Origin: an uncultured Helicobacter sp.
Lineage (GTDB): Bacteria > Campylobacterota > Campylobacteria > Campylobacterales > UBA6016
Assembly (NCBI GenBank): GCA_964568395.1
Contig: CAZMPN010000003.1
Coordinates: 34,482 to 98,481, forward strand
DNA length: 64,000 nucleotides
Reading direction: 5' to 3'
Shown here: in pieces, positions 1 to 64,000 of the stretch
How the letters are laid out: each line of letters opens with the position of its first letter
Position numbering within the stretch: the first letter of the stretch is position 1
Translations under genes and position numbers: made by a program
Notes under the pieces: generated by a model
The model's database searches: none
What the model saw: the letters and a program-made list of their open reading frames with translations, nothing else
What the model was told of the DNA's origin: nothing

Positions 1-1
1 T

Positions 2-1066
2 GACTTTATAGCCAACAAAACGACGATAACTGACATTAGCGTAAGCCTAATAACCCTCTTTTACGGCTCCAACGTCAGCTTTTTGCAACGCAAAATAGCA
101 AGGATAGCGCCCGGCGAAAACAAAGTAATCTCGACGTGCGGCGAAGAGCTGTCATATGACTATCTCATCATCGCCAACGGCTCAAGGACGTTTTTCCCCT
201 CCTGCGTAGATGGGCTATCGGAACATGCACACGGCGTCAAAAGCATAAAAAGGGCTTTCGAGTTTAAATTGAAATTTGAAGAGGCCATATATAAAAAAGT
301 GGAATCCGAAGGCGTTTGTAGCTTAAACCCCGATTTCAATATCGTCATAGGCGGCGGAGGGCTGTCTGGCGTGGAGATAGCCGCGGCAATGGCGGAGTAC
401 TCACAAAGATTTTTCGCAACTGGCGGATATGTTTGCGGCGGCATCTCCGTACACCTCATCGAAGGCTCGGCCGACGTACTAAACGGTCTAGACCGCTATC
501 TTGTTGAAAAAAGCAGAAAGAGACTCGAAAAGCTAGGCGTCAACATAGTTACCGGAAACAGGATACTAAAAGTCGAAGAACATAGCGTACATCTGTCGAA
601 CAACATGACGATACCTATGAACTTTATGATATGGACCGGCGGTATCGAAGTCAGGAAAATAGAAGGCGACGGCTTTGAGTATAATCAAAGAGGGCAGCTG
701 AAGGTAGACGAGTGTTTAAGGGTAAAAGGTTTTGACAATATATTCGCCATAGGAGATTGCGCCGAAATAGCGAACATAAACGGAAAAGTGTTGGCGCCTA
801 CGGCTATGCTGGCTGAATTTTCGGCAGATATTGCAGCCTGCAATATCATAGCAAGCAAAAACGGAAAAGGTCTCAAAACCGTAGATTTTGAGCTGCCAGG
901 AGTGCTTGTCGCATTAGGCGGCTACTATACGGTCGGTCTCGTATACAGTATAAAGCTTTCCGGCTTTATAGGATTTTTGGTCAAACAGACAGTCAGCCAC
1001 ATATACAAATGGCCGCTAACCAGACAATGCAAAAAAGCTCTCGCAAAATCTTGCCACAAAGGATAA
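2..1066 (+). CDS. ndh: Type II NADH dehydrogenase-like FAD-dependent oxidoreductase, 5'-partial
   Basis: Frame is open from base 2 with no stop before the ORF-track start at 83, so the gene begins before the window. Second Rossmann motif IVIGGGGLSGVEIA, WTGG, and FAIGDCA FAD motif. Confidence 0.8.
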   Translation, partial: DFIANKTTITDISVSLITLFYGSNVSFLQRKIARIAPGENKVISTCGEELSYDYLIIANGSRTFFPSCVDGLSEHAHGVKSIKRAFEFKLKFEEAIYKKVESEGVCSLNPDFNIVIGGGGLSGVEIAAAMAEYSQRFFATGGYVCGGISVHLIEGSADVLNGLDRYLVEKSRKRLEKLGVNIVTGNRILKVEEHSVHLSNNMTIPMNFMIWTGGIEVRKIEGDGFEYNQRGQLKVDECLRVKGFDNIFAIGDCAEIANINGKVLAPTAMLAEFSADIAACNIIASKNGKGLKTVDFELPGVLVALGGYYTVGLVYSIKLSGFIGFLVKQTVSHIYKWPLTRQCKKALAKSCHKG

Positions 1067-1069
1067 ACC

Positions 1070-3004
1070 GTGACAGAGTCCAAAATATATGAGATGCTCG
1101 GAAGCTATAAAATAAAGACGCCCAAATTCGCCTCTTTTAAGATAAACGAGACGATTAGCGTAGATTTCTTCCCGGTCGTAATCAAAATAGAATCCGAAAA
1201 GGTCGTACACAAAAGCGACTTTGGGGCGGTAAAACTAAACATCTCGTCAAACGAGGAACTAAACGCGGCGAAGCAAGAGATAATCTCCAATATAGCGGCC
1301 AAAGGCGTAACGCTTGACGAAACGGATAGCTTTATAGTCGTAGAGATGCTTAGCGGGCAAGAGCTTTACGCCGGGCTAGTCGACGACGAGATATTCGGCA
1401 AGACGATAGTATTCGGCAAAGGCGGCGTATTCCTTGAGATGTATAAAGACGTTTGCTACATAGATATATACGCCGGCGACGAAGAGATAAAAAGAGCCAT
1501 TAGACTTACGAAAATATCGAAGATTTTTGAAGGCTTCAGGGGTTTTGATTTTGATATAGAGATGGCGGTGGAGTTTATAAAATCGGTGCAAAACTTCGCC
1601 AAAGCAAATCCGGACATAGTAGAACTGGACTTCAATCCCGTGCTAGCCACAAAAGAGGGACTCAAGATAGTGGACGCCCGTATAAAAAGAGGGGAGCCGA
1701 AGCCGGAAAAACTGGGTACGCTTAGAAAAAACAGGCCAAACTTCTTTAGAAACGAAAGGGTGGCCCTAATAGGCGCCTCATCAGATCCGACAAAAGTAGG
1801 ATACGCTATAGCCAAAAACTCTCTTGTCTATAAAGGCGATATGTTCTTCGTAAACGCAAAAGGCGGCGAACTGTTCGGCAAAGAGCTCTACACGAGCGTC
1901 GCCGAGATAGACGGGGATATAGACACGGCCGTTATTACGATACCTTCAAAATTCGTCGTCGAGACGACAAAAGAGCTAGTCAAGAAAAACGTCAAAAACC
2001 TGATCATCATATCCGCCGGCTTTAAAGAGGTCGGAGACTACGACTCCGAGCGCATCATCGCCGAACTGGCGCGAGAGCACAACTTTAACGTCATAGGTCC
2101 AAACTGCCTAGGATACCTGCATGGCCAAAAAGAGCTAAATTTGACGTTTGGCATAGGTGGCCTCAGAAGCGGCGAGCTTGCGCTGCTGTCTCAATCGGGA
2201 GCCGTGCTTTCGGCGCTTATGGATAAGGCGTACGACGCAAGCGTAGGCTTTTCGCATCTTGTCTCTTGCGGCAACATGGTCGACCTGGACTTCGCGGAGA
2301 TGATAGATATGCTTAACGTTGAGGAAGGCTGCAAATACATCTCGATATATGCCGAAGGCATCCAAAACGGCAAGGAGTTTTTGAGGGCGATAAGAGAGAG
2401 CAAGAAAAAAGTCTATATATTCAAGACGGGAAAATCGGCCGAGAGCAAAAAAGCGGCGTTCTCACACACCGGAAATCTTAGCGGCAACTATGAGATGTTC
2501 AAGGGCCTCATAGAGTCCGTAGGAGCCAAGATAGAGGACAATATAGAGGCTCTGCTTTTCAACCCCCTAAACGAAGTGAACAACATCCTGATAGTGACAA
2601 ACGCGGGCGGCCCCGCTACGATTTTGACCGACTACATAATAGACCATGGCAGAAAGCTTTATCAACTCTCAAAAGAGGAGATTTCGGCCCTTGACGCCGT
2701 ACTGCCTTCGAACTGGTCAAAAAACAACCCGGTAGATATCATAGGGGACGCTATGGCCGATAGATACGAGGCCACCCTCAATATAGTCACCAAGTTTGAA
2801 AACGTAGACCTTATCTATCTGCTTGTAACCCCGCAATATATGACCGATGCGCTCAATATAGCCAAGCTTTGCGAAAGAGAGTGGGGCAAGAAGATATATC
2901 CGATACTCCTCGGCGGCCACGAAATGGACGAGGCGAAAAGCTATCTTAGGGCAAAACAAAAGCTGTTTTTCAAGACTTTGCAGTCGGCAACATCGTTTTT
3001 ATAA
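1070..3004 (+). CDS. Acetate--CoA ligase (ADP-forming) family, ATP-grasp domain N-terminal to the CoA-binding domain
   Basis: N-terminal VVIKIES..VHKSDFGAV and DFNPV..DARI (ATP-grasp); then VALIGAS, IIISAGFKE, GPNCLG, SQSGA and catalytic SHTG. Confidence 0.85.
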   Translation: MTESKIYEMLGSYKIKTPKFASFKINETISVDFFPVVIKIESEKVVHKSDFGAVKLNISSNEELNAAKQEIISNIAAKGVTLDETDSFIVVEMLSGQELYAGLVDDEIFGKTIVFGKGGVFLEMYKDVCYIDIYAGDEEIKRAIRLTKISKIFEGFRGFDFDIEMAVEFIKSVQNFAKANPDIVELDFNPVLATKEGLKIVDARIKRGEPKPEKLGTLRKNRPNFFRNERVALIGASSDPTKVGYAIAKNSLVYKGDMFFVNAKGGELFGKELYTSVAEIDGDIDTAVITIPSKFVVETTKELVKKNVKNLIIISAGFKEVGDYDSERIIAELAREHNFNVIGPNCLGYLHGQKELNLTFGIGGLRSGELALLSQSGAVLSALMDKAYDASVGFSHLVSCGNMVDLDFAEMIDMLNVEEGCKYISIYAEGIQNGKEFLRAIRESKKKVYIFKTGKSAESKKAAFSHTGNLSGNYEMFKGLIESVGAKIEDNIEALLFNPLNEVNNILIVTNAGGPATILTDYIIDHGRKLYQLSKEEISALDAVLPSNWSKNNPVDIIGDAMADRYEATLNIVTKFENVDLIYLLVTPQYMTDALNIAKLCEREWGKKIYPILLGGHEMDEAKSYLRAKQKLFFKTLQSATSFL

Positions 3005-3019
3005 AAAGGGAAGGCCGCT

Positions 3020-4810
3020 ATGCCGGGGACAGAAAACACAAAAAAGCTGCTAGCGGAAGTTGTCGAGCTCAGGAACTTCGTAGCAAAAACGGGGAGCGCA
3101 GTAGAAGGGTGTAAAAATCCAAAAAGCCTTATAAACATGAGGCACTATCTAAGGCTTAGACAAAAAGACAACACCGAACTCCAAGATAGGTTGACGAGAG
3201 TCGGCCTATCGTCCCTGGGCAGATCGCAGCCGCATATACTCCACTCCCTCGATTTGATAGTAGAGATGCTCTCCAGATGCCAAAACATTGAGTTCCAAAA
3301 TAGCGAAAACGCACTATCGATAGACGAGGCCGAAGAGATCATGGCCAAGAGGGCGACGATATTCGGCGGGGAGCCGAGACCAAAAAAAAGAGCCGAGACG
3401 AAAATCATGCTCACTCTGCCATCGGAGGCGGCAAAAGAGCCGTCGATGATAGAAGAGTTCGCAAACGCCGGAGTCGGGATATTCAGAATAAATACAGCGC
3501 ACGACGGCCCCGAGGAGTGGGGAGCGATGGCTTCAAAAATAGCCGAGCTAAACCAAAATCTGCATCCGCAAAACAAACTAAAAATCTACGTCGATCTGGC
3601 CGGCCCCAAGATAAGAACTGGAAACATCAGAAAAGTAAAGACGAAAATAAAACTTGAGGCCGGAACAAATCTATACATCACCAAAAAAACCGACAAAGAG
3701 ATATTTGAAAACGCTTACAGCATCGAGGTCGAACCAGAATTTTACAAAAAGGCGAAAAAAGAGGATGAGATACACCTGTCCACGCCCGGAGAAAAAGAGA
3801 GAAGGCTAAAAGTTCTGTCCAGAGGAAAGGACTACATAATCTGCGAGCTAAATAAAAAAATTACGCTTACGGAGAACAGTAGGCTTAGCATAAAGAGGAA
3901 AAAAGCCTTTTACGAAACGGGGATATTAAATATACCGGAAATCACGGAGGAGATAAGGCTCTTCGAGGGCGACACTCTATTTTTATCGATAGACGAGATC
4001 GTCGGATACGCCAAAAATAAAGATAAAAACGACGAAATCGGCGAATCTGCCGCGATCTTTTGCACGCAAAAAGAGTTTACGAAGGATGCGAAGGTCGGCG
4101 ACAAGGTATTCATAGACGACGGCAAAATAGGGCTTAGCGTAATACAAAAACAAAACGGCGGCCTATTGTGCAGGGTAATCCAAACCAAAGCGAAAGGCGA
4201 GACGCTAAAAGAAGAGAAGGGGATAAACTTTCCAGACAGCAGAACATTGGTCGACGCCATAACCGACGAAGACAGGAAGAATCTTGAATACGTACTGGAA
4301 TACGCGGATATACTAGGGGTTTCCTTCGCCCAAAGCGACAAGGACATCATCATGCTAAAGGATATACTGCGGGCAAACAACAAAGAACATATAGCGATAG
4401 TCGCGAAAATAGAGACCAAAATGGCCGTAAAAAATCTGCCTTCGATACTAGAAGCGCTTATGTATCACGAATTTGGCGGAATCATGATAGCCAGAGGGGA
4501 TTTGGCGATAGAGGTTGAGTTTGAGAATATGTCGTATCTGCAAGAGGAGATACTAGACCTTTGCGAGGCGGCGCATACTCCGGTGATATTCGCGACGCAA
4601 GTACTCGAAAACCAGATGAAAAACAACCTGCCTAGCCGTGCGGAAATCACCGACGCCGCTTTCGCCCAAAGAGCCGACTGCGTCATGCTCAACAAGGGAC
4701 CGTTTGCGATAAATACTATCAAAAAACTAGAGTTTATACTAACCAGAATGCACACCATCTTCAAAAAAAACAGACTTCTTCTCGGCCCCTGCGATATATG
4801 GAATAGATGA
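3020..4810 (+). CDS. pyk: Pyruvate kinase, long atypical form
   Basis: RINTAH, DLAGPKIRTG, KGINFP, AKIET, ARGDLAIE, ATQVLE and PSRAEITD match pyruvate kinase A/B-domain motifs. Confidence 0.88.
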   Translation: MPGTENTKKLLAEVVELRNFVAKTGSAVEGCKNPKSLINMRHYLRLRQKDNTELQDRLTRVGLSSLGRSQPHILHSLDLIVEMLSRCQNIEFQNSENALSIDEAEEIMAKRATIFGGEPRPKKRAETKIMLTLPSEAAKEPSMIEEFANAGVGIFRINTAHDGPEEWGAMASKIAELNQNLHPQNKLKIYVDLAGPKIRTGNIRKVKTKIKLEAGTNLYITKKTDKEIFENAYSIEVEPEFYKKAKKEDEIHLSTPGEKERRLKVLSRGKDYIICELNKKITLTENSRLSIKRKKAFYETGILNIPEITEEIRLFEGDTLFLSIDEIVGYAKNKDKNDEIGESAAIFCTQKEFTKDAKVGDKVFIDDGKIGLSVIQKQNGGLLCRVIQTKAKGETLKEEKGINFPDSRTLVDAITDEDRKNLEYVLEYADILGVSFAQSDKDIIMLKDILRANNKEHIAIVAKIETKMAVKNLPSILEALMYHEFGGIMIARGDLAIEVEFENMSYLQEEILDLCEAAHTPVIFATQVLENQMKNNLPSRAEITDAAFAQRADCVMLNKGPFAINTIKKLEFILTRMHTIFKKNRLLLGPCDIWNR

Positions 4811-4860
4811 CGGTAATAAAAACGTCATAAAAAATATTAAAAATAGCATTTTTTTAATCT

Positions 4861-4878
4861 ACTCTTTAGTTAAAGAGT
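4861..4878. promoter_or_regulatory. Perfect 8-2-8 palindrome upstream of the glucan cluster, candidate operator
   Basis: ACTCTTTA-GT-TAAAGAGT read directly, ending 38 nt before the ATG at 4917 (SD AGGAG present). Confidence 0.35.
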
Positions 4879-4916
4879 GCAAACATAGATAAAACAACAT
4901 AACCACAGGAGATGCG

Positions 4917-7415
4917 ATGAAAGCTGTAGTAATGGCCGGCGGCTTTGGAACAAGAATACAACCACTGACACACTCGGTGCCGAAGCCGATGCTACCGATA
5001 CTAAACCGCCCTATGATGCAGCACATTATCGAAAAACTGAGAGACGCCGGCATTAAAGACATCGTGATACTCCTATATTTCAAACCGGAAATCATAAAGA
5101 ACCATTTCGGGGACGGCAGCGATTTTGGCGTCAACATAGAGTACGTTCTGCCGGATGACGACTACGGAACCGCCGGAGCCGTAAAGTGTGCCGAGAAGTT
5201 TTTGAACGAAGAGTTTATAGTAGTCAGCGGCGACCTTGTCACCGACTTTGATCTCGGCGAGATAATCGCGTTTCACAAGAAAAAAGAGTCGCTCTTGACA
5301 ATCACGCTGACTCCCGTAGCCGACCCGTTGCAGTTTGGCGTCGTAATATCCTCTCCCGAGGGCAGGATACAGCGCTTTTTGGAAAAACCGAGCTGGGGAG
5401 AGGTGTTTTCGGACACCATAAATACCGGGATTTATATATTGGAGCCGGGCATACTTGATTTTATACCCGAGGGCGCCAATTTCGACTTTGCGAAAGATCT
5501 TTTTCCGGCGCTTATGAAAAATAACATTACGCTTTGGGCGTGCTCCGTAAAGGGATACTGGAGGGATGTCGGAAATCCGGAAAGCTACAGGGAAGTACAA
5601 AAAGACCTGCTAAACGGCAAAGTATCGCTAGAGATAAGAGGCGACAAAAAAGAGTTTGAAGGCGGCGTGGCATATCTGGAAGAGGGCGCCAGAATATCCG
5701 ACAATGCGCTAGTTGAAGGCATAGTCGTACTCGGCAAGAACAGCGTAGTAAGCGACGGCGCGAAACTAAAAAACACCGTGCTCGGATGCAAAAGCACGGT
5801 CGGGAAAAATACGATACTGGAAGACGTAACGGTCTGGGATAACGTAACCATAGGAGATAAGTCCTCCATCCACAATAGCGTCATCTGCTCCAAAAACAGG
5901 CTCGGCAAAAAAGTAAAGGTCACAAAAGGGTTAATATTGGCCGAAGGGTGCGAAATAGGGGATCTCTGCTCTTTTGAAAACGACGTCATGGTATGGCCGG
6001 ACAAGATAGTCGAGGACGCCAGCATCATCAGCACGAACATAGTCTGGGGGAATAAATACAAAAACTCGATCTTCGAAGGCGGCGTGGTAAGCGGCAGGAC
6101 AAACGTGGAGCTATCGTGCGAGATGGCCATAAAACTAGCCGAAGCGTTCGGCTCGATGCTTCCGGTCGGCAGCAAGGTGTACCTCTCGAGAGACTATCAC
6201 AAATCATCAAGGATGCTCAAAAGGGCGTTTTTCTCAGGCCTTCTCTCTTCCGGTATCAACGTGGTGGATATCCATATAGCCCCTTCGAACGTCGCCAGAT
6301 TTAGCATCAAAGAGAGTTCCGATATCGTCGCCGGAGTACACTTCAGGCAGTCCGTCACGAACCAGCAAAATACCGAAATCCTATTCTTTACGAACGAAGG
6401 TCTCTATATAGATACCAATACTGAAAAAAATTGCGAGAGAATATTCTTCAGAGAGAGTTTTAGACGCGTAAACTTCGACGAGATAGGCCAAATATCAGAA
6501 AAGGTGCATCTGAAGGAAAAATACAAGAAATCAGTCATTAAGACGCTAAATACGGACGCCATAAACGCAAAAAAACCGAAAATAGCGGTAGACCTTATGT
6601 TCGGTTCGACGGCGGACATATACCCAGAGATTCTGACGGCGCTGAACGTAGACAACATCGTGCTTAACGCCTATGCAGACGATAGAAAACTAAACAAACT
6701 TCCGGCGATAATAGAAAAATCAAAAGAGGATTTATCGAAGATAGTCAAGCATTTGGATATGGATATGGCATATCTTCTCTATCCAAACGGGCAGAAGATA
6801 GAGATAATATGCAAAAGCGGGATTGTTTTGTGTCCGCACATCCAGCTTCTGACCGTTCTGAAGCTTTTGGATATGACCTCGAAACAGCAAAAGTCGAAAG
6901 TATATCTGCCGGTAAGCACGCCTGATTTTATGGACGGCGAATTTGAAAACCTTATAATCGAAAGAGGAAAGTTTAACGGCGTAAAAGCGAGCAAGCTAAA
7001 AGAGTACGATCTGATAGCGAACCTGAACGGCAATTTTGCGTTTTGCGAATTCGCGTACAGCTATGACGCCATTTTTGCCAGCATCAAGATACTAGAGATG
7101 GCCTCATCCGCCGAAATGACGCTGGAAGATATAAAAAGCTCGGTCGGAAACTTCTATTTCCACTACGAAAAAGTGCCTTGCACCTCGAACCTAAAAGGCA
7201 AAATGATGAGAAAATTCATGGAGGCTTCGGTCGGCAAAGAGGCGTCTTTCATCGACGGCGTCAAAATATCCATACGAAAAAACGATTGGATTTTGATGCT
7301 CCCGGATCAGCACGCCGACTGTCTAAATATATATGTGCAAGCGGCCGAGCAAAGTGACGGAGAGGCCATATTCACAGAGTTCGCCACAAAAATAGCAGAG
7401 TGGTCCAAAGAGTAA
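4917..7415 (+). CDS. Sugar-phosphate nucleotidyltransferase (mannose-1-P guanylyltransferase-like) fused to hexapeptide repeats and a degenerate phosphohexomutase domain
   Basis: MAGGFGTRIQPLT, KPMLP, FLEKP, YWRDVG; left-handed beta-helix repeats; C-terminal PGM/PMM-like region ending IDGVKI..WILMLP. Confidence 0.85.
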   Translation: MKAVVMAGGFGTRIQPLTHSVPKPMLPILNRPMMQHIIEKLRDAGIKDIVILLYFKPEIIKNHFGDGSDFGVNIEYVLPDDDYGTAGAVKCAEKFLNEEFIVVSGDLVTDFDLGEIIAFHKKKESLLTITLTPVADPLQFGVVISSPEGRIQRFLEKPSWGEVFSDTINTGIYILEPGILDFIPEGANFDFAKDLFPALMKNNITLWACSVKGYWRDVGNPESYREVQKDLLNGKVSLEIRGDKKEFEGGVAYLEEGARISDNALVEGIVVLGKNSVVSDGAKLKNTVLGCKSTVGKNTILEDVTVWDNVTIGDKSSIHNSVICSKNRLGKKVKVTKGLILAEGCEIGDLCSFENDVMVWPDKIVEDASIISTNIVWGNKYKNSIFEGGVVSGRTNVELSCEMAIKLAEAFGSMLPVGSKVYLSRDYHKSSRMLKRAFFSGLLSSGINVVDIHIAPSNVARFSIKESSDIVAGVHFRQSVTNQQNTEILFFTNEGLYIDTNTEKNCERIFFRESFRRVNFDEIGQISEKVHLKEKYKKSVIKTLNTDAINAKKPKIAVDLMFGSTADIYPEILTALNVDNIVLNAYADDRKLNKLPAIIEKSKEDLSKIVKHLDMDMAYLLYPNGQKIEIICKSGIVLCPHIQLLTVLKLLDMTSKQQKSKVYLPVSTPDFMDGEFENLIIERGKFNGVKASKLKEYDLIANLNGNFAFCEFAYSYDAIFASIKILEMASSAEMTLEDIKSSVGNFYFHYEKVPCTSNLKGKMMRKFMEASVGKEASFIDGVKISIRKNDWILMLPDQHADCLNIYVQAAEQSDGEAIFTEFATKIAEWSKE

Positions 7416-9559
7416 TGAAGACGCAACGACATTCGCAAGCCGAAAAAAAGCTGCATCTGGCTTTTTTATGGCATATGCATCAGCCTTACTATAAGGACGA
7501 TACGCAAAACGAATACAAAATGCCGTGGGTCTTCCTGCACGCCATCAAAGATTACTACGAACTTCCAAACTACCTGGCAAAATTCGACGGCATCAAAGCC
7601 ACCTTCAATCTCGTGCCGTCTCTTTTGGAGCAGCTAGAGGAGTACGAGAACGGGTTTGTAAACGATACTTTTCTGTCGATGGTCAAAAAAGAGATATCGA
7701 TACTGACGGCCGAAGAAAAAGAGTATCTTTGCGACGCGCTATTTTTTTCAAACCTAAAAACGATGATACACCCGTTCCCAAGATATGTCGAGCTGTACGC
7801 CAAGAAAAATTCATTCAAAGAAAAAAAAGAGTTTGCGGCGTCGCTTGACAAGTCAGAACTTCTCGATCTAGAGGTGCTGTTTTTGCTATCTTGGTGCTCA
7901 AACGCCCTAAGAGAAGAGTCAAAAACCGTATCGTCCCTTATAAACAAAAGCAGAGGATATGACGCATACGATAAGGATATGCTACTAAAAGAGCTTTTCT
8001 CGTTCGTAGGCAAAATAATCCCGTTTTACGCATCCTTGCAAAAACAAGGAAAAATAGAGATAGCCACCACTCCTTTTTATCATCCTATACTGCCGCTGCT
8101 GCTTGACAAAAATGCGGCGAAAGAGGCCGACAGAAACGCCGTAACGCCGAAGATATTCGCCGATTTTAAAAGCGACGCCGTCAAACACGTAGAGTCGGCT
8201 ATTACTAAGTTCGAGGGTATATTCGGTAAAAAACCGACTACTTTCTGGCCGGCGGAAGGTTCCATAAGCAACGAGGCCTTATCGCTTCTCGCGCAGCATG
8301 GCGTCATGCACGTCGGCGCGGACGAGGATGTGTTGTTTAAGAGCCTGGAGTCGAAATATAGATTCAATATATACAAAAAATATACGGTCGGAAAGGAGCG
8401 TAAAATAGGCGTTTTATTCAGAGATAAAGCGCTTAGCGACCTTATAGGGTTTGCGTACTCCGGCAAAAAGCCGCAGGAGGCCGCAGAGGATTTTATCTCC
8501 AGACTTAGCGAAATACACGACTCCATCAATTTCGAAGCCGTGGTGCCTATCATACTGGACGGCGAAAATGCCTGGGAGTACTACGACAACAACGCAAAAG
8601 AGTTTTTCGAACATCTATACACGATGATAGAGAAAACCGAGTGGTGCGACACGATGACGTTTAGCGAAGTCTTTTCCGAAAACGCCATAGAGGCCGCGTC
8701 AATAGAAAGCATAAGGCCTGGAAGCTGGATATACGGTACGTTCTCGACCTGGATGGGCCACGAAGAGAAAAACAGGGCGTGGGAGCTTCTAAGCGAGGCA
8801 AAAACGGCGTTTGAAGGCTCGAAAGGCGAGCTTAGCGACAAAGAGATAGAGGCCGCCACGAAGGAGCTGATGATAGCCGAAGGCTCGGACTGGTTTTGGT
8901 GGTACGGAGACGACCACTATACGCCGTTGGCGGCCGAATTTGACGAACTGTTCAGGAAGCATCTTCTTATCGTATACAAAATAATAGGCAAGGAGCCGCC
9001 GCCAAAACTATATGAAGCGATAAACAAAACAAAAACGACAAAAATAAGGCAAAAACCGAAAAATTATATTATGCCGGAGATTGACGGACAGATAACCGAT
9101 TTTTACGAGTGGCTCGGAGCCGGCAGTATGGACCTTAGCGCAGAGCTATCGACGATGGATTCGAGCGGCTTTCACTTTGAAAAACTACACTGGGGGTTTG
9201 ACGACGAAAACATCTATTTCGCGATTGCCGGAAAGTTTTTGGAGCTGATAGACAAAGGCTACGATCTGCACATAGAGCTGGTGGGGACAAAGGCGATTTC
9301 GCTTACGCTGCCGTTTTCATCGAAGCGCAGAGTGGTTGAATGTATAGAGGACGAAGAAGCGAAAGGCTTCATAGAATCGGCCGTCGGCGACGTGTTCGAA
9401 GTAAGCCTGCCAAAATCATGCCTTGAATGCGGCTGCGATATGCTTTTGCAGGCATCATTTGAAATACGCAAAAACTCCAAGACGGTAGAGAGGGTGCCGC
9501 ATTACGGTTCATTCGAGCTAGAGGTAAACGAAAAATTCCTAGAAGACTGGTATATATAA
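7415..9559 (+). CDS. GH57 glycoside hydrolase, amylopullulanase/alpha-amylase-like
   Basis: LWHMHQP, nucleophile FWPAEG, acid/base ILDGENAWE, AEGSDWFWW. The start is more likely the ATG at 7415 (TAATG overlap with the upstream stop) than 7400. Confidence 0.88.
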   Translation: MKTQRHSQAEKKLHLAFLWHMHQPYYKDDTQNEYKMPWVFLHAIKDYYELPNYLAKFDGIKATFNLVPSLLEQLEEYENGFVNDTFLSMVKKEISILTAEEKEYLCDALFFSNLKTMIHPFPRYVELYAKKNSFKEKKEFAASLDKSELLDLEVLFLLSWCSNALREESKTVSSLINKSRGYDAYDKDMLLKELFSFVGKIIPFYASLQKQGKIEIATTPFYHPILPLLLDKNAAKEADRNAVTPKIFADFKSDAVKHVESAITKFEGIFGKKPTTFWPAEGSISNEALSLLAQHGVMHVGADEDVLFKSLESKYRFNIYKKYTVGKERKIGVLFRDKALSDLIGFAYSGKKPQEAAEDFISRLSEIHDSINFEAVVPIILDGENAWEYYDNNAKEFFEHLYTMIEKTEWCDTMTFSEVFSENAIEAASIESIRPGSWIYGTFSTWMGHEEKNRAWELLSEAKTAFEGSKGELSDKEIEAATKELMIAEGSDWFWWYGDDHYTPLAAEFDELFRKHLLIVYKIIGKEPPPKLYEAINKTKTTKIRQKPKNYIMPEIDGQITDFYEWLGAGSMDLSAELSTMDSSGFHFEKLHWGFDDENIYFAIAGKFLELIDKGYDLHIELVGTKAISLTLPFSSKRRVVECIEDEEAKGFIESAVGDVFEVSLPKSCLECGCDMLLQASFEIRKNSKTVERVPHYGSFELEVNEKFLEDWYI

Positions 9560-9571
9560 AAGGCTGACACA

Positions 9572-11608
9572 ATGCAAACGAAACTACTACTTGGCCTTCA
9601 CTCCCATCAACCGATAGACAATTTTGATGCCGTGGTTTACGAGGCGATAGAAAAAAGCTATAAACCGTTTTTTGAAACGGTAAAGAACGACGACTGGATG
9701 AGATTTTCCCTGCATATCAGCGGATGGCTTTTTGAGTTTATAAAAAATAACGACAAAGAGCTATTCTCCCTTATAAAATCGTGCTACGACAAAGGGATGA
9801 TAGAGTTTTTCTCAGGCGGGTTTTATGAGCCTATTTTGGCGGCCATACCGAGACGCGACAGGTTTTTGCAGATAAAAAAGATGAACCGATTTTTGCTAAA
9901 CAACTTCGGTGCGAAGCCGAGAGGGCTATGGCTGACGGAGAGGGTGTGGAGCGAGTCCATAGTCGAGGACTTGTGCGGACTGGATATCGAGTACATCCTA
10001 ACCGACGATTATCACTTCATAGCTGCCGGATACGACGAAAGCTCCCTTGAAGGGTACTTTCTGACGGAGGAGGGCGGCAGCAAACTAGGCGTATTCCCTA
10101 TTTCGAAAAAACTAAGATATCTCATTCCGTTCAAAAAAGCGTCTTCGGCTATAGCGGAACTAGAAAAAGAAGAAAGGGCCGACAAGGCCGCGGTGATATT
10201 TGACGACGGCGAGAAGTTCGGGCTTTGGCCAAAAACTTACGAGTGGGTATACGAAAAAGGGTGGCTAAGGGAGTTTATAGACGGCATAAAGGCTTCGGAG
10301 AAGATAAAAATGATGCATTTTGGCGAATACTTCGACTCCCAAAAACCGCTTGGACTCGCATATCTACCTGAGGTGTCGTACTACGAGATGGGAGAGTGGT
10401 CGTTAAATCCGAGCGACGGAGCGCTCATAGAAAACGTCAAACATCACGCAGCCGGGGTTTTCGGGGCAGAAGCGGCTGACAAGTTCGTCAAAGGCGGAAT
10501 CTGGAAAAACTTCTTTTTAAAATATCCGGAAAGCAATAGGATACATAAAAAAACAGTTCGTCTCTCCGCGTTTGCGAAGCAGATAAACAGCGAACAGTTC
10601 GACGAAATGCTCCTCAAGACGGAAGCGAACGACGCCCTTTGGCACGGCGTATTCGGCGGAGTATATCTGCCGAATCTGAGAGATAACTGCTACAAACACA
10701 TCATAGAGTGCGAAAAGAAGCTGGGAATAGCGAAAGCCATAGAAATATCCGACGAAAACTTCGACGGATACGAAGAGGTAAGATTAAAAAACGAGAAGTT
10801 CCTAGTCCTTTTCGAAGCCAAAAACGGCGCGCAGATGACCGATTTTAGCTCTTTTGACTCACTCTTTAATTATCAAAACACACTCACCAGGCGCAAAGAA
10901 GCTTATCACCAGAAATTCTTTGCGCAAAACGGCGTAGCAGACGATAAGACGGATGAGGGTATTGATACGATACACGACATAACGATAGAGGGAGCCGAGA
11001 AGCTAAGGGAAAACCTATTTTACGACTGGTATCAAAAAAACTCCTTCGTGGAGCACATATCGGACGACTCCTTCGATATTCACTCGTTTTTTGCCTGCTC
11101 CTTCGTGGAATACGGCGACTTTGCAAACCAGCCGTTTGAGCTAAAAAGCCATTCTAAAAACTCTGTTTTATTTGAAAGAGATGGCGGAATATACGTAAAC
11201 GGACATAAGTTCGGTACAAAAATATCCAAAAACTTCGAGATTACGGAAAATAGTCTCGAATTTAAAATAGAGCTTGCGACCGACGCAAACGGGGAATTTG
11301 TTTTTGCGGAAGAGTTCAATCTGCATTTTTGCGACTACGATACGCTTGCGGCTAACAACGAAATCGTATCCGACAACAAAACGGCTTTTGCCGGCATCGA
11401 TTCGCTAACGCTAAGAGATACGGTAAACGGCAAAGAGATAGTGTTCGAGCTGGACGCCGAGTTCGATACGATAATAGCGCCGACCATAACCGCCAGCCAA
11501 AACGAAAAAGGCGCCGAACTATGCACGCAAGGAGTATCGATCTCCTTTTATAAAAAATTCAGCAGCTCGACCAGATTCGGCGGGAAACTGGCGATAAAGG
11601 ATATTTGA
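9572..11608 (+). CDS. GH57 4-alpha-glucanotransferase/alpha-amylase (AmyA type)
   Basis: HSHQP, GGFYEPIL, LWLTERVW, DDGEKFGLWP, SYYEMGEW, NDALWHGVFGGVYLP. Confidence 0.88.
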   Translation: MQTKLLLGLHSHQPIDNFDAVVYEAIEKSYKPFFETVKNDDWMRFSLHISGWLFEFIKNNDKELFSLIKSCYDKGMIEFFSGGFYEPILAAIPRRDRFLQIKKMNRFLLNNFGAKPRGLWLTERVWSESIVEDLCGLDIEYILTDDYHFIAAGYDESSLEGYFLTEEGGSKLGVFPISKKLRYLIPFKKASSAIAELEKEERADKAAVIFDDGEKFGLWPKTYEWVYEKGWLREFIDGIKASEKIKMMHFGEYFDSQKPLGLAYLPEVSYYEMGEWSLNPSDGALIENVKHHAAGVFGAEAADKFVKGGIWKNFFLKYPESNRIHKKTVRLSAFAKQINSEQFDEMLLKTEANDALWHGVFGGVYLPNLRDNCYKHIIECEKKLGIAKAIEISDENFDGYEEVRLKNEKFLVLFEAKNGAQMTDFSSFDSLFNYQNTLTRRKEAYHQKFFAQNGVADDKTDEGIDTIHDITIEGAEKLRENLFYDWYQKNSFVEHISDDSFDIHSFFACSFVEYGDFANQPFELKSHSKNSVLFERDGGIYVNGHKFGTKISKNFEITENSLEFKIELATDANGEFVFAEEFNLHFCDYDTLAANNEIVSDNKTAFAGIDSLTLRDTVNGKEIVFELDAEFDTIIAPTITASQNEKGAELCTQGVSISFYKKFSSSTRFGGKLAIKDI

Positions 11609-11609
11609 A

Positions 11610-12638
11610 TTGTCCCACTACAGATATAGCGAACTAAAAGACAACTGGGTAATAATATCGCCAAAACGTGTCCGCAGACCGTCGGATTTCGAGCTATCTT
11701 CGGCAGAGGCGTACGATGTAGACTCCCCTTTCGTATACGGCAACGAGCACAAAACGCCGTCCGAGATATACGCCATCAGGGATTACGGCTCAAAAAAAGA
11801 CTCTCCGGGCTGGAAGGTGCGCGTAGTCCCAAACAAATATAATGCGTTGGAGATAGAAAAAAATCCAAATAGCGATTTTGACGGAATTTTTGAAAGAATG
11901 GACGGATTTGGGGCTCATGAAATCATTATCGACACGCCAAGATTTCCGTCAAAATTCCACGATCTAAGAATAGAAGAGGCTGCGCTCGTATTTGCGGCCG
12001 CTAGAGACAGAAGCGCAGACCTCTCCAGAGACATCAGAATCAAATACGTAAATATCTTTAAAAACCAAGGCTCGCTTGCCGGAGCCAGCATATCGCATCC
12101 GCACACGCAGATAATAGCGATGCCGTTTATTCCAAAAAATATCTTGACCGAAATAGAGCAATCCAGAAAACATTTCGAAACGACAGGAAGGTCGTTAATA
12201 GGGGATATCGTAGCCGGTGAAATAAGGGCTAAAGTAAGAGTGGTGGAAGAGAGCGACAACTTCGTGCTATATTGCCCATATGCGTCTTTTTGGCCTTTTG
12301 AGACCGTTCTTTGCCCAAAAGCGGCCGTCAAGGATTTTTCGCTGCTTGACGAATCGGAGCTTGCGGAGTTGGCGAAAATGACCTTGTATGCGCTAAAGCG
12401 CATCAATATGGCCCTAAAAGACGTCTCATATAATATATTTATAAAGACCGTACCTCCGAAAAGGGATGGAAGGGAGCCTAATTTCTACTACAAACTTGAC
12501 GAATTCTACCGGTGGCACATCGAGATAGTACCGAGGATACCCGTCATAGGCGGTTTCGAACTCTCAAGCGGCGTTTTTATAAATACGGTCACCCCGGAAG
12601 AGAGCGCTAAATTTTTGCGCTCAATTGTTGCGCTATAG
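11610..12638 (+). CDS. galT: GalT-like nucleotidyltransferase (HIT superfamily)
   Basis: R.RRP, VRVVPNKY, GAHEIII, catalytic HPHTQ, GGFELSSG. TTG start with AAGGA upstream. Confidence 0.85.
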   Translation: MSHYRYSELKDNWVIISPKRVRRPSDFELSSAEAYDVDSPFVYGNEHKTPSEIYAIRDYGSKKDSPGWKVRVVPNKYNALEIEKNPNSDFDGIFERMDGFGAHEIIIDTPRFPSKFHDLRIEEAALVFAAARDRSADLSRDIRIKYVNIFKNQGSLAGASISHPHTQIIAMPFIPKNILTEIEQSRKHFETTGRSLIGDIVAGEIRAKVRVVEESDNFVLYCPYASFWPFETVLCPKAAVKDFSLLDESELAELAKMTLYALKRINMALKDVSYNIFIKTVPPKRDGREPNFYYKLDEFYRWHIEIVPRIPVIGGFELSSGVFINTVTPEESAKFLRSIVAL

Positions 12639-12649
12639 TTAAAAAAGTT

Positions 12650-12658
12650 TGCTATAAT
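12650..12658 (+). promoter_or_regulatory. Extended -10 sigma70 promoter (TGnTATAAT)
   Basis: TGCTATAAT lies in the 54-nt gap before the ATG at 12693. Confidence 0.6.
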
Positions 12659-12692
12659 CTAAGCTAATGCACATAAGAAAAAGGTAAACGTC

Positions 12693-13325
12693 ATGGATAC
12701 AAAAACGAGCGTAGTACCTATTGAGGCAAATATAGAGAAGGATAGTTTTTCTTCAAATGTACACGGTGCATCCGTCTTTGCCGAAGAGGCAAAGGACTAT
12801 GCCGGAGCCGATTACAAAATACCGGATAGTTACGGCGTGGATACGCTAAAGCTTATGCCGGTCAACGTAAATACGGTATACATATATTGGGAGATTACCG
12901 ATAAGCTTATACAAAATTATCAATTCGCCACTTTCGCGCTTAGACTGCTAGAAATAGACGGCGAAAACGAAAAAGAGATACTCGGCTTCTACTTTAAAGA
13001 GACGGTATCCGGCAAATACGCAAACGCCCATATGCCGTCAAAACGCCTTATGGCCATCATCGGCGGCATAGACTCGAACGGCAGATTTACGGAGCTTTTG
13101 CGCTCAAACAAGATAACGATGCCGAGCGACTCCCTATGCGCTTCGTCGGAAGAGACATGGATGAGCAAGCAGTCGGAGTGGACGGAGCTTATAAAGGCCA
13201 GCGTATCGCACTTTTCACACGCGAAATCTTCCGTGAGCATCATAAAAGAGATGGAATTTCTAAAAAAATATGGCGAAAAAGCTGCCTTCGGACAATCTAG
13301 CTTTGAGCTTCCGAAAAAGGATTAG
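12693..13325 (+). CDS. DUF4912-like protein
   Basis: IPDSYG..TLKLMPVN..TVYIYWEI resembles the DUF4912 core; sits directly before a GH57 branching enzyme. Confidence 0.65.
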   Translation: MDTKTSVVPIEANIEKDSFSSNVHGASVFAEEAKDYAGADYKIPDSYGVDTLKLMPVNVNTVYIYWEITDKLIQNYQFATFALRLLEIDGENEKEILGFYFKETVSGKYANAHMPSKRLMAIIGGIDSNGRFTELLRSNKITMPSDSLCASSEETWMSKQSEWTELIKASVSHFSHAKSSVSIIKEMEFLKKYGEKAAFGQSSFELPKKD

Positions 13326-13328
13326 GTT

Positions 13329-14912
13329 ATGCCAAAAGGCTATTTTGTTCCCGTACTGCATTCGCATCTACCTTTCGTAAAGCATCCCGGATTCGACTAC
13401 TTCTTGGAAGAGCATTGGCTGTTTGAGGCCATTAGCGAGACGTATATTCCGCTGCTTATGGGTTTTAAGGACCTCAAGGACAGAGGGATAAACTTCAAGA
13501 TCACGATATCGCTTACACCGCCTCTATGCGAAATGCTGGCAGACGACTACCTGAGACAAAAATACCACGAACATCTCCAAAAGATGATTGGTCTTTGCGA
13601 AAAAGAGGTAGAGAGAACAAAAGAAGACGCCTACTTCAGAGACGTCGCCAGGTTCTACCTAGAGAGGTTTAGCTCCCTAAAGGAGTTTTTTGAAGGATTT
13701 CTAAATTATGACGTTCTAAACGGCTATAGGCACTTTGCCGCCTCCGGAAATATAGAGATCATAACATGCGGCGCGACGCACGGGTTTTTGCCGCTAATGT
13801 CCGCAAATCAGAAAGCCGTAGAGGTACAGATAGAAGTAGCCGTCGCATCGCACAAAAAACATTTCGGAAGAGCCCCTAACGGCATATGGCTGCCGGAGTG
13901 CGCATACTATGACGGCCTGGACGAAATACTAGACAAAAACGGAATTAAATTCTTTTTTATGGATTCGCACGGCCTGGTATACGCCAAACCTACGCCGAAA
14001 TTCGGCGTTTTTGCGCCGATATATACGCCAAAAGGCGTTGCGGCGTTCGGCAGGGATCCGGATAGCTCCAAGCAGGTGTGGAGCTCCAAAGAGGGATATC
14101 CCGGCGATGTCAACTATAGGGATTTTTACAGGGATATCGGATACGATCTTGACTTCGACTATGTAAAACCGTACATATGCCCCGACGGGACGCGCGTGTT
14201 TACTGGACTCAAATACTACCGTATCACCTCATCCGCCGACTACAAAGAGGTCTACAATAGGCAAAACGCTCTTTCCAGAACAAAGGAGCACGCCGCAAAC
14301 TTCCATTTTAACAGAGAGAAGCAGATAGAGTATCTGAGCGAATTCATGGATAGACCGCCGATGATAGTCTCTCCGTATGATGCGGAGCTTTTCGGACACT
14401 GGTGGTTTGAGGGTCCTGAATTTTTGATGTCCGTTTTTGAGGAAATGGATAAACACAAGGTCGTCGAGGCGATTACTCCGATGGAGTATCTAGGGCTATA
14501 CGATACAAACCAGGTGGCGCAGCCAAATCCATCGTCATGGGGCGACAAAGGCTATTATGACGTCTGGATAAACGGCGGCAACGACTGGATATATAGACAT
14601 CTGCACTTCATGGCGGATAAGATGTGCGAGCTGGCGGATAGATACAAAAACTCCAAAGATGCGACCGCCGATAGACTTTTAAATCAAATGGCAAAAGAGC
14701 TGCTATTGGCGCAAAGCTCCGACTGGGCTTTTTTGATGACGACAAAAACGGCGGTCGAATACAGCACCAAAAGAACCAGGGAACACATATCCAATTTTAT
14801 AAAACTGCTCGATATGCTGGAAGACGGCGGTTTGGATGAAGAGTTCCTTAGCGCGGTAGAGGATAAAAACTCGATATTCCAAGGGCTCGACTTTAGGATC
14901 TACGCCTCTTGA
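13329..14912 (+). CDS. GH57 1,4-alpha-glucan branching enzyme
   Basis: LHSHLPFV, IWLPEC (branching-type Glu-Cys), YDAELFGHWWFEG, SSWG, LAQSSDWAF. Confidence 0.9.
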   Translation: MPKGYFVPVLHSHLPFVKHPGFDYFLEEHWLFEAISETYIPLLMGFKDLKDRGINFKITISLTPPLCEMLADDYLRQKYHEHLQKMIGLCEKEVERTKEDAYFRDVARFYLERFSSLKEFFEGFLNYDVLNGYRHFAASGNIEIITCGATHGFLPLMSANQKAVEVQIEVAVASHKKHFGRAPNGIWLPECAYYDGLDEILDKNGIKFFFMDSHGLVYAKPTPKFGVFAPIYTPKGVAAFGRDPDSSKQVWSSKEGYPGDVNYRDFYRDIGYDLDFDYVKPYICPDGTRVFTGLKYYRITSSADYKEVYNRQNALSRTKEHAANFHFNREKQIEYLSEFMDRPPMIVSPYDAELFGHWWFEGPEFLMSVFEEMDKHKVVEAITPMEYLGLYDTNQVAQPNPSSWGDKGYYDVWINGGNDWIYRHLHFMADKMCELADRYKNSKDATADRLLNQMAKELLLAQSSDWAFLMTTKTAVEYSTKRTREHISNFIKLLDMLEDGGLDEEFLSAVEDKNSIFQGLDFRIYAS

Positions 14913-15727
14913 ATATCACCTATATCGATTGGGGCGGCACCAATTTCAGGTGTGTCGTGGAAGAGGGCGGTCAAAGCGTTTTTTACGCAAAGCCTAGCAT
15001 CGAGATAGACATAATCTCTGAATTAAAAGAGATTTTCAGGCTTCATCCGAATATAACAAAAATCGGCATATCGTTTGCAGGGCAGACAAAAGATAACAAA
15101 ATCATCTCAGCCCCGAACATACAAATAAAAGAGCTTGATCTAAACAAGGTATTCGACTACAAAAAAGAGTTCATCGTAGAAAACGACCTAAAATGCGCTC
15201 TTTTGGCCGAGGCCGAATACTTCTGCGAGCAAAATATCGCAGTCATATATGTTGGAACCGGCATAGGAAGCGCGTATATGGACGGTGGAAAAACAGTCAG
15301 AGGCTTTTTAAATAGCGCCGGAGAAATAGGTCATATACCATACATAAAAACAAACGCCGTATGCGGATGCGGCAAAGATAACTGTCTGGAGCTCACCGCC
15401 TCCGGTAGCGGCTTAGCCAAAAAGGCGGCGGCGGCGGGCGTCAAATTTGAAAACCTCTCAAAACTAAAAGAAAGCGGTATGCTCGCAGGGGCGGTAGACG
15501 AATTCGAGGACGCCCTAGGCTACGCCGTCTCGCTGGTAGTAACCATCCTGAATCCAAGAATAGTAGTCTTGGGCGGCGGCATAGTAGCCGCAAACGGTTA
15601 TCTTGTGGAAAACATAAAAGAATATGTCGCTAAAAACGCTTTCGCCTATAATGCGAAAGAGTGCGAAATCAAGCCCTCAAAACTTGAAGACGGCTCTTTA
15701 ACGGGTGCGAAACTGCTTTTAAGATGA
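14909..15727 (+). CDS. ROK family sugar kinase, glucokinase-like
   Basis: DWGGT, END, GTGIG, GEIGH and Zn motif CGCG..CLE. Confidence 0.85.
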   Translation: MNITYIDWGGTNFRCVVEEGGQSVFYAKPSIEIDIISELKEIFRLHPNITKIGISFAGQTKDNKIISAPNIQIKELDLNKVFDYKKEFIVENDLKCALLAEAEYFCEQNIAVIYVGTGIGSAYMDGGKTVRGFLNSAGEIGHIPYIKTNAVCGCGKDNCLELTASGSGLAKKAAAAGVKFENLSKLKESGMLAGAVDEFEDALGYAVSLVVTILNPRIVVLGGGIVAANGYLVENIKEYVAKNAFAYNAKECEIKPSKLEDGSLTGAKLLLR

Positions 15728-16794
15728 TCCAAAAGCTTATCTTCCTCTCCATCTTATCCCTGTTGTTTATTCTATTCTCCCTCTATTTTTACTACAGGCT
15801 CCTAAACTTTTTTACAAAGCGCAAAAAGAGAAAGCTTCTGATTACGGCTTTGCTGATATTATGGGAGGCCGGCTTTGTCGCAGTGTCGGCAAGCTCAAAT
15901 TTTTGGCATATAAGGGCATTGTTTGCTCCAGTGCTCGGCTTTTTGCTTTTCGCGCTAGTTTTTGCCGTGTGCATCGAGTGTTTAAATCCATTCGGGTTGG
16001 CGCAAAAGGCCAAATACCCCATCTTGGCGTTGTTTGCGGCGACATTTGCATTATCTATAGCTAACGGCACAAAAGAGCCGACTATCAAAAACGTCACGGC
16101 TTATACGAAATACAAGCAATTAAAGGGATTAAAAGCCGTATTTATAGCGGACACCCATATAGACCCGTCAAAACAAGAGTTTGCCAAAAGGCTCGCCATG
16201 CGCATCAGCGGCATAAAGCCGGATCTGCTCTTGATTTCTGGGGATTTAAGCGACGGCAGAACGGCAGAGCTAAAGGCCGGCTTAGACGCTTTTAAAAATA
16301 TCAGGCCGAGATATGGGGCTTTTTTTGTGCCTGGCAATCATGAATACTACTACGGCGACTTTAGGGAGAAGATGGAGTATCTTAGCTCTCTTGGAATAAC
16401 GGTTTTGGAAAATACGAACAAAAGCGTCGCAACACGCTTTGGAGAGTTTGCCGTAGCCGGCCTGACGGATCCCGCGGCCGCCAGAGTCAATCTAGAAGAG
16501 CCGAATCCCCAAAAAGCCATGGTTAGCGCTCAAAAACCGCTGCTGCTGCTAGCCCACCAGCCCAAAACGGCAAAAGAAGCTCTGGTTCATAGGCCTGATT
16601 TTGTCTTTTGCGGACACACGCATGACGGACAGATTTGGCCGTTTAGATATATAGTCTCTCTCGTCCAGCCGTATATATACGGCGAGTACAAAAGCGGCAA
16701 TAGCGATATATTCGTTACGTCGGGAGTAGGAATATGGGGGCCTCCGATGAGGCTATTTAGCCAATCGGAGATTGTAGTGGTCAGCTTTATTTAG
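15724..16794 (+). CDS. Membrane-anchored metallophosphoesterase (YkuE-like)
   Basis: Several N-terminal hydrophobic segments; DTH, GDLSD, GNHE, GHTHDGQ. Confidence 0.85.
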   Translation: MIQKLIFLSILSLLFILFSLYFYYRLLNFFTKRKKRKLLITALLILWEAGFVAVSASSNFWHIRALFAPVLGFLLFALVFAVCIECLNPFGLAQKAKYPILALFAATFALSIANGTKEPTIKNVTAYTKYKQLKGLKAVFIADTHIDPSKQEFAKRLAMRISGIKPDLLLISGDLSDGRTAELKAGLDAFKNIRPRYGAFFVPGNHEYYYGDFREKMEYLSSLGITVLENTNKSVATRFGEFAVAGLTDPAAARVNLEEPNPQKAMVSAQKPLLLLAHQPKTAKEALVHRPDFVFCGHTHDGQIWPFRYIVSLVQPYIYGEYKSGNSDIFVTSGVGIWGPPMRLFSQSEIVVVSFI

Positions 16795-17452
16795 CTCTTT
16801 TTTTAGGCGCCTGTTTGTTGTTTGTCTTGGAGGCTTTTGTTTTTTTGGCGGATTTTACGTTTTTGCCTTTTTTGACAGCCTTAACGCCTTTGCCTTTCTT
16901 GCCCTTCTTGGAGTATTTGCGAGGCTCGCTCTTAAACACATCGGAGGTCTCGGCGCCGCTTAGGTTGGCGTTTGTCGTTTTTGTGCCGACCATGTTCGCG
17001 TTTTTGAGGTTTGCGCCGGCCAAATCGGCGTTTTCAAGATTCGCCTCTTTTAGGTATGCGCCTTGCATCTTTGCATTTTTGAAGCTTGTATTCGAGAGAT
17101 TGCTTTTTCTAAATAGCGCCCCGCTTACGTCGGCATCGTCCAAATTTGCGCCGGACAGGTTGGACGCTTTGAAGTTTGTGCCTTTAAGGTTGGCGTTTTT
17201 CATATTCGCATTTTTGATATTGGCGCCGTCGGCGCTGGCTCCAAGCAGATTGGCTCCTTCTAGATTGGCTCCTTCGAGGTTTGAGCCGCTTATATTCGCA
17301 AACTCCAAGAAAGAGTTTTGGAGATTGGCGCCTTTTAGATCGCATTTAACGCACTCTTTTGTTTCAAGCAGTTTTTTGACGTCCGCTTCCGAAAATGCGA
17401 GGGCAGAGATACAAAAAAATCCGGACAGCGAAAGCATAAAAAATTTATTCAT
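16787..17452 (-). CDS. Secreted pentapeptide-repeat protein with a Lys-rich C-terminal tail
   Basis: SD AAGGAG; signal peptide; CVKC followed by about 25 A(N/D)LxG-type repeats; basic tail. Confidence 0.85.
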   Translation of the reverse strand: MNKFFMLSLSGFFCISALAFSEADVKKLLETKECVKCDLKGANLQNSFLEFANISGSNLEGANLEGANLLGASADGANIKNANMKNANLKGTNFKASNLSGANLDDADVSGALFRKSNLSNTSFKNAKMQGAYLKEANLENADLAGANLKNANMVGTKTTNANLSGAETSDVFKSEPRKYSKKGKKGKGVKAVKKGKNVKSAKKTKASKTNNKQAPKKRAK

Positions 17453-17500
17453 ATTATCTCCTTGCTATTTTTTTATGATAGCCAAGGTTTAATAAAATGA

Positions 17501-18424
17501 TTACGCGTATAAACCTGCTTTTTTAAGTGTCAATAAGGCGTTTTTATATATCGGGGCGTCTATGAAACCAAACCTCTCGTCTTTAAATCCGGCATCCCCG
17601 ATAGCTTCGTTTTGCTCGTAAATTTCCTTTATATATAGCGCATCCTCCACGCTCTGCCTGTCGGGCGAGAAAAACTCGTTTGCGGCGGCTACTTGGGTCG
17701 GGGAGATGCAGGCTTTTGCTTCAAAACCAAGACCCTTCTCTATCTCAAGCCACTCCTTAAATCCGTCCATATCCGCGTAGTTTTGATACACGAACGAAAG
17801 CGGAGTGAAGCCCGCCGTTTTGGCGTCTACCAAGAACTTGCACATTATATATTTGAGCGTATCGCTTTTGATTTCGATAAGCCGGGAGCCAAGCCCCAAA
17901 TCCTCCAACAAATCTATCGCCCCCAAAAACACGGTTGTCACTCTTTTGCTCACCCTCAAAGAGGAGAGGGCGGCAAATGCCTCTTTGGTCTCGATGCTCA
18001 GATGGATGTCGATCTCGCCGTCTACGATATCGTCAAGCATTTTTATTTCGTCGGCGCTTCTTATTTTCGGTATTCTAAGCGCATCCGGCCTTACTATATT
18101 CATAATCTCCAGCTCTTTTTTAAAATAAACTGAGTCTATTGGATTTGTCCGCACGGCTATTTGCGCATTCGAATCTTCCAACAGGGACAGAGCCTCTGCC
18201 GCCGCAAACAGGGCCTCTTCTTTTCTTGAATCGGCTATGCCGTCCTCTAGATTTACGACGGCTATCTGGGCCTCTATAGAGGGGAGCCTATCCAGATGCT
18301 TCTTTTGCATCGGATTTATCATCAGAGAGCTTTTTACAAACTCTCCTCTGTTCTTTACTTTCGGCATTTTGCAAATTTTTGTATCGTAAACGGTTTTTTT
18401 TATGCTAGGATTACCTAGTAACAT
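17501..18424 (-). CDS. HpcH/HpaI aldolase / citrate lyase beta (CitE-like) family protein
   Basis: VVNLEDGI, RIPK, SIET, GAIDL, AKACISPTQV, IDAP. Start moved to the ATG at 18424 (AAGGG upstream) because 18520 leaves no room for divergent promoters; the start is uncertain. Confidence 0.75.
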   Translation of the reverse strand: MLLGNPSIKKTVYDTKICKMPKVKNRGEFVKSSLMINPMQKKHLDRLPSIEAQIAVVNLEDGIADSRKEEALFAAAEALSLLEDSNAQIAVRTNPIDSVYFKKELEIMNIVRPDALRIPKIRSADEIKMLDDIVDGEIDIHLSIETKEAFAALSSLRVSKRVTTVFLGAIDLLEDLGLGSRLIEIKSDTLKYIMCKFLVDAKTAGFTPLSFVYQNYADMDGFKEWLEIEKGLGFEAKACISPTQVAAANEFFSPDRQSVEDALYIKEIYEQNEAIGDAGFKDERFGFIDAPIYKNALLTLKKAGLYA

Positions 18425-18535
18425 TACTAAAGCCCTTAATATCCGCAGACAAAACGGATTGAAATAAATTTTGTACGCAATTATAGCCGTAATGGCTATG
18501 TTTTGGTGGGCAAATAACAAACGAAAGGATTAAAG

Positions 18536-19111
18536 ATGACGCACAATCTACCACCACTTCCTTTTGGCAAAGAAGACCTATTGCCGATAATATCGGCCGA
18601 GACTATAGAGTATCACTACGAAAAACATCACGCCGGATACGTTAACAATCTAAACAATCTGATAAAAAATACGGAATTTGAGGACATGGAACTGGAGGAT
18701 GTCATAAAAAACTCCAGCGGCGCCATATTCAACAACGCCGCTCAAGTATACAACCACACTTTTTACTGGAACTGCCTCTCAAAAGGCGGCGCTCAGGTTC
18801 CAAAAAAACTGCTTACGGCAATAGAGGCGGAGTTCGGCACTTTTGAGAACTTCAAATCAGACTTCATAAAATCAGCCGTTTCAAACTTCGGCTCAGGTTG
18901 GACTTGGCTCGTATGCGAAGACCACGGGATGCTAAAGATAGTAAATACGCAAAACGCCGGAACGCCTATCGCCGCCGGACAGAGACCGCTTCTTACGATA
19001 GACGTTTGGGAGCATGCATACTACATAGACTATCGCAACGCAAGACAAAAATATCTTGACGAAATATTTAAAATCATAAACTGGGAGTTCGTCGCCTCAA
19101 ATATGCTTTAG
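18536..19111 (+). CDS. sodB: Fe superoxide dismutase
   Basis: HYEKHH, FNNAAQVYNH, FGSGW, DVWEHAYY. Confidence 0.93.
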   Translation: MTHNLPPLPFGKEDLLPIISAETIEYHYEKHHAGYVNNLNNLIKNTEFEDMELEDVIKNSSGAIFNNAAQVYNHTFYWNCLSKGGAQVPKKLLTAIEAEFGTFENFKSDFIKSAVSNFGSGWTWLVCEDHGMLKIVNTQNAGTPIAAGQRPLLTIDVWEHAYYIDYRNARQKYLDEIFKIINWEFVASNML

Positions 19112-19180
19112 TCATTTTTTTAGCATTAAAAGATACTAAAATTATTAAATTTTTGAATATCCGGCACAAAGGTTTCATTT

Positions 19181-21268
19181 TTGAAAAAAGTCTGCATAGC
19201 GTTTTTTTTCTGTTCGGCCGCCGCATTCGCCGATAACGATCTGTCGGAACTAGAAAAAGCGCTGGATGAGGCAACGGAGATAGCTACGGTGTCAAAAATG
19301 AACGTCGACTACGTGCCGTCCGTCGTAAACGTGCTTAAAGGCGATATGTTAAGAGCCGTAGGCGCCTTGAAAGTTTCGGATGCGCTATCCTTGCTTCCGG
19401 GCATCCAGATATACCAAAACCAACTCGGCGAAACAATCACCGTCATGAGAGGATTTAGAAATCCAAACGCGTACTTATCCGACAAGATAAAGGTAATGCT
19501 CGACGGCGTCACGGTAAACACGGAAGCTTACGGTGCGGCCGGATTTATCATGGATATGCCGATAGAGCTGATAGAGAGGATAGAGGTGCTTCGAGGTCCA
19601 GGCTCTACCCTATATGGCTCCGGAGCATTCTATGGAGCCGTAAATATCATCACGAAAACAGGCTCAAATCCAAAAGATTGCAACGAATTTTTCATAGGGG
19701 GCGGGAGCTGGTATTATAAAAAGGTAGGCGCCACCGCCTGCATAGACAAAGGCGGCGTCAGATACTCCGCGGACGGATACTATCAAGGCTCGCAAAGGCG
19801 GCTCTACGTAGACAAGAGCTATACGGACGCCGCGGAAAACTTCAAAAGAGATTTCAGGACCAACGAGGCGTCCGACGACTTCTCGATAGGCTTCAACATC
19901 CAAAAGGAAAACATCAACTGGAACACCAGAATCAAAAAAAGCTGGCAAGGCAACTACTACGGCATGGAGGAGAGGCTTGAGCCAAGAGAGGATACCGGGC
20001 ACGTAAACCAATTTTTGAGCAGTGAGCTTGAGTTCAAAAACAATATATCAAGCGGCGCCGTAGACGTCAAAGTCGGCATAAAAGACTACGCCTATCAGAT
20101 GAACGGCATAACAAGGGACGAGAGCTACTATTTTGGAGTGTTCCCGGGCTTTGACTATAACTACAACTACAGGCTAAGAGCGGCTGAAACCACGTTTTAT
20201 ACTGATATAGCGCATAGGCTAAAAAAGATAGGCAAACACAATATCTCTTATGGTATAGGCGCCAGCCACTCTTTTCTAAGGGAGAACTACTATTGGTCGG
20301 CAATAGAGGAGTATGCGTTCGCGACGATGGACGCTACGCTTGTAGCCACACAACCGGCAATGCAATATCCAAAAAACAACGAACTATTCAAAAAAGGCGT
20401 AAGCAGGACCATAACCTCCTTGTATTTTGAGGATTTATATGAGCTGTATGCGAATACGGACGTGGTTTTTGGATGCAGGGTTGACGACTACTCCGACCTT
20501 GAGGCCCAGTTTAGCTCTAGGCTCGGCATAGCTTCAAGATGGATGGACAACTCGCTTGTCACTAAGCTTATGTTCAGCACCGGACATAGAGCTCCGACTC
20601 TCGCGGAAAAGTATGCCAGGGAGCATATAGGCTTTAGAGCCGGAGACGATTTTTTGAAGCCGGAATCGATCAGGTCGTACGAGATTGCCGCGATATATAA
20701 GCCAAACGACTCGCATAGATTCTCCATAAACGGATATTATGCGGAGCTAAACAACGTCATAGATATAGAAGAAGACGGCAATACGCCGATAGGGCACACG
20801 AACTACCCAAAAAGACTCTCCAGAGGCATAGAAGCGGAATACGCCTACAAACCAAACAACAAGCATGAGCTGCACATAAACTATACGCTAAACAAAACCA
20901 CATACCTAAATACCGACAATATGGCGCTTCAAGACATGCCGGACGTATCCCCTAGGATGTATAAGGCCTGGTATATATTCAGACCTCTGCACAATCTAAC
21001 TCTGGGGATGCAGTATCTGATTTTCGGCAAGACGATCCAAAACGAGGCATATACGAACAAGGATACGACTGTGCCCGGAAACCATCTCGTCAACTTTTCG
21101 GCGATATACAAACCGATAAAAAACACGGAGCTGGCGCTAAACATAGGCAACCTCCAAAACAGGGAACAGAAGATGCCAAGCTACTACTATCGCAACGAAC
21201 CAGGCAGAAACGGCGGTATGATACGAGAGGGACGAAATTTTATACTAGAACTTAGACATAGGTTTTAG
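19181..21268 (+). CDS. TonB-dependent outer-membrane receptor
   Basis: Signal peptide; plug motif IERIEVLRGPGSTLYGSGA..GAVNIIT; C-terminal Phe. Confidence 0.9.
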   Translation: MKKVCIAFFFCSAAAFADNDLSELEKALDEATEIATVSKMNVDYVPSVVNVLKGDMLRAVGALKVSDALSLLPGIQIYQNQLGETITVMRGFRNPNAYLSDKIKVMLDGVTVNTEAYGAAGFIMDMPIELIERIEVLRGPGSTLYGSGAFYGAVNIITKTGSNPKDCNEFFIGGGSWYYKKVGATACIDKGGVRYSADGYYQGSQRRLYVDKSYTDAAENFKRDFRTNEASDDFSIGFNIQKENINWNTRIKKSWQGNYYGMEERLEPREDTGHVNQFLSSELEFKNNISSGAVDVKVGIKDYAYQMNGITRDESYYFGVFPGFDYNYNYRLRAAETTFYTDIAHRLKKIGKHNISYGIGASHSFLRENYYWSAIEEYAFATMDATLVATQPAMQYPKNNELFKKGVSRTITSLYFEDLYELYANTDVVFGCRVDDYSDLEAQFSSRLGIASRWMDNSLVTKLMFSTGHRAPTLAEKYAREHIGFRAGDDFLKPESIRSYEIAAIYKPNDSHRFSINGYYAELNNVIDIEEDGNTPIGHTNYPKRLSRGIEAEYAYKPNNKHELHINYTLNKTTYLNTDNMALQDMPDVSPRMYKAWYIFRPLHNLTLGMQYLIFGKTIQNEAYTNKDTTVPGNHLVNFSAIYKPIKNTELALNIGNLQNREQKMPSYYYRNEPGRNGGMIREGRNFILELRHRF

Positions 21269-21323
21269 CTCTCTTTAATACCCTCGGGTATAAAATGGAC
21301 GTATATTTTTAAAAAGATCTGGT

Positions 21324-22622
21324 ATGCGTTTATTATCATCGGTTCTACTTAGTACGTGCGCTTGTTTTGCGCTGAGCCTAAAGGACGCTCTCAAAGCCTC
21401 CGCCGACTCGAATGCGATACAGGCGCAGGTCTATCTGGCAAAGGCCTACAAAAAATCGGCGGATGCGGCGGCCGGAAAGCTATATCCAAGAGTGGATCTC
21501 TCATACAAAAGCCTCCAATACTCACAGCAGCCTTCCATGTCGGTCAATATGCCTCCACTTATTACAAACTCGCAGATGCAGAGCGCTCCAAAAAACTACT
21601 TCGAAGGCGAAGCGCTTCTTACATATCCGATATTCAGGGGTTTCGCCATAGACGCATTCGTAAAAAAAGCAGAGCTTGAAGCCAAAAAAGCGGAGCTTGA
21701 AAAAGATGACGCGAAACGGAATATATACGCCAAAACCGTATCGCTCTACTACACGATAGCCTCGCTAAACGAAAGCGAAGAGGCGTACAAGGCGGCGCTT
21801 GAGTGGGCGGCGGAGTCGCTCAAAAAGGCGAACGCCATGTATAAAGAGGGGCTGATAGGCGCATATGACATAGAAAACATCAAGAGCAAATATTTCGAGA
21901 TAAGCTCTGAAGCGATAGAGATAAAGAACAAAAAAGAGGCAGCCGTAAATACGCTAGAAAGGCTTTGCGGCCTAAAAGCCGACAGCGTATCGCAAGCGGC
22001 CGTGCCGTTTGAGCCAGACAAAGGCGCAATCTTAAAAGAGGCCTTTGAAGCCAGAGAGGATATAGCGGCAGTAAAAACGCTTCTTGAGATAAGCGAACAA
22101 GATATCAGGTATGCCAAAAGCAGATTCTATCCAACATTGGATCTCGTCGCTGCGGGCAAAAGAGCAGGTGATACGGCAAGACTAAACGGCGACGGCTTTA
22201 CGAACAAAGACAAAAACTACGCCATGCTGGCCCTTGGGCTAAACATATTCGACGGATTAGAGAGCTCCAACGCGCTAGAGGCCGCAAGGGCCAAAAAGAT
22301 GGCGTCCGAGCTTGCGTACATAGACTACAAAAACGGTGTAAAAACCGAGATAGAAAACCTCTTTTTGGAGCTGCTCTCTGCAAAAAAGAGGGTTGACGCC
22401 CTCGCCCAAAACGTAAACGCAAGAAGCGAATTTCATAAGCTTACATCCGCCAGATTTGACAACAGACTCGTTGGGGCGGACGAACTGAGCCGCTCCATAT
22501 CGGATCTAGCCGCCGCAAAAAGCAAATTGGCCGCGGAAAAAAATAGGGTATCGGAACTAAAACTGCGCATTCTGCTTGAAAGCTCGCTCAAAAACTTTGA
22601 AAACAAACTGGAAGGCCTATGA
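21324..22622 (+). CDS. TolC-family outer-membrane efflux protein
   Basis: Signal peptide; two YP..D repeats and helical coiled regions; lies upstream of HlyD and ABC genes. Confidence 0.85.
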   Translation: MRLLSSVLLSTCACFALSLKDALKASADSNAIQAQVYLAKAYKKSADAAAGKLYPRVDLSYKSLQYSQQPSMSVNMPPLITNSQMQSAPKNYFEGEALLTYPIFRGFAIDAFVKKAELEAKKAELEKDDAKRNIYAKTVSLYYTIASLNESEEAYKAALEWAAESLKKANAMYKEGLIGAYDIENIKSKYFEISSEAIEIKNKKEAAVNTLERLCGLKADSVSQAAVPFEPDKGAILKEAFEAREDIAAVKTLLEISEQDIRYAKSRFYPTLDLVAAGKRAGDTARLNGDGFTNKDKNYAMLALGLNIFDGLESSNALEAARAKKMASELAYIDYKNGVKTEIENLFLELLSAKKRVDALAQNVNARSEFHKLTSARFDNRLVGADELSRSISDLAAAKSKLAAEKNRVSELKLRILLESSLKNFENKLEGL

Positions 22623-23731
22623 TGTCGAAGAAAAATATATATCTTGCCGCGCTGCTTTCTGCTTTGCTGCTGGCGTCTATATTCTTCATAATAAAAAAAC
22701 TATATTTCGGACCTGGCATAGAGGGCGTGATATCCGGAGCCGGAAGGATAGACGGCGAGCTTGTGGCTATGAATACCAAATACGCCTCGAGGGTTGCAAA
22801 AATCTATGTAGAAGAGGGGCAGAGCGTAAAAAAAGGCGATCTTCTGGCAAAACTAGATAGCGCGGAGCTTGACGCCAGAATAGAGAACGTCGACTCTTCC
22901 ATCAATGCCGCCAAGCTGGAACTAGAATCCATTCGAATAGATCTAGGCATAGCATCGAGCGTCAATAGCGCGAACTACTCCATCTCGCTAGACAAGCAGC
23001 AGGAGCTGGAGAGCCAGATAGAGAGCGCGAGGCTTGCGATGGAGCAGGATAGGAAGGATCTTGAGAGGATGCAAAGACTATTCGAGCAAAATCTCACCGC
23101 AAAGAGGGACGCCGAGCTCGCCGAGCTGAAAGCCAGCGAATCCAAAAACAGATACGAATCCATAAAAAAGACAAAAAGCCAGCTTGCAAGCGCGGCGCTG
23201 ATATCAAAAGCCAATCTGGCGTCGACAAGCTCCCTGAGGCAAAAAATGTCCGCGAAACAAAAGGCGATAGAGGCGCTAGAGGCTTCAAAAAAAGAGCTGC
23301 TTGCCGCAAAAAACGAGATGAGCCTGTATGCGCCGTTTGACGGTTTTGTCATGGAAAAGATAGCTTTCGAGGGCGAGGTGGTCGGCGCCGGAGCGGTTAT
23401 AATAACACTCATAAATCCGGCCGAGCTAACCCTAAAAATGTATGTGGATACGATAGAAAACGGCAAGATAAAAATAGGGGACAAGGCTGTGATATTCCTG
23501 GACGGAGAGCCGAAAAAGCCGATAAGCGCCGTGGTCTCGAAGATATCGCAAAGGGCGCAGTTCACGCCAAAAGACGTCAACGTCAAAAGCGACCGGATAC
23601 AAAGGGTTTACGCCATCTATCTAAAACCTACCGTTAGCGCGCCGAACCTAAAACTTGGCCTTCCTGCGCTCGGGGCCGTATCGGTCGGCGGCGAATTGCC
23701 AAAAGACTCGGCAAAACTCGGAAACTTATAG
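22619..23731 (+). CDS. HlyD-family periplasmic adaptor
   Basis: N-terminal membrane anchor; V.EGQSVKKGDLLA; APFDG.V; FTPK.V motif of the YbhG/YhiI type. Confidence 0.88.
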   Translation: MMSKKNIYLAALLSALLLASIFFIIKKLYFGPGIEGVISGAGRIDGELVAMNTKYASRVAKIYVEEGQSVKKGDLLAKLDSAELDARIENVDSSINAAKLELESIRIDLGIASSVNSANYSISLDKQQELESQIESARLAMEQDRKDLERMQRLFEQNLTAKRDAELAELKASESKNRYESIKKTKSQLASAALISKANLASTSSLRQKMSAKQKAIEALEASKKELLAAKNEMSLYAPFDGFVMEKIAFEGEVVGAGAVIITLINPAELTLKMYVDTIENGKIKIGDKAVIFLDGEPKKPISAVVSKISQRAQFTPKDVNVKSDRIQRVYAIYLKPTVSAPNLKLGLPALGAVSVGGELPKDSAKLGNL

Positions 23732-23737
23732 CAAAAG

Positions 23738-25372
23738 ATGCTGGAAGTCAAAAACGTCGGCGTAAAATACGGCGATAACATAGCGCTAAAGCCGGTATCC
23801 TTTGTCGCAAAAAGCGGCGAGATACTAGGTCTCATCGGCGCCGACGGCGCAGGCAAAAGCTCGCTTCTAAACGCGATAGCTGGGGTGCAAAGCTTTAGCG
23901 GCGAGATATGCCTACACGACTACCGCTACAAATCCCCCTCCCAGGCAGAGAAGATAAAATCGGACATCGCCCTCATGCCACAGGGAATAGGACTGATCCT
24001 GTACAAGACGCTTACAATAAAAGAGCATATCGATTTTCACTGCGCAATAAAGGAGATAAAAAGAGACGCCGCCTTTGAGGAGTACCTGCAAAAACTTCTG
24101 AAAATGGCGGGATTGGAGAGATTTCTAGATAGAAAAGCCGGGGCGCTTAGCGGCGGGATGATGCAAAAGCTCTGCCTACTATGCACCCTTATCGCAAAAC
24201 CGTCGCTTCTGCTGCTGGACGAGCCGACTACCGGCGTAGACCCCGTCAGCCGCAAGGAGCTATGGGAAATCATACAAGAGCTTGTCAGGGTCGAAAAAAT
24301 AATATGTATAGCCAGCACGGCGTACATGGCCGAAGCGTCGACATTCGACCGGATAATGCTGTTCGACAAAGGCGAAATAGTCTCGGAGGGCGACTTCGAG
24401 TCTCTGGTATCTACCGCAAAAGAGTATACGTACAAGGATGACGATATACGCAGGGAGTCTACGATAGCGATAAACGGCTATCTATATTCTCTCCAAAAAC
24501 TATCCCTGCCGCAAAAGGAGCCGAATCTGGAGTCCGTATTTTTCGTCAGAAGCTTGCAACAGCAAAAGTGCATTCCGCAGATAAACTTCAAAGAACAAGA
24601 CGGGGCCGAGGAGTTTTTCGGCGAAACGGTGCTAAAAGCGAACTCCCTGACAAAAAAGTTCGGCTCCTTCATAGCGAACGACAAAGTGTCGCTGGATCTA
24701 AAAAGCGGGGAGATACTGGGGCTGATAGGCGCAAACGGCGCCGGAAAGACCACGTTCATAAAAATGCTTTTGGGTCTTTTGCCGCTTGACGGCGGCGAAC
24801 TGTCGATGTTGGATAAAAAAATCAAAAGCGCCGACGATAGGACCATGCTAAAAAAACATATAGGATACGTAAGCCAGCGATTTGCGCTATACAAAAACCT
24901 GACCGTCAAGGAAAACCTGGAGTATTTCGCAAAAATGCACGGGATGAAGAAGGAGGAGTACAGGTTCGCTATGGACGAACTTGTCAGGGTATTGGAGCTA
25001 GAGCCGATACTCGGGCGTTTCTTGCAGGAGCTGCCGATGGGCATGAATCAGAGGATTTCTCTAGCCTGCGCGCTTATCCATTCGCCAAAAGTCCTATTCC
25101 TGGACGAACCGACTAGCGGCGTGGACGTGCTGGCTAGAGCGGTATTTTGGGAGATACTAAGGGAGCTTAAGGCGAAAAAACACATCTCGATACTTATTAC
25201 GACCCACTATATGAGCGAAGCAGATTTTTGCGATAGGGTGGCGATACTCCAAGACGGCGTGAAGGTGGCCGACGACACGGTGCAAAACCTCTACGCCGCC
25301 CATCCGAGGGCCGAATGTTTTGAAGATATATTCTTTGACATATTCAGCCGAAACGACAAGGGCACGGCATGA
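23738..25372 (+). CDS. ABC exporter ATP-binding protein with two ATPase domains (YbhF-like)
   Basis: Walker A GADGAGKS and GANGAGKT; LSGGM; LLLDEPT and LFLDEPT. Confidence 0.9.
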   Translation: MLEVKNVGVKYGDNIALKPVSFVAKSGEILGLIGADGAGKSSLLNAIAGVQSFSGEICLHDYRYKSPSQAEKIKSDIALMPQGIGLILYKTLTIKEHIDFHCAIKEIKRDAAFEEYLQKLLKMAGLERFLDRKAGALSGGMMQKLCLLCTLIAKPSLLLLDEPTTGVDPVSRKELWEIIQELVRVEKIICIASTAYMAEASTFDRIMLFDKGEIVSEGDFESLVSTAKEYTYKDDDIRRESTIAINGYLYSLQKLSLPQKEPNLESVFFVRSLQQQKCIPQINFKEQDGAEEFFGETVLKANSLTKKFGSFIANDKVSLDLKSGEILGLIGANGAGKTTFIKMLLGLLPLDGGELSMLDKKIKSADDRTMLKKHIGYVSQRFALYKNLTVKENLEYFAKMHGMKKEEYRFAMDELVRVLELEPILGRFLQELPMGMNQRISLACALIHSPKVLFLDEPTSGVDVLARAVFWEILRELKAKKHISILITTHYMSEADFCDRVAILQDGVKVADDTVQNLYAAHPRAECFEDIFFDIFSRNDKGTA

Positions 25373-26475
25373 GGGTAGGGGTCATCAAAGGGTATATGGC
25401 CAAAGAGCTAAAAGAGATACTAAGAGAAAAAGTCATCCTGTTTATGTATTTCGTGCCCTCCATGATAATAATGCTTTTCGGATACGGTATAAAACTGGAC
25501 GTCACGCATGCTAGGGTGGCGATAATAGATTACGACCGAAGCAAGCTCTCATACGAACTGACGGGCAACCTCGAACACTCAAAATATTTCAACGCCGAAA
25601 CCATGCATATAAGCGAGAACGACGCGCTACGCATGATCAAAAAAAGCGAAAAAGACCTAATTCTGATAATCCCGGAAAACTTCGAAAAAAACGCGCTAAG
25701 CGGCAAGAAAACGGAAATCGGGGTGTTCATAGACGGCTCGTTCCCGTCCCGGACCAAGACGATAGAAGGCTATATCCAAAGCGAGATACTTGATTTCGCC
25801 TACAAAAAGCAAAATATAAAACAGGTAATTACGCTTGAAAAAAGAAACCTCTTCAATAGGGCGATGAGAGACGAGGAGATGATAGTACCTGGCCTCATAG
25901 CCATAGTACTCCTCATCTCCCCGGCGATAATCTCGGCGCTATCGGTCGTAAAAGAGAAGGAGAGGGGAACGATATTCAACTTCTACTCCTCGTCGGTCAA
26001 GAAAGAGGAGTTTTTGCTCTCCAAGCTGCTGCTACTGCTAGCCCTCCAGATCGTCAATATCATGCTCTGTTTTTTTTGGGCAACCGTGATATTCGACGTA
26101 CCGTTCAGAGGGGATTTCCCGTTTTATCTCTCTTGTTGCGTAGTATATCTGGTTATCAGCCTCTCGATAGGCATACTTGTGTCGCTCGCCACCTCTTCGC
26201 AGATAGTGGCGCTTTTGTTAACGCTCATCATCACGATCATTCCCGGCTTTTTGTACTCCGGGATGCTGATGCCGATCTCCTCGATGAGCAACGAGGCGTA
26301 TATCATGGCGCATATATATCCTACGATGTACCAGACGAGGCTGATGTATGACGCCTTCCTGGTTGGAGACGGCTTCTCCTCATGGGCAAACATGGAGTAT
26401 TTTCTTATTTTGTGCGGCTATGCAATAGGTCTCTTCCCGGTCAGCTATTATCTGCTCAAAAAGAGGATAGCGTGA
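25369..26475 (+). CDS. ABC-2 type permease (YbhS-like)
   Basis: MFYVP..LFGY, VPGL, KEKERGT, GMLMPISSM; multiple TM segments. Confidence 0.88.
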   Translation: MRVGVIKGYMAKELKEILREKVILFMYFVPSMIIMLFGYGIKLDVTHARVAIIDYDRSKLSYELTGNLEHSKYFNAETMHISENDALRMIKKSEKDLILIIPENFEKNALSGKKTEIGVFIDGSFPSRTKTIEGYIQSEILDFAYKKQNIKQVITLEKRNLFNRAMRDEEMIVPGLIAIVLLISPAIISALSVVKEKERGTIFNFYSSSVKKEEFLLSKLLLLLALQIVNIMLCFFWATVIFDVPFRGDFPFYLSCCVVYLVISLSIGILVSLATSSQIVALLLTLIITIIPGFLYSGMLMPISSMSNEAYIMAHIYPTMYQTRLMYDAFLVGDGFSSWANMEYFLILCGYAIGLFPVSYYLLKKRIA

Positions 26476-27560
26476 ACTATTTCTGGGCTATTTTCTCAAA
26501 AGAGATAAAAGAGCTTTTGCGCGCCTCCGGGCTGCTCTTTTTCATTCTGTATATGTTTACCGTCGAGGTGTATATATCGGCGTCAGGGATGAATATGGAC
26601 GCCAAAAACATATCTGTGGGCGTAGTAGACTACTCGCCCGGCGTAGTATCGTCAAAACTGCTATCAAACCTGAACCTGCCGGAGTTCAAACCTCCTGTTT
26701 ACTACAAATCCCAAAAAGAGCTGTACGAGGACATAAAAAACAAAAAGATAGCGGTAGGGCTTATATTTGACAATGATTTCGAGAAAAAAGCCGTACTGGG
26801 CCAAGAGGCCAAAATAGAGCTTCTGCTGGACGCCACCGCCGCTTCGCAAGGGTACTTTGCCTATCTCTACATACAAAACATCGCAAACGATATGCAAAAC
26901 AAAAGCACGAAAGAGCCGCCTCTATCGGTCAGCATACACAAGCTATTCAACGAAAACTCGAACCAGCAGTTTTATATGGCGCTAGACGAGCTGATGTCGG
27001 TCATCACACTTTTATCCATCATACTATCCGCAGCCGTATTCGTAAAAGAAAAAGAGAACGGCACATGGGATTTGATGCTTTTGATGCCGGTCGGCAAGAT
27101 AACGATGATATTCGCAAAGGTTCTCTCCCAGACGTTTGTCATAATGATCGGGGTGCTGATAAGCGTAGGTATCGTGGTATTCGGCATATTCGACACACCG
27201 CTCAACGGCTCGTTCGCCGTCTTTACAGCCCTTACGTTTATGTTCTCGCTTAGCAGCGCCGGAATAGGGCTCTTCATAGCCGCGATAGCCAAAGATATTA
27301 TGCAGGTGGGACAGTTTTCGATGCTCATTATGATGCCGACGATATTTCTTAGCGGCGCATGGACGCCGGTATACGCGATGCATCCGTTCTTGCAGGTTTT
27401 GACGATTTTCTCGCCGCTAAGGTACTACATCGAGGGCGTACAAAGCATATTCTTCAGAGGCGCGGCCCTCGTAGACCTATTGCCGTACTTTGGCGGCGTA
27501 ATAGTGCTCGGCGCCATCCTGTTTACGTTTGGCACCAGACGGATAATGAAGCTCTTTTAG
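26472..27560 (+). CDS. ABC-2 type permease (YbhR-like)
   Basis: GTGA overlap with the upstream stop gives a GTG start at 26472, not 26382; KEKENGTW, LSGAWTP, SPLRYY. Confidence 0.86.
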   Translation: MNYFWAIFSKEIKELLRASGLLFFILYMFTVEVYISASGMNMDAKNISVGVVDYSPGVVSSKLLSNLNLPEFKPPVYYKSQKELYEDIKNKKIAVGLIFDNDFEKKAVLGQEAKIELLLDATAASQGYFAYLYIQNIANDMQNKSTKEPPLSVSIHKLFNENSNQQFYMALDELMSVITLLSIILSAAVFVKEKENGTWDLMLLMPVGKITMIFAKVLSQTFVIMIGVLISVGIVVFGIFDTPLNGSFAVFTALTFMFSLSSAGIGLFIAAIAKDIMQVGQFSMLIMMPTIFLSGAWTPVYAMHPFLQVLTIFSPLRYYIEGVQSIFFRGAALVDLLPYFGGVIVLGAILFTFGTRRIMKLF

Positions 27561-30217
27561 CTCTTTTTTACCAGCTTTTCAAGCAGCTTTTTAGGATCCA
27601 GTATGACTAGCATCTGAGTCTCGTTGCCGCTATTTTCAGGCTTTACGATACCATCACCAAGCAGATCGTTCGCGCCGAATACGGTATTTAGGCTGTCTAT
27701 TCTGTTATTAGGGACCTCCGGTATCTCCCCAAGCTCGTCCACCAATATTCCGAAATACTTTATAGGTTCGTCGCTATCTTCGATATCCTTGTCTATCTTT
27801 GTCACGACTATCTGCGTATTCTCGTCAAGCTCTTTTGGTTCAAGCCCAAGCTCGCACCTTAGATTCAGCACGTCCACCGTCTTGTTGTTGTAGTTTATCC
27901 TGCCGGAGAGCATCCTGTTTGCCCCCGGAATCAGCGTAAGCCCTTTGGAGTTTACGGCCTCCACTACAAGTTCGCTCCTGATGCCGAGCCACTTATCGCC
28001 GATGTAGAAGCTGGCTATCTCGGTCGTATTTTCGCTTTCAAATCTATGCGACGCCTGAACTCTTAGCTGTTTTGCGGGCTTTTCTTTTTTAGGCTCTACT
28101 TCGCATTTTTCGCCGAGCGGAACGAACACTAGAGCCACTATATCGTTTTTGTAGCTGTCAAGCGCGCTCTTGTACTCCCTATAACCATCCGACACTCTTG
28201 CGCCAACGGCGTAATATACTCCGTTAAATTCGGCTATTCCTGAGGTTCCTTGCCCGTTTTTGATCTCGAAATACTCATTCGGAAGCGTGGCAAAACTCTT
28301 TTCGCATATCTGCCTGTCGGTGCAAGAAACTATTTTTTTGTTTCTATCGGCGTATACCCCGAAGCTTCCCTTGGCCGGCCCACCCTTTTCGTCTAGCGGC
28401 AGGGCATCCTTCAGCATCGCCTCGAACTGCGGCTCGGAGTCGAACACTATACATATACCACCGACAGTCTCGCCAGGTTGGGATGACGAAAGTATGGAGG
28501 CCGAATAGATGTAGGTCTCCTTCCCTCCGTAAAGACTGCTGGACGCAAAAGGCGATACCGTATATTTTTGCGAATCCTTGATGTTTAGCGTCTGCTTGAC
28601 GAACTCATCGCCGAGCGTCCTGCCAAGCATATGCCTATCGGAATCTTTCGAGACGGCTACGACCTTGCAGTTTCTGTCAAATACGAAAAGCCCCGTATAG
28701 ACTGTGTATAGGGAGTTTATATAACCGAGGATCTGGGATATCTTCTCGAAATCGTCGCTTGTCGGCTCTTTTGACGATAATATATCCTTAAATGCCGAGG
28801 TTAGCGCCCACCACCTACAGTCGTTGGCGCGCTCGTACAGGTTCCTATCCATGATGTCTATCGCCAGCGCCGCCTGGAACTCGACGTCGCTAAGCAGGGA
28901 GGATACGACGGTCTCGTGCAGGTTTCCGATAGAGTTTTCGAATATCTCCTTCGTTTTTGCGCCCGTGTTACTCACTTCCCACAAAAGCACTTTCGAAAAA
29001 GAGGTGTTGACGATGCGTTTATTGCTGCTCTGCCTTACGTTGCCGTTCCACACCGTACGGTCAAGCTCTTTTTGTATCATGTCCGCCTGTTTTGGGATGT
29101 CGCGCAGCTCGTCCGAGAATAGCGTCTTGTTGCCCATTACGGCCTCGAGTACGCTTTCGTTTATATTCGCAAGTTTCGAAGCCTCGCTGGTCTCAAAGGC
29201 ATGCTCGATAGGCAGCATGGCATGCCCGTACCATCCGAGTCCGCCAAAGCCTTGATAGCCCTTTGTCGGGCAGGTCTTTGCCACATAGCTTCTGCCGGCG
29301 AATTTCGATATTTTATAGTCGCAGTTTATCGCTTTTTCCAACGTGGCGCCTATCGGTATCTGATATCCGTCCGAGCTGGCTATCACCTTGCCGTCTTTAT
29401 CCAGGAGCGTGAGCACCAGCCATTCGCTTCCTTCGTTGAGCTTGCCGAATATCCTTTCCATCTCGTCCTCAAACCTGAACGATAAGCTTAGCACCCCAAG
29501 CGCAACGTCGGTCTCCGGGTCGGTGACACGGTATGAGTAGAGCAGGGAGTTTGTCCTATCCGGCTGCATATCAGAATATCCCAGACTCTCCACATACTCT
29601 TTTGCAGTCTCCAGCGCCTCTTTTATCAGCGGGTCCTTTGTTTTTTTGACCCTAGAAGACTTGTTTAGCTCGGCGAGCACATTTCCGTCGGTGTCGCAAA
29701 GTATGATATTGTCGTATACCGAATACTTCGCTACGTACTCCTCGAACCTCTCTACGATTTTTTCTTTCAATATTGCAAGTTCGGCCTTTTTCTGTTTTAT
29801 CCCATCTTCGCTATTCGGTTCTTTCGAGATTTCCAGTATCTGGTAATTGATTTTGTTTTGCTCTCTTATGAAAGCCCTCAAATCGTCGTCGGTAGCCAAA
29901 AAGCCTATATCCGCCGTCCTCTCAAACAGGTTTCTAATCAGGATATCGACGGCCACCTGCGCCTTCGAGTTTATCTCGGAGGCCACCTTTTTTAGCGTCT
30001 CCCTGGCTAGGCTGGTCAAAAGCTTGGATGAGAGGCTCTCGAACTCCTCCCTTGTCTTGCTCATATCCGTTCCGGTGCCGCTCATCTGCCCCAAAAGCGT
30101 AAGTATCTCCCATCTGCTGCCGAGATTTTTCAGTATATTCTCATACTCCAAGACAACTTGCATATGGGGCATCAAAAACCTCAGAGTACCATTTTTATGT
30201 TCTTTTGTATTTTTCAT
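27557..30217 (-). CDS. Large soluble protein with two internal repeats and a C-terminal CheW domain
   Basis: C-terminal ~150 aa CheW-like (ASFYIGDKWLGI..GRINY..VLNLR..GILVDELGEI..ILDP). Duplicated RNL(F/Y)ER motif. No obvious TM segment or MCP signalling domain. Confidence 0.75.
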   Translation of the reverse strand: MKNTKEHKNGTLRFLMPHMQVVLEYENILKNLGSRWEILTLLGQMSGTGTDMSKTREEFESLSSKLLTSLARETLKKVASEINSKAQVAVDILIRNLFERTADIGFLATDDDLRAFIREQNKINYQILEISKEPNSEDGIKQKKAELAILKEKIVERFEEYVAKYSVYDNIILCDTDGNVLAELNKSSRVKKTKDPLIKEALETAKEYVESLGYSDMQPDRTNSLLYSYRVTDPETDVALGVLSLSFRFEDEMERIFGKLNEGSEWLVLTLLDKDGKVIASSDGYQIPIGATLEKAINCDYKISKFAGRSYVAKTCPTKGYQGFGGLGWYGHAMLPIEHAFETSEASKLANINESVLEAVMGNKTLFSDELRDIPKQADMIQKELDRTVWNGNVRQSSNKRIVNTSFSKVLLWEVSNTGAKTKEIFENSIGNLHETVVSSLLSDVEFQAALAIDIMDRNLYERANDCRWWALTSAFKDILSSKEPTSDDFEKISQILGYINSLYTVYTGLFVFDRNCKVVAVSKDSDRHMLGRTLGDEFVKQTLNIKDSQKYTVSPFASSSLYGGKETYIYSASILSSSQPGETVGGICIVFDSEPQFEAMLKDALPLDEKGGPAKGSFGVYADRNKKIVSCTDRQICEKSFATLPNEYFEIKNGQGTSGIAEFNGVYYAVGARVSDGYREYKSALDSYKNDIVALVFVPLGEKCEVEPKKEKPAKQLRVQASHRFESENTTEIASFYIGDKWLGIRSELVVEAVNSKGLTLIPGANRMLSGRINYNNKTVDVLNLRCELGLEPKELDENTQIVVTKIDKDIEDSDEPIKYFGILVDELGEIPEVPNNRIDSLNTVFGANDLLGDGIVKPENSGNETQMLVILDPKKLLEKLVKKS

Positions 30218-30353
30218 AGACAGTTCCGGTTAAATTTTTGTTAAATTTTAGTTAATTGGATTGAATATTTTTGATTATTTTTTAAGCATTTGTGGCTTTA
30301 GGAATAAGATATGCAAAGCATTTTTTTAGCATTTTTACAAATAAGGATTTTTT

Positions 30354-30908
30354 ATGGAGATAACCGTCAGAGGCCAAAAAACCGAACTGCTCGGCAAGGC
30401 GCCGAAAATCAAAGACGAGGCGCCGGCCGCAAGAGTCTATGAGATGTCAGGCGATCAGTGCGTAGTCGGCATGATAGCGCCCAAAGCGCAGATGTTCATC
30501 GTGCTCCCCTCCCTAAAAACAGAGGTGTGCTCGTATGGCGCAAAGAAGTTTGACGAACTGCTCTTAGAGACGAAAAACCTTATCTCCTATATAGTTACGG
30601 CGGATAGCGTAGAAAACGTGAATTCGTTTTTGGATGGGCAGTGCCTCAAAAGCATACAGGTTCTGCTGGATAAGGACCGTGATTTTGGCAAGAAATACGG
30701 TGTGCTCATAGGCGACGGAGCGCTAAAAGACAAGCTGGCGCGCGCCGTATTTATAGTGGACGAGAACGGTCTCATCACATACACCGAGATAGTGAGCGAG
30801 ATAGTAGACGAGATAGACTACGACGCATGCATGGCGGCGTTAGAGAGGACGCTGGAGCCAAAACCGCACGATCCGCACCACAGCCATGAAAACTGGATGA
30901 GGCACTAA
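30354..30908 (+). CDS. tpx: Thiol peroxidase (Tpx-like atypical 2-Cys peroxiredoxin)
   Basis: PSLKTEVC fits PxxxTxxC; conserved LARAVFIVD..ITY.EIV; His-rich tail. Confidence 0.75.
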   Translation: MEITVRGQKTELLGKAPKIKDEAPAARVYEMSGDQCVVGMIAPKAQMFIVLPSLKTEVCSYGAKKFDELLLETKNLISYIVTADSVENVNSFLDGQCLKSIQVLLDKDRDFGKKYGVLIGDGALKDKLARAVFIVDENGLITYTEIVSEIVDEIDYDACMAALERTLEPKPHDPHHSHENWMRH

Positions 30909-30965
30909 GCCTCTCATCCGAAAGCCTTTTTTGGGCAAAATATTTCCAAAAAATAAGGCTTTTGG

Positions 30966-32681
30966 ATGGCTTCCTCACTCGGTTTTTTAGACTCAGCACA
31001 AAACTTCGCCGTAGAAACCCCGATAGTAAAAGACGAATTTACGCATGCGCTCTGCATAGGAGAGACCGGATCGGGCAAGACGACCGGCTTTATACTCCCA
31101 AACATCAAAGACAGAATCTCAAAAAACCACGGCATCCTCGTATACGACTTCAAAGGCAACCTACACCTTGGCGTAAAGAAGCTGGCTCTAGAAGCGGGCA
31201 GGCTAGGGGACGTCATCGAGATAGGCACTCCGTGGGGCAAAAAGACGAATCCTTTCGAGTATATGACGATAAAAGAGATATATACGCTCCTATTCGCCCT
31301 CATCAGCCAAAAAGACACGGAAGGGGTATTCTGGCATTCGGCGGCGGCTACGCTAGGCTCCAATATCGTACGCATCATCAGGCGCATCGGCAAGGTCAAG
31401 GAGTCATTTTCGGAACTTGGGATAGATTTTCCAAAGCTCTCCTTTAGATACTCGGTAGACTTCAACGACAAGATATCGAAGATAGAACACCATTCGCAGC
31501 CTATCAGCGACTATCACGCCGAGGGCTTCGAATATCCATCGTCTGCATCGTTCGCCTCCCTCTACTCCTGTGTGCGCACGGTAAAAAAGCTATGCATGTT
31601 CACCGATGGACATCCGATGCTTGTGGGCTTTCTTAGAGATAAGCTGATTTCGGCGTTTGCCGCCAAGATGAAAAAAGAGTTCGCCAACCAAAACATAGAA
31701 AACGAGTGGCCTACGGTACAAAAAGGCTTCGAGGAGGCTATGCTGCGCATAGAGGAGTTGGATAACAGCTTTGGGATGCTGGATAGCTACAAGTCTATGG
31801 CGGTATCCATCAGCGACGACTTCTCCGGCAACTACGGCGTCATCTTTTCCTTGGAGTCCTCGCTAAAACACTTCTACGACTACAGCTTCTTTAGCGAACA
31901 CGAGTGCGACATCATCGAGGAGCTAAATAACGGCAAGATAGTGGTCGTCAACACTTCGCTACTGACGAACCAGATGATAAACGCCCTCAACCAGTCTATA
32001 GTCCTAAACCTCTCAAAAAGAGCGAAGCAGCCGAGAAAGACGCCGGTATCGATATTTATCGACGAAGCGAATAGGGTAGTGGACAAAAACACCGAGCTGG
32101 CCACCGACATACTAAGAGAGGCCAAGGTGGAGCTTATCCTAGCCATCCAGAACGAATCGCAGATGATATACAAGATGGGGCTGGATAGATACAAGGAGCT
32201 AAAGGGAAATCTGACGGAGCAGATAATCTTTAGAAGCAACGACGAAAACCACATGGTGAAAACCGACAAAGACGTAGAGAGGCTGGCTACGCATACCTAT
32301 CTATCCGGCGAACTCAAAGAGATCAAGTCCACAAAGCCGATATTTTTCAGCGAGGACGAACTGCTGGCCGCCGAACACGAATACCAAAAAAGCCTGCCGA
32401 TAGTCTCGGAACTGCTCTCGATGAACAAGGTCACGGAGCCGACCATAGCGGTATTCGACGACATAGTGTTCGAGCGCGACGACTCCGTATATCTCGAAAA
32501 CATCGAGACCAAAGAGATAAAAAAGATAATATTCAGAAGCGACTCCGAGTACAAAAACGCCCGCGAAGAGCTGGCAAAAATCTACAAATACGTCTTCGGG
32601 GACGAGAGCGAAGAGACATCCACAGCCGACAGCCTGGGCTTCATATCTAGATGGCGCAAGCTGACTAGGGACTTTCGATAG
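30966..32681 (+). CDS. VirD4/TraG/TraD-like coupling-protein ATPase
   Basis: HALCIGETGSGKT (Walker A), LVYDFKG, SIFIDEA (Walker B), LREAKV.LILAIQNESQ. Confidence 0.72.
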   Translation: MASSLGFLDSAQNFAVETPIVKDEFTHALCIGETGSGKTTGFILPNIKDRISKNHGILVYDFKGNLHLGVKKLALEAGRLGDVIEIGTPWGKKTNPFEYMTIKEIYTLLFALISQKDTEGVFWHSAAATLGSNIVRIIRRIGKVKESFSELGIDFPKLSFRYSVDFNDKISKIEHHSQPISDYHAEGFEYPSSASFASLYSCVRTVKKLCMFTDGHPMLVGFLRDKLISAFAAKMKKEFANQNIENEWPTVQKGFEEAMLRIEELDNSFGMLDSYKSMAVSISDDFSGNYGVIFSLESSLKHFYDYSFFSEHECDIIEELNNGKIVVVNTSLLTNQMINALNQSIVLNLSKRAKQPRKTPVSIFIDEANRVVDKNTELATDILREAKVELILAIQNESQMIYKMGLDRYKELKGNLTEQIIFRSNDENHMVKTDKDVERLATHTYLSGELKEIKSTKPIFFSEDELLAAEHEYQKSLPIVSELLSMNKVTEPTIAVFDDIVFERDDSVYLENIETKEIKKIIFRSDSEYKNAREELAKIYKYVFGDESEETSTADSLGFISRWRKLTRDFR

Positions 32682-32711
32682 TTTCGTAAAATATATTTAG
32701 AGGATGTTTGG

Positions 32712-33467
32712 ATGAAAAAGTCCGTAGTCGCCATTGCGTCTGTTTTGCTGGCTAGCCAGTTTGTCTTCGCCGGAGAGGTCGCCGATAATAAACCAAAAGA
32801 AGAAAACAAAAATATCGGACAGACGATAGTGGTCGACGTAAAAAAACAAGAGTGGCAAGTCAGAAGAATGGAGTATCTAAGCGCCATAAAGCGTTTGGCC
32901 GCAAACGGCAGCGACAAAGAGGCGTTAGCAATAGTCGACAAGACGTTGACGGAATACGAAAAGACGCCGTGGAGCAAAACCCCCATGGAGGCAATGGATT
33001 TATTGCAGACTTTTTATGTTCCTAGAGAAGGGCTAAAGGGGATGAATATGCTGGTAGCCGAAGCCATTCTGGGCTATAAGGACACGCTACAATGGGCTAG
33101 CCCATCCGGAAAATCTGAGATTCTTTGGAACGAGCAGTTCCTAACCAGAGCCCTAACCAATTGGGGCAAGGATAAAAAGAGGATGGACGAATGGCTGAAG
33201 CTAGTCGAGGATAAGCCAGAAGAAGCCAAGAAGATAGTCGCCGACGGCGTCAAGTTCGCAAAACTGATAAATGGCTTCAAGGGCGGCTACGACAGGAAAT
33301 GGTCTACGGCTTATGGGCTAGAGAGAATGACTGCGGCCTTGGAAAACAAACCGGACAAGCTCAAAGAAACTCCAAATATGTCCGATGACGAAGCTATTAA
33401 CGAAGCCATAACCAAAATATCGGCCTACTATCTACCAAAAAGCATCATCTCGAAGGAGAAGAAATAG
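32712..33467 (+). CDS. Hypothetical secreted alpha-helical protein
   Basis: SD GAGG; Sec signal peptide MKKSVVAIASVLLASQFVFA; no family recognised. Confidence 0.75.
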   Translation: MKKSVVAIASVLLASQFVFAGEVADNKPKEENKNIGQTIVVDVKKQEWQVRRMEYLSAIKRLAANGSDKEALAIVDKTLTEYEKTPWSKTPMEAMDLLQTFYVPREGLKGMNMLVAEAILGYKDTLQWASPSGKSEILWNEQFLTRALTNWGKDKKRMDEWLKLVEDKPEEAKKIVADGVKFAKLINGFKGGYDRKWSTAYGLERMTAALENKPDKLKETPNMSDDEAINEAITKISAYYLPKSIISKEKK

Positions 33468-33536
33468 CGACTACCATATCAATATATTTTTAAAGAGAAT
33501 ATACATTATGTTAACCAAATAAAATTCCGTATGCAA

Positions 33537-33572
33537 GACAAGGAAAGCTGTAGATATTTGCCTTTCCTTGTC
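33537..33572. terminator. Inverted repeat between convergent genes, putative terminator
   Basis: GACAAGGAAAG and CTTTCCTTGTC form an 11-bp stem with a 14-nt loop; U-tracts are weak. Confidence 0.4.
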
Positions 33573-33580
33573 GTTGTTAT

Positions 33581-34390
33581 TTAATGTTTGTTTAGCAGAT
33601 CATACTTGCTTGGCATTTTAGGCTGTTTTAGCTGTTCTTCTTTTGCGGCAGCTTGTTGCTTTTTTTGTTGTTTCTCGATTTTCTCTTGTGCGTGTATATC
33701 CACCAGCACCTTTAGCTGTTTTGGATGCTCGCCTAGAAACTCAACCTTGCCGGTTTCTACATTGTATAGAGCTCCCACTATTTTTACTTTGCCTTCAAGT
33801 ACCATTTCCCTGACTATCGGGCTTTTTTTAAGTATATTGGCCACCTGCTCCCATACGTTTTCGACTATCGCCTTATTAATCCATTCATCCGCATTATGTC
33901 CAGCATGAGCCGCCTTTACCCTTGTGACGGCGGGGACTATAGGCGCTACCAGCTTCGGAATGGAACCGCCGACATGCTCCCCTTTCGCAACGGCTGTCAC
34001 TGCACCGCATTTTGTATGCCCCATCACGACAACCAGTCTGGTGCCAAGATGCTCGGTGCCGTACTCGATGGTACCTATTTCGTCCGTCGACGATACATTC
34101 CCGGCGTTTCTGACGATAAACAGATCCCCAAACCCACTGTCAAACAACAGCTCCGGCGGAACCCTGCTGTCGGAGCATGAGTTTATCGTAACAAACGGAT
34201 GCTGCCCTTTTGATGTCTCCTGTAGTCTCGTCGCATCAGAATTTGGCCTGATCGATTTACCGCTTACAAAACGCTCATTACCCTCTTTTAGCATTTTTAT
34301 GGCTTCGTCAGGGCTCACAGAACCAGCAGCGGTTCCGCTGGCGGACAGCATAATAGATGCCGCGCATACTATCAATACTTTTTTAAGCAT
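33581..34390 (-). CDS. Beta-class carbonic anhydrase with signal peptide
   Basis: CSDSRV, VRNAGN, HTKCGA Zn ligands. Start moved to the ATG at 34390 (SD GGGAG), giving MLKKVLIVCAASIMLSASG. Confidence 0.88.
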   Translation of the reverse strand: MLKKVLIVCAASIMLSASGTAAGSVSPDEAIKMLKEGNERFVSGKSIRPNSDATRLQETSKGQHPFVTINSCSDSRVPPELLFDSGFGDLFIVRNAGNVSSTDEIGTIEYGTEHLGTRLVVVMGHTKCGAVTAVAKGEHVGGSIPKLVAPIVPAVTRVKAAHAGHNADEWINKAIVENVWEQVANILKKSPIVREMVLEGKVKIVGALYNVETGKVEFLGEHPKQLKVLVDIHAQEKIEKQQKKQQAAAKEEQLKQPKMPSKYDLLNKH

Positions 34391-34518
34391 GAACTCTCCC
34401 TTTCTATATTTTTTCAAACATTGCAATATATACAAAACGAACAAAAATTATAAAATAAATAATCAAGCCTATATACGCAATAAAACCACCAAATGCAATC
34501 TATCCACCCTCTTCTCTT

Positions 34519-34911
34519 TTATTTTTCAACCTTCCTAAGAACGTCCAAAAACGCATCCGGCTTTGCCGCGCCGACAAACTGTCTACCTATCTTATTCCCG
34601 GAAGCGTCTATGAAATATATGGTAGGAGTACCGAACGCCCTAAAGCCGTCAGGGGTTTTGTCTTTTTTTATATCTATTTCCACCGGAACGAACCTACCGT
34701 CAATTTCGGAGATAACATCGGCGTTTTTTAAAACGACGTACTTCATATACTCGCACATATTGCAGCCATCCTGCGTCAGCATCAACATTACAATCTTCTG
34801 ACTTTTGGCGGCCTCTTTTTTGGCATCGTCGTAAGATTTGGCCCAAATGAACGCAAAAAGATTTAACGAAAAAACCAATAGCAAGCTAAACAATACCCTC
34901 ATAGTAGACAT
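34519..34911 (-). CDS. Periplasmic thioredoxin-fold protein (SoxW/DsbD-gamma-like)
   Basis: Signal peptide; CNMC; FGTPTIYF cis-Pro loop. True start may be the ATG at 34902, given SD spacing. Confidence 0.82.
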   Translation of the reverse strand: MSTMRVLFSLLLVFSLNLFAFIWAKSYDDAKKEAAKSQKIVMLMLTQDGCNMCEYMKYVVLKNADVISEIDGRFVPVEIDIKKDKTPDGFRAFGTPTIYFIDASGNKIGRQFVGAAKPDAFLDVLRKVEK

Positions 34912-34920
34912 ACTCCTTGG

Positions 34921-35649
34921 TTAATTTGAAAATATGGCGGCAATCTTACCGAGACCGCCTGTAGCTATCGCGAAGCCGAGTATGATTAGCATACCTCCGG
35001 CGATAATCTCTATAGCCCTGAAGTATCTTTTGACTCCGTTAAGAAAATGCAGCATAAAGCTAGTAAGAACAGCCGTCAATAAAAACGGAATCGCAAGCCC
35101 GGCGGCATAAACTATCAAAAGCGACACGGATGTAGACGGATTTTCGGCCGCCTTAAATACTATGGCCGCAAATATAGGGCCTACGCACGGAGTCCATCCA
35201 AGCGCAAACGACAGACCGAGAACAAAAGGCGCAAAGAAGGTTTTGCTCTTCACGGAGCCAAAATTCGCCCTTTGTTCAAAGTTTAGAAAACGAATACCTA
35301 TGACGCCGGTCATATGCAATCCAAAAAGAACGATAATACCCCCGGCCAGCCAGCTAATCCATTCATAATTGAAGATATTGCCGATCAATTCGGCCATCGC
35401 AACGCCTAGAAGCACAAATACGACGCCAAACCCTAAGACAAACATCAAAGCGGCGTAAAAGATTTTCAGCCTCTCCTTTGCCCCAATCTCTTCGCCGTTA
35501 GCCAGGCGTTTTACCGATATGCCGGATATATACGATATATAGGCCGGTATCAGCGGCAACACGCAAGGGCTTACAAAAGTAAGCACCCCCGCTATAAAAC
35601 TTACAAGAAAAGGCATGCTCTGAAATAGGCCAGATAGATATAGTTCCAT
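34921..35649 (-). CDS. ccdA: CcdA-type membrane electron transporter
   Basis: SPCVLPLIP and WTPCVGP motifs; about six TM segments. Confidence 0.9.
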   Translation of the reverse strand: MELYLSGLFQSMPFLVSFIAGVLTFVSPCVLPLIPAYISYISGISVKRLANGEEIGAKERLKIFYAALMFVLGFGVVFVLLGVAMAELIGNIFNYEWISWLAGGIIVLFGLHMTGVIGIRFLNFEQRANFGSVKSKTFFAPFVLGLSFALGWTPCVGPIFAAIVFKAAENPSTSVSLLIVYAAGLAIPFLLTAVLTSFMLHFLNGVKRYFRAIEIIAGGMLIILGFAIATGGLGKIAAIFSN

Positions 35650-35658
35650 ATTGGCTCG

Positions 35659-36132
35659 CTATTTTTTCAATATCATCGTGCCGCTTCCGGTCTCTACCGG
35701 GTAGCCTTCTTCTATCCAAGCCTTAAACCCGCCTTGCAGCGACTTGGCGTTTTTATATCCGAGTTTCCTCAACGTATCTGCGGCCATGATGGCCCTAGGA
35801 CCGCTTCTGCAGTATGTAACTATCGCAACATTCTTATCTTTTAGTTTTTTAGGTATATCGAACTCTATATTCCCTCTGGTGGAAGCTATATTTTCGCCGC
35901 TAACGGAGCTTAGTATCTCACCCTCCGCCCTTTGATCCGCCTCTCTGGCGTCGAACATAACGATAGGCATATCTTTATCAAGCATGGCTTTTAGTTCTTT
36001 TGCCGATATTTCGTTGCCTCTTTTGGCTTCGTCAAGCATTTTTTGGAACTCTGGCGAAAAGGCCGAAGCCCCAAACAAATTCGAGACGACAAAACCACAG
36101 GAGACCGCCAATAGAAACAATGACTTTTTCAT
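35659..36132 (-). CDS. Exported rhodanese-domain protein
   Basis: Signal peptide; DARE; active-site loop YCRSGPR; LQGGFKAW. Confidence 0.88.
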   Translation of the reverse strand: MKKSLFLLAVSCGFVVSNLFGASAFSPEFQKMLDEAKRGNEISAKELKAMLDKDMPIVMFDAREADQRAEGEILSSVSGENIASTRGNIEFDIPKKLKDKNVAIVTYCRSGPRAIMAADTLRKLGYKNAKSLQGGFKAWIEEGYPVETGSGTMILKK

Positions 36133-36213
36133 AACTTTTCCTTTATAAATTTGGAGTTTATCCCGCTTTTCGCGGTAGCTTTTGCCCTACTTTTGGAATA
36201 TGGCTATGCTATT

Positions 36214-36219
36214 ATTATA
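36214..36219 (-). promoter_or_regulatory. -10 box (TATAAT) for the rhodanese-ccdA-thioredoxin operon
   Basis: ATTATA on the + strand, 81 nt upstream of the ATG at 36132. Confidence 0.4.
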
Positions 36220-36266
36220 AATAGCGGAGCATTTGCGATTCTTATGCTGCTATTTATTTAACTTAT

Positions 36267-36296
36267 TAGTTATTTAGCTATTTGACTAAATAACTA
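36267..36296. promoter_or_regulatory. Perfect 11-8-11 inverted repeat, candidate ArsR operator
   Basis: TAGTTATTTAG-CTATTTGA-CTAAATAACTA, overlapping the -35 box of the arsR-family gene. Confidence 0.7.
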
Positions 36297-36310
36297 TCGA
36301 CAGCTATAAT
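36282..36310 (+). promoter_or_regulatory. Sigma70 promoter TTGACT-17nt-TATAAT
   Basis: TTGACT at 36282-36287, TATAAT at 36305-36310, SD GAGG before the ATG at 36344. Confidence 0.7.
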
Positions 36311-36343
36311 AACCAAAACAAAACAACGTGTCAAGAGGTGTAG

Positions 36344-36700
36344 ATGGAACTAAATATGGAGCAGAAAGTAGCCGTTTTCAAGGCGCTCGGCAATAAAACA
36401 AGATTTTTGATGTTTAAGGCCATATTTACAAAGTCTGTTACATGCTCCATAGATGATAAAAAAGAGCATATAGACGAAGCGGAGGCGGAATCGATATGCG
36501 TGTCAACCATAGCCTCCTTGTTCGACTACTCGATGCCGACAATATCAAACCATCTAAAAGAGCTTCGGACTGCGGGGCTTATCACGATGGAGAAAAGAGG
36601 CAACAAGATCTACGTAGAAGCAAATCTCGATACAATCAAAGCGTTAAACGACTGTTTTACCGATCTAATAGCGCAGCTAGACGCCGCACGGCTCAAATAA
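36344..36700 (+). CDS. ArsR/SmtB family transcriptional regulator
   Basis: FKALGNKTR, ICVSTI, PTISNHLKELRTAGLI winged HTH; three Cys. Confidence 0.9.
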   Translation: MELNMEQKVAVFKALGNKTRFLMFKAIFTKSVTCSIDDKKEHIDEAEAESICVSTIASLFDYSMPTISNHLKELRTAGLITMEKRGNKIYVEANLDTIKALNDCFTDLIAQLDAARLK

Positions 36701-36735
36701 CAAATCAAGCCGTCACGCAATCTAAAACTTATTTT

Positions 36736-36846
36736 TTAGCCATCATCTCTTTTCTTTACAAAAAATCTGAGCGTAGCGAGCGGTATCGCGACGGCGGCTA
36801 TGACAAAAACGAACGCTATCAAAATAGCCTCCAAACCAACATCCAT
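36736..36846 (-). CDS. Unannotated 36-aa single-TM membrane peptide
   Basis: MDVGLEAILIAFVFVIAAVAIPLATLRFFVKKRDDG; SD GAAGGAG 10 nt upstream; follows fixH-like gene on the same strand. Confidence 0.65.
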   Translation of the reverse strand: MDVGLEAILIAFVFVIAAVAIPLATLRFFVKKRDDG

Positions 36847-36888
36847 CGATTAAAATCTCCTTCTAAATAAAATACGCAAAACAAATCG

Positions 36889-37389
36889 CTACCGTCTCGT
36901 CGCCCATCCTTCAAATCTTACATACTTCATAGCGTCGCCGACCTCTACCTTTATTGACGCTATCCATCTGCCCTCTTTGTCCAGATTGAACTTGGAGGAG
37001 CGGTATTCGCCGTTGTCGTACTTGAAATCCTTGATATCTATGTTAAATTTTGACGTGTCCGGCCTCGTGATATAGGCGCTAACATTGGCGTCGCCTACAT
37101 AGCCGCCTTTTTTATCCAATATTTTTAACAGCAGCTCATTCTCCCCTGCCGCAAACTTCTTGTCGTTGTCGACCAAAACCACAAATCTGCTATCGAACAA
37201 CTCTTCTTTGTTGATAATCTGGTCATATTTCTTTTCCAGATCTTGATAGCCCATATGATAGTCGTCGGCCATCTCTATCGGCGTCGCGATGGATATCGCC
37301 AATACGCTAAACAGACCTACCAAAAAAAGCGCGGACATAACGCTGAGCAAAACGATAATCGGCCTAGCGCCTGATTTTGAATTAGCCAT
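36889..37389 (-). CDS. FixH family protein
   Basis: N-terminal TM helix; P.EM.DDYH..YQDL...YD; TRPD..KF; GRW..I.V. Confidence 0.7.
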   Translation of the reverse strand: MANSKSGARPIIVLLSVMSALFLVGLFSVLAISIATPIEMADDYHMGYQDLEKKYDQIINKEELFDSRFVVLVDNDKKFAAGENELLLKILDKKGGYVGDANVSAYITRPDTSKFNIDIKDFKYDNGEYRSSKFNLDKEGRWIASIKVEVGDAMKYVRFEGWATRR

Positions 37390-37431
37390 AAATCCCCTTT
37401 CGAGATTAAAGTGGCCGATATTTTGCTATAG

Positions 37432-38805
37432 CTATTTCAATTTTGTTTCAATATCCTTATCCGTTTCAGCGACATTAAACATTATAGAAAAGACGGTTCC
37501 CTCGCCTTCTTGGCTATCTATGGCGTATTTTAGCCCACATACTTTAAGCAGCATGATAGCGAGCCTCAGACCTATTCCGTTTCTGGTTTTGCCCTCTTTC
37601 AGATACCCGACCATCGGCAGCCTATTCTCGGCACGCCTCAATATATTCCTATCTATGCCTCCGGCTTCGTCGGCTATGGTCAATACGGCTTTCCCGTTGT
37701 CTCTTTTTAGCGATATGCGGATATTTTTTTTGGTCAGAGTAAACTTTACGGCGTTTTCGCATAGATTCGCTATAGCCCTATGCAAAAGCACTCTGTCCGA
37801 TTCTATAAAAATATCCGGCTCTATATCGAGCGATAGACCCTTGTCGTCACTCATTGCGACATCCATCAGAAAATATGAAATCTCGTCGACCATCTCGGAG
37901 AGATTAAACCGTTTCACATCCGCCAATACCGAGTTTTCTTCTAGACGCGTAAGCAGCAGAAGCCTTGATATGAATTTATCCAGCCTTGATATCTGGCCGA
38001 CGTCGCGTGAAAATTTGCGCTTTAGAGGCATAGGCACGCCATCATCCATAAGGGCCTGCTCTATATGCGTCCTGATAATGGAAAGCGGGGTTTTAAGCTC
38101 ATGCGACATTAGAGACAGGAAGCTTCTTTGGTTGGCAAAAGATTCATCCAGCTTCTCCAGCAGTCCGTTGATATTTTCGGCAAGCAATCCTATCTCGTCG
38201 TTCGAGTACTTTTTCAGCCTTACGTCAAGCCTCAGCTCGTTTATTTCAGACAAAACATCGGATATTTCGCCGAGCGGTTTTAAGATGAGCCTTAACAAAA
38301 AATAAGCGAAAACGGATATCAGAATAAGGGCGGCGATAAAGACGGCGATTGTTTTTTGATAGCTGTAAGCGATATCCTCGTCCATCGGATAGCCCATAAC
38401 GATGCTTGCGCCGTCGCCGTTTTCAAGTTTTTTTATTCTCAATATGACGTCTTTGTTGCCGGTAAAATTTACGAATTCCGTATAAACCGTCAACGTATGG
38501 CCGTTCGCAAGCTTGCTTATGGGTATCGGCAACGTTTTTGCCAGCCCGCTCTCAAATACGGTATTGCCGCTTTTGTCTACTATCAAAAGCCAGTATCTTT
38601 GCATCAGGTTTTTTTCGACACCGGAGGCCGCCCCGCCCCCTTTTTTTAAAACATCCTCCAAGATGGCGATATCCCTGGACATCTGGCCGTCGGCTATTCT
38701 GTTTATACTGTTTAGGCTTGTACGATACATCGTGGCCGCAAAGAAAGAGGCTATCAAAAGCGTCGACAACAGATAGAAAATAGCCAGCTTCGTCCTTATC
38801 TTCAC
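37432..38805 (-). CDS. Membrane sensor histidine kinase (TM-HAMP-HisKA-HATPase)
   Basis: Two TM segments; NDEIG HAMP; SHELKTPL; N box ENAVKF; GIGL. Confidence 0.9.
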   Translation of the reverse strand: MKIRTKLAIFYLLSTLLIASFFAATMYRTSLNSINRIADGQMSRDIAILEDVLKKGGGAASGVEKNLMQRYWLLIVDKSGNTVFESGLAKTLPIPISKLANGHTLTVYTEFVNFTGNKDVILRIKKLENGDGASIVMGYPMDEDIAYSYQKTIAVFIAALILISVFAYFLLRLILKPLGEISDVLSEINELRLDVRLKKYSNDEIGLLAENINGLLEKLDESFANQRSFLSLMSHELKTPLSIIRTHIEQALMDDGVPMPLKRKFSRDVGQISRLDKFISRLLLLTRLEENSVLADVKRFNLSEMVDEISYFLMDVAMSDDKGLSLDIEPDIFIESDRVLLHRAIANLCENAVKFTLTKKNIRISLKRDNGKAVLTIADEAGGIDRNILRRAENRLPMVGYLKEGKTRNGIGLRLAIMLLKVCGLKYAIDSQEGEGTVFSIMFNVAETDKDIETKLK

Positions 38806-39476
38806 TTGCCGAGCCTAAAGCCGATACCGCGTACGGTCTCTATTATATCGGGAGACGAAAGCTTCACCCTGATGTTTCTTATATGCATATTGATTATATG
38901 GGAGGATTTTTCGACGTAGTCGTCATATATATGCTCGGCTATCTGAAGCGGGGTCAGGATTATGCTTCTGTTATAGAAGAAGAGTTCCAAAATCGAAAAT
39001 TCTTTCGGCGTCAATTGGATATTCTCTCCGCCCTTTTTGACCGTGTGGGCGGCTACGTCTATCTCTACGTCGGATACTACCAGTTTGGTATCTTTCTGTG
39101 AGGAGACGCGTCTTAGCAGCGCCCTGACCCTCGCCAAAAACTCTATAACCGAAAACGGCTTTGTAATATAATCGTCCGCGCCGCCGTCAAGAGCCTCTAT
39201 CTTATCGCCTATTTCGGAGTTCGAACTTAAAATAAGCACCTGGGTTTTCAGCTTCATAACGGAGCGCATATGTCCAAGCAGCTCCAGTCCGCTCATATCC
39301 GGCAAATTAATATCCAGCACGACAAGGTCGAAAATCTTTGCTTCCAGCAGTTCTATGGCTTTTGCGGCGCAATTTGCAATTTTTACGCCGTAAAGCTCTT
39401 CGTTTAGTATGCCTACAAGATTTTTGCCAAGCTCCTTGTCGTCTTCGACTACTAAAATATTCAAATATAAAACCAA
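38802..39476 (-). CDS. OmpR-family response regulator
   Basis: VVEDD, LDINLP, ADDYITKPF, LTPKEF, ETVRGIGF. Confidence 0.92.
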   Translation of the reverse strand: MVLYLNILVVEDDKELGKNLVGILNEELYGVKIANCAAKAIELLEAKIFDLVVLDINLPDMSGLELLGHMRSVMKLKTQVLILSSNSEIGDKIEALDGGADDYITKPFSVIEFLARVRALLRRVSSQKDTKLVVSDVEIDVAAHTVKKGGENIQLTPKEFSILELFFYNRSIILTPLQIAEHIYDDYVEKSSHIINMHIRNIRVKLSSPDIIETVRGIGFRLGK

Positions 39477-39534
39477 TCTTCTGTTTTTCTAAAATCATAG
39501 CACATATCGTTGCGATAGCGTATCAAATGGGTAT

Positions 39535-39556
39535 AAATTGAATAAAAATTGAAAAA
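39535..39556. promoter_or_regulatory. 11-bp-period direct repeat (AAATTGAA x2), candidate OmpR-type site
   Basis: AAATTGAATAA-AAATTGAAAAA between the divergent response regulator and porin genes. Confidence 0.35.
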
Positions 39557-39699
39557 TAGAGGATATATTGTTATCGTCGGCGTTTTTAGTAAGCCGTAAA
39601 TGTTTTGAAATATTTAAAAGCTATAGTCGCGCTTTCAAAAAAATATTTCGCCGCCACGTACTATTCGACAAAAATAAACAATCAAAAAAGCAAAATACC

Positions 39700-41019
39700 A
39701 TGAAGAACATATGCAAGTTGATAATCGGCATGAGCGCAGCCGGTTTGTTTGCCGGGGATACGACGATAAAAAACCCGGAGCAAGAAAGCTGGAACGCAAA
39801 ACTGCAAAGCACGTATATATGGATGAAAAAACCTTCCATAAACAGCCCGTACGCCGGAGATAATTCGCTCAAGGCCGACTCCGAGGGGAGTTGGAGCTGG
39901 AGCGTTACGCCGTCTATAGGTGCGCGCTTATGGAACGGAGGCGAATTCTACTTCAATCTGGAATCTGGAAGAAACCAATCGCTATCCGAACTGCACGGAT
40001 TGGGAGGCCCGGCGAATGGCGACGACCAAAAGGACGGAGGCAAAAAACAGCAATATTTCACCTCTAGGCTGTTCATAAGGCAAGTAATAGGTCTTGGAGG
40101 GGAAAAAGAAAGTATAGCGTCCGATGCGAACCAATTGGCAAGCTCGTACGACAAAAACCGGATAGTACTGACGCTCGGCAAAATCAGCGTAACGGATATA
40201 TTCGACAACAACGCCTTTTCCCACGACGCGAGAACGCAGTTTTTGAACTGGGCGTTTACGACTTACGGCGCATTTGATTATGCGGCAGATTCTAGAGGCT
40301 ATACCGTCGGTATCGCGTCGGAACTATACTATGGCGACTGGGTGTTTCGCATAGGCAGGTTCATGATGCCGACGGATTCGAACGGCAGGTATCTCGATAC
40401 CGCCATCGGGAAGCATTTTGGCGATCAGGTCGAAATAGAACACTCCCACAAAATAAACAATCTTGACGGAAAACTCAGGGCGCTTGTTTTTAGAAATAAA
40501 TCAAAAATGGGAAGTTTCTCGGACGCCGTCAACTACGCCGCACAAAACGGATCGACCCCGGATGTCGCAAACGTCAGGCAAGAATCGTACAAAACAGGAT
40601 ATGGCGTAAGCTTGGAGCAATATTTGACGAAGGATATAGGCGCATTTGCCAGATATAGCCGTGCGGACGGCAAGACCGAAACGTTCGCGTTTACCGAAAT
40701 AGAGCGTTCCGTCTCCTGTGGTCTTTCCATAAACGGCTCATCGTGGGGCAGAGATAAAGATACTCTTGGCATAGCCGTCTCTATAAACGGCCTATCTGAC
40801 GGACATAAGGACTATCTGTCCAAAGGCGGACTTGGCGCGTTCATAGGGGACGGCAAGATCAACTATAGATCCGAGGAGATACTGGAAGGATATTACAGTG
40901 CGAATATAGCGAAAAACTTTTACGCGTCGTTTGACTATCAGCGGATAAACAATCCGGCCTATAATGCGGACAGGGGGCCGGCTGATATCTATAGCGTAAG
41001 GCTTCATTTGGAGTTTTGA
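39700..41019 (+). CDS. OprB-family carbohydrate porin, MnoP-like
   Basis: Start likely the ATG at 39700 (MKNICKLIIGMSAAGLFA, signal peptide); GARLWNGGEFYFNLE, DIFDNN..SHD.RTQFLNW, DY.AD.RGYT; C-terminal Phe. Confidence 0.78.
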   Translation: MKNICKLIIGMSAAGLFAGDTTIKNPEQESWNAKLQSTYIWMKKPSINSPYAGDNSLKADSEGSWSWSVTPSIGARLWNGGEFYFNLESGRNQSLSELHGLGGPANGDDQKDGGKKQQYFTSRLFIRQVIGLGGEKESIASDANQLASSYDKNRIVLTLGKISVTDIFDNNAFSHDARTQFLNWAFTTYGAFDYAADSRGYTVGIASELYYGDWVFRIGRFMMPTDSNGRYLDTAIGKHFGDQVEIEHSHKINNLDGKLRALVFRNKSKMGSFSDAVNYAAQNGSTPDVANVRQESYKTGYGVSLEQYLTKDIGAFARYSRADGKTETFAFTEIERSVSCGLSINGSSWGRDKDTLGIAVSINGLSDGHKDYLSKGGLGAFIGDGKINYRSEEILEGYYSANIAKNFYASFDYQRINNPAYNADRGPADIYSVRLHLEF

Positions 41020-41906
41020 GGATATAGCTTGCAGCTATTGCAATCTTTTCCGCACGGCTCGTGGTGGATAAGCGTATATGCCTGCTCGAATATGGCCTCG
41101 ATATCCGCCTCTATCTTGTCGGCCAATTCGTGCGCTTTTTCTATCGTATCGTATTTGCATACTGTCATATGAAAATCTATATGCCTCTCGGAGCCGGCCT
41201 TCCTTGTTCTAAGATCGTGAAAGTCCAGAAAATGCTGTCTATATCTTTCGATGCTGTCTATTATCTTACCCTCCTCCTCTTCCGGAAGGCTGGCGTCCAA
41301 AAGCGGGGCAAACGACCCCCTCAATAGCTCCCATGCGGCATGGACTATCAGAGCCGCGACCATGATAGCCGCGACCGGGTCAAGCCACTGCCAGCCGGTC
41401 AGATATATGCCAAAAAGCCCGGCCATGACGCCTAGCGAGGTAAGCACGTCCGTTCTTAGATGCATGGCGTCGGCTCTAAGGGCTATGGAGTCGGTCTCTA
41501 TCCCGACCCTCATGAGATGTCTCGATATGAAGAAGTTGACGACAGAGGATACGGCCATGATAGCCACACCCCACCCTACCGCCTCGACCGGATGCGGATG
41601 CAAAAGCTTTTGTATAGCCTCCAGAACTATCCAAAAGGCCGCTATCAATATAAGAACGGCCTCAAGCGTACCGGATAGATTTTCTATCTTTCCGTGCCCA
41701 TATCTATGCTTTGCGTCCGCCGGATGAGAGGCCTGTCTTACGGCGAAAAAAGCTATGATAGCTGCAAGCAGGTCCAACGAGGAGTGTATCCCCTCCGAGA
41801 TTACGCCGACGGAACCTATGGCGACGCCTATACTTAGCTTGCCTATGACCAGCGCCGTATTCGAGATAACCGATAGCTTCGCCGCCTGTTCTTTTGGATT
41901 TACCAT
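41004..41906 (-). CDS. Cation diffusion facilitator (FieF-like)
   Basis: HSSLD and HLRTD transport-site motifs; HRYGHGKIE; HDLRTRKAG; HHEP; Cys-rich tail. Confidence 0.9.
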   Translation of the reverse strand: MVNPKEQAAKLSVISNTALVIGKLSIGVAIGSVGVISEGIHSSLDLLAAIIAFFAVRQASHPADAKHRYGHGKIENLSGTLEAVLILIAAFWIVLEAIQKLLHPHPVEAVGWGVAIMAVSSVVNFFISRHLMRVGIETDSIALRADAMHLRTDVLTSLGVMAGLFGIYLTGWQWLDPVAAIMVAALIVHAAWELLRGSFAPLLDASLPEEEEGKIIDSIERYRQHFLDFHDLRTRKAGSERHIDFHMTVCKYDTIEKAHELADKIEADIEAIFEQAYTLIHHEPCGKDCNSCKLYPQNSK

Positions 41907-41916
41907 ACGCTACCCC

Positions 41917-42885
41917 TTAAAACCAATTTTTCTTTTTGAAATACACAAACGGGATAACCGCCGAGAGCGCCATGACGGCCAGCGAGTAAAAATATCCGTA
42001 CTCCCATTGCAGTTCCGGTATTATCTTGAAATTCATCCCGTAAACGCTCGCTATCAACGTCGGCGGCATCAATACTACGTTTACGACCGTAAAAAGCTTT
42101 ATGATCTTGTTCTGGTCTATGTTGATTTGGCCTATAAACAGGTTTTGAATATTGTCAAGGGCGTTTAGATTGATGGTCGTAAACTCTATTAGCGACGCTA
42201 TATCCTTTATCATGATGGTCAGGTCGTCCCTGTGCTTCTTGGATATTTTGCCGGACTTCAAAAGCCCTATCGTTATCCTTCTTTTATCCGATATCGTCTC
42301 TCTTATCTTCAGATTGAACTCTTGTATCGTAGATATCCTCTCCAATATCTCATCGTCGCTCATTTTCGAGTTTGGCGAAAATATATCCTTTCTGAGTTTG
42401 TTTATCTCCTTTGCCGCATACTCTATAAGCGCGGCGTCCGCCTCGATTCTGTTGTCGAAAATATGCATAAAAATATCATATCCGCTACCCATATCGGAAT
42501 TTGCGCGAAGAAGCCGCCTTTGCGTCTCGTTAAAGCTTTTTAGCTCCTTATATCTCATAGTGAAAAGTATCTCGTTTTTGATAATGAACGCAACCGATTC
42601 GTTGCAGTGATCTTTTGCCTTGTCCGCAAAGAAAAAAGATACGAAAAATAGCGCGTTTATGGATATGGAGTCGCTATCCTCCCAGTATCTGGAGCTGCTC
42701 TCTATGCTTTCCCTCTCTTGCCTGGTCGGGAATTCGACCTCAAACCCATCGCTGATTTTCGATATTTCCGCGGCGGAAGGATTCAATAAGTCGATCCACA
42801 GGATAGACGCCGCATCAAGCGTTTCGATATCGTCGTTTTCGGTATATTTTATTACTTGGTTATTTTTTGTGTATATATTTATCAT
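41917..42885 (-). CDS. corA: CorA magnesium/cobalt transporter
   Basis: WIDLLNPS, QNKIIKLFT, PPTLIASVYGMNF, PEL.W.YGY. Confidence 0.93.
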   Translation of the reverse strand: MINIYTKNNQVIKYTENDDIETLDAASILWIDLLNPSAAEISKISDGFEVEFPTRQERESIESSSRYWEDSDSISINALFFVSFFFADKAKDHCNESVAFIIKNEILFTMRYKELKSFNETQRRLLRANSDMGSGYDIFMHIFDNRIEADAALIEYAAKEINKLRKDIFSPNSKMSDDEILERISTIQEFNLKIRETISDKRRITIGLLKSGKISKKHRDDLTIMIKDIASLIEFTTINLNALDNIQNLFIGQINIDQNKIIKLFTVVNVVLMPPTLIASVYGMNFKIIPELQWEYGYFYSLAVMALSAVIPFVYFKKKNWF

Positions 42886-42980
42886 GCTGCGCTTCCCCTC
42901 TATTGTATTCGGGCGGCCGGCTTTAAGAATGGATATAAAAAAGACGCATCGCTGGAAACTTTCGCGGCAATTACTTTATT

Positions 42981-43046
42981 TTACCGACCGTCCATATGCG
43001 AAAGAAGTACAGGAGATGCGCCGTGTCGCTTAGGGTCGTCGTCCAT
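42981..43046 (-). CDS. Putative 21-aa leader peptide of the corA-CDF operon
   Basis: MDDDPKRHGASPVLLSHMDGR; SD AAAGGAG with 6-nt spacing; 95 nt from its stop to the corA ATG. Confidence 0.6.
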   Translation of the reverse strand: MDDDPKRHGASPVLLSHMDGR

Positions 43047-43078
43047 TGCGCTCTCCTTTGTAGAAATTATTTCGGCGA

Positions 43079-43084
43079 ATTATA
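43079..43084 (-). promoter_or_regulatory. -10 box (TATAAT) upstream of the corA leader ORF
   Basis: ATTATA on the + strand, 32 nt upstream of the leader ATG. Confidence 0.55.
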
Positions 43085-43136
43085 CATGACTTATTTCAAT
43101 TTTATTTCAACAAGCCAAACGGGAAGCGTATTCTCC

Positions 43137-44354
43137 TTATTTCCTAGACGGTATTGGATAGTTTTCTATCACGTAGTCTATATCCTTGTCGCCTCTGCCG
43201 CTTAGATTTACGAGAATAGACCTGTCCGGATTCTCTTTTGCGTATTTCATAGCATACGCTACGGCGTGCGCGGACTCCAGCGCCGGAATAATGCCTTCGT
43301 GTTGCGATAGCTTATAGAAGGCGTCTATGGCCTCCGTGTCGCTGCATAAGCCCACTTTGGTTCTGCCTATGCTGTTTAGATACGCATGCTCCGGACCTAC
43401 GGACGGATAATCTATACCGCTTCCCACCGAATGCACAGGGGCCGGCTCCCCTTTTTCGTCTTTTAGCATGATGGAGTTGAATCCGTGCATTACGCCTTCG
43501 CTGCCATATGTCAGGCTAGCCGCATGTTCGCCCAGCTTCTCGCCTTTGCCGGCAGGCTCAACCGCCACAAGCTCTACCGCGTCTTCGATAAATGCGCTGA
43601 ATATCCCCATCGCGTTGCTGCCTCCTCCTACGCAAGCGGTCACGGCGTCAGGCAGTTTGCCGGTCATCTCGTAAAACTGTTCCTTCGCCTCAAAGCCTAC
43701 CACGCTTTGAAAATCCCTTACCATTCTAGGAAACGGATGGGGACCTACTACCGAACCTATGGCGAAAAGCTGGTTTTTCGTATCTTTCAGGTAAGCCTCG
43801 AATGCGCTGTCGACAGCCTCTTTGAGCGTCTTTAGTCCGTGCGTAGCCGGAACTACTTTGGCGCCCAGTATCTTCATCCTGACGACGTTCGGGTGCTCTT
43901 TTTTGATATCCACCTCGCCCATATGTATCTCGCACTCCAACCCAAAATATGCGGCCGCCGTAGCCAGCGCTACTCCGTGCTGCCCGGCTCCCGTCTCGGC
44001 TATCAGCTTCGTTTTGCCAAGATGCTTCGCCAGCAAAGCCTCGGCCATACAGTGATTTAGTTTGTGCGCGCCGGTATGGTTGAGGTCTTCCCTTTTTAGA
44101 TATATCTGTCCGCCGCCTATATACTTGCTCAGATTTTTACAGTAAAAAACCGGGGTCGGTCGGCCCTGATAGTGTTTTCTGATTGTTTTTAGCTCGTTCA
44201 AAAACTCATGCGATTTTGAAAGCCTCATATACGCCTCGGTTATCTACCTGAAAGGCTCTTCCAGCTGCGGCGGTATGAACGCTCCGCCGAATTGTCCGAA
44301 AAATCCGTCTCTATCGGGCATTGACTCAAGGTATGGTTTTTTACTCTCCAGCAT
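43137..44354 (-). pseudogene. trpB: Tryptophan synthase beta chain with an in-frame TAG at codon 37 (pseudogene, sequencing error or re-initiated form)
   Basis: ATG at 44354 gives [44 protein letters not shown], then [52 protein letters not shown] is at 44244-44246. Confidence 0.8.
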
Positions 44355-44428
44355 ATCTCTCTCTTTGGTGGTTTAGATTTGGAAAAATTTACCAAAAACT
44401 GCTTTAACAACGACAGATGAAGCCTTTG

Positions 44429-45634
44429 TCAAAATCGCAGACACACCTCGTAGATATCGTCTTTCTCAATAAGCTCATACTCCAATCCAAGCTCCAGCGA
44501 TACCCTTTTTAGTATCCTCTCCCCTATTTTCGAGCTGAACATATACTTTTCGCCGCCCTTTTCGTTTTTTATGCAGAGTTTGCGCTCTTTTGCGTCCAAT
44601 TCTATCCGTATGGAGCTGCCCTCTTTTGCATAAGTCATAGCGTTTTCGAGCAGCGCGCCGAGAAGCTTCTGGAACAATCTTTTTTTTGTATGGATGTGCG
44701 TCTTTTCGCACCTTGCCTCTATCGTTATCTGCCGCCTTCTTGAGAGTATCTCCATCTTCGAGACAACTTCAGACGTCAAATCGCATATCTCGAACTCCAT
44801 GCTCTCTTCGAAATCCGACGTCTCAAAGAACAGCACGCTTCTAAGCTCGCTCGAGAGCCTCCCTATATCGCTTCCTAACTCTTTGGCGAACTTATCCTTC
44901 GGATAACCGTCGTCGTCTTCGTACACATCGAGCCTTGCGCGCATAAGCGCCAAAGGGGTCTTTAGCTCATGGGCGGCCTCCTTGAAGAGCTCCTTTTCCC
45001 TTTTGCGATAGTTCTCAAGCCTCCTTATAAGCGCCGAAAAAGCGTCGGCCACAGCGCATATCTCGCTAGGGCAACCGTCTTTTTGGATATCAAACTGGAC
45101 TCCGTCCCTATACTCCTTACATCTTACGACAAGAGCGGATAGCGGTTTCATAAGCCTGTGGACGAAATAGACGCTCGCCGCCAATACTACCAGCAAAAAC
45201 AGGAGATATTTTGCAAGCAGCTTTTCCGTATATCTCAAAATAGAGTAGTTTACTTTTGAATCCGTACTGACGCAGTTTAGATAGTAGCCGCTTTGAAGCT
45301 TCACGTATTCCGCTATTTCGTTTTCAAGCGGCACATAAGGTGATTTTGTTATAAAAAATCTTATCGAATCGGCTTCGGAGTCGTCTATTATCGATATGTT
45401 GTGCGGGACTTTGTATAGATAGGAGATATCGAGCTTGTCATCCGCGTCCTTTGGCAGATATTCGTCCATACTCTCCCATGTCGCATGCGATAACACTTTT
45501 TGCAGGTCTTTTATCTTTTCGGCTCTCAAAGTATCTATGGCGATATAGAGATTGAGCCCGAACGCGACGGCTATAAGCAGCGTAAAGAGCAGCGCTATTT
45601 TTAGTTTTAAGGAGTTAAAAAAGCTATACCTCAA
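44429..45634 (-). CDS. Sensor histidine kinase with a truncated, degenerate ATPase domain
   Basis: Two TM segments; HAMP; AHELKTPL; N box LLENA; no recognisable DxGxG or GxGL. Confidence 0.8.
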   Translation of the reverse strand: MRYSFFNSLKLKIALLFTLLIAVAFGLNLYIAIDTLRAEKIKDLQKVLSHATWESMDEYLPKDADDKLDISYLYKVPHNISIIDDSEADSIRFFITKSPYVPLENEIAEYVKLQSGYYLNCVSTDSKVNYSILRYTEKLLAKYLLFLLVVLAASVYFVHRLMKPLSALVVRCKEYRDGVQFDIQKDGCPSEICAVADAFSALIRRLENYRKREKELFKEAAHELKTPLALMRARLDVYEDDDGYPKDKFAKELGSDIGRLSSELRSVLFFETSDFEESMEFEICDLTSEVVSKMEILSRRRQITIEARCEKTHIHTKKRLFQKLLGALLENAMTYAKEGSSIRIELDAKERKLCIKNEKGGEKYMFSSKIGERILKRVSLELGLEYELIEKDDIYEVCLRF

Positions 45635-46271
45635 TAGTAAACCCTCTGGTCTTTACCGTCTTAATAAGCTGCGGGGATAGTTTTTTTCTTACCCTTGCCA
45701 CCAGCTCATCCACCGTATTTTGCAGCTTATCCTGCGGATTTTCATAGATTGCGTCCATAATCTCCTCTCTGGATGCGATCTGATTTTTCCTGGAGAGCAG
45801 ATAAAACAAAAGTGCGTGTTCGTTTTTGCTAAGAGATACAGGATGTCCACCTTTTGAGACTGTTTTTGAGGAGATATCTATCTCTATATCTTCCATTGCT
45901 ATATTTTTTGGCGCAAACCGTCTGGCGAGAGCTATAAGCCTGGCTTTGAGCTCTTTGATATCAAAAGGCTTTTCCAGATAGTCGTCCGCACCGAAAAAGA
46001 GCCCCTCAACCTTATCGTCCACGGTCGAAAGCGCACTCAAGATCAAAACGCCGCAATTTGGGTTTTTCTCTTTTGCGTAGGCGACCAACTCTTTTGCCTT
46101 ATCCACCCCGTGAAACGTCCTATCGAATACGGCCGCCTGATAGCTAAAAGCGTCCAAAAAAGCTTTCGCCTCGTCCGCCTCGGAGGCGACATCGACGATA
46201 AAATCGTTTTTGAGAGAAATCGCTAGCAGGGACAGAAGCTCCTTCTCGTCGTCGGCGACCAAAATCCTCAT
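45624..46271 (-). CDS. OmpR-family response regulator
   Basis: VADDE, FDR, GADDYLEKPF, TVKTRGF. Confidence 0.9.
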   Translation of the reverse strand: MRILVADDEKELLSLLAISLKNDFIVDVASEADEAKAFLDAFSYQAAVFDRTFHGVDKAKELVAYAKEKNPNCGVLILSALSTVDDKVEGLFFGADDYLEKPFDIKELKARLIALARRFAPKNIAMEDIEIDISSKTVSKGGHPVSLSKNEHALLFYLLSRKNQIASREEIMDAIYENPQDKLQNTVDELVARVRKKLSPQLIKTVKTRGFTIEV

Positions 46272-46562
46272 CTATAAAGACTCCGTAACGTCTATCTGGA
46301 ATATTTTTATACTACCCTCTTTGAACCCAGCCTTTATTCTCTCCAAAAAAGGCTGGAAGTTTTCCGTATCGACAAAAAACTTGAACAGCCCAAACTCCAT
46401 CCTGCCGCTCACCTGCTCTTTGTCGCTTTTGAGAAAAGAGCTAAGCGAGTAGCGTTTGCAGTCGAAGTAGTAAAACTCCTCTACCCCGTTTTCTAGCAAA
46501 AAATCAACGAGCGAATCTTTTATATCCGCTCTAAAATATACGTCAACGGCTTTTTTATTCAC
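46272..46562 (-). CDS. Small PII-like-fold protein (DUF3240-like) downstream of czcA
   Basis: DSLVDFLLE, S.KEQVSGR; usual position after a heavy-metal RND pump. Confidence 0.55.
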   Translation of the reverse strand: MNKKAVDVYFRADIKDSLVDFLLENGVEEFYYFDCKRYSLSSFLKSDKEQVSGRMEFGLFKFFVDTENFQPFLERIKAGFKEGSIKIFQIDVTESL

Positions 46563-49500
46563 TTCTCACCTTTCCTTTCATATAGAGCATTCTAAACGCC
46601 GGAGGGAGTATAAGAAGCGTTAGCGCCGTAGAGGTGACAAGCCCTCCTAATACGACTATAGCGAGCGGTCTTTGAATCTCGCTGCCCACGCCTGTGGCGA
46701 AAAGCAGCGGCAACAGCCCGAGAGCCGCTATAAACGCCGTCATAAGAACCGGCCTAAGCCTTCTTCTGGCGCCTTCCGTTACGGCGTCGTCTATGGAGTA
46801 TCCTTGCGCCAAAAGGGAGAGGAAGTAGCTCACCATTACCACCCCGTTTAGCACCGCGATACCGAATAGCGCTATAAATCCTACCGACGCAGGAACGGAT
46901 AGATATTCGCCGGAAATAAAGAGCGATATAACTCCGCCGGTAATAGCGAAAGGTATATTAAGAAGCACCAGAAGCGTAATCGGCACCGACCTGAACGTAA
47001 AGAACAAAATCATGAAGATTACGCCTATGCTTACAGGGATTACGGTCATTAGCTTCGCGGACGCTCTTTGTTGGTTTTCGAACTGCCCGCCGTACACTAC
47101 CTTATAACCGTACGGGAGCTTGACCTGGGCCGCTATCTTCGCCTTGGCCTCCTCGACAAAACCGACCAAGTCCCTATTCTCTACATTTGCTCTGACTACG
47201 CTAACCCTCTGCGAGTTCTCGCGGTCGATCTTTACCGGACCTTCTATCTCCCTAATATCGGCGATACTGGATACCGGCACGGAGAAGCCGTCCGCCAGCG
47301 GTATCTCCAACGCCCTGAAAAGCTCCGGATTTGAGGATATATTTTTATCCATCCTGAGCATAACCGGAATCCTTGTCGCGCCGACAGGTATATAATCTAC
47401 ATTTAGACCCTCAAGCGACGTTTTTAGAAATTTTTGCAGCTCTGCGGTATCGACACCCGTTTTTGCCGATTCAAGCCTGTTTGGCTCCACAACCAGATAG
47501 TTTACCCCCTCGTTTAGCGTAGTAAACACCTCGGAAGAGCCTTTTATACCCTTTAGCGTAGTCTCTATCTTCTGGCTGAGCTCGTTTAGCTTGGCGATAT
47601 CCGTACCGTATATCTTTACGGCCAGATCACCCCTTGAGCCGGTAAGCATCTCTGAAATTCTCATCTCGATAGGTTGCGTAAAGCTGAAGCTTATTCCGCC
47701 AAAACCGCTCAGGGCTTCTTTTATTTTCTCTTTTATCTCCTCTTTATTTGAGACGCTCCACTCTTTTTTAGGCTTTAGGGTTATGAACGTATCGGTTTGG
47801 TTTAGGCCCATAGGGTCTAGCCCCAGCTCATCGGAGCCGGTACGCGCGACTATCGCCTTGACTTCCGGCACCTTCTCTTTGATCGCCTTTTGTATGGCTA
47901 GGTTTAGCTCTTTCGATTTCTCTAGCGAAATTGACGGAGGGGTCTCGACGCTAAGTATCAAATCCCCTTCGTCAAGGGTCGGCATAAACGCCTTTCCTAC
48001 AAACAAAAAGAGTGTCAGGCTCACCGCCAAAAACAAAAGCGCCCCCATAAAAAGCTTTCTTGTCCTATTTAGCGCAAACGCCAAAAGAGGCTCGTAACTG
48101 CGGCTAAAAAAACGGTCCAGCTTCGTCTCTTTGTGCGGGGCGGCTTTTAGCAAAAACGAACATGCCACAGGAATGACGGTCAAAGAAAGCGCAAGGGAAC
48201 CAAATAGCGCGAATACTATCGTCATCGCCACCGGAGCAAACAGCTTACCCTCCAATCCCTCCAGCGTCAAAAGAGGCAAAAATACGACCGCAATAATCAA
48301 AATTCCGCTAAATACTGCCGGACTCACCTCTTTTGAAGCTCTATATACCTGATGCAGTTTCGGCAGCTTCATATCAGCCTTGCCCAGTCTCGCAAAAGAG
48401 TTCTCGACCATAACTACAGCTGAATCCACCAGCATACCCACCGCTATGGCTAGACCGCCTAGGCTCATAAGATTTGCCGTAAGCCCAAAATAGTTCATCA
48501 TCACAAACGCGAAAGCGAGAGAGAGCGGAAGTATTATACTGACGGCAACGGCGGCTCTGATATCGCCCAGAAACAAAAGCAGCAAAACCACGACCAATAC
48601 GACGGCTTCGGTTAGAGCCTTTGATACCGTATCTACGGCCTGTTGCGTCAAATGGCTCCTGTCATAAAAAGGCTCTATATGCACGCCTTTTGGCAGCTGC
48701 GGCTTAAGCGCCTCTAGCGCCGCCTTCACCTGGGTTATCGTCTCTTTGGCGTTCGCGCCTTTAAGGGTAAGCACAAGCCCTTCGGTCGCTTCGCCCTCCC
48801 CGTTTTTGGTAACAAAGCCCATTCTAGTCAGGGAGTCGTCGGCAACACGGCAAAAATCGCCTATACGAAGCAACCCGTTATGGGAGTGTATGGTGATGTT
48901 CGATATCTCGGATACGCTTTTGACGCCGCTTTCCACTTTGACCAAAAAGCTCTCTTCGCCTTTTGTGACCCTGCCCGCGCCGTCATTCGAGAGATTTGAC
49001 GCAAGCGCCTCTTCAAGCGCGGTTATGGTGACTCCGAGCCTTCTCATGGCCGCAAAGTCCGGCTCGACTACGATGGCTCTAGCTTCTCCGCCAAGAGAGT
49101 TGACGTCGGCGACGCCTTTAGCTCCTCTAAGGGCCGGTCTGATTACAAAATCGAGAAGCTCCCTTTTTTGTTTTTGGCTGATATTGCCCTCAACCGTAAA
49201 CATAAACGCTTCACCGAGCGGCGTAGTGATGGGAGCCATCCCGCCTGTCACGCTTTTTGGCAAAGAGCCCATGGCGGATGATAGCTTCTCGGCCACCTGC
49301 GCCCTCGCGCGGTAGATATCGGCGCCGTCGTTGAAATCTATCGTAATATCGGCTATGCCGTATTTGGAGGTGCTTTTTAGCAGCTTCTCGTTTTCAAGAC
49401 CCAAAAGCTCGGCCTCAAGAGGCTTGACAACCCTGTTTTCCACCTCTTCGGGAGCCATGCCTGGAGCTTTTAGGATTATCTTGACCTGCGTAGAAGATAT

Positions 49501-49626
49501 GTCCGGAAAGGCGTCTATCGGTATTTTAAGAAACGAGTAAACGCCGTGTATTAGCAGTACGGCCGAAAACAGTATTACTACGATTCTCTGTTTTAGGGAA
49601 AACTCTATCAGCTTGTTTAGCATCAC
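46555..49626 (-). CDS. czcA: CusA/CzcA-family heavy-metal RND efflux permease
   Basis: IDAFPDIS..QV, SLGGLAI..GMLVDSAVVMVEN, MPTLDEG, RRLRPVLMTA. Confidence 0.92.
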   Translation of the reverse strand: MMLNKLIEFSLKQRIVVILFSAVLLIHGVYSFLKIPIDAFPDISSTQVKIILKAPGMAPEEVENRVVKPLEAELLGLENEKLLKSTSKYGIADITIDFNDGADIYRARAQVAEKLSSAMGSLPKSVTGGMAPITTPLGEAFMFTVEGNISQKQKRELLDFVIRPALRGAKGVADVNSLGGEARAIVVEPDFAAMRRLGVTITALEEALASNLSNDGAGRVTKGEESFLVKVESGVKSVSEISNITIHSHNGLLRIGDFCRVADDSLTRMGFVTKNGEGEATEGLVLTLKGANAKETITQVKAALEALKPQLPKGVHIEPFYDRSHLTQQAVDTVSKALTEAVVLVVVLLLLFLGDIRAAVAVSIILPLSLAFAFVMMNYFGLTANLMSLGGLAIAVGMLVDSAVVMVENSFARLGKADMKLPKLHQVYRASKEVSPAVFSGILIIAVVFLPLLTLEGLEGKLFAPVAMTIVFALFGSLALSLTVIPVACSFLLKAAPHKETKLDRFFSRSYEPLLAFALNRTRKLFMGALLFLAVSLTLFLFVGKAFMPTLDEGDLILSVETPPSISLEKSKELNLAIQKAIKEKVPEVKAIVARTGSDELGLDPMGLNQTDTFITLKPKKEWSVSNKEEIKEKIKEALSGFGGISFSFTQPIEMRISEMLTGSRGDLAVKIYGTDIAKLNELSQKIETTLKGIKGSSEVFTTLNEGVNYLVVEPNRLESAKTGVDTAELQKFLKTSLEGLNVDYIPVGATRIPVMLRMDKNISSNPELFRALEIPLADGFSVPVSSIADIREIEGPVKIDRENSQRVSVVRANVENRDLVGFVEEAKAKIAAQVKLPYGYKVVYGGQFENQQRASAKLMTVIPVSIGVIFMILFFTFRSVPITLLVLLNIPFAITGGVISLFISGEYLSVPASVGFIALFGIAVLNGVVMVSYFLSLLAQGYSIDDAVTEGARRRLRPVLMTAFIAALGLLPLLFATGVGSEIQRPLAIVVLGGLVTSTALTLLILPPAFRMLYMKGKVRSE

Positions 49627-50669
49627 TCAAATCCCATTCCGCTTAACGCGCCTTTGAGGTTTATTATACCTCCTACCGCTATCTCGCTGCCTGGGGCGAT
49701 ATCGCCCGGTTTTACGTATACGCCATCTTTTGTCTCTCTGAGCACGAACACTTTTTTGGAAACAAAACCTGTTTTGGTTCTGACAAAACATATATCGCTG
49801 TTTTTGTATTTGGTCACCGACGACCTAGGCAGCATCAGAGTACTCTCCGACTTCGGTACGGAGACAAAAAACTCATGTGCGGTGCCAGCCCTAAAACCAT
49901 CCTTTGGAGCCGTAATCTTTACTACGCCAAGCGCAGAGTTGGTAGTCTCGTCGACGCCGCCGGATACTCCGATTAAAGTCCCTATTTTATTGCCGGCCTT
50001 GTCGGTCACCAGACTTCCTTTTTTGATATTGCCAAGCTGCATCGGCGGTATTTTGATATATGCGGCCAAAGACGAAGCGTCGGATATCTTCAGATACGGC
50101 ATAAAAGGCTCGATTTTTTGCCCGCCTTTTTTAGGGGATAGCGACAAGGTCCCATCCATCTTTGCTTTTACGGCAAAGGTTCCATCCCCCAAAGCAAAGG
50201 CTCCGGCTACCCCTAGTCTGCTTTCAAGCTCGGATACCCTAGACGCCAAGGCTGACGCCTCAAGAGAGCTTTTTTGATACTCCCTGAACGATATAACGCC
50301 CTCTTTGTAGAGCATCTCATCTTTTTTTGCATTGTTATTTAAGGCTTTTAGCCTGTTTTGGGCCTCTCTTAATTCAAACACGTTAGCCATAAGCTCGGAG
50401 GAGGATATTATGCAGAGCGTATCGCCTTTTTTGACGACATCTCCGGCCGTTTTAACTATTTTCAGGGCTATGCCCTCGGAGGGCAAGATATAATTTTTTG
50501 ATTTTGCGTCGTCATAGTCGAAACTGCCGACAAACGGCCCGGCGGTCTCGCTTACGCTCATAACGGCCGGTTTTGTGCTAATACCCATTTTTTTCATCCC
50601 GGCTTCGTCCATTTTTATCTCCGCGAACAGGGAAACGGCGGCGGCCAAAAAAACTAAAAACTTCTTCAT
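49623..50669 (-). CDS. RND periplasmic adaptor (CzcB-like)
   Basis: Signal peptide; GDVVKKGDTL; A.MDG; located between the TolC and RND genes. Confidence 0.85.
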   Translation of the reverse strand: MKKFLVFLAAAVSLFAEIKMDEAGMKKMGISTKPAVMSVSETAGPFVGSFDYDDAKSKNYILPSEGIALKIVKTAGDVVKKGDTLCIISSSELMANVFELREAQNRLKALNNNAKKDEMLYKEGVISFREYQKSSLEASALASRVSELESRLGVAGAFALGDGTFAVKAKMDGTLSLSPKKGGQKIEPFMPYLKISDASSLAAYIKIPPMQLGNIKKGSLVTDKAGNKIGTLIGVSGGVDETTNSALGVVKITAPKDGFRAGTAHEFFVSVPKSESTLMLPRSSVTKYKNSDICFVRTKTGFVSKKVFVLRETKDGVYVKPGDIAPGSEIAVGGIINLKGALSGMGFE

Positions 50670-51856
50670 CTTATTACTCCTGCGAAAACCTTTTCGAGTT
50701 TTGCTATTTCTTCTACATACTCTTTTTTATAGGTTATTGTTTTTATCGTCGAATCGAAATAGGCGTTTTTTGCCGCAAGATACTCAAACAACGACACGGC
50801 GCCATTCTCATAACCCTTTGCGGTCATATCGAACACGGACTTGTACAGCTCTTCGTTTGCGATGGAATTTTTTATCTTTTTTTCTAGCTCCACTACTCTT
50901 TGGCTCTCCATCTTCGCCATGATCGATAGTGTATCTTGCAGTACTTTTTGCTTTCTGTTCACGGCGTCCAGTCTGGCCCTAAGCGCAGCTATCTTGTTCT
51001 CGTTCTTGCCAGTTACGTTCAAAGGGAACGAAACACGAAAATCGACGCTTTTTTGTGTCGCCTCTTTGGTCTGTCCGACGCCAAACTCGACCCTGTCTAT
51101 CAGGGAGTACCTATAGCCGCCCATTTCGCCTTCTATCTCTTGTTTTTTCGCTTCCATCTCTTTTACCTGAAGCGACTCTTTACGCAATTCCTCAAGCCTT
51201 TCGCTAAGAGCCGGATAGAACTTGAACCCAAGGTCGCTGATCGTTATCTCGTCATGAGACAAAACCGCATGCGACAAGGCATGATGGAGCTCCTCTTTAA
51301 ACGCTGACGCCGAAGCTAAGTCAACCTTGCTTTGCATAAGTTCCGTCTCAAACCTCGCAAGCTCCATTTTCGAGATGCGTCCCGCATCGAACTTCTTTTT
51401 GGCAAGCTCAAAGGAACGCTTTGCGGCGGCCTCTTTTTGGGTGTATATATCCTCTTCCTCCGAGGCGAGCAGAAACAGCAGGTACGTTCTTTTTATTTCG
51501 CTTTTTATCGCCGTTTTTTGGAGCTCTTCGGAGATATAAAGACCCTTCTCTTTGGCTTCAAATCCTCTTTTTTCGCTTGCTATAATCCAAGGCATTCTGG
51601 TGGAAAAGCCGAGCATGGAGGAGGTTTCGCTCTGGTGGACGGATTCGTCCGTTTTTATCTTCCTCTTGCCAAACTCAAGAGTGAGAGGCTCAAAAGCGAG
51701 CGCCGCCGCTTTATCGTATTTTGCGGCGTTTCTTTCGCCCGCGATATCTATGACCGCCATATCGTTTTTATAGACTTCGTTTACAAACTCGTCAAACGTA
51801 TATACCGAAGCATAAGAATAGACCGCCCCAAGAGCGATCAGCAAGGTTTTTTTCAT
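50666..51856 (-). CDS. TolC-family outer-membrane factor (CzcC-like)
   Basis: Signal peptide; FDAGRIS..EL and YENGAVSLFEYL repeats. Confidence 0.82.
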   Translation of the reverse strand: MKKTLLIALGAVYSYASVYTFDEFVNEVYKNDMAVIDIAGERNAAKYDKAAALAFEPLTLEFGKRKIKTDESVHQSETSSMLGFSTRMPWIIASEKRGFEAKEKGLYISEELQKTAIKSEIKRTYLLFLLASEEEDIYTQKEAAAKRSFELAKKKFDAGRISKMELARFETELMQSKVDLASASAFKEELHHALSHAVLSHDEITISDLGFKFYPALSERLEELRKESLQVKEMEAKKQEIEGEMGGYRYSLIDRVEFGVGQTKEATQKSVDFRVSFPLNVTGKNENKIAALRARLDAVNRKQKVLQDTLSIMAKMESQRVVELEKKIKNSIANEELYKSVFDMTAKGYENGAVSLFEYLAAKNAYFDSTIKTITYKKEYVEEIAKLEKVFAGVIR

Positions 51857-52210
51857 TTAAATCCCCTGTCTTTCCAAGACTTTGCCGTTTCCGGCGTCCA
51901 CATATAGTCTGTATTTTTTGCCGTCGGCATCTTGCGCATACACTTGATACACAAGCTCTCTATGCAAATCAAGCAGCGATATGGTTGAAGCATTGAGCCC
52001 CTCTTTCGAAAGGGAGCGCTCCACGTCTTCTTTGGATATTTTCGCAAGAGAAGCGAGATATCTTTCACCCTCAAACTGTACCGTAGGATGGCTTCTATAT
52101 TTTGAAAGCGTATATTTTTGGTGCTTATCGGCAGGTATATCGATGGATGAATCCACGCCGGCAAACGCGCTCAGGCAAAGTAGCGTCAGCGCTAAAACAT
52201 ATCTTCTCAT
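51857..52210 (-). CDS. Secreted PepSY-domain protein
   Basis: SD AAGGAG; signal peptide; LVYQV..YVDAGNGKVL; its stop directly abuts the next ATG. Confidence 0.75.
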   Translation of the reverse strand: MRRYVLALTLLCLSAFAGVDSSIDIPADKHQKYTLSKYRSHPTVQFEGERYLASLAKISKEDVERSLSKEGLNASTISLLDLHRELVYQVYAQDADGKKYRLYVDAGNGKVLERQGI

Positions 52211-52233
52211 CTTTGGACTCCTTCATTTATTTG

Positions 52234-52273
52234 ATGAGATTTTATGTATTCGCTATGAGAAAATCATGAGATT
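52234..52273 (-). promoter_or_regulatory. Three TCTCAT direct repeats upstream of the pepSY-czc operon
   Basis: ATGAGA on the + strand at 52234, 52255 and 52266 (spacings 21 and 11). Confidence 0.45.
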
Positions 52274-52302
52274 CTTGATTTAAGAGGCAAAAATAAGGGG
52301 TA

Positions 52303-52330
52303 GGAAACCCCGGAATAAAAGCCGGGGTCC
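52303..52330 (-). terminator. GC-rich hairpin downstream of the Ig-like ORF
   Basis: ACCCCGG (52307-52313) and CCGGGGT (52322-52328), 8-nt loop. Confidence 0.5.
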
Positions 52331-52344
52331 TGAAGCGTGATTGC

Positions 52345-52665
52345 TTACTTCGCTATATCCACGGCTACTTGCTGGGTTTGTCCGGCTTTTGTCGTTATGG
52401 ACACCTTTGTACTTATCGGAAGGGCGTTTGCAGGCGGATTTACCGCCTTGAACGTCTGTGTTTGGGCGTCAAATTGCAGCCAGGCAGGAAGCGCTTGTCC
52501 GTTATCGAGGGTGGCTTTTACCTCTTTGATATCCTTTGCCGCGACGTTGACGCTGACGGCCTCTTTTACCGTAAAACTAAATCCGCTTCCGGTATCCGCG
52601 GTTATTTTGGCGACCACCTTACTCTCCGAAATATTCGAAGATGGAGCTACCACGGCCAACTCCAC
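52345..52665 (-). pseudogene. Isolated putative Ig (He_PIG/cadherin-like) domain, probable C-terminal remnant of a large adhesin
   Basis: ATLDNGQALPAWLQFDAQTQTF motif. No signal peptide or SD; the frame is open only 9 codons further upstream before a TAA. Confidence 0.5.
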
Positions 52666-52818
52666 GCCTTTTTGCGGGGCAAGCTGTTCTTTTTATATGA
52701 ATAAACCAAAAAATATTCAATTATGCGATGCTAATAATACCCAAGCGGCATAGCAATTATGTGGCTACAGAATGGTTAAACTATAATTTTTACTATTTTT
52801 TCAAAAAAAGAGGTTTTA

Positions 52819-53166
52819 ATGCCGGGGTTCATAGAGGGTTTTTTGCTGGGCGGAGCGTCGTCTTCCGCGCTTATTATATTGGCTATCGCCGTTTTTGGGA
52901 CCATGATGCTTCTTAAAATGTCGTCGTTTAAGATACTATTGGCCGCGATGGCGCTTATCGCCATTTACGCCGGACTAGATAGCTACAAGAATAATGCGCT
53001 GGCCGTCGGAAGCGATATGAAGGTAATCGCGGCGGACGTTGTATGTATAGAAGGGACGGCATACAAGACGAATAAGGGGAGCCTTTTTAGCTCTGACAGC
53101 TTGACGCTTTTGACGGACGGTAACTCTTCTTCTATAAAGTGCAAAAAGCTATCGGACGTCAAATAG
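52819..53166 (+). CDS. Hypothetical membrane protein with two Cys
   Basis: TATAAT at 52782-52787; SD AAGAGG; two hydrophobic helices; VCIEGTAY..KC. Confidence 0.65.
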   Translation: MPGFIEGFLLGGASSSALIILAIAVFGTMMLLKMSSFKILLAAMALIAIYAGLDSYKNNALAVGSDMKVIAADVVCIEGTAYKTNKGSLFSSDSLTLLTDGNSSSIKCKKLSDVK

Positions 53167-53174
53167 GTCGTCTG

Positions 53175-55670
53175 CTATACGGCTGTGCGACCGATTGGGC
53201 CATAAAACTTAACAACATCGAACAGCAAAAACATCAAAACGCCTGCCGGCAAAAGCATTAGCCACAAGTACGACTCAAGCGGCGCAAAATAAAACAGCGA
53301 CGCCGCATAGCCGTATTCAACGGCGAAAAAGAGCGCGGATAAAGAGACGCCGATAACGACCGCGTCGACTCTGGACAATCCGCCAAAAACGCCAAAATCA
53401 AACGGCTTCTTCGTTCTTGCGTTAAATATCAATACCGTATTGCATACGATAAGCATCGCGAAAGTGGCGGATCTGGCGACGTTCGTATCCATCTTCAGAT
53501 AATCGGCCAGCAAGACATATACGCCGAAAACAGCGGCGGAAGCGACGGCTCCTTGCATCAGGACGGTCTTAATTTTGCCGGCCGGCAGCAACGGCTCGCT
53601 TTTGCTTCGCGGGGGCCTTGTCATACACTCCCTATCTGCCTTTATAGACTCGAACACAACCGAACACATAGGGTCTATGACAAGCTCCAAAAAAGCTATA
53701 TGTATAGGCGCCAGCACCAACGGCAGACCAAACAAAATCGGCAAAAGGGAGAGGCCGACGATGGGAAGATGTATGGCTATTGTGTATAGCATCGCTTTTT
53801 GAAGATTTGAAAATATGCGCCTGCCGTGCATTATCGCGTTTACGATGGAGCCAAAATCATCATCCGTAAGCACTAGCGACGACGCCTCTCTGGCAACGTC
53901 GCTGCCTCTTTTACCCATCGCTATTCCGATATTGGCGGCCTTTAGGGCCGGCGCGTCGTTTACACCGTCCCCTGTCATCGCCACGATCTCCCTGTTTTTC
54001 TTTAACGCCTCCACTATTGATAGCTTTTGACTCGGGGAAACCCTTGCAAAGACGCATGTCTTGGAGACGCTTTCAAGAAGCGACGGCTCATCCAGGTTTT
54101 CAATATCCACGCCGGTCAAGACGCTGCCGCATTCGATTCCTACGCTGCATGCAACCGCCGATGCGGTAGCGGGATAGTCGCCGGTAATCATAACCACCCT
54201 TATTCCCGCTTTGCGGCACGTCTCGACGGCGTCACGCACACCGTCTTTTATTGGATCGGCCAACCCGACCAAGCCTATAAAATCAAAATCAAAATCATGC
54301 TGATTGCCCGGAAAAGCGGAGCCGCCGTGAGTCGCCTTCGCAACGCCTATGACCCTCAGACCCTTTTTGCCCATATCGGAGGCCATACTGATTATCCGCT
54401 CGGCCTTTGCCCGCCCCAGATGGCACAGATCCACAATCGCCTCCGGCGCGCCTTTCGCGGCTATCGAGCAGTATTCGCTATTTGGCGACTCCCACAAATG
54501 CGACATCGCCATCAGCTGCGGAGTCAGCTCGTATTCTTTAGCTAGATTCCAATCCGTATGTATATGTTCCGTATTCGCAAGATACTCCCCGGCTAACGTA
54601 TAAAATGCCTGTTCCATAGGGTCGTGCGGCTCTATTTCGCTCGCAAGTATGCAATACTCCAGCAGCTCGTGAAATTTTTCCGGCAGCCCCTCATTGTTGT
54701 CAAGCTCGCAAACATCGTCGTCTACCGCCAGCATCTCGACGCGCATTTTATTTTGCGTCAACGTTCCTGTTTTGTCCACGCAAAGGACGGTGGTCTCGCC
54801 CAGGGTCTCGATAGCCCCCAGCCGTCTCGTCAACACTCCGCCGGAGGCAATCCTTACGGCTCCAAACGCCAAAAATATAATCATTATTACCGGGAACTCT
54901 TGCGGCAAAATCCCCATAGCTAGCGTAATCCCGGCCAATACGGCATCAGCCGTAGAGCCGCCTTTCGCCGTATATATAAAACTCACGGCGACGCACAAAA
55001 CTACGCCGACAATCGCCAGGCGCGCGGCGATTTTCGAACTCTCCTCTTGCAGAGGCGACTTGTCGGTATTTATCGTCTCTATGGATTTGCCTATCATTCC
55101 AAGCTGCGTATTCGCTCCTACGGCAACCGTCTCCATAATGGCCTGTCCGGCCACGACAAGCGTTCCGGCGTATAGCTTGTTGTTTTTTTCCGCGTCTTTT
55201 GGAACGCATACCGACTCACCGGTAAGCATAGATTCATCGACGGACAGTTCGTGGCATGAGAGCGCCCTTCCGTCAGATGGCACCCTGTCGCCCTCCGATA
55301 GCATAACAATATCCCCGATGACTATCTGCGTACCTGAAATTCTGGTCGGAACCCCGTCTCTAAGAACAATGGCTCTCGGACTGGATAGCTCCCGTAGTCT
55401 TTGCAGCGCCCTTTCCGTACGCCCTTCTTGTATTACGGTGACTAAAATTATTATAAAAACAAAGCCTAGCAAAACCAGCGCGTCATGCACATCGCCTATC
55501 AAAAGGTAAATTACTCCGGCGCATACCAAGAGAATAAACATCGGCTCTTTTATAACGTCCAGGATGATTTTGAGAGCGCTTCTGGACTCTGACGACTTCA
55601 GGGCATTGGGCCCGTCACTTGAAAGACGCTTTTGGGCTTCAGACGAAGAAAGGCCAATACTATTTGGCAT
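53175..55670 (-). CDS. P-type cation-translocating ATPase (type II, Ca2+-ATPase-like)
   Basis: LTGES, PQEFP, DKTGTLT, KGAPE, MITGD, TGDGVNDAPAL. Confidence 0.92.
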   Translation of the reverse strand: MPNSIGLSSSEAQKRLSSDGPNALKSSESRSALKIILDVIKEPMFILLVCAGVIYLLIGDVHDALVLLGFVFIIILVTVIQEGRTERALQRLRELSSPRAIVLRDGVPTRISGTQIVIGDIVMLSEGDRVPSDGRALSCHELSVDESMLTGESVCVPKDAEKNNKLYAGTLVVAGQAIMETVAVGANTQLGMIGKSIETINTDKSPLQEESSKIAARLAIVGVVLCVAVSFIYTAKGGSTADAVLAGITLAMGILPQEFPVIMIIFLAFGAVRIASGGVLTRRLGAIETLGETTVLCVDKTGTLTQNKMRVEMLAVDDDVCELDNNEGLPEKFHELLEYCILASEIEPHDPMEQAFYTLAGEYLANTEHIHTDWNLAKEYELTPQLMAMSHLWESPNSEYCSIAAKGAPEAIVDLCHLGRAKAERIISMASDMGKKGLRVIGVAKATHGGSAFPGNQHDFDFDFIGLVGLADPIKDGVRDAVETCRKAGIRVVMITGDYPATASAVACSVGIECGSVLTGVDIENLDEPSLLESVSKTCVFARVSPSQKLSIVEALKKNREIVAMTGDGVNDAPALKAANIGIAMGKRGSDVAREASSLVLTDDDFGSIVNAIMHGRRIFSNLQKAMLYTIAIHLPIVGLSLLPILFGLPLVLAPIHIAFLELVIDPMCSVVFESIKADRECMTRPPRSKSEPLLPAGKIKTVLMQGAVASAAVFGVYVLLADYLKMDTNVARSATFAMLIVCNTVLIFNARTKKPFDFGVFGGLSRVDAVVIGVSLSALFFAVEYGYAASLFYFAPLESYLWLMLLPAGVLMFLLFDVVKFYGPIGRTAV

Positions 55671-55768
55671 TCTAATCCTTGGGTTTAGGCTGACAAAAAT
55701 AACCGCAAGAGATTAACACATTTTTCGTATTTTCGAAAGATATAGGAAGAAGGGAATGTAGAGGGAGG

Positions 55769-55796
55769 CTAGACCGAAGGAGTCCTTGCGGTCTAG
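55769..55796. terminator. Hairpin just 3' of the small Lys-rich peptide gene
   Basis: CTAGACCG and CGGTCTAG, extendable by AAGG/CCTT; no U-tract on the coding strand. Confidence 0.35.
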
Positions 55797-55806
55797 ACGA
55801 AAAGAG

Positions 55807-55959
55807 TTATTTAGTAGCGTTAGCTTCTTTTTTCTCTTTTTTAGCTTTGTGTTTTTTCTCAGCTTTTTTCTCACCTTTAGCTTCAGTTTTGTTAGCGTCA
55901 GAAGCAAAAGCGAAAGAAGATAGACCAAGAGCTACAAGTACGGCAAGAAACTTTTTCAT
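55807..55959 (-). CDS. 50-aa secreted Lys/Glu-rich peptide
   Basis: SD GGAG before the ATG at 55959, not 56079; MKKFLAVLVALGLSSFAFA signal peptide followed by SDANKTEAKGEKKAEKKHKAKKEKKEANATK. Confidence 0.75.
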   Translation of the reverse strand: MKKFLAVLVALGLSSFAFASDANKTEAKGEKKAEKKHKAKKEKKEANATK

Positions 55960-56100
55960 AAGAAAACTCCTAAAAAATTTTTGTACCCCTGTGAAGTACT
56001 GCGTATATATTATTACCGGATATGTGAAATTTATGTGGAGTTTTTGACAAAAATGAGATAATTTTTTAAAATAAAACAAAACGAACAGATAACGTCATCT

Positions 56101-58353
56101 TTAGCCCGAAACGGACTCTGGAGCATAGATTGGCATTCTGACGGTAAACATGGCTCCAAGCTCCGTATTTTTTACTTCAATGGTTCCAGACATATGCGAC
56201 TCCATAATCATCTTGCTCATATAGAGCCCTATGCCTGTTCCCTTGTCCGCGTCTTTCGTCGTAAAGTAGGGCTCAAACACCCTGTTTATAACATCGTCCG
56301 GTATTCCACCGCCGTTGTCTGCTATGCTTATGGCCGCCTCGTTGTTTAGGACGGCGCAACTTATCGTTATGATGGGGTTTTTGACCTCTCTCTCTATCAA
56401 AACGTCTTTTGCGTTCGAAACGATATTCAGGATAACTTGCGAGAATTCACTCGGATATCCGCTCACCAAGACGCTCTCTTTCATGTCGTAGATGATCTCT
56501 ATGGATCTCGAAATAAACTGCGCCTCTACCAGCTTTATGGACTCTCTTGTTTGCGCGGCTATATCGAAGACTACTTTTCCCTTGTCCACCTTGAAGAAAT
56601 GCCTAAAATCGTCTATCGTCTTAGACATAAAGCTTATCTGCGAAGTCGATTTTTTTATGAAATCATTCAGATACTCCTTGTCCAGCTCTCCGTATTCGTA
56701 AGCCATTTCCACATCTTGGATGATAATATTCAAAGCGTTCAGAGGCTGGCGCCACTGATGCGCTATCGCGCCTATCATTTCGCCCATCGTCGCCATCTTG
56801 CTTTGATGGAAAAGAATATGCTCTTGGTCCCTTCTTTTTTTTATCTCCTCTTCCACCCTATCTTCAAGCGTCTGGTTGAGCTCTTTTAGGCCAAGTTCAA
56901 GCCCTTTTTGCTCGGTAATATCGGTAGCCACCTGCAAAACCACTTTTTGTCCGTCCGGCCACTCTATGATGTGGGCGTTGATCGCATACCACCTGTCGTT
57001 CATCGCATTTTTATTGGTCCAGCTATACCTCATGCCCACAGGCAGGTTTTCGTTTATTTTTCCGAACAACGGACAAAAATCGCACTGAGACTCTTGATTT
57101 TGAATGGCTTTGTAGCACTTCCGCCCGGTCACGTCGCCAAAAACCTTCTTGGTATACTCGTTTATAAACACGACCTCGAACGTCGCAGGATTGATTACGT
57201 AAAGAACTATGTCTATGCCGTTAAGAGTCGATATAAGCTTATCGTTGAAATATTGCAGCTCGGCCTGCAGGATGCTCTTGCTTTCTATCTCACGCTTCAA
57301 TAGCTTGTTTTGTTTATAAATCTTCCTCGCCAAAACCGACGCCACGACAAGCAGCAAAATGGAGATCAATATAGTGTGATAGTACTTCTCGATAACATCC
57401 TTTAACTGCACCGGCCTCTTGATGTTATAAGGATAGTAGTTTAGTTTTTGCAATAGCTGCCTGACCGGCTCATACGAACCTCTGATACCCCAGCATATTT
57501 TTCCGCTTTTGGTATGGATTGGATTTTGTAGGTTTGTTTGCAAGATAGCCATAATCACTTCATTCGTCAGCTCCGTGGGCACTCCCTGCAAGACGGCGAG
57601 GGGCCACTCCGGATAGAGCGGCGTAGAGACGAGATATGGAAATGAGCCGTGCCAGAGTTGGTTTATTATTTTTATATCGGAGAGGTTTATCTTTTTCGAT
57701 TTATCCATAGCCTCCAGCAGCTCGGTTCGCACAAAACCGGCGTCGGCCTCGCCTTTGATGACGCTATAAACGACCTTATCCTGCGGCATTCCGGTAAAAA
57801 GAAAGCTGGACTTCTCTCTTGGATCCACGCCGGCGTCGAGCATGACCCCGACTTGCATCATATAGCTGCCGAGGCTATCCACGCCAACGGTTGCTATCTT
57901 TTTTCCCTTCAAATCAGAGATTTTATTTATGTTAACGTTGCTTTTTTTGGTAAATATGACGCCGCCGAACTTATTTATCTCTTGCCCGTCTTTGGTTATT
58001 CTTATCAGGGAGCCTATCGAACTGAGTTCGTATCTATGCTGGAGCACCACATACTGCTCCGGATTCGTAAACATAAAATCCACTTCTTTTGCCCTGACGA
58101 CTTCGTCTATTTCGGGCAGATTGTAGGCTTTAACGACAAACTTGTATTTTGGTATCTTCGTATTCAGATAATCCGCGAAAGGCTGCCAATTTTCTACGGT
58201 CTCAGCCTTTGGGCGAAACGCCAAAATCCCTATTTTTACAGTCCGCTTTCCGTCATCCGGCGCTTGGGCGCAAAAAGCCGCCGAGCCAAACAGTATCAGG
58301 AATACGAACAGTTTGATTTTATGAAGGACGGCCGTTCGCACGATTTTTTTCAT
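56101..58353 (-). CDS. Sensor histidine kinase: PhnD-like periplasmic binding domain, TM, PAS, HisKA, HATPase
   Basis: IGILAFRP, GGVIFT, GEADAGFVRT, TPLYPEWP; AHQWRQPL; DNGGGI; PYFTTK; GTGIGL. Confidence 0.88.
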   Translation of the reverse strand: MKKIVRTAVLHKIKLFVFLILFGSAAFCAQAPDDGKRTVKIGILAFRPKAETVENWQPFADYLNTKIPKYKFVVKAYNLPEIDEVVRAKEVDFMFTNPEQYVVLQHRYELSSIGSLIRITKDGQEINKFGGVIFTKKSNVNINKISDLKGKKIATVGVDSLGSYMMQVGVMLDAGVDPREKSSFLFTGMPQDKVVYSVIKGEADAGFVRTELLEAMDKSKKINLSDIKIINQLWHGSFPYLVSTPLYPEWPLAVLQGVPTELTNEVIMAILQTNLQNPIHTKSGKICWGIRGSYEPVRQLLQKLNYYPYNIKRPVQLKDVIEKYYHTILISILLLVVASVLARKIYKQNKLLKREIESKSILQAELQYFNDKLISTLNGIDIVLYVINPATFEVVFINEYTKKVFGDVTGRKCYKAIQNQESQCDFCPLFGKINENLPVGMRYSWTNKNAMNDRWYAINAHIIEWPDGQKVVLQVATDITEQKGLELGLKELNQTLEDRVEEEIKKRRDQEHILFHQSKMATMGEMIGAIAHQWRQPLNALNIIIQDVEMAYEYGELDKEYLNDFIKKSTSQISFMSKTIDDFRHFFKVDKGKVVFDIAAQTRESIKLVEAQFISRSIEIIYDMKESVLVSGYPSEFSQVILNIVSNAKDVLIEREVKNPIITISCAVLNNEAAISIADNGGGIPDDVINRVFEPYFTTKDADKGTGIGLYMSKMIMESHMSGTIEVKNTELGAMFTVRMPIYAPESVSG

Positions 58354-58445
58354 GTTTTGCTTATTACTGTTTTTTATTCAATCCACATAATCATATTTCT
58401 TTTCAAAAAAATATTCAACCCCAAAACGGCAATTTGTCGCCTTTT

Positions 58446-59294
58446 TTATGTGTTTGATTTTATTTTTATATGCCGCTCGAAAAGCTCTATCTTCCCAGAT
58501 TCTATCAATTTCGTAAGCGCCGCCTTGTAACTTTTTTTGCTAAGGCCGAACGCCTCTTTTATCTCGTCCGCGCCGCTCTTATAGGTAAAATCCATTTTGC
58601 CGCCGCTTCTTTTTAGCGCTAAGAGCACCTTATCGGCGGCTTCGTCCTTTCGCTGCTCGCCTATCGGCCTAAGCGACACATCAAGCTTTCCGTCCGGCCT
58701 GATTTTCTTAACAAAACCGCGTTTTATGTCGCCGATGTTTACCTCTTCGAATATATCGCCGGCAAACACCATGCCTTCAAAACTATTGTTCACTATCACC
58801 TTATACCCTAGAGGCGTCTTGGCGAGCGCCAAAAGCTCCACCTCTTCCCTCTCTTTAAGCGCAGAAGTGTCGCTCGATAGATAACGCATGATGCGCTCAT
58901 CGCCGATCAGCCTATCGGTCTGTCCGTCGTATACGACCCTTACTATTCTTTTATCCCCCACCCTAAACGGCTTTTTCTGGTTTTTTTTGGGGACGAACAG
59001 GTCTTTTGGCAGCCCCCAGTCTACAAAAGCGCCATACGGCGCAACATCCACCACTTCGAAGAAACCGAATTCATCGGCCATCGCGAGCGGCCTTTCCAGC
59101 AGGGCGACCGGCCTATCTTCCGAATCCGTAGTCACGAATACGTCCAGCTCGTCGCCGACTTTCATGCTCTTTGAGACGTATCTATTTGGAAGCAGTATCG
59201 CTTCGCCCTCGCCGGAGACTACGAATATGCCCGGAGGAGTTATCCTGTCTACTTTTAGCCTGTTTATTTTTCCAAGCTGTATGCGTTCATCCAT
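58446..59294 (-). CDS. cvfB: CvfB/YitL-type S1 RNA-binding protein
   Basis: GAFVDWGLPKDLFVP, RPDGKLDVSL, FGLSKKSYKAAL..L. Confidence 0.85.
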   Translation of the reverse strand: MDERIQLGKINRLKVDRITPPGIFVVSGEGEAILLPNRYVSKSMKVGDELDVFVTTDSEDRPVALLERPLAMADEFGFFEVVDVAPYGAFVDWGLPKDLFVPKKNQKKPFRVGDKRIVRVVYDGQTDRLIGDERIMRYLSSDTSALKEREEVELLALAKTPLGYKVIVNNSFEGMVFAGDIFEEVNIGDIKRGFVKKIRPDGKLDVSLRPIGEQRKDEAADKVLLALKRSGGKMDFTYKSGADEIKEAFGLSKKSYKAALTKLIESGKIELFERHIKIKSNT

Positions 59295-59423
59295 AAAATG
59301 CTCTTTTTTAACGTGAATTATAACAAATCAAGACGCCGATTGTTTTATTAGTTTTTTTGGCGCAAAAGCTCATTTTCCTATATTTTTTTATACAATCCTA
59401 TTAACACAAACGAAAGGTCGCTG

Positions 59424-61040
59424 ATGAACGGAGGCGGTATGCAAGAGCCACCATACGAATGGCTGCTTGAGCAATACAAGCTGGCGCTTGACGCAAGCAA
59501 TATCATATCGATAACAAATAGTGACGGCATCATAGAATACGCGAACGAACAGTTTTGCAAAATATCCGGTTACTCCGAAGATGAGCTCATAGGCAAGCCG
59601 CACAATATAGTCAGGCATCCTGATATGCCGAAAAAAGTATTTAAAGACCTATGGGAGACCATCAAGGACGGCAAAATATGGAAAGGCGTCATCAAAAATA
59701 GAGCCAAGGACGGCAGCGACTACATAGTAGACTCCACCGTAATGCCGATAAAAGACGATCGCGGCATCATAAAGAGGTTTATAGGCATCCGCCACGACAT
59801 CACGCCTCTAATCGAAAAAGAGGAGCTTATTGAAAAACAGACCAGGGATAGGCTCTCCGGGCTATATAACAAAGTTAAACTGCTGGAAGATATAGAAAAG
59901 TGCGAATTCCCGGTATTTACGGTTCTGAACATAGACGACTTCTCGGAAATAAACGACTTTTACGGTATGGAAATCGGGGACGGGCTATTAAAGTCTTTGG
60001 CGGAGAAGCTATTGTTTTATTTTGAAGACGAGGAGAGGCACAGGCTATATAGACTGCACGGGGATGAGTACGGCATACTGACGTCGAAAAGAGAGTATGC
60101 AGACGAACATATTTCGATGATAAACTCCCTCCTCATAGATATAAAAAAATCACCGTTTACGCTCGGGCAAGAAAGCATATACATCGCACTGACGGCGGGT
60201 AGCGCGCAAGAAAACGAAACGCTGATAGGCAGGGCCCATATGGCGCTCAAATACGCCAAAAAAGAGCGTAGGTTTCATCAGATATTCGACCCGATGATAC
60301 TAGATAGCTACAAATACGGCGAAAATCTAGAGTGGTCAAACAAAATAAGAAAAGCGATAGAACAAGATAGGATAGTCGCCTACTATCAGCCAATCATGAA
60401 TATCCAAACCGGCGAAATAGAAAAATACGAAGCATTGGTGCGGCTAATAGACGAGAACGGCGCGGCCATCGTACCGGCGCAATTTCTGGAGATAGCCAAG
60501 AAAACAAAGCAGTATTCGTACATTACGAAAAAAATCATAGAGTTCGCCGTCAAAACGGCGAAAGATAGAGATATGGAGATCTCTATCAATATTACGATAG
60601 AGGACGTCGAAAACTCAGAGATTGTGAAAACGATAGAGGACGCCATGGAGCAGTCAGGCTGTGGACACCTGATAGTATTCGAGATAACAGAGACGGAAGA
60701 GATAAAAAACTATCATGCGCTCAGAAGCTTCATAGAGCTCGTAAAAACCAGGTTTGGCTCAAAGGTGGCCATAGATGATTTTGGAAGCGGCTATTCGAAC
60801 TTCGAGAACCTGCTGGAGCTTGATTTCGACTACCTAAAGATAGACGGCTCCATAATAGAGAAGATAGACATAAGCAAACAAAGCGAAATACTACTGGACG
60901 CCATAATAGCGTTCTCGCAAAAACTGGATATAAAGACGGTGGCCGAATTTGTAAGCAACAAGCAGATACTGGAGATAGTGAAAACAAAAGGGATAGACTA
61001 CGCGCAAGGTTTTTTCATAGGAAAACCTGCAGAGCTGTGA
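59424..61040 (+). CDS. PAS-GGDEF(degenerate)-EAL protein, probable c-di-GMP phosphodiesterase
   Basis: HNIVRHPDMP PAS; HGDEY; YEALVRL; FEITETE; DDFGSGYS; KIDGS; AEFV; QGF. Confidence 0.88.
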   Translation: MNGGGMQEPPYEWLLEQYKLALDASNIISITNSDGIIEYANEQFCKISGYSEDELIGKPHNIVRHPDMPKKVFKDLWETIKDGKIWKGVIKNRAKDGSDYIVDSTVMPIKDDRGIIKRFIGIRHDITPLIEKEELIEKQTRDRLSGLYNKVKLLEDIEKCEFPVFTVLNIDDFSEINDFYGMEIGDGLLKSLAEKLLFYFEDEERHRLYRLHGDEYGILTSKREYADEHISMINSLLIDIKKSPFTLGQESIYIALTAGSAQENETLIGRAHMALKYAKKERRFHQIFDPMILDSYKYGENLEWSNKIRKAIEQDRIVAYYQPIMNIQTGEIEKYEALVRLIDENGAAIVPAQFLEIAKKTKQYSYITKKIIEFAVKTAKDRDMEISINITIEDVENSEIVKTIEDAMEQSGCGHLIVFEITETEEIKNYHALRSFIELVKTRFGSKVAIDDFGSGYSNFENLLELDFDYLKIDGSIIEKIDISKQSEILLDAIIAFSQKLDIKTVAEFVSNKQILEIVKTKGIDYAQGFFIGKPAEL

Positions 61041-61092
61041 TATTTTAAGCCAGAATTGTTTTTGTAGAATAGGATAATTTTATTTTCGAGGG

Positions 61093-62772
61093 TTGCTCTT
61101 GTTCAGGGAAAAGATAAAATACGGCAAATCGACGCAAAAGCTCCTAAACGACTATAAACTGGCGGTCGACGCCACCACCATACTATCCACCAGCAACCCT
61201 CAGGGCATAATCACGTACGCAAATAAAAAGTTTTGCGAAATCTCCGGCTATACGCTTGACGAACTTATAGGCAAACCGCACAGTATAGTAAGACATCCCG
61301 ATACGCCAAAGCAGGTTTTTAAAGAGATGTGGCGAACAATCAGCTCCGGCAAGGTATGGAACGGGACGATCAAGAACAGGGCGAAAGACGGAAGCGAATA
61401 CATAGTGGAAGCCGCGATAATCCCGGTAACGGACGAAAACGGCGAAATCGAAGAGTATATAGGGATAAGGCACGACATAACCGCGCAATACGCCAGCTCG
61501 GAAGATATGAGGCACGAACTCGCCACAAAGCAAGAACGAATCAAAGAGCTTACGATGACCGATCAGATATCTGGTCTTCCAAACCAAGAGGCGTTCTGTG
61601 ATACGCTGAAAGTAAACTGCGGCGAACAGCTCTCCTTGATAGCGTTCAAAATAGACCACCTATCCCACATAAAAGACGTCCTTGGCTTCGAGTTCGCCGA
61701 CGCGTATCTAAAAGAGCTATCCGCCACGGTTTTGAGTTTTTTTGCCGAATTCGGAAACAAACTAGGCGTATTCAGAATAGATTCCGACGAGATGTGCGTA
61801 GTATTCAAGGGCGCTATGCAGAACATGGAAAAAACCGTAGAAGATTTTGCGGCGATGGCTAGATTTTTCTATGCGACGCACAAGGATATATCCATCAATT
61901 CTCCGGTTACGATAGCGGCCTATACCGGAGACACCGACGTAAGACACAAGATACTCACACTGCTCTCCTACGCTTTCGACAAGCATAGAGGCGAATACAT
62001 AATCGGAAACGAGGACACCTCCTGCTTCATAGACGAGCATCCGGTAAATATCTTTTGGCTAGGCAAATACTCCGATGCGATAGCCTACGAGCAAATGGTG
62101 CCTTTTTTCCAGCCGATTATGGATAATTCAACCGGAAAGATACAAAAATACGAGTGTCTGGCCAGGATACTCGACAACGGCAAGATAATCTCTCCGGACA
62201 AATTCATAGATCTGGCTACGAAAGCGAGGCAGATTCCGTTTTTGACAAAGGCTATAGTCAGGCGCGCGTTTGAAAAATTCAGCGAATATCCAGAGCTCGA
62301 GTTTTCGATAAACGTCTCGGCAATGGATTTGCAGGACGACTTTTTGCTCAAACAGGTCGGCTATTGGCAGGAAAAAACGATGATAGACCCCTCTAGGGTG
62401 GTATTTGAGATACTGGAGACGGAAGATATATACAGATACGGAATTCTAAAAAAATCCATTGCAAAATTAAAGGAGATGGGATACAAAATAGCGATAGACG
62501 ACTTCGGTACCGGATATTCGAACTTCATATCGCTCTTCGAATACAAAGTCGACTATATCAAGATAGACGGCTCCCTTATAAAAGGGCTATCCGATGAACC
62601 GCATAAAATAGAGATGGTAAAAAACCTAAACAGCCTAATACATATGTGCGGCGCAAAATCGATAGCCGAATTCGTGAGCGACGAAAAAATACAGAACATA
62701 GCGAAAGAGATAGGCGTAGACTACTCCCAGGGATACTATATAGGTAAACCGTCAATGGAGCTGAAACCATAA
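61093..62772 (+). CDS. PAS-GGDEF(degenerate)-EAL protein, paralogue of the preceding gene
   Basis: HSIVRHPDTP PAS; DSDEM; YECLARI; FEILETE; DDFGTGYS; AEFV; QGY. Confidence 0.86.
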   Translation: MLLFREKIKYGKSTQKLLNDYKLAVDATTILSTSNPQGIITYANKKFCEISGYTLDELIGKPHSIVRHPDTPKQVFKEMWRTISSGKVWNGTIKNRAKDGSEYIVEAAIIPVTDENGEIEEYIGIRHDITAQYASSEDMRHELATKQERIKELTMTDQISGLPNQEAFCDTLKVNCGEQLSLIAFKIDHLSHIKDVLGFEFADAYLKELSATVLSFFAEFGNKLGVFRIDSDEMCVVFKGAMQNMEKTVEDFAAMARFFYATHKDISINSPVTIAAYTGDTDVRHKILTLLSYAFDKHRGEYIIGNEDTSCFIDEHPVNIFWLGKYSDAIAYEQMVPFFQPIMDNSTGKIQKYECLARILDNGKIISPDKFIDLATKARQIPFLTKAIVRRAFEKFSEYPELEFSINVSAMDLQDDFLLKQVGYWQEKTMIDPSRVVFEILETEDIYRYGILKKSIAKLKEMGYKIAIDDFGTGYSNFISLFEYKVDYIKIDGSLIKGLSDEPHKIEMVKNLNSLIHMCGAKSIAEFVSDEKIQNIAKEIGVDYSQGYYIGKPSMELKP

Positions 62773-62775
62773 AAC

Positions 62776-63159
62776 CTAAACATATCCGCCTCTTCCCTCC
62801 AAAATACTTTCCAGCTTCTCTCTTAATATCTGCGGAGTAAACGGCTTGACTATATAACTACTTACCCCGGCCTTTAGGGCCGTTATAACCTCCGATTTCC
62901 CGCCTTCCGTCGTAATCATTACGACAGGAATGGCAGAATACTTGTCATGCGACCTTATCTTTCTAACAAGCTCGATTCCGCTCATATTAGGCATCTTCCA
63001 CTCCGTAATAAGCACGCTTATATCGTCGGTAGTCGACATAATCCTCCAAGCGCTCGCACCGTCTTCGGCTTCCAAAAGATTATTTAGACCAAAATTAGTC
63101 AAAGCATTTTTTATAATTCTTCTCATCGTCGAGCTATCATCCACTATGAGTACCTTCAT
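62776..63159 (-). CDS. CheY-like single-domain response regulator with Glu at the phospho-acceptor position
   Basis: VLIVDDSSTMRRII..ITEWKMP..MITTEGGK.EV..ALKAGV..YIVKPFTP. Confidence 0.85.
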   Translation of the reverse strand: MKVLIVDDSSTMRRIIKNALTNFGLNNLLEAEDGASAWRIMSTTDDISVLITEWKMPNMSGIELVRKIRSHDKYSAIPVVMITTEGGKSEVITALKAGVSSYIVKPFTPQILREKLESILEGRGGYV

Positions 63160-63238
63160 TCGCCTCTTCTCCTCTGGATAAATAAAAATGGAATTTTAAT
63201 TTCAAAAAGTTGCATTAGCGTCCTATCTTGTTTTTCCA

Positions 63239-64000
63239 TCAAAACACCTCCGCTTCTTCTCCATAAGGGAGTTTTATGCCGCATAGATTTTCTATAAACA
63301 CCTTTAGATACGGAATGGCCAAATACTCATAAATACTCTCTAAAAACTTGTCTATATTGCTCTTGCAGCATTCGTTTACCTGTTCTATATCAGCGTATAT
63401 CTCTTTTAAAAACTCTTCAAATACATAAAAACTCTCCAACAGCGGCTCTCTGGCAACGGCGTCAAAAATCTCGTGCATGTTTACGTATCCGTTCTTGTAT
63501 CCTTCCATCAGCTCCAAAAACGATATCTTTTTCGAAAGCTCGTTGATTTTTTGGAGGGCATTCTCCTTGTGCGGCAAAAAATCGCACAGCAACCTAGATA
63601 GCTGCAACGCCTTCTCAAATTCTTTTGACGCCTCTAGATTTGCGATATTCGCATAGATACTATTCCCGAGAGAATTCGCTTTTTTGTATATAGTGCACTC
63701 CCTCAAAAACCTGAACTTATCGCACAGCAGAAAAAAATCCCTAAAGTTTTTGCTTCTGTATAGATAGAATGCCCTTTCATAATTCTCAAGGCTTCTGTTT
63801 AATGCATCTATCGTATTTTTCTTGGATGGAATTCCGATAAACGGTTTTAAAATATTGTAAATAGTCTGTTTTTCGACAAACCCCACACCTTCGACCGTTA
63901 GTATCGCTTTTAGCACGGCTTCGTCAAAAAGCCTCTCCAAAGCTTCGAAAGTCGGCAATTTTTGAACGGTTCCGGTCTCGTCGGCATAGGCCACCGCATA
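63239..64000 (-). CDS. Hypothetical helical protein, 5'-partial
   Basis: Frame is open to the window edge; no family recognised. Confidence 0.7.
   Translation of the reverse strand, partial: YAVAYADETGTVQKLPTFEALERLFDEAVLKAILTVEGVGFVEKQTIYNILKPFIGIPSKKNTIDALNRSLENYERAFYLYRSKNFRDFFLLCDKFRFLRECTIYKKANSLGNSIYANIANLEASKEFEKALQLSRLLCDFLPHKENALQKINELSKKISFLELMEGYKNGYVNMHEIFDAVAREPLLESFYVFEEFLKEIYADIEQVNECCKSNIDKFLESIYEYLAIPYLKVFIENLCGIKLPYGEEAEVF

Follow-up and report, generated by a model that had tools for sequence, protein, structure and literature searches.

A synthase-less GH57 glucan gene array of uncultured Campylobacterales, joined to genes for glycolysis, ADP-forming acyl-CoA synthetase, and NDH-2

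Layout of the array

The window analysed here, a 64-kb stretch of DNA, comes from an uncultured sulfur-cycle lineage of the Campylobacterales, for which the array genes point to Sulfuricurvum as the nearest named genus. Positions 2–16794 are occupied by a single-strand gene array with intergenic gaps of −4 to 106 nt, which encodes an NDH-2, an ADP-forming acyl-CoA synthetase, a pyruvate kinase (PK) paralogue, a nucleotidyltransferase, three GH57 enzymes, a GalT-like protein, a DUF4912 protein, and a ROK kinase (Table 1). The spacings between successive genes, from 2–1066 through the metallophosphoesterase gene, are 3, 15, 106, −1, 12, 1, 54, 3, −4, and −4 nt, and the stop/start overlaps noticed in the original prediction are real (gaps of −1, −4, and −4 nt). 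The last gene of the strand encodes a metallophosphoesterase that is clade-specific and poorly conserved (39–51% identity in the clade), and it is uncertain whether it takes part in the pathway.

Table 1. Features of the window discussed in the text, with predicted identities
Feature	Positions	Strand	Basis
NDH-2-like flavoprotein (type II NADH:quinone oxidoreductase)	2..1066	+	Pyr_redox_2; C-terminal 354 of ~399 aa, N-terminus before window start
ADP-forming (NDP-forming) acyl-CoA synthetase, fused beta-alpha type	1070..3004	+	ATP-grasp_5 + CoA_binding + Succ_CoA_lig + Ligase_CoA_2
Atypical long pyruvate-kinase paralogue (PRK14725-like)	3020..4810	+	PK barrel at aa 126–235 and 310–558
Sugar-1-phosphate nucleotidyltransferase (NDP-glucose pyrophosphorylase-like) + LbH (left-handed beta-helix) + degenerate phosphohexomutase-like domain	4917..7415	+	NTP_transferase domain matches
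GH57 amylopullulanase-like (debranching/endo-acting)	7415..9559	+	E 1e-116 to Aquifex amylopullulanase 8zyi
GH57 4-alpha-glucanotransferase (disproportionating)	9572..11608	+	PF03065 + AmyA-A_glucT_m + AmyA-gluTrfs_C; 1k1w E 9e-137
GalT-superfamily nucleotidyltransferase	11610..12638	+	TIGR00209 113.6 bits vs 102.1 cut-off; HPH at aa 163–165
Extended −10 promoter-like box TGCTATAAT	12650..12658	+	In 54-bp galT–DUF4912 gap
DUF4912 protein	12693..13325	+	PF16258
GH57 glycogen branching enzyme	13329..14912	+	PF03065 + BE_C; T. maritima AmyC 2b5d E 3e-173
ROK-family sugar kinase	14909..15727	+	PF00480; ExGH + CxCGxxxC motifs
Membrane-anchored metallophosphoesterase	15724..16794	+	PF00149 at aa 137–301, hydrophobic N-terminus
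OprB carbohydrate-selective porin	39568..41019		

The window holds the downstream two-thirds of the whole array, which comprises 16 intact genes over approximately 23 kb of the same strand, in the order glgP–pyk–gap–pgi–pfkA–ndh2–acd–long pyk, followed by NDP-sugar pyrophosphorylase–GH57 amylopullulanase–GH57 4-alpha-glucanotransferase–GalT-like–DUF4912–GH57 branching enzyme–ROK kinase–metallophosphoesterase. The glycolytic route called for by the original prediction lies directly upstream, as the contig of the window (305 kb) and seven sister MAGs carry glgP, the classical pyk, gap, pgi, and pfkA; the seven are the same-species MAG L162, with whose locus the contig is collinear, and six further clade MAGs. 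The upstream glgP (L162:2423–4075) encodes a GT35 alpha-glucan phosphorylase, with 471 bits against TIGR02094 (cut-off 191.7). Dozens of genomes show this gene order again, and the arrangement is therefore not due to chance. The promoter-like box and the 106-nt gap suggest that the array is split into two or more transcription units, within which genes may be co-transcribed.

Predicted enzymes

The assignment of three GH57 enzymes with intact Glu/Asp pairs holds, as PF03065 scores 197.5, 153.8, and 136.3 bits (gathering cut-off 21.2) and the catalytic residues align with those of solved members. In the amylopullulanase-like protein, whose reading frame opens with GTG at 7400 and whose likely start is ATG at 7415, E286/D387 align with E256/D352 of AaApu (8zyi), and the C-terminal 199 aa form an extra domain with no Pfam match. 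E123/D212 of the glucanotransferase align with E123/D214 of T. litoralis 1k1w, and the protein is predicted to be a functional equivalent of MalQ. E190/D351 of the branching enzyme align with positions 185/349 of AmyC, its best solved relative, and BE_C (PF09210) scores 117 bits; T. maritima AmyC has been demonstrated to be a glycogen branching enzyme (PMC6616209). The scores against the NCBIfam equivalogs of Thermococcales and Thermus (366 and 296, with cut-offs of 1000 and 920) argue only against orthology to those enzymes, because the models are lineage-specific. The ORFs scanned over the 64 kb of the window included no GH13, GH77, or glycosyltransferase protein.

The nucleotidyltransferase was correctly recognized at the outset, with NTP_transferase and LbH domains and a GGFGTRIQP loop that is invariant in 31 homologues, although it reaches only 127.5 bits against the GlgC equivalog TIGR02091 (cut-off 424.9); overlooked was a degenerate phosphoglucomutase (PGM)-like half at aa ~380–832. 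When aligned to 9du5 and 1wqa, the PGM signature loops of this half (phosphoserine TASHNP, metal-binding DxDxDR, sugar-binding GEx(S/N)G, and phosphate-binding RxSxTEP) read RQSVTN, YPNGQK, ANLNGN, and LPDQHAD, and three of the four are lost in all 31 homologues. These loops speak against an identity as alpha-D-phosphohexomutase (PGM/PMM), and the fused half, like that of the widespread 830-aa proteins annotated as nucleotidyltransferase/phosphoglucomutase, is probably no mutase. Since the domain looks inactive, the step from glucose-1-phosphate to glucose-6-phosphate is not covered by the array. A separate four-domain PGM is encoded in the related cluster L206.

The GalT-like protein, upheld by its HPH motif within the stretch SHPHTQ (aa 162–167) and by its score above the TIGR00209 cut-off, lies nearest to Arabidopsis ADP-glucose phosphorylase (1z84, E 1.5e-51, versus 5e-20 for E. 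coli GalT) and is a predicted GalT/ADP-glucose phosphorylase of HIT superfamily branch III, a resemblance that bears on the annotation of the GalT-like genes of such clusters. The DUF4912 protein, likewise identified as first proposed, is encoded directly upstream of the branching enzyme in 63 of 76 loci, and in P0093–P0120 GlgA carries the domain as a C-terminal fusion. Its core is predicted with moderate confidence to be an FnIII-like beta-sandwich, and by this genomic association DUF4912 is predicted to assist the GH57 branching enzyme and GlgA as a non-catalytic partner, which would give the domain a functional annotation. The ROK kinase, whose family motifs bear out the initial call, contains no DNA-binding domain, has NCBIfam matches that all fall below cut-offs, and is presumed to be a glucokinase.

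The flavoprotein that opens the window matches the solved NDH-2 structures best (B. subtilis YjlD 1e-41, C. thermarum 2e-38, and S. aureus 2e-34), and its full-length orthologue (L162:8798–9997) has two GxGxxG motifs, at aa 9 and 163. SQR ranks well below the NDH-2 structures, with an E value of only 1e-16 and a match to the N-terminal part only. With two dinucleotide-binding folds and these nearest proven enzymes, the protein is a predicted NDH-2, as in the original prediction, and would use NADH and quinone. The acyl-CoA synthetase (ACD) placed upstream of the GH57 genes by that prediction combines four ACD domains with both phospho-histidine motifs (HKSD with H47, and SHTG with H466) and is a predicted NDP-forming enzyme, although it scores 378 bits against TIGR02717 (cut-off 567), and its matches to the acetate, 3-hydroxypropionate, and 4-hydroxybutyrate ligase models all fall below cut-offs; its reaction is presumed to be the conversion of acetyl-CoA to acetate with ATP formation. 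The pyruvate kinase of the window does have the PK barrel, but it is an atypical paralogue that is extended by 125 aa at the N-terminus and lacks the C-terminal regulatory domain (PK_C), and the classical enzyme is encoded farther upstream. The motifs K-I-E, RGDL, and ATQ are kept, MLSGES is shortened to MLN, and the score against NF011314 is 527 bits (cut-off 642). No enzyme converting pyruvate to acetyl-CoA was found within the 64-kb window.

Linkage in relatives and the search for a synthase

The proposed module depended on a link of the GH57 genes to acd, pyk, and NDH-2, and this link, with the long pyk, is kept in eight clade genomes and in the distant lineages L177 and L174/L198. The order in L177 is gap–pgi–pfk–ndh2–acd–pykL, followed by glycogen genes; pfk adjoins acd in L173, L176, and L179, and glycolytic genes are interleaved with glycogen genes in L012, L018, L032, L071, L174, L198, and L206. 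This recurrent linkage of glycolysis, acd, NDH-2, and glycogen genes supports a glucan store that would be burned via glycolysis to acetate. The neighbours might instead be co-located but uncoupled, the synthetase activating acetate or another acid for assimilation, NDH-2 serving respiration in general, and only the GH57 part being related to glucan. NDP-forming acyl-CoA synthetases are reversible and the substrate of the present one is not readable from sequence, the long pyk and the nucleotidyltransferase gene lie 106 nt apart, and acd is not near the glycogen genes in Sulfuricurvum (L169–L172, L175, and L183) or in a termite-gut clade. However, acd sits between pfk/ndh2 and the PK paralogue, 3 and 15 nt from its neighbours, and no fewer than five lineages show the adjacency of pfk and acd (L177, L173, L176, L179, and the clade of the window). 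PFK and PK catalyse the glycolytic steps that are physiologically one-way, and their presence is sensible only in the catabolic direction, which leaves the uncoupled arrangement improbable.

The glucan synthase expected by the original prediction did not turn up: no alpha-1,4-glucan synthase was found in the 64-kb window (ORF scan and tblastn), approximately 9 kb upstream, or in any fetched clade locus, and no GT5/GT3 glycogen synthase of the classical GlgC–GlgA pathway was found in the window or the clade loci. In most relatives, a GT5 glgA directly follows galT, whereas here a 54-bp gap takes its place, with the promoter-like box exactly at the glgA position. The TATAAT of this box is kept in all eight clade members and its TGn in six of the eight, and TGnTATAAT occurs only three times on both strands of the window.

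The absence of glgA could mean a loss of storage, with the array serving mainly the catabolism of external alpha-glucans, maltodextrins, or glucose, which the amylopullulanase, the glucanotransferase, and the ROK kinase would feed into glycolysis. This route would require neither GlgP nor PGM, and it is consistent with the lack of glgA in the window and clade loci, with L016/L177, which is without glgA and glgP over 33 kb, with the OprB porin of the window, and with the fact that one of the glgA-less clades consists of termite-gut MAGs. Against it, no glucan-handling genes of the cluster are better conserved than those for the branching enzyme and the NDP-sugar pyrophosphorylase, which serve synthesis only, with the branching enzyme foremost (82–97% aa identity within the clade); no sugar ABC, PTS, or MFS importer is encoded within or beside the array; and the GH57 homologues in relatives belong to GlgA-containing storage clusters. 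External catabolism is thus unlikely, if somewhat less so than the uncoupled arrangement.

Alternatively, several Campylobacterales lineages, including this one, may have dispensed with GlgA and yet make branched glucan, with the GH57 glucanotransferase and/or phosphorylase elongating chains by a synthase-independent route and the nucleotidyltransferase/pseudo-mutase and GalT-like protein handling NDP-glucose. In E. coli glgA mutants fed maltose, chain growth is driven by MalQ. The gene is missing from otherwise intact clusters in several groups that lie apart in the branching-enzyme tree, no glycosyltransferase is found near the glgA-less clusters, and glgA stands beside galT in every GlgA context looked up, which would make relocation unusual. 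However, the absence holds for the loci examined, the retention of the nucleotidyltransferase and of DUF4912 (a domain that elsewhere forms fusions with GlgA) fits a synthase that is still present, the phosphate levels of cells disfavour synthesis by phosphorylase, and an autotroph would have no obvious source of maltose, so that synthesis without GlgA seems a long shot. Either the synthase gene has trivially been relocated, or its absence marks a real gap in the picture of bacterial glucan synthesis.

Working model and known systems

The reading preferred here, with a probability of roughly 0.6, is that the array is an endogenous-fuel module, in which the cell would draw on stored glycogen for electrons and ATP once external donors give out. 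The storage-glucan module originally proposed stands as regards the conserved glycogen-type cluster, the glycolytic route, and the linkage, but not as regards a synthase, which was not found at the searched loci. During synthesis, the nucleotidyltransferase would make NDP-glucose, a synthase not encoded here would elongate the chains, and the branching enzyme, with DUF4912 as adaptor, would add branches. During mobilisation, GlgP would free glucose-1-phosphate, the amylopullulanase would debranch and cut, and the glucanotransferase would disproportionate the oligosaccharides and free glucose, which the ROK kinase would convert to glucose-6-phosphate. PGI, ATP-PFK, GAPDH, and pyruvate kinase would then yield pyruvate, a pyruvate oxidoreductase encoded elsewhere would form acetyl-CoA, and the ADP-forming synthetase would release acetate with a gain of ATP, while NDH-2 would transfer the electrons of the NADH formed by GAPDH to the quinone pool.

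C. jejuni and H. pylori are without PFK, and complex I of C. jejuni is without NuoE/F (PMC4178425). Because this NADH-oxidising module is missing in C. jejuni, the role proposed for NDH-2 fits if complex I of the present lineage resembles that of C. jejuni, as we infer. The presence of an NDH-2 gene in the array favours re-oxidation of glycolytic NADH by respiration, via quinones, and the earlier description of the glucan as fermented is doubtful. Of the two triggers named with it, donor starvation fits better, and acceptor shortage is doubtful on the same grounds.

In many sulfidic, oil, sludge, and vent habitats with fluctuating electron donors and acceptors, the dominant organisms are Campylobacterota that oxidise sulfur and hydrogen, and their survival through donor or acceptor gaps is poorly known. 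The array offers a testable circuit, from glycogen through an EMP pathway with PFK to acetate and ATP, with NADH passing to NDH-2, in a lineage usually deemed non-glycolytic, and this circuit predicts leakage of acetate to neighbouring organisms.

GH57 glycogen clusters have been known since 2014, when a vent-specific cluster for glycogen production and utilisation was described in the Epsilonproteobacteria Sulfurimonas autotrophica, Nitratiruptor sp. SB155-2, and Sulfurovum sp. NBC37-1 (Zhang & Sievert 2014, PMC3958643), and the window array is a variant of these. The two share the branching enzyme, a GH57 protein, an ‘alpha-amylase’, GalT, the ROK glucokinase, a ‘phosphoglucomutase’, and glycogen phosphorylase, and both are linked to central carbon genes. 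The vent cluster has a glycogen synthase and is linked to the pyruvate dehydrogenase complex, a class I aldolase, and PGAM, whereas the array contains all of the co-located vent set (glgA, glgP, branching enzyme, GH57, GalT, ROK, and ‘PGM’) except glgA and is joined instead to pfkA, pgi, gap, two PK paralogues, the ADP-forming acyl-CoA synthetase, and NDH-2. Clusters of the Sulfuricurvum type (L009, L011, L026, and L202–L204) and of the Hydrogenothermaceae (L020) share the order nucleotidyltransferase–GH57 amylopullulanase–GH57 4-alpha-glucanotransferase–GalT–...–DUF4912–branching enzyme–ROK, with branching enzymes 64–68% identical to that of the window, but in these clusters a GT5 glgA stands between galT and DUF4912, glgP follows rok, and acd of Sulfuricurvum lies elsewhere.

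The logic of E. coli glgBXCAP, namely NDP-glucose formation, branching, debranching, and phosphorolysis, is shared, with GH57 enzymes replacing GH13 GlgB/GlgX and GH77 MalQ; the nucleotidyltransferase is no GlgC equivalog (127 versus 425 bits), and GlgA was not found at the loci searched. The nearest characterised GH57 homologues, which have the same catalytic pairs, are, from the Thermococcales, the T. litoralis glucanotransferase 1k1w and the TK1436 and PH branching enzymes (3n8t, 5wu7), together with AaApu (PMC12106739) and AmyC (PMC6616209); these are thermophile enzymes studied singly, and the window amylopullulanase adds a C-terminal domain of ~200 aa. The synthetase shares its domain set and both phospho-histidine motifs with the archaeal-type ACD, which gives one ATP per acetyl-CoA, but is known here from its sequence, in a bacterial chemolithotroph lineage and beside genes for glycolysis and NDH-2.

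Gene content of the array and its upstream extension

All large open reading frames of window positions 2-16794 lie on the + strand (Table), and the genes follow one another at spacings of 3, 15, 106, -1, 12, 1, 54, 3, -4, and -4 nt. The original prediction of a GH57 glucan cluster was borne out by the open reading frames, the domain assignments, the solved-structure relatives, and the catalytic Glu/Asp pairs, which align with those of solved enzymes in all three GH57 proteins. T. maritima AmyC, a relative of the third of these, has been demonstrated to be a branching enzyme (PMC6616209). The public gene call for the amylopullulanase begins at 7475, losing the conserved N-terminal HQP region; ATG 7415 overlaps the preceding stop by 1 nt, and a start there fits the N-terminus of the Aquifex enzyme. 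The 596-aa pyruvate kinase (PK) paralogue carries a 125-aa N-terminal extension, lacks the allosteric C-domain, and has the MLSGES motif shortened to MLN, and this long predicted PK accompanies the ADP-forming acyl-CoA synthetase gene (acd) in several lineages.

Genes of the array and of its upstream section
Feature	Position	Strand	Basis
NDH-2-like flavoprotein	2-1066	+	Domain scan; best relatives NDH-2 of B. subtilis, C. thermarum, and S. aureus
Fused ADP-forming acyl-CoA synthetase	1070-3004	+	Domain scan; both phospho-histidine motifs present
Pyruvate-kinase paralogue, 596 aa, PRK14725-like	3020-4810	+	Domain scan and motifs
Sugar-1-P nucleotidyltransferase with PGM-like half, 832 aa	4917-7415	+	Domain scan
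GH57 amylopullulanase homologue	7415-9559	+	E 1e-116 to the Aquifex enzyme of PMC12106739
GH57 4-alpha-glucanotransferase	9572-11608	+	E 9e-137 to T. litoralis 1k1w
GalT-like protein	11610-12638	+	Solved-structure relatives
DUF4912	12693-13325	+	Domain scan
GH57 branching enzyme	13329-14912	+	E 3e-173 to T. maritima AmyC
ROK kinase	14909-15727	+	Domain scan
Membrane metallophosphoesterase	15724-16794	+	Domain scan
glgP, classical pyk, gap, pgi, and pfkA, upstream of ndh2	L162:2423-9997; also L163-L167, L187	same strand	

Several other assignments were considered and ruled out. NDH-2 structures score far higher than sulfide:quinone reductase for the first open reading frame, across its full length, and no family match for a hidden glycosyltransferase was obtained in the C-terminal 200 aa of the amylopullulanase or in the N-terminus of the metallophosphoesterase. 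No tRNA or Rfam elements occur in the window. Farther along, an 886-aa protein on the - strand (27557-30217) combines Cache-type sensor domains with a C-terminal CheW domain, with no methyl-accepting signalling domain detected in it. At 30966-33467, the gene for a TraG/VirD4-like type IV coupling protein stands alone, with a small HTH-like open reading frame after it and no further conjugation genes seen nearby; it may be the remnant of an integrated element. Upstream of two tandem PAS-GGDEF-EAL paralogues of 538 and 559 aa (59424-62772), a histidine kinase whose periplasmic domain is of the phosphonate-binding type (56101-58353) is encoded on the opposite strand.

The source contig of the window (305,711 bp) comes from an oil-metagenome run, and near-identical sequence is also found in bioreactor, sludge, sponge, and hot-spring metagenomes. 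In the same-species MAG L162, whose acd is 94% identical to that of the window, and in six more MAGs of the clade, the upstream genes follow on the same strand in the order pstS, then glgP–classical pyk–gap–pgi–pfkA–ndh2–acd, where glgP encodes an alpha-glucan phosphorylase. The glycolytic route, which the original prediction had left to be sought in the genome, thus lies immediately upstream. When contigs of the source run are aligned to L162, 13.8 kb of the contig that carries the window prove collinear with it, so that the full array comprises 16 genes in about 23 kb.

The 54-bp gap between galT and the DUF4912 gene holds an extended -10-like box, TGCTATAAT (window 12650-12658), whose TATAAT is kept in all eight clade members (the window lineage and seven sister MAGs) and whose position is the exact site of glgA in relatives. 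The box may serve as an internal promoter for DUF4912, the branching enzyme, and rok, and its conservation, together with the 106-nt gap, suggests at least one internal transcription start. Promoter and terminator consensus counts in the window are no higher than in shuffled controls and thus do not define an operon structure.

Linkage across relatives and the missing synthase gene

The core order nucleotidyltransferase–GH57 amylopullulanase–GH57 4-alpha-glucanotransferase–GalT–(glgA)–DUF4912–branching enzyme–ROK–(glgP) is common to Sulfuricurvum, other Campylobacterales, Hydrogenothermaceae, Desulfurellales, and Deferribacterales, and glycogen genes with interleaved or adjoining glycolytic genes occur in the related loci L012, L018, L032, L071, L074/L174, L198, and L206. 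A pfk gene adjoins acd in five or more lineages (the window clade, L177, L173, L176, and L179), three of which have ndh2 together with acd. The predicted linkage of acd, pyk, and NDH-2 with the GH57 genes is therefore kept in the clade and recurs outside it, but is not universal, since neither Sulfuricurvum nor a termite-gut clade has acd near the glycogen genes. The environmental Campylobacterales MAGs L016, L041, L043, L167, L173, and L177 carry this cluster under public record titles of 'Helicobacter cetorum', 'Helicobacter pylori PMSS1', or 'Desulfosporosinus', which look like mislabels.

Among 32 related loci that hold galT with sufficient flanking sequence, 18 have a GT5 glgA, directly after galT in 14. 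In the window, its seven sister MAGs, L016/L177, five MAGs from termite gut, and L056, galT is instead followed directly by DUF4912 or the branching enzyme; a glgA-less cluster of the L056 type is also carried by a cultured relative, Calditerrivibrio. Searches of the 64-kb window and of the examined flanks of L016/L177 and L036 found no glycosyltransferase. Comparison of the source-run contigs with the Sulfuricurvum cluster yielded no glgA piece at the organism's depth of about 39x, although this comparison is insensitive and also missed the known-present glgP. A GlgA profile search of 5.8 billion proteins gave 7981 matches, and four of the best 120 were inspected for context; all four adjoin galT in standard clusters of other organisms. 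An alignment-based GTDB scan for glgA (at least 600 rows, with the query genomes themselves unrecovered) and a single-protein GTDB scan (10 loci, none from the clade) are uninformative on the clade. In a branching-enzyme tree built by neighbour joining, without support values, the glgA-less groups take separate positions, an indication that glgA was lost or relocated several times independently. The branching enzyme is still the best conserved of the cluster's glucan-handling genes. A putative glgA elsewhere in the genome is the simplest reading of its absence from the array.

Accessory proteins of the cluster

The PGM-like half of the nucleotidyltransferase (aa ~380-832; window 6054-7415) is routinely annotated as a phosphoglucomutase. 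Alignment with archaeal PGM/PMM structures reveals that only the serine of the TASHNP loop is kept, and that the metal-binding DxDxDR motif and the sugar and phosphate loops are lost, while the substitute motifs HFRQS, YPNGQK, and M.PDQ are conserved in 31 of 31 homologues from three phyla. The half is most likely a non-catalytic appendage of the pyrophosphorylase, probably a pseudo-enzyme or regulatory domain, and perhaps senses sugar-phosphate. In the marine relative L206, the cluster holds a stand-alone PGM with all four domains, and also an FBPase, beside its nucleotidyltransferase/pseudo-mutase fusion (L206:9100-10716, 13019-13428).

The GalT-like protein resembles Arabidopsis ADP-glucose phosphorylase much more closely than it does the GalT of E. 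coli. One group of Campylobacterales clusters (L023:3111-5729; L199-L201) encodes it fused in frame to the GH57 amylopullulanase in an 872-aa protein, where it stands in place of the C-terminal domain of the window protein; this fusion is a Rosetta-stone link between both proteins. At 63 of 76 loci, a free DUF4912 gene immediately precedes the one for the GH57 branching enzyme, and in many GT5 synthases of ~610-657 aa (P0093-P0120, among the best 120 of the 7981 profile matches) DUF4912 is joined to the GlgA C-terminus. Its core is predicted with moderate confidence (pLDDT 70-88) as an FnIII-like beta-sandwich, a fold more in keeping with an adaptor or binding domain than with an enzyme. Nothing pairing GH57 with DUF4912 or with ADP-glucose phosphorylase was found in the literature, and no bacterial paper was among the matches listed for ADP-glucose phosphorylase.

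Proposed working and relation to known glycogen clusters

From sequence and synteny, on which the whole account is based, a storage pathway can be proposed, with flux directions and conditions that we infer from gene content. Glucan would be synthesized from NDP-glucose, supplied by the nucleotidyltransferase, by a synthase encoded at an unlocated site and by the GH57 branching enzyme. During mobilisation, GlgP would release glucose-1-P and the amylopullulanase would debranch, while the glucanotransferase would release glucose for phosphorylation by the ROK kinase, a hydrolytic branch that would dispense with a mutase. PGI, ATP-PFK, GAPDH, and PK would then lead to pyruvate, a pyruvate oxidoreductase encoded elsewhere would form acetyl-CoA, and the ADP-forming synthetase would convert this to acetate and ATP. 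An OprB-family carbohydrate-selective porin is encoded 23 kb from the cluster (39568-41019) and bears on the rival idea of external sugar use.

Glycolytic NADH would pass through NDH-2 to the quinone pool. The complex I of C. jejuni lacks NuoE/F and oxidizes NADH poorly, and PFK is absent from C. jejuni and H. pylori (PMC4178425); NDH-2 beside pfk and gap would therefore be a sensible outlet. Such an outlet points to respiration-linked incomplete oxidation, and the fermentation to acetate originally envisaged is not favoured. Of the proposed use when donors or acceptors run out, donor starvation with an acceptor still present fits better than acceptor starvation, given the NDH-2 in the array.

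A vent-specific cluster for glycogen production and utilisation has already been listed in S. autotrophica, Nitratiruptor, and Sulfurovum, comprising glycogen synthase, phosphorylase, branching enzyme, a GH57 protein, an 'alpha-amylase', GalT, a ROK kinase, and a 'phosphoglucomutase', and adjoining a pyruvate dehydrogenase complex (Zhang & Sievert, PMC3958643). Judged by gene content, the window array is a variant of this kind, with the same glucan toolkit. The vent cluster has a glycogen synthase, whereas the window array has no cluster-linked one; and in place of pyruvate dehydrogenase, the window array is joined to pfkA, pgi, gap, two PK paralogues, the ADP-forming acyl-CoA synthetase, and NDH-2.

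Follow-up and report, generated by a model that had tools for sequence, protein, structure and literature searches.

Two described systems come closest to the locus reported here: SoxR-SoxSVW and YgaV-YgaP. In sox gene clusters, the CcdA-type protein SoxV and the thioredoxins SoxS and SoxW are encoded beside soxR; in Paracoccus pantotrophus, Hyphomicrobium denitrificans, and other Proteobacteria, an ArsR-type repressor neighbors a CcdA homolog and periplasmic thioredoxins, as it does at our locus. The thioredoxin branch of Sox keeps the Cys of a periplasmic sulfur carrier, SoxY, active. SoxR itself is released by sulfane sulfur that bridges two of its Cys residues (PMC10451225; PMC12936845), and the regulator has been reported as confined to Proteobacteria and absent from Campylobacterota (PMC10451225). 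In the second system, a small ArsR-fold repressor accompanies a rhodanese gene and a palindrome in sulfurtransferase-rich surroundings, an arrangement that YgaV-YgaP shares with BigR, SqrR, and HlyU and that recurs here. More generally, persulfide-sensing ArsRs co-localize with rhodaneses (PMC10054925). The SulRS two-component system was described only in 2026 (PMC12936845). Although they prevail at vents, in sulfidic groundwater, and in redoxclines, sulfur-oxidizing Campylobacterota have almost no known sulfur-responsive regulators.

Haft and Tolstoy reportedly described a "three selenoprotein operon" (Tso) in 2025. According to NCBIfam model names and a review (PMC13188914), TsoB and TsoR combine a rhodanese, a DsbD-type membrane domain, and a thioredoxin, in the same order as the genes considered below, with an ArsR-type regulator. 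In TsoB the domains are fused in a single chain that carries two selenocysteines (UxxxxU), whereas our locus has three genes with Cys. Sud of Wolinella succinogenes (PDB 1qxn), a polysulfide-sulfur transferase and likewise a single-domain periplasmic rhodanese from Campylobacterota, feeds polysulfide reductase; to our knowledge, it is not coupled to CcdA, thioredoxin, or an ArsR.

The window, a stretch of 64,000 nucleotides from an uncultured Helicobacter sp., encodes an ArsR/SmtB-family repressor of 118 amino acids (36344–36700, + strand). The protein is a member of this superfamily by both its HTH_5 score and its α1–α5 fold: it matches Pfam HTH_5 (30.7 bits vs. a cut-off of 22) and NCBIfam HTH_metalloreg (59.1 bits vs. 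55), and its AF2 model (pLDDT 89.8) adopts a winged-helix ArsR fold, with helices at residues 5–15, 18–29, 45–57, and 64–76, a wing at 80–93, and a last helix at 95–117. Foldseek searches with the model retrieved ArsR folds. As the first-pass annotation of this DNA had stated, there are three Cys residues, one of them in the last helix within an LNDCF motif. These are C34, which lies in a family-specific insertion of about 18 residues between α2 and α3; C52, which aligns with the ArsR/SmtB/CadC ligand position, i.e., the metal(loid)-ligand site of classical ArsRs (C32 of R773 ArsR, C61 of SmtB, and the leading Cys of CVC in the CadC-like Lmo1102); and C104, in the middle of α5.

Upstream of the gene lies a perfect inverted repeat of 11-8-11 organization (36267–36296), TAGTTATTTAG-N8-CTAAATAACTA, the arms of which are 100% complementary and the core of which reads TATTTAG-N8-CTAAATA (36271–36292). 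With up to three mismatches allowed, the palindrome matched once in the window against 0.00 expected from 100 shuffles, and the genome-wide scan that the first-pass annotation had proposed found this single site in 1.88 Mb and none for a reversed-pattern control. The core, allowing at most two mismatches, occurs upstream of 70 of 78 related regulator genes and occupies −64 to −66 relative to the ATG in 53 of these 70; because of this recurrence at a fixed distance, the palindrome is, on comparative grounds, a conserved operator. It contains the −35 element of a promoter-like site for arsR (36282–36310, + strand), TTGACT (36282–36287)-17-TATAAT (36305–36310), which agrees with the consensus at 11 of 12 positions, and in relatives TGgTATAAT follows the operator at a fixed spacing. 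Repeat and overlapping promoter had both been called correctly at first pass.

Absent from that annotation was a candidate − strand promoter facing the divergent genes. This site (36306–36334), TTGACA (36334–36329)-17-TATTAT (36311–36306), also scores 11/12, as a consensus match only; its −10 overlaps that of arsR, and the operator would span about +3 to +32 of the resulting transcript. A second palindrome with operator-like half-sites (36217–36257), ATAAATAGC-N23-GCTATTTAT, has 9-nt arms (100%) and brackets an alternative − strand TATAAT (36219–36214). When a relaxed operator, TWTTTAG-N8-CTAAAWA with one mismatch, was sought in five Sulfurimonas-type genomes, counts did not rise above the reversed-pattern control; the regulon therefore looks local, with weak sites possible. 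Genome G011 holds one extra perfect core, inside an ORF.

Divergent from arsR, three genes follow one another on the − strand with 9-nt gaps, a spacing that indicates a single rhodanese-ccdA-trx operon. The first (35659–36132) encodes an exported, single-domain, Sud-like rhodanese (Pfam Rhodanese, 59.4 bits; PDB 6mxv, 3.2e-29). Alignment identifies Cys108, in the loop CRSGPR, as the catalytic residue, and it is invariant across 55 orthologs. Sulfurtransferase rhodanese loops comprise six residues, and those of the arsenate-reductase/phosphatase type comprise seven; with a single Cys in a six-residue C-X4-R loop, the protein is by this motif a rhodanese of the sulfurtransferase type (Sud/GlpE/PspE class). 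Similarity to Sud itself is low, the match extending over residues 26–145 (E 2.6e-10) with the catalytic Cys aligned, and in contrast to the Sud pathway no psr gene is adjacent. The arrangement differs from E. coli ygaV-ygaP in that the rhodanese is exported and coupled to CcdA and thioredoxin. In Sulfurovum, transcriptome papers report a rhodanese induced on S0, which is not established as an ortholog of this one.

The second gene (34921–35649) encodes a CcdA-type membrane thiol-disulfide electron transporter homologous to the DsbD β domain (PF02683, DsbD_TM, 49.4 bits vs. 27.1), with both PC motifs (SPCVLP and TPCVGP) supplying the two Cys in P-C-x-x-P typical of CcdA and DsbD β. The third (34519–34911) encodes an exported thioredoxin-fold protein with a CNMC motif (Pfam Thioredoxin_2, 46.3 bits; Thioredoxin_7, 42.5 bits) that is DsbD γ-like: its NCBIfam matches cover C-terminal portions of the DsbD and TsoB models, and the CxxC is invariant in 12 orthologs. 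Rhodanese and thioredoxin both have Sec-type N-termini. The earlier description of a divergent, tightly spaced set of exported rhodanese, CcdA, and CxxC thioredoxin was thus accurate, and its comparison of the last two with SoxV/SoxW holds, with CcdA here and DsbD in Sulfurimonas-type loci. The client differs: a rhodanese takes the place of SoxYZ. The host genome does encode SoxB, but soxB is on contig C12, away from the window on C3, so sox linkage is absent.

Relative to α-β-γ DsbD, CcdA corresponds to β and the exported thioredoxin to γ, but no α domain is present; the rhodanese stands in the α slot, as the rhodanese domain does in TsoB. Rhodanese, CcdA, and thioredoxin match positions 13–160, 185–359, and 456–571 of the TsoB model, in order, and this shared domain order points to a DsbD-like relay with the rhodanese Cys as its end point. 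The scores (NF045694: 26.8, 39.1, and 31.8 bits, respectively, vs. a cut-off of 805; ArsR against TsoR, NF045707: 31.6 bits vs. 115) lie so far below the cut-offs that Tso is an analog of which the window genes are not members. No in-frame TGA occurs in any of the three genes. A search at longer lengths found no fused relatives of the rhodanese, which is weak evidence, and GC content gave no island signature.

One alternative is that the palindrome acts in RNA, folding into a 5′ hairpin on the rhodanese mRNA, or that ccdA-trx lies there incidentally (cytochrome c maturation) and ArsR regulates only itself. A putative 181-nt rhodanese leader has a stable predicted fold (−40.7 kcal/mol, z −4.9), and CcdA-thioredoxin pairs are housekeeping in 9 of 10 relatives. 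However, the operator keeps its position relative to the arsR −10 and ATG and not to the rhodanese gene, Rfam gave no match over 34300–37000, and the 9-nt gene spacing argues for one operon. Moreover, a housekeeping ccdA-trx copy is already present elsewhere in the host genome, and other genera independently recruited DsbD-thioredoxin to this position. We consider this alternative very remote.

The regulator falls within a compact ArsR group, as yet unnamed, of 79 members seen in Campylobacterota only, and all carriers are sulfur-cycling Campylobacterota; the closest sequences, from Logan assemblies (P0002–P0006), are 68–83% identical to the window ArsR. C34, C52, and C104 are jointly invariant in 78 of the 79 regulators, and Asp38 is nearly so. 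A rhodanese-domain gene is divergent from the regulator in 58/79 cases, DsrE-like genes accompany 31/79, and DUF302, DsbD, and thioredoxin genes are frequent further neighbors; at least one gene for a rhodanese, DsrE-like protein, DUF302 protein, DsbD/CcdA, thioredoxin, or methyltransferase adjoins 67/79. Conservation of the operator and of the ArsR-rhodanese pairing across about 80 loci supports the earlier proposal that ArsR, palindrome, and divergent operon form one regulatory unit. In 12 related loci of the Sulfurimonas type, a true full-length DsbD (528.6 bits vs. a cut-off of 330) and a thioredoxin stand behind the rhodanese; a membrane reductant supplier has joined the rhodanese locus more than once, in two non-orthologous forms, DsbD there and CcdA here. 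Three SoxB-positive relatives lack the module, which is therefore accessory.

The window CcdA has a second, housekeeping counterpart in its own genome (G000:C4:51237-51956; 79% identity). In a CcdA tree with five of seven inner branches open, the window copy falls nearest to this counterpart on a long branch, a placement that fits duplication or transfer alike. A CcdA diverged from a housekeeping copy also speaks for a rival reading, in which the ArsR would be a general thiol-oxidation switch (disulfide, peroxide, or HOCl) and the operon would serve periplasmic repair of single-Cys envelope proteins, here the rhodanese, in a manner resembling DsbD-DsbG sulfenic-acid reduction and with no specific role for sulfur compounds. 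Consistent with this, and also with a coupling of regulator and relay as favored below, two loci (L105 and L106) carry a 65%-identical regulator with CcdA-thioredoxin and without any rhodanese. Dithiol H2O2-sensing ArsRs exist, for example RexT (PMC8960804; PMC10054925), and sulfenic acids are reduced by DsbD-type systems (PMC3322552). The family-wide partners are nevertheless sulfur carriers, among them DsrE-like and DUF302 proteins, which are cytoplasmic and have no use for repair in the periplasm, and peroxide-sensing ArsRs neighbor NADH oxidoreductases, not rhodaneses (PMC10054925). A general oxidation switch therefore seems improbable. Synteny of L105 with the right flank of the window was considered and rejected (HK 24% and RR 36% identity; an EngA-like GTPase instead of the porin).

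What does the regulator sense? A context of rhodanese, DsrE-like, and DUF302 genes marks known persulfide sensors, and the neighborhood therefore fits them; the co-localization with rhodaneses and other sulfurtransferases that characterizes cluster 4 of the ArsR sequence similarity network (SSN), comprising BigR, SqrR, YgaV, and HlyU, is found here. Sensors of this cluster form a tri- or tetrasulfide bridge on reaction with persulfide and then lose their hold on DNA. Of the persulfide-controlled relay put forward in the first-pass annotation, this sulfur-trafficking neighborhood stands, but the BigR/SqrR-type sensor with a C-terminal-helix Cys does not. Alignment with E. coli YgaV, together with hhalign, places the α2 Cys of that group at K25 and its C-terminal Cys (YCP) at about A110, with C104 located six residues earlier. 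The dithiol pair of α2 (ILC) and the end of α5 is thus not conserved, and membership of cluster 4 was rejected, as was kinship, since SqrR, BigR, and YgaV are not the nearest relatives by sequence or fold. In a PDB profile search with the ArsR as query, the CadC-like Lmo1102 ranked first (2.7e-6) and HlyU reached 1.6e-4, while neither BigR nor SqrR appeared at E up to 10; by Foldseek, SqrR ranked 39–49 and YgaV (3cuo) 48. Instead of the BigR/SqrR/YgaV pair, the window family has C34, C52, and C104 plus the insertion of about 18 residues. Comparison with SoxR gives a mixed picture: ArsR, CcdA, and thioredoxin genes are adjacent, but the SqrR-like pair (SoxR C50/C116 = SqrR C41/C107) is not conserved, and the SoxR operator sequence is unrelated to the window palindrome.

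These differences in Cys position count against a sulfane-sulfur signal, as does the location of C52 at the classic metal(loid) ligand position. The ArsR might instead be a soft-metal or metalloid sensor that binds As(III)/Sb(III), Se(IV)/Te(IV), Hg(II), Cd(II), or Pb(II) at a trigonal thiolate site made up of C34, C52, and C104, perhaps joined by D38. On that view, the relay would serve to detoxify or traffic the bound species in the periplasm, handling its thio- or seleno-adducts, for instance. C52 corresponds to the first CVC Cys of Lmo1102, the best PDB sequence match, and to SmtB C61, and the independently evolved S3 sites of As(III)-responsive ArsRs typically show such a trio of invariant Cys (PMC10054925). 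Paralogous family members lie beside ArsM/TPMT-like methyltransferases and MerT-rhodanese fusions, which also weighs against sulfane sulfur, and weak matches to TsoR/TsoB (a selenoprotein operon), ExtH, and YedF point the same way. Yet the annotated neighborhoods of 80 loci contain no efflux pump, ArsC, MerA, or metal transporter, and sulfur carriers are the dominant partners. The motif is CVS rather than CVC, the rhodanese loop is of the six-residue sulfurtransferase type, and the methyltransferases score below family cut-offs (180 bits vs. 263 for arsenite methyltransferase). A canonical As(III) ArsR of the R773 type was rejected, C52 being followed by V-S, the second and third α3 Cys being absent, and no Acr3, ArsB, or ArsC being seen among annotated neighbors of the family. 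A hybrid As/S signal is a possible variant, by analogy with the Synechocystis sqr operon, which, according to its citation in PMC6620896, is induced by both arsenite and sulfide. All in all, a metal(loid) effector, and the explanation built on it, appears rather unlikely.

The three invariant Cys and near-invariant Asp38 resemble a metal, metalloid, or cluster site, a further point against sulfane sulfur. They might hold an Fe-S cluster or a structural Zn, with redox, sulfide, or iron sensed via the cofactor; three Cys plus an Asp is the ligand set of the [4Fe-4S] cluster of NsrR. The α2–α3 insertions of outgroup ArsRs (P0034, P0041, P0042, P0036, and P0048) are Cys-rich, for example C-x-I/L-D-E-C ... 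C ... CV, with three or four Cys inside the same insertion in distant relatives; C34 is common to several of these proteins and C52 to all 15 aligned sequences. The extra insertion Cys have been lost from the window family, however, the argument is purely pattern-based, and we know of no Fe-S protein in the ArsR family. A cofactor is accordingly given little credence.

We therefore propose, as the most likely reading, a thiol-based, autoregulated switch through which a periplasmic relay for sulfane-sulfur reduction or repair is induced; the full explanation of ArsR, operator, and relay with a sulfane-sulfur signal is given a probability of roughly 45%. An ArsR dimer on the palindrome would occlude the −35 of its own promoter and block the divergent promoter or early transcript of rhodanese-ccdA-trx. 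A cytoplasmic thiol-reactive signal would modify C34, C52, and C104, upon which ArsR would leave the DNA. As to the signal, sulfane sulfur, as persulfide or polysulfide, is the leading candidate, held tentatively at just under even odds. CcdA would take electrons from cytoplasmic thioredoxin across the membrane to the exported CNMC thioredoxin, which in turn would reduce Cys108 of the rhodanese. Either the carried sulfane sulfur would be freed as sulfide, making the pair a thioredoxin-driven persulfide/polysulfide reductase, or Cys108 would be rescued from over-sulfuration, a mixed disulfide, or sulfenylation. The accessory nature of the module and the TsoB matches of 27–39 bits against 805 count against this mechanism. 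That the family is a new, Campylobacterota-specific tri-Cys sulfane-sulfur sensor of the ArsR type governing a DsbD-like relay with a rhodanese acceptor, a split, non-selenium counterpart of TsoB, is doubtful.

Even so, with its conserved operator and its rhodanese/DsrE/DsbD regulon, this ArsR family confined to one phylum is a testable candidate for the cytoplasmic sensor of sulfane sulfur or metalloids that has been missing, and a sensor site unlike that of every characterized ArsR bears on the evolution of thiol-based specificity. As the gene order mirrors the fused selenoprotein TsoB, the operon offers a tractable, Cys-only model for the uncharacterized Tso and for rhodanese turnover that depends on thioredoxin but takes place beyond the cytoplasm. 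An exported β-carbonic-anhydrase-fold gene (33581–34444, likewise on the − strand; Pfam Pro_CA, 146 bits) lies downstream of the operon and is absent from 80 related loci; no terminator-like site was found on the − strand from 34390 to 34519, and the gene may be read through from the operon.

The four genes of the module match the description in the first-pass annotation, as judged by domain searches, motifs and spacing. The ArsR gene (36344-36700) scores above cut-off for HTH_5. Divergent from it are genes for a rhodanese with a Sec-type signal peptide (35659-36132), a CcdA that matches DsbD_TM and contains both P-C-x-x-P motifs (34921-35649), and a thioredoxin-fold protein with a CNMC motif and its own Sec-type signal peptide (34519-34911), each separated from the next by 9 nt. 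The perfect 11-8-11 inverted repeat that the annotation had placed over a TTGACT-17-TATAAT promoter is likewise present (TAGTTATTTAG-CTATTTGA-CTAAATAACTA, 36267-36296), and the arsR promoter-like site itself (TTGACT, 36282-36287; 17 nt; TATAAT, 36305-36310) agrees with sigma-70 at 11/12 positions. On the opposite strand, another 11/12 site (TTGACA, 36334-36329; 17 nt; TATTAT, 36311-36306) faces the rhodanese operon; its -10 overlaps that of arsR, and transcripts from this candidate promoter would be expected to start just upstream of the palindrome. With up to 3 mismatches allowed, the palindrome occurs once in the window versus 0.00 times expected from 100 dinucleotide-preserving shuffles, and a genome scan, proposed as a check in that annotation, found no other copy in the genome (1.88 Mb, 98% complete).

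Another perfect palindrome (ATAAATAGC-N23-GCTATTTAT, 36217-36257), whose half-sites resemble the operator half-site TAAATARC, flanks an alternative - strand TATAAT (36219-36214), which precedes the rhodanese start by ~80 nt. A transcript from the more upstream - strand promoter would carry a 181-nt stretch of leader and first codons (36120-36300, - strand) that folds at -40.7 kcal/mol (z -4.9 versus shuffles), with the palindromes as the main driver; Rfam returned no match for this stretch.

A word-indexed search recovered 14 relatives of the regulator at 48-99% identity, followed by a sharp drop to generic ArsRs, and an exhaustive profile search covering 1.84 billion representatives yielded only four clusters at E <=1e-30. 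Species-representative genomes contained 155 confirmed relatives; all of the 80 loci retrieved from among these belong to Campylobacterota (Sulfurimonas, Sulfurovum, Sulfuricurvum, Arcobacter-type and Sulfurospirillum), and the nearest Atlas cluster is likewise mostly from this phylum. Cultured carriers include Sulfurimonas indica NW8N and Sulfurimonas sp. CS5 (loci L012 and L026). NCBIfam offers no fitting model for the regulator more specific than its generic metalloregulator model. Three cysteines, C34, C52 and C104, are invariant in 78/79 family members, paralogues counted. By these sequence comparisons, the regulator is a member of a compact, uncharacterised ArsR family.

The palindrome is conserved along with the regulator. 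Its core, TATTTAG-N8-CTAAATA, was found with at most 2 mismatches in 70/78 regions upstream of family regulators, and in 53 of these 70 its position relative to the start codon is -64 to -66. A -35-like TTTAAC/TTGACT falls within the operator's inner 8 bp, and an extended -10 (TGgTATAAT) follows the core at fixed spacing. The 721 kb of retrieved DNA contain 103 such core matches, roughly three quarters of which are located inside the 200-nt regulator-upstream regions. A conserved core at a fixed position, in effect a phylogenetic footprint, is strong evidence for the predicted autoregulatory operator. The architecture as a whole, in which an autoregulated repressor acts at a conserved operator beside a divergent rhodanese operon, is well supported, at a confidence of about 0.85. 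Two metagenome contigs (L105:4732-6345 and L106; JGI Ga0207433_10000494 and Ga0123519_10026703) encode a 65%-identical three-Cys ArsR divergent from CcdA-Trx without any rhodanese; here a different 8-8-8 palindrome, ATAACTAT-N8-ATAGTTAT, also covers the -35 and is followed by TGATATAAT.

The first-pass annotation had further proposed a persulfide sensor of the BigR/SqrR type controlling a periplasmic polysulfide or persulfide reduction relay, and this sensor type was not borne out. In alignment with Escherichia coli YgaV, a named member of ArsR cluster 4 (PMC10054925), the YgaV alpha2 Cys (LILC) aligns with K25 of the regulator and its C-terminal Cys with approximately A110, six residues past C104; YgaV also lacks the ~18-residue insertion that starts at C34. 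Alignment with HlyU gave the same offsets. By Foldseek the fold is that of a generic ArsR, and SqrR ranks no higher than 39th. In the AF2 model (pLDDT 89.8), C34 belongs to a short strand (32-35), C52 to alpha3 (45-57) and C104 to the middle of alpha5 (95-117). C52 lies 18 residues ahead of a His that is conserved in the recognition helix; by offset it is equivalent to SmtB C61, and R773 ArsR has C32 at this place, a classical metal(loid) ligand position. This position, the three invariant cysteines, and the methyltransferase and MerT-rhodanese contexts of paralogues would fit a metal(loid) sensor with a thiolate site, a possible assignment that we regard as less likely than a response to sulfane sulfur.

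More distant ArsRs have the insertion and C52 in common with the regulator, carry 3-4 Cys in the insertion and lack C104, a pattern hinting that C34 and C52 are near neighbours and that C104 is a substitute for ligands since lost. On these comparisons the site is new, its chemistry lying beyond what homology can tell. A response to general thiol oxidation is improbable in our estimation, and action through a bound cofactor more improbable still. Several ArsRs (P0034, P0036, P0041, P0042, P0044, P0046 and P0048) have a Cys-rich alpha2-alpha3 insertion, for example G-C-H-I-D-E-C ... C ... C-V. We know of no characterised member among such proteins, which could form a cofactor- or metal-binding subclass.

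Partner genes were counted for 79 regulators, 70 of which are accompanied by a divergent gene within the retrieved DNA. In 58/79 cases this is a rhodanese-domain gene; 47 of the 58 are of the exported Sud-like type seen in the window, and the remainder are exported tandem rhodaneses or MerT-rhodanese fusions. DsrE-like genes, encoding an exported (~155 aa) or cytoplasmic (117 aa) form, also accompany 31/79 regulators, followed by DUF302 (12/79), DsbD or CcdA (10/79), DsbD-gamma-like thioredoxins (8/79), SAM methyltransferases (8/79; some ArsM/TPMT-like, below cut-off) and, at a few loci, outer-membrane porins. Arsenic or metal efflux genes are absent from the annotated neighbours of family regulators. 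Under the neighbourhood reasoning applied to ArsR clusters by Giedroc and co-workers (PMC10054925), these partners indicate a sulfur-trafficking regulon. This content, together with the SoxR and YgaV precedents, leads us to favour sulfane sulfur as the effector, tentatively and at somewhat less than even odds. SoxR-SoxSVW and YgaV-YgaP are known systems of this kind, from which the module differs in its distinct sensor site and phylum-specific distribution.

Some rhodanese-DsrE operons contain inserted genes for outer-membrane channels, Alginate_exp-like (432 aa) and Porin_O_P-like (428 aa) (L055:4120-5418, L062, L065, L043:1866-3152), which may provide a substrate entry route. Paralogous three-Cys ArsRs (L009:7752-9185, L031, L063, L075, L081, L061:6389-8717) would control a 306-aa MerT-rhodanese fusion and a 457-aa ArsM/TPMT-like methyltransferase of two domains, with a candidate operator, TGTTTAGC-N6-GCTAAATT, ~128 nt upstream; these loci may represent a metalloid or sulfide methylation module.

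The three divergent proteins match successive parts of the NCBIfam model for TsoB, a "rhodanese/DsbD fusion-like selenoprotein": the rhodanese at positions 13-160, CcdA at 185-359 and the thioredoxin at 456-571. Domain order is shared, whereas TsoB is a fusion and the module comprises three genes. The common order would place the rhodanese at the slot of the DsbD alpha domain, as terminal acceptor of the relay. Among families, the thioredoxin best matches DsbD and TsoB in their gamma parts. The rhodanese, which aligns with Sud, the periplasmic polysulfide-sulfur transferase of Wolinella, has one invariant Cys, Cys108, in a CRSGPR loop. At Sulfurimonas-type loci, the slot behind the rhodanese is occupied by a full-length DsbD (528.6 bits) and a thioredoxin; a membrane reductant supplier has thus joined the regulon more than once, arguing for functional coupling rather than accident. 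From the domain identities, this recurrent recruitment and the fused analogue, we infer a relay in which electrons would pass from cytoplasmic thioredoxin through CcdA and the CNMC thioredoxin to a Cys108 persulfide or oxidised Cys108. The regulator weakly matches TsoR; a Tso (three selenoprotein operon) system was ruled out, all Tso scores being far below cut-off. Within residues 1-12 of the rhodanese (36097-36132), LAVSC at 8-12 is lipobox-like, an observation specific to the window's protein; such a Cys occurs in only 2% of orthologues, and the window rhodanese might be lipid-anchored instead of soluble.

The window's version of the module is a mosaic. The regulator and Sud-like rhodanese are absent at E <=1e-10 from all ten further genomes in this GTDB family, eight of them congeneric; nine of the ten have a ccdA-trx pair. 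The window's own genome also harbors this conserved housekeeping pair, its second ccdA-trx, on another contig (G000:C4:51237-52373; L104:7238-8373), in the context M48 peptidase, cheB, cheR, EamA, ccdA, trx, amidohydrolase, mlaE. Against this copy the window CcdA shows 79% identity, and against that of L105 only 58%; the window thioredoxin is 45% identical to the housekeeping one and 64% to that of L105. The disparity between 79% and 45% suggests that ccdA alone was duplicated or gene-converted. GC content is unremarkable. The genome encodes a SoxB above cut-off and seven rhodanese-domain hits; the module is missing from three SoxB-positive relatives, indicating an accessory function outside core Sox.

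An exported beta-carbonic-anhydrase-fold protein, whose gene is absent from all related loci, is encoded on the same strand after the thioredoxin gene (33581-34444), with no terminator-like site between the two. COS and CS2 hydrolases of this fold release H2S, and a COS/CS2-hydrolase-like role would fit a sulfur operon.

Follow-up and report, generated by a model that had tools for sequence, protein, structure and literature searches.

To our knowledge, Enterobacteria are the only group in which acidic or proline-containing leader peptides (MgtL, MgtQ and possibly CorL) have been demonstrated to sense Mg2+ by way of the ribosome. The question raised by the locus described here is whether a short open reading frame beginning Met-Asp-Asp-Asp-Pro, located upstream of corA in a 64-kb stretch of DNA from an uncultured member of the Campylobacterota (64,000 nucleotides, analysed as a whole and called 'the window' below), belongs to an independently evolved, translation-coupled Mg2+ sensor, as the original prediction proposed. 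The leader that contains this upstream ORF (uORF) was found to be real and conserved, is not previously described in the literature found, and resembles the known MgtL/MgtQ kind. The reading that we favour, with a probability of roughly 0.5, is a cis-acting leader-peptide switch of this kind, separately evolved, that controls corA and the adjoining cation-efflux (CDF) gene; translation of the uORF, its dependence on Mg2+, the direction in which the switch acts and the output step (access to the corA Shine-Dalgarno (SD) sequence, Rho or a terminator) are the parts of it that we infer.

The -10 box, SD, 21-codon uORF and 95-nt spacer before corA named in the original prediction were all confirmed on the minus strand, on which all features given below are located. 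The -10 hexamer TATAAT (43079-43084) was read from the sequence, the position of the transcription start itself being a presumed one; the hexamer was not called in a promoter scan because it has no matching -35 element. The uORF SD (AAAGGAG, 43059-43053), the GGAG of which ends 6 nt 5' of the ATG, forms together with its spacer what is here called segment 1 (43048-43059). It precedes the uORF (42981-43046; 21 codons plus TAA, MDDDPKRHGASPVLLSHMDGR), which is supported by both ORF reading and conservation, and in which codons 2-5 (43032-43043; GAC GAC GAC CCT, Asp-Asp-Asp-Pro) are where the ribosome is proposed to pause or become destabilised. Two further segments are located within the uORF: segment 2 (GGCGCAUCUCCU, 43011-43022, codons 9-12), which holds an anti-SD and is a strand shared between helices, and segment 3 (GGACGGUCGG, 42984-42993) at the uORF 3' end. 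The 95 nt between the uORF stop and the corA ATG (at 42885) contain segment 4 (GAUGCGUC followed by U6, 42937-42950), segment 5 (CCGGCCGCCC, 42911-42920) and the corA SD region (GAGGGGAAGCGC, 42889-42900). Helices are named by the segments that they join, segments 1 and 3 being the 5' strands of helices 1:2 and 3:5, and segments 4 and 5 the 3' strands of helices 2:4 and 3:5, respectively.

The corA gene (41917-42885) encodes a magnesium/cobalt channel with the GMN motif (PF01544, TIGR00383), which scored 243 bits against the TIGR00383 equivalog in a profile search (cutoff 200.75) and belongs to a CorA clade in which YGMNF is invariant. The CDF cation-efflux gene (41004-41906; PF01545 and PF16916) starts 10 nt 3' of corA and is probably co-transcribed with it; the nearest families of its product are MntE and FieF, both scoring under their cutoffs, and the same gene order, corA followed by the CDF gene, is present in four other loci (L021, L116, L119 and L124). 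The gene upstream of corA in the window is trpB. Among named relatives, those closest to CorA and to other proteins encoded in the window are from uncultured Campylobacteraceae, and Sulfuricurvum, Sulfurimonas and Helicobacter contribute the more distant CorA relatives, which upholds the placement of the DNA in the Campylobacterota. A CzcCBA-type heavy-metal efflux operon adjoins corA and the CDF gene in the window, in what can be called a heavy-metal island. A P-type ATPase gene (53175-55670) was considered as a candidate mgtA with its own leader peptide and was rejected: its best assignment was type II (PMR1-like), below all cutoffs, and the small ORF upstream of it is Lys-rich and secreted, an acidic uORF not being there.

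Within the window (64 kb), a single occurrence of the pattern ATGGAYRRYVAYCC was counted, with 0.05 expected, and no second MDDDP-like uORF was found. To establish how far the arrangement recurs, corA loci were taken from genome and metagenome collections, and the 450 nt upstream of each were scanned for small ORFs. This comparison of corA upstream regions, which had been suggested as a check, revealed a conserved acidic-start uORF preceded by an SD in 11 distinct leaders, from loci in which CorA is 54-99% identical. An SD-preceded ORF with an acidic/Pro start was present in every locus with a CorA 66-99% identical, and a second uORF-bearing group was found at 54-57% identity. The uORFs are 17-23 codons long and start with ATG or GTG, and the leaders were divided accordingly into type I (ATG start) and type II (GTG start, a spacer of 162-185 nt and a pyrimidine-rich tract). 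The type I peptides are MDDDPKRHGASPVLLSHMDGR (window and L021), MDDDPKQNSASPNTPSK (L111), MDDDPQSKNTHLFATFLARTA (L022), MDDNPRSTNTSPFSIYACGRF (L023), MDDNPRSSNTSPFSVYACGRF (L115), MDDNPRKIGTSPFGIYACGRFKK (L112) and MDDHPRNISTSSFGIYACGRFMI (L123), while those of type II (L032, L033, L119 and L124) are encoded by 23 codons and each start with MDSDP[N/S]S. GGAG ends 5-8 nt 5' of the start codon in 12 out of 12 leaders, and, wherever the sequence extends far enough upstream, a TAnnnT hexamer begins 33-39 nt 5' of the uORF start. The upstream neighbours of corA differ among the loci (RNase P RNA in L022, DUF4337 in L023 and L115, and a divergent mgtC in L112), and the element therefore travels with corA. 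The adjacency of mgtC to the leader in L112 provides a further link to Mg2+.

Among approximately 70 corA loci scanned at 55% identity or less, such a uORF was found only in L032 and L033 (55% identical); the hits in L034 and L069 from the same set were long ORFs 391-448 nt upstream of corA. In L113 and L114 (58% identity) corA is preceded by a 90-nt promoter region from which the uORF is absent, and the Sulfuricurvum-type corA genes (50-54% identity) are located 12 nt after pgk, with no leader. We regard the recurrence across leaders, as a comparison of sequences, as decisive evidence against a chance occurrence, and the element is so far confined to a narrow clade of uncultured Campylobacteraceae.

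The only conserved part of the peptide, in both leader types, is the N-terminus, M-D-[D/S]-[D/N/H]-P, in which Asp2 and Pro5 are the only invariant residues after Met. The acidic DDDP start of the original prediction stands as an invariant M-D-x-x-P, but residue 3 may be Asp or Ser and residue 4 Asp, Asn or His, and the core that is conserved is weaker than DDDP. Residues 2-5 hold three to four Asp/Pro, which in some lineages makes a weaker motif than EPDP. Third positions of codons 2-5 are variable in four of four cases, compared with three of the eight first and second positions, a pattern that points to coding constraint. The rest of the peptide, its length and its frame relative to the RNA elements are drifting: a +2 nt shift in L022 alters the frame relative to the downstream RNA elements, the uORFs of L112 and L123 are two codons longer, and that of L111 stops four codons early, such that GGACGG falls 3' of the stop codon, which makes segment 3 an element of the RNA rather than of the peptide. 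Judged from these sequences, the uORF downstream of the N-terminal motif is constrained as RNA. A covariance model of the type I leader, run over 460 kb, matched only the type I leaders upstream of corA and missed those of type II, in which MDSDP is nevertheless kept.

The conserved RNA structure comprises three helices, of which one was part of the original prediction. Helix 2:4, the pairing of GGCGCAUC (43022-43015) with GAUGCGUC (42950-42943) directly 5' of U6 (42942-42937), exists in the window; when the type I leaders were aligned by MAFFT without bias, RNAalifold recovered it, with compensatory changes, as the one long consensus helix (9 bp, 4 of the pairs with changes on both sides). 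Its 5' strand begins 24 nt past the A of the uORF AUG and its loop is about 60 nt. The U6 behind this helix holds for the window but is not general, since a U-run follows the helix in only two of six type I lineages (the window/L021 lineage and L022) and is missing in the L023, L115, L112, L123 and L111 leaders. A second proposed pairing, CGGUAA at the uORF stop with UUGCCG, can be drawn but is not part of the minimum free energy (MFE) fold of the window and has no counterpart in the relatives; it was rejected as not conserved and as competing with the conserved helix 3:5.

Helix 3:5 and helix 1:2 are new. In helix 3:5, GGACGG from the 3' end of the uORF is paired with CCGNCC, which precedes the corA SD (consensus strands GGRCGGYY and RRCYGYCC, the latter 30-60 nt 5' of the corA start); the helix was recovered by RNAalifold on a 3' sub-alignment. 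Taken together, helices 2:4 and 3:5 have 85% of alignment cells paired, versus 31-44% with the partner slid, and 9 pairs change on both sides when the segments are anchored, pair counts that lean towards structure because the anchors were hand-chosen; for 4 out of 5 measures, the observed values were matched by 0-1 of 500 shuffles. The sample for covariation consists of about six independent lineages. In helix 1:2, the uORF SD, spacer and start pair with the anti-SD of segment 2 (CAUCUCCU, codons 9-13), with a duplex dG of -19.2 (z = -3.4) in the window, and of -14 to -23 kcal/mol across type I (z of -3.4 to -6 in most), and with 81% of cells paired versus 48-60% when slid. Helices 1:2 and 2:4 are mutually exclusive because they have one strand in common. 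Helices 2:4 and 3:5 cross each other and may be alternatives or form a pseudoknot, for which loops of 9-35 nt would be long enough. Segment 2 has a third possible partner besides segments 1 and 4, namely the corA SD: in the window MFE fold, UCUCCU of segment 2 is paired with AGGGGA of the corA SD region, and every type I leader offers, within its uORF, an anti-SD able to pair with that SD in an arrangement that encloses helix 3:5 and gives a long rod, the window MFE fold being this rod together with helix 3:5. The suggested search for covarying helices thus supported the main helix and added two that the earlier reading had missed and that change the logic of the switch.

Such an amount of RNA conservation bears on a further explanation, in which the leader would be an RNA-only, riboswitch-like element that binds a metal or a protein and the ORF a by-product of the conserved RNA. 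The three conserved helices, two of them pseudoknot-capable, and the constraint as RNA on most of the uORF are what such an element would produce. The M-box (ykoK) riboswitch, an RNA-only direct sensor of Mg2+, shares with the present leader that it is a cis-acting leader of Mg2+ transporter genes, and its covariance model gave no match here. Against an RNA-only element, no Rfam family matched the window leader at E-values up to 10, and at gathering score there was no leader match in 9 related loci. Such an element would also leave the SD and start codon, properly spaced in 12 of 12 leaders, the uninterrupted frame of 17-23 codons in each lineage, the concentration of third-position variation in codons 2-5, and the retention of the peptide motif in type II leaders missed by the type I model to be accounted for. 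We consider this explanation highly improbable.

In the switch that we favour, a leader of approximately 190 nt, beginning about 20-26 nt 5' of a translated 21-codon uORF, would sense through the first five residues of the peptide alone, while the remaining uORF would act as RNA. The short Asp/Pro-rich nascent chain would be hard to elongate and would destabilise the ribosome, more so at low free Mg2+, such that at low Mg2+ ribosomes would become stuck or be lost on codons 2-5. A ribosome at this position would block helix 1:2 and leave the 3' two-thirds of the uORF bare during transcription of segments 4 and 5; helices 2:4 and 3:5 could then form, possibly jointly as a pseudoknot, which would take the anti-SD off the corA SD and turn corA and the CDF gene on. 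With ample Mg2+, ribosomes would reach the stop codon, covering segments 2 and 3 meanwhile, after which the corA SD would be paired, either through the rod (anti-SD with SD, plus helix 3:5) or through a local hairpin (the L023 group), giving low expression and an operon that is off.

The geometry and energetics of the leader fit such a switch. The state with helix 1:2, with or without helix 3:5, was predicted to be at or near the ground state, and the 2:4 state to lie 2-13 kcal/mol above it; the latter should therefore depend on the blocking of segment 1, as by a ribosome on codons 1-5. By standard toeprint geometry, the 5' strand of helix 2:4, which starts at nt 24, would lie immediately past the edge of a ribosome whose P site holds codon 3 or 4. 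Predicted access to the corA SD was greater in the 2:4 state in six of six type I lineages, an opening that was often modest (for example, from 0.26 to 0.30 in L022). Against it, ribosome-footprint masks over codons 4/5, codon 11 or the stop codon produced no consistent change in corA SD access under equilibrium folding, and the stability of the whole-leader fold is about that of shuffled sequence (z = -0.19). The model is also not a unique one, because helix 3:5 belongs both to the proposed on fold and to the off rod.

A U-run behind helix 2:4, as seen in L022 and the window, would argue for the opposite polarity, in which the same switch would have a transcriptional output, helix 2:4 and the U-run acting as an intrinsic terminator or Rho acting on the bare leader. 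A ribosome trailing the polymerase through segment 2 would prevent the terminator, such that efficient uORF translation would mean on, and loss of the ribosome at Asp-Asp-Asp-Pro would let helix 2:4 form and turn the operon off at low Mg2+; in a variant, helix 1:2 would be the anti-terminator. GAUGCGUC is located directly 5' of U6 in the window, a 13-bp stem followed by UUUUGUAUUUUG is found within the MFE fold of L022, a stretch of about 60 nt in the type II leaders, poor in G and rich in pyrimidines, resembles a Rho loading site, and the enteric mgtA and corA leaders act through Rho (PMC11552253). However, the U-run expected of a trpL-type attenuator, in which the position of the ribosome selects between a terminator hairpin and an anti-terminator, is absent from the five type I leaders listed above, the loop of helix 2:4 is about 60 nt, and the terminator scan called nothing in the leader, in agreement with the earlier statement that a strong classical intrinsic terminator is lacking. 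The G-poor tract is seen only in type II, none being evident in the window. An importer that is off at low Mg2+ would in addition contradict all three known precedents, and we judge reversed polarity to be distinctly unlikely.

These precedents provide the closest comparisons for the favoured switch. An Asp/Glu/Pro-rich stretch directly behind Met aborts translation, more so at low Mg2+, an effect that is enhanced by loss of bL31 (bioRxiv 10.1101/2021.02.02.429294), and MgtL (MEPDP) uses this abortion to turn mgtA on (bioRxiv 10.1101/2021.02.02.429294; PMC11552253). Like MgtL (17 residues in E. coli), the translation of which breaks off among the first six residues, with low Mg2+ increasing the effect (bioRxiv 10.1101/2021.02.02.429294), the uORF described here is a short one in the leader of a Mg2+ transporter gene, has an Asp/Glu/Pro-rich motif immediately behind the initiator Met, and lies within mutually exclusive leader helices. 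The two differ in that there is no sequence or Rfam similarity, the target is corA and the CDF gene here and a P-type ATPase in the enteric system, the peptide has one Pro here and four in MgtL, and the helix plan is another one, with a shared anti-SD that can pair with both SDs and with helices 2:4 and 3:5 crossing; the present leader also is without a PhoP-type promoter context and comes from a different phylum. By the published criterion of more than three Asp/Glu/Pro in 10 residues (bioRxiv 10.1101/2021.02.02.429294), the L023-type and type II peptides are borderline, with three in the first ten.

MgtQ, an ORF of 8 codons between mgtC and mgtB of Salmonella, likewise has acidic residues near its N-terminus, of which Asp2 and Glu5 are all that it requires for freeing the mgtB SD (PMC8092293). 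When the MgtQ ORF is occupied by a ribosome, the anti-RBS re-pairs and the transporter RBS is freed (PMC8092293), which makes it the closest match to the output proposed for the corA leader, although MgtQ is intergenic within an operon, is shorter, regulates mgtB and is unrelated in sequence. Enteric corA is itself controlled by a uORF, corL, through Rho; in Salmonella and E. coli this uORF, as here, is located upstream of corA in a leader with alternative folds, its translation is inverse to corA expression, and corA responds to intracellular Mg2+ (PMC11552253). CorL differs from the present uORF in its UUG start, its few acidic or Pro residues and its Rho-dependent termination (PMC11552253), and no similarity of the corA leader described here to the CorL leader was detected. 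As in the translational attenuation of ermC and cat, an early-stalled ribosome would block a hairpin and an alternative pairing would expose the downstream SD; the inducer there is an antibiotic in the exit tunnel, and the signal proposed here is the stability of the ribosome on an Asp/Pro chain. With its own SD and start, N-terminal Asp/Pro and exclusive helices that would decide downstream expression, the corA uORF leader has the sequence features of the MgtL/MgtQ kind.

Regulation by a translated uORF need not imply that Mg2+ is what is sensed. The uORF could report general translation capacity, EF-P activity or the supply of Asp- or Pro-tRNA, it could gate corA translation through the shared anti-SD, with uORF and corA alternating, or it could answer to another cation relevant to CorA and the CDF protein (Co2+, Ni2+, Mn2+ or Zn2+). 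Conservation of the uORF and helices is equally expected in these cases, translation is known to be slow at Asp-Pro bonds and Pro codons, and work cited in PMC8092293 has connected the Pro codons of mgtL and mgtP with the supply of proline. The nearest families of the CDF exporter, MntE and FieF, and the heavy-metal setting point the same way, the CzcCBA-type operon beside corA and the CDF gene indicating that the relevant cation might not be Mg2+. However, the regulated gene encodes a bona fide CorA with the GMN motif, the peptide motif is located right behind Met, where Mg2+-sensitive destabilisation peaks, and mgtC adjoins the leader in L112; Asp3 and Asp4 are replaceable, hence there is no run of identical 'hungry' codons. 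A regulatory uORF that does not sense Mg2+ is, in our estimation, unlikely.

The favoured reading of a separately evolved leader-peptide switch can be stated in a more specific form, namely a convergent Mg2+ sensor of the Campylobacterota in which an Asp/Pro nascent chain would report ribosome stability, and a single anti-SD would arbitrate between the uORF SD and the corA SD through the pseudoknot-capable helices 2:4 and 3:5, at the level of initiation and free of Rho. We put this form forward tentatively, as a somewhat doubtful one. The separate origin invoked in the original prediction fits the lack of an Rfam match and the Campylobacteraceae lineage. Full-text literature searches turned up no paper in which uORFs of corA or mgtL were connected with Campylobacterota and none with MDDDP in this context, in keeping with the earlier remark that no description from this phylum was known.

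The leader is compact, with a minimal Met-Asp-x-x-Pro motif, about 190 nt and three defined helices, and the natural variants at residues 3 and 4 serve as ready-made mutants. Leaders of corA are worth screening for such uORFs because gene callers miss them. If the proposed sensor is true, it would represent a second, unrelated origin in another phylum, ahead of the universal channel CorA, and the principle would be general rather than restricted to enteric bacteria; destabilisation of the ribosome by the nascent chain would then be a general and repeatedly invented gauge of cytoplasmic Mg2+.

The locus L022, one of the related corA loci with a type I leader (ATG-start uORF), carries the 8-mer AGGUGUGU twice, in the SD region of the uORF (segment 1) and in segment 4, the 3' strand of helix 2:4 (2833-2842 and 2932-2940). 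Segment 4 is thus approximately a copy of segment 1, and the two compete for the same partner, the anti-SD within the uORF (segment 2). The mimicry was also found in the remaining lineages, but was looser there than in L022. In the type II leaders (GTG-start uORF), a G-poor, pyrimidine-rich tract of about 60 nt, CACUUCUUCUUCUCUCCCAUUUUAUCCAUUUAUUUUUCUUAUC, lies between helix 2:4 and corA (L032, about 1390-1460, with equivalents in L119 and L124), and resembles a Rho loading site.

The genomic surroundings of the leader differed between relatives. In L022, the corA leader has its putative promoter about 50 nt downstream of a bacterial RNase P RNA (2398-2729; RF00010, 242 bits), and so forms a self-contained unit that includes a -10 box. 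In L023, a second type I locus, leader and corA are placed between a resolvase gene and a Tn3-family transposase fragment (1259-1816 and 3978-4271), the latter occupying the position held by the CDF gene in other loci; these flanking genes hint that the leader-corA pair moves on mobile DNA. The leader was absent from the Sulfuricurvum-type corA loci (L120-L122), where corA, 54% identical, begins 12 nt past pgk (1489-1500), and it is therefore confined to a single subclade of corA.

In the window, a CzcCBA-type heavy-metal efflux operon (44429-51856, minus strand) lies on the same strand as, and directly upstream of, trpB-leader-corA-CDF. Its RND pump belongs to the CusA/CzcA family (46555-49626; TIGR00914, 978 bits); an outer-membrane factor is encoded at 50666-51856 and a membrane-fusion protein at 49623-50669. 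A two-component system follows (response regulator, 45624-46271; histidine kinase, 44429-45634), all on the minus strand. The region resembles a cation-homeostasis island. On the other side, the CDF gene converges on an OprB-family porin gene (39568-41019, plus strand), and the two share 16 nt at their 3' ends (41004-41019). The window may hold a conjugative element, as suggested by a gene for a TraG/VirD4-like type IV secretion coupling protein (30966-32681, plus strand).

The window also encodes a type II P-type ATPase (53175-55670, minus strand), which scored highest as a PMR1-like Ca2+ ATPase and fell below all equivalog cutoffs, that of the Mg2+ type included. No acidic uORF was found upstream of this gene; the ORF in front of it (55807-55959, minus strand) encodes 50 residues, MKKFLAVLVALGLSSFAFASDANKTEAKGEKKAEKKHKAKKEKKEANATK, with a start resembling a signal peptide and a Lys-rich tail. 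In L112, a further type I locus, the leader has mgtC (104-841, minus strand) as its divergent neighbour, which lies about 280 nt upstream of corA and independently ties the leader to Mg2+ physiology.
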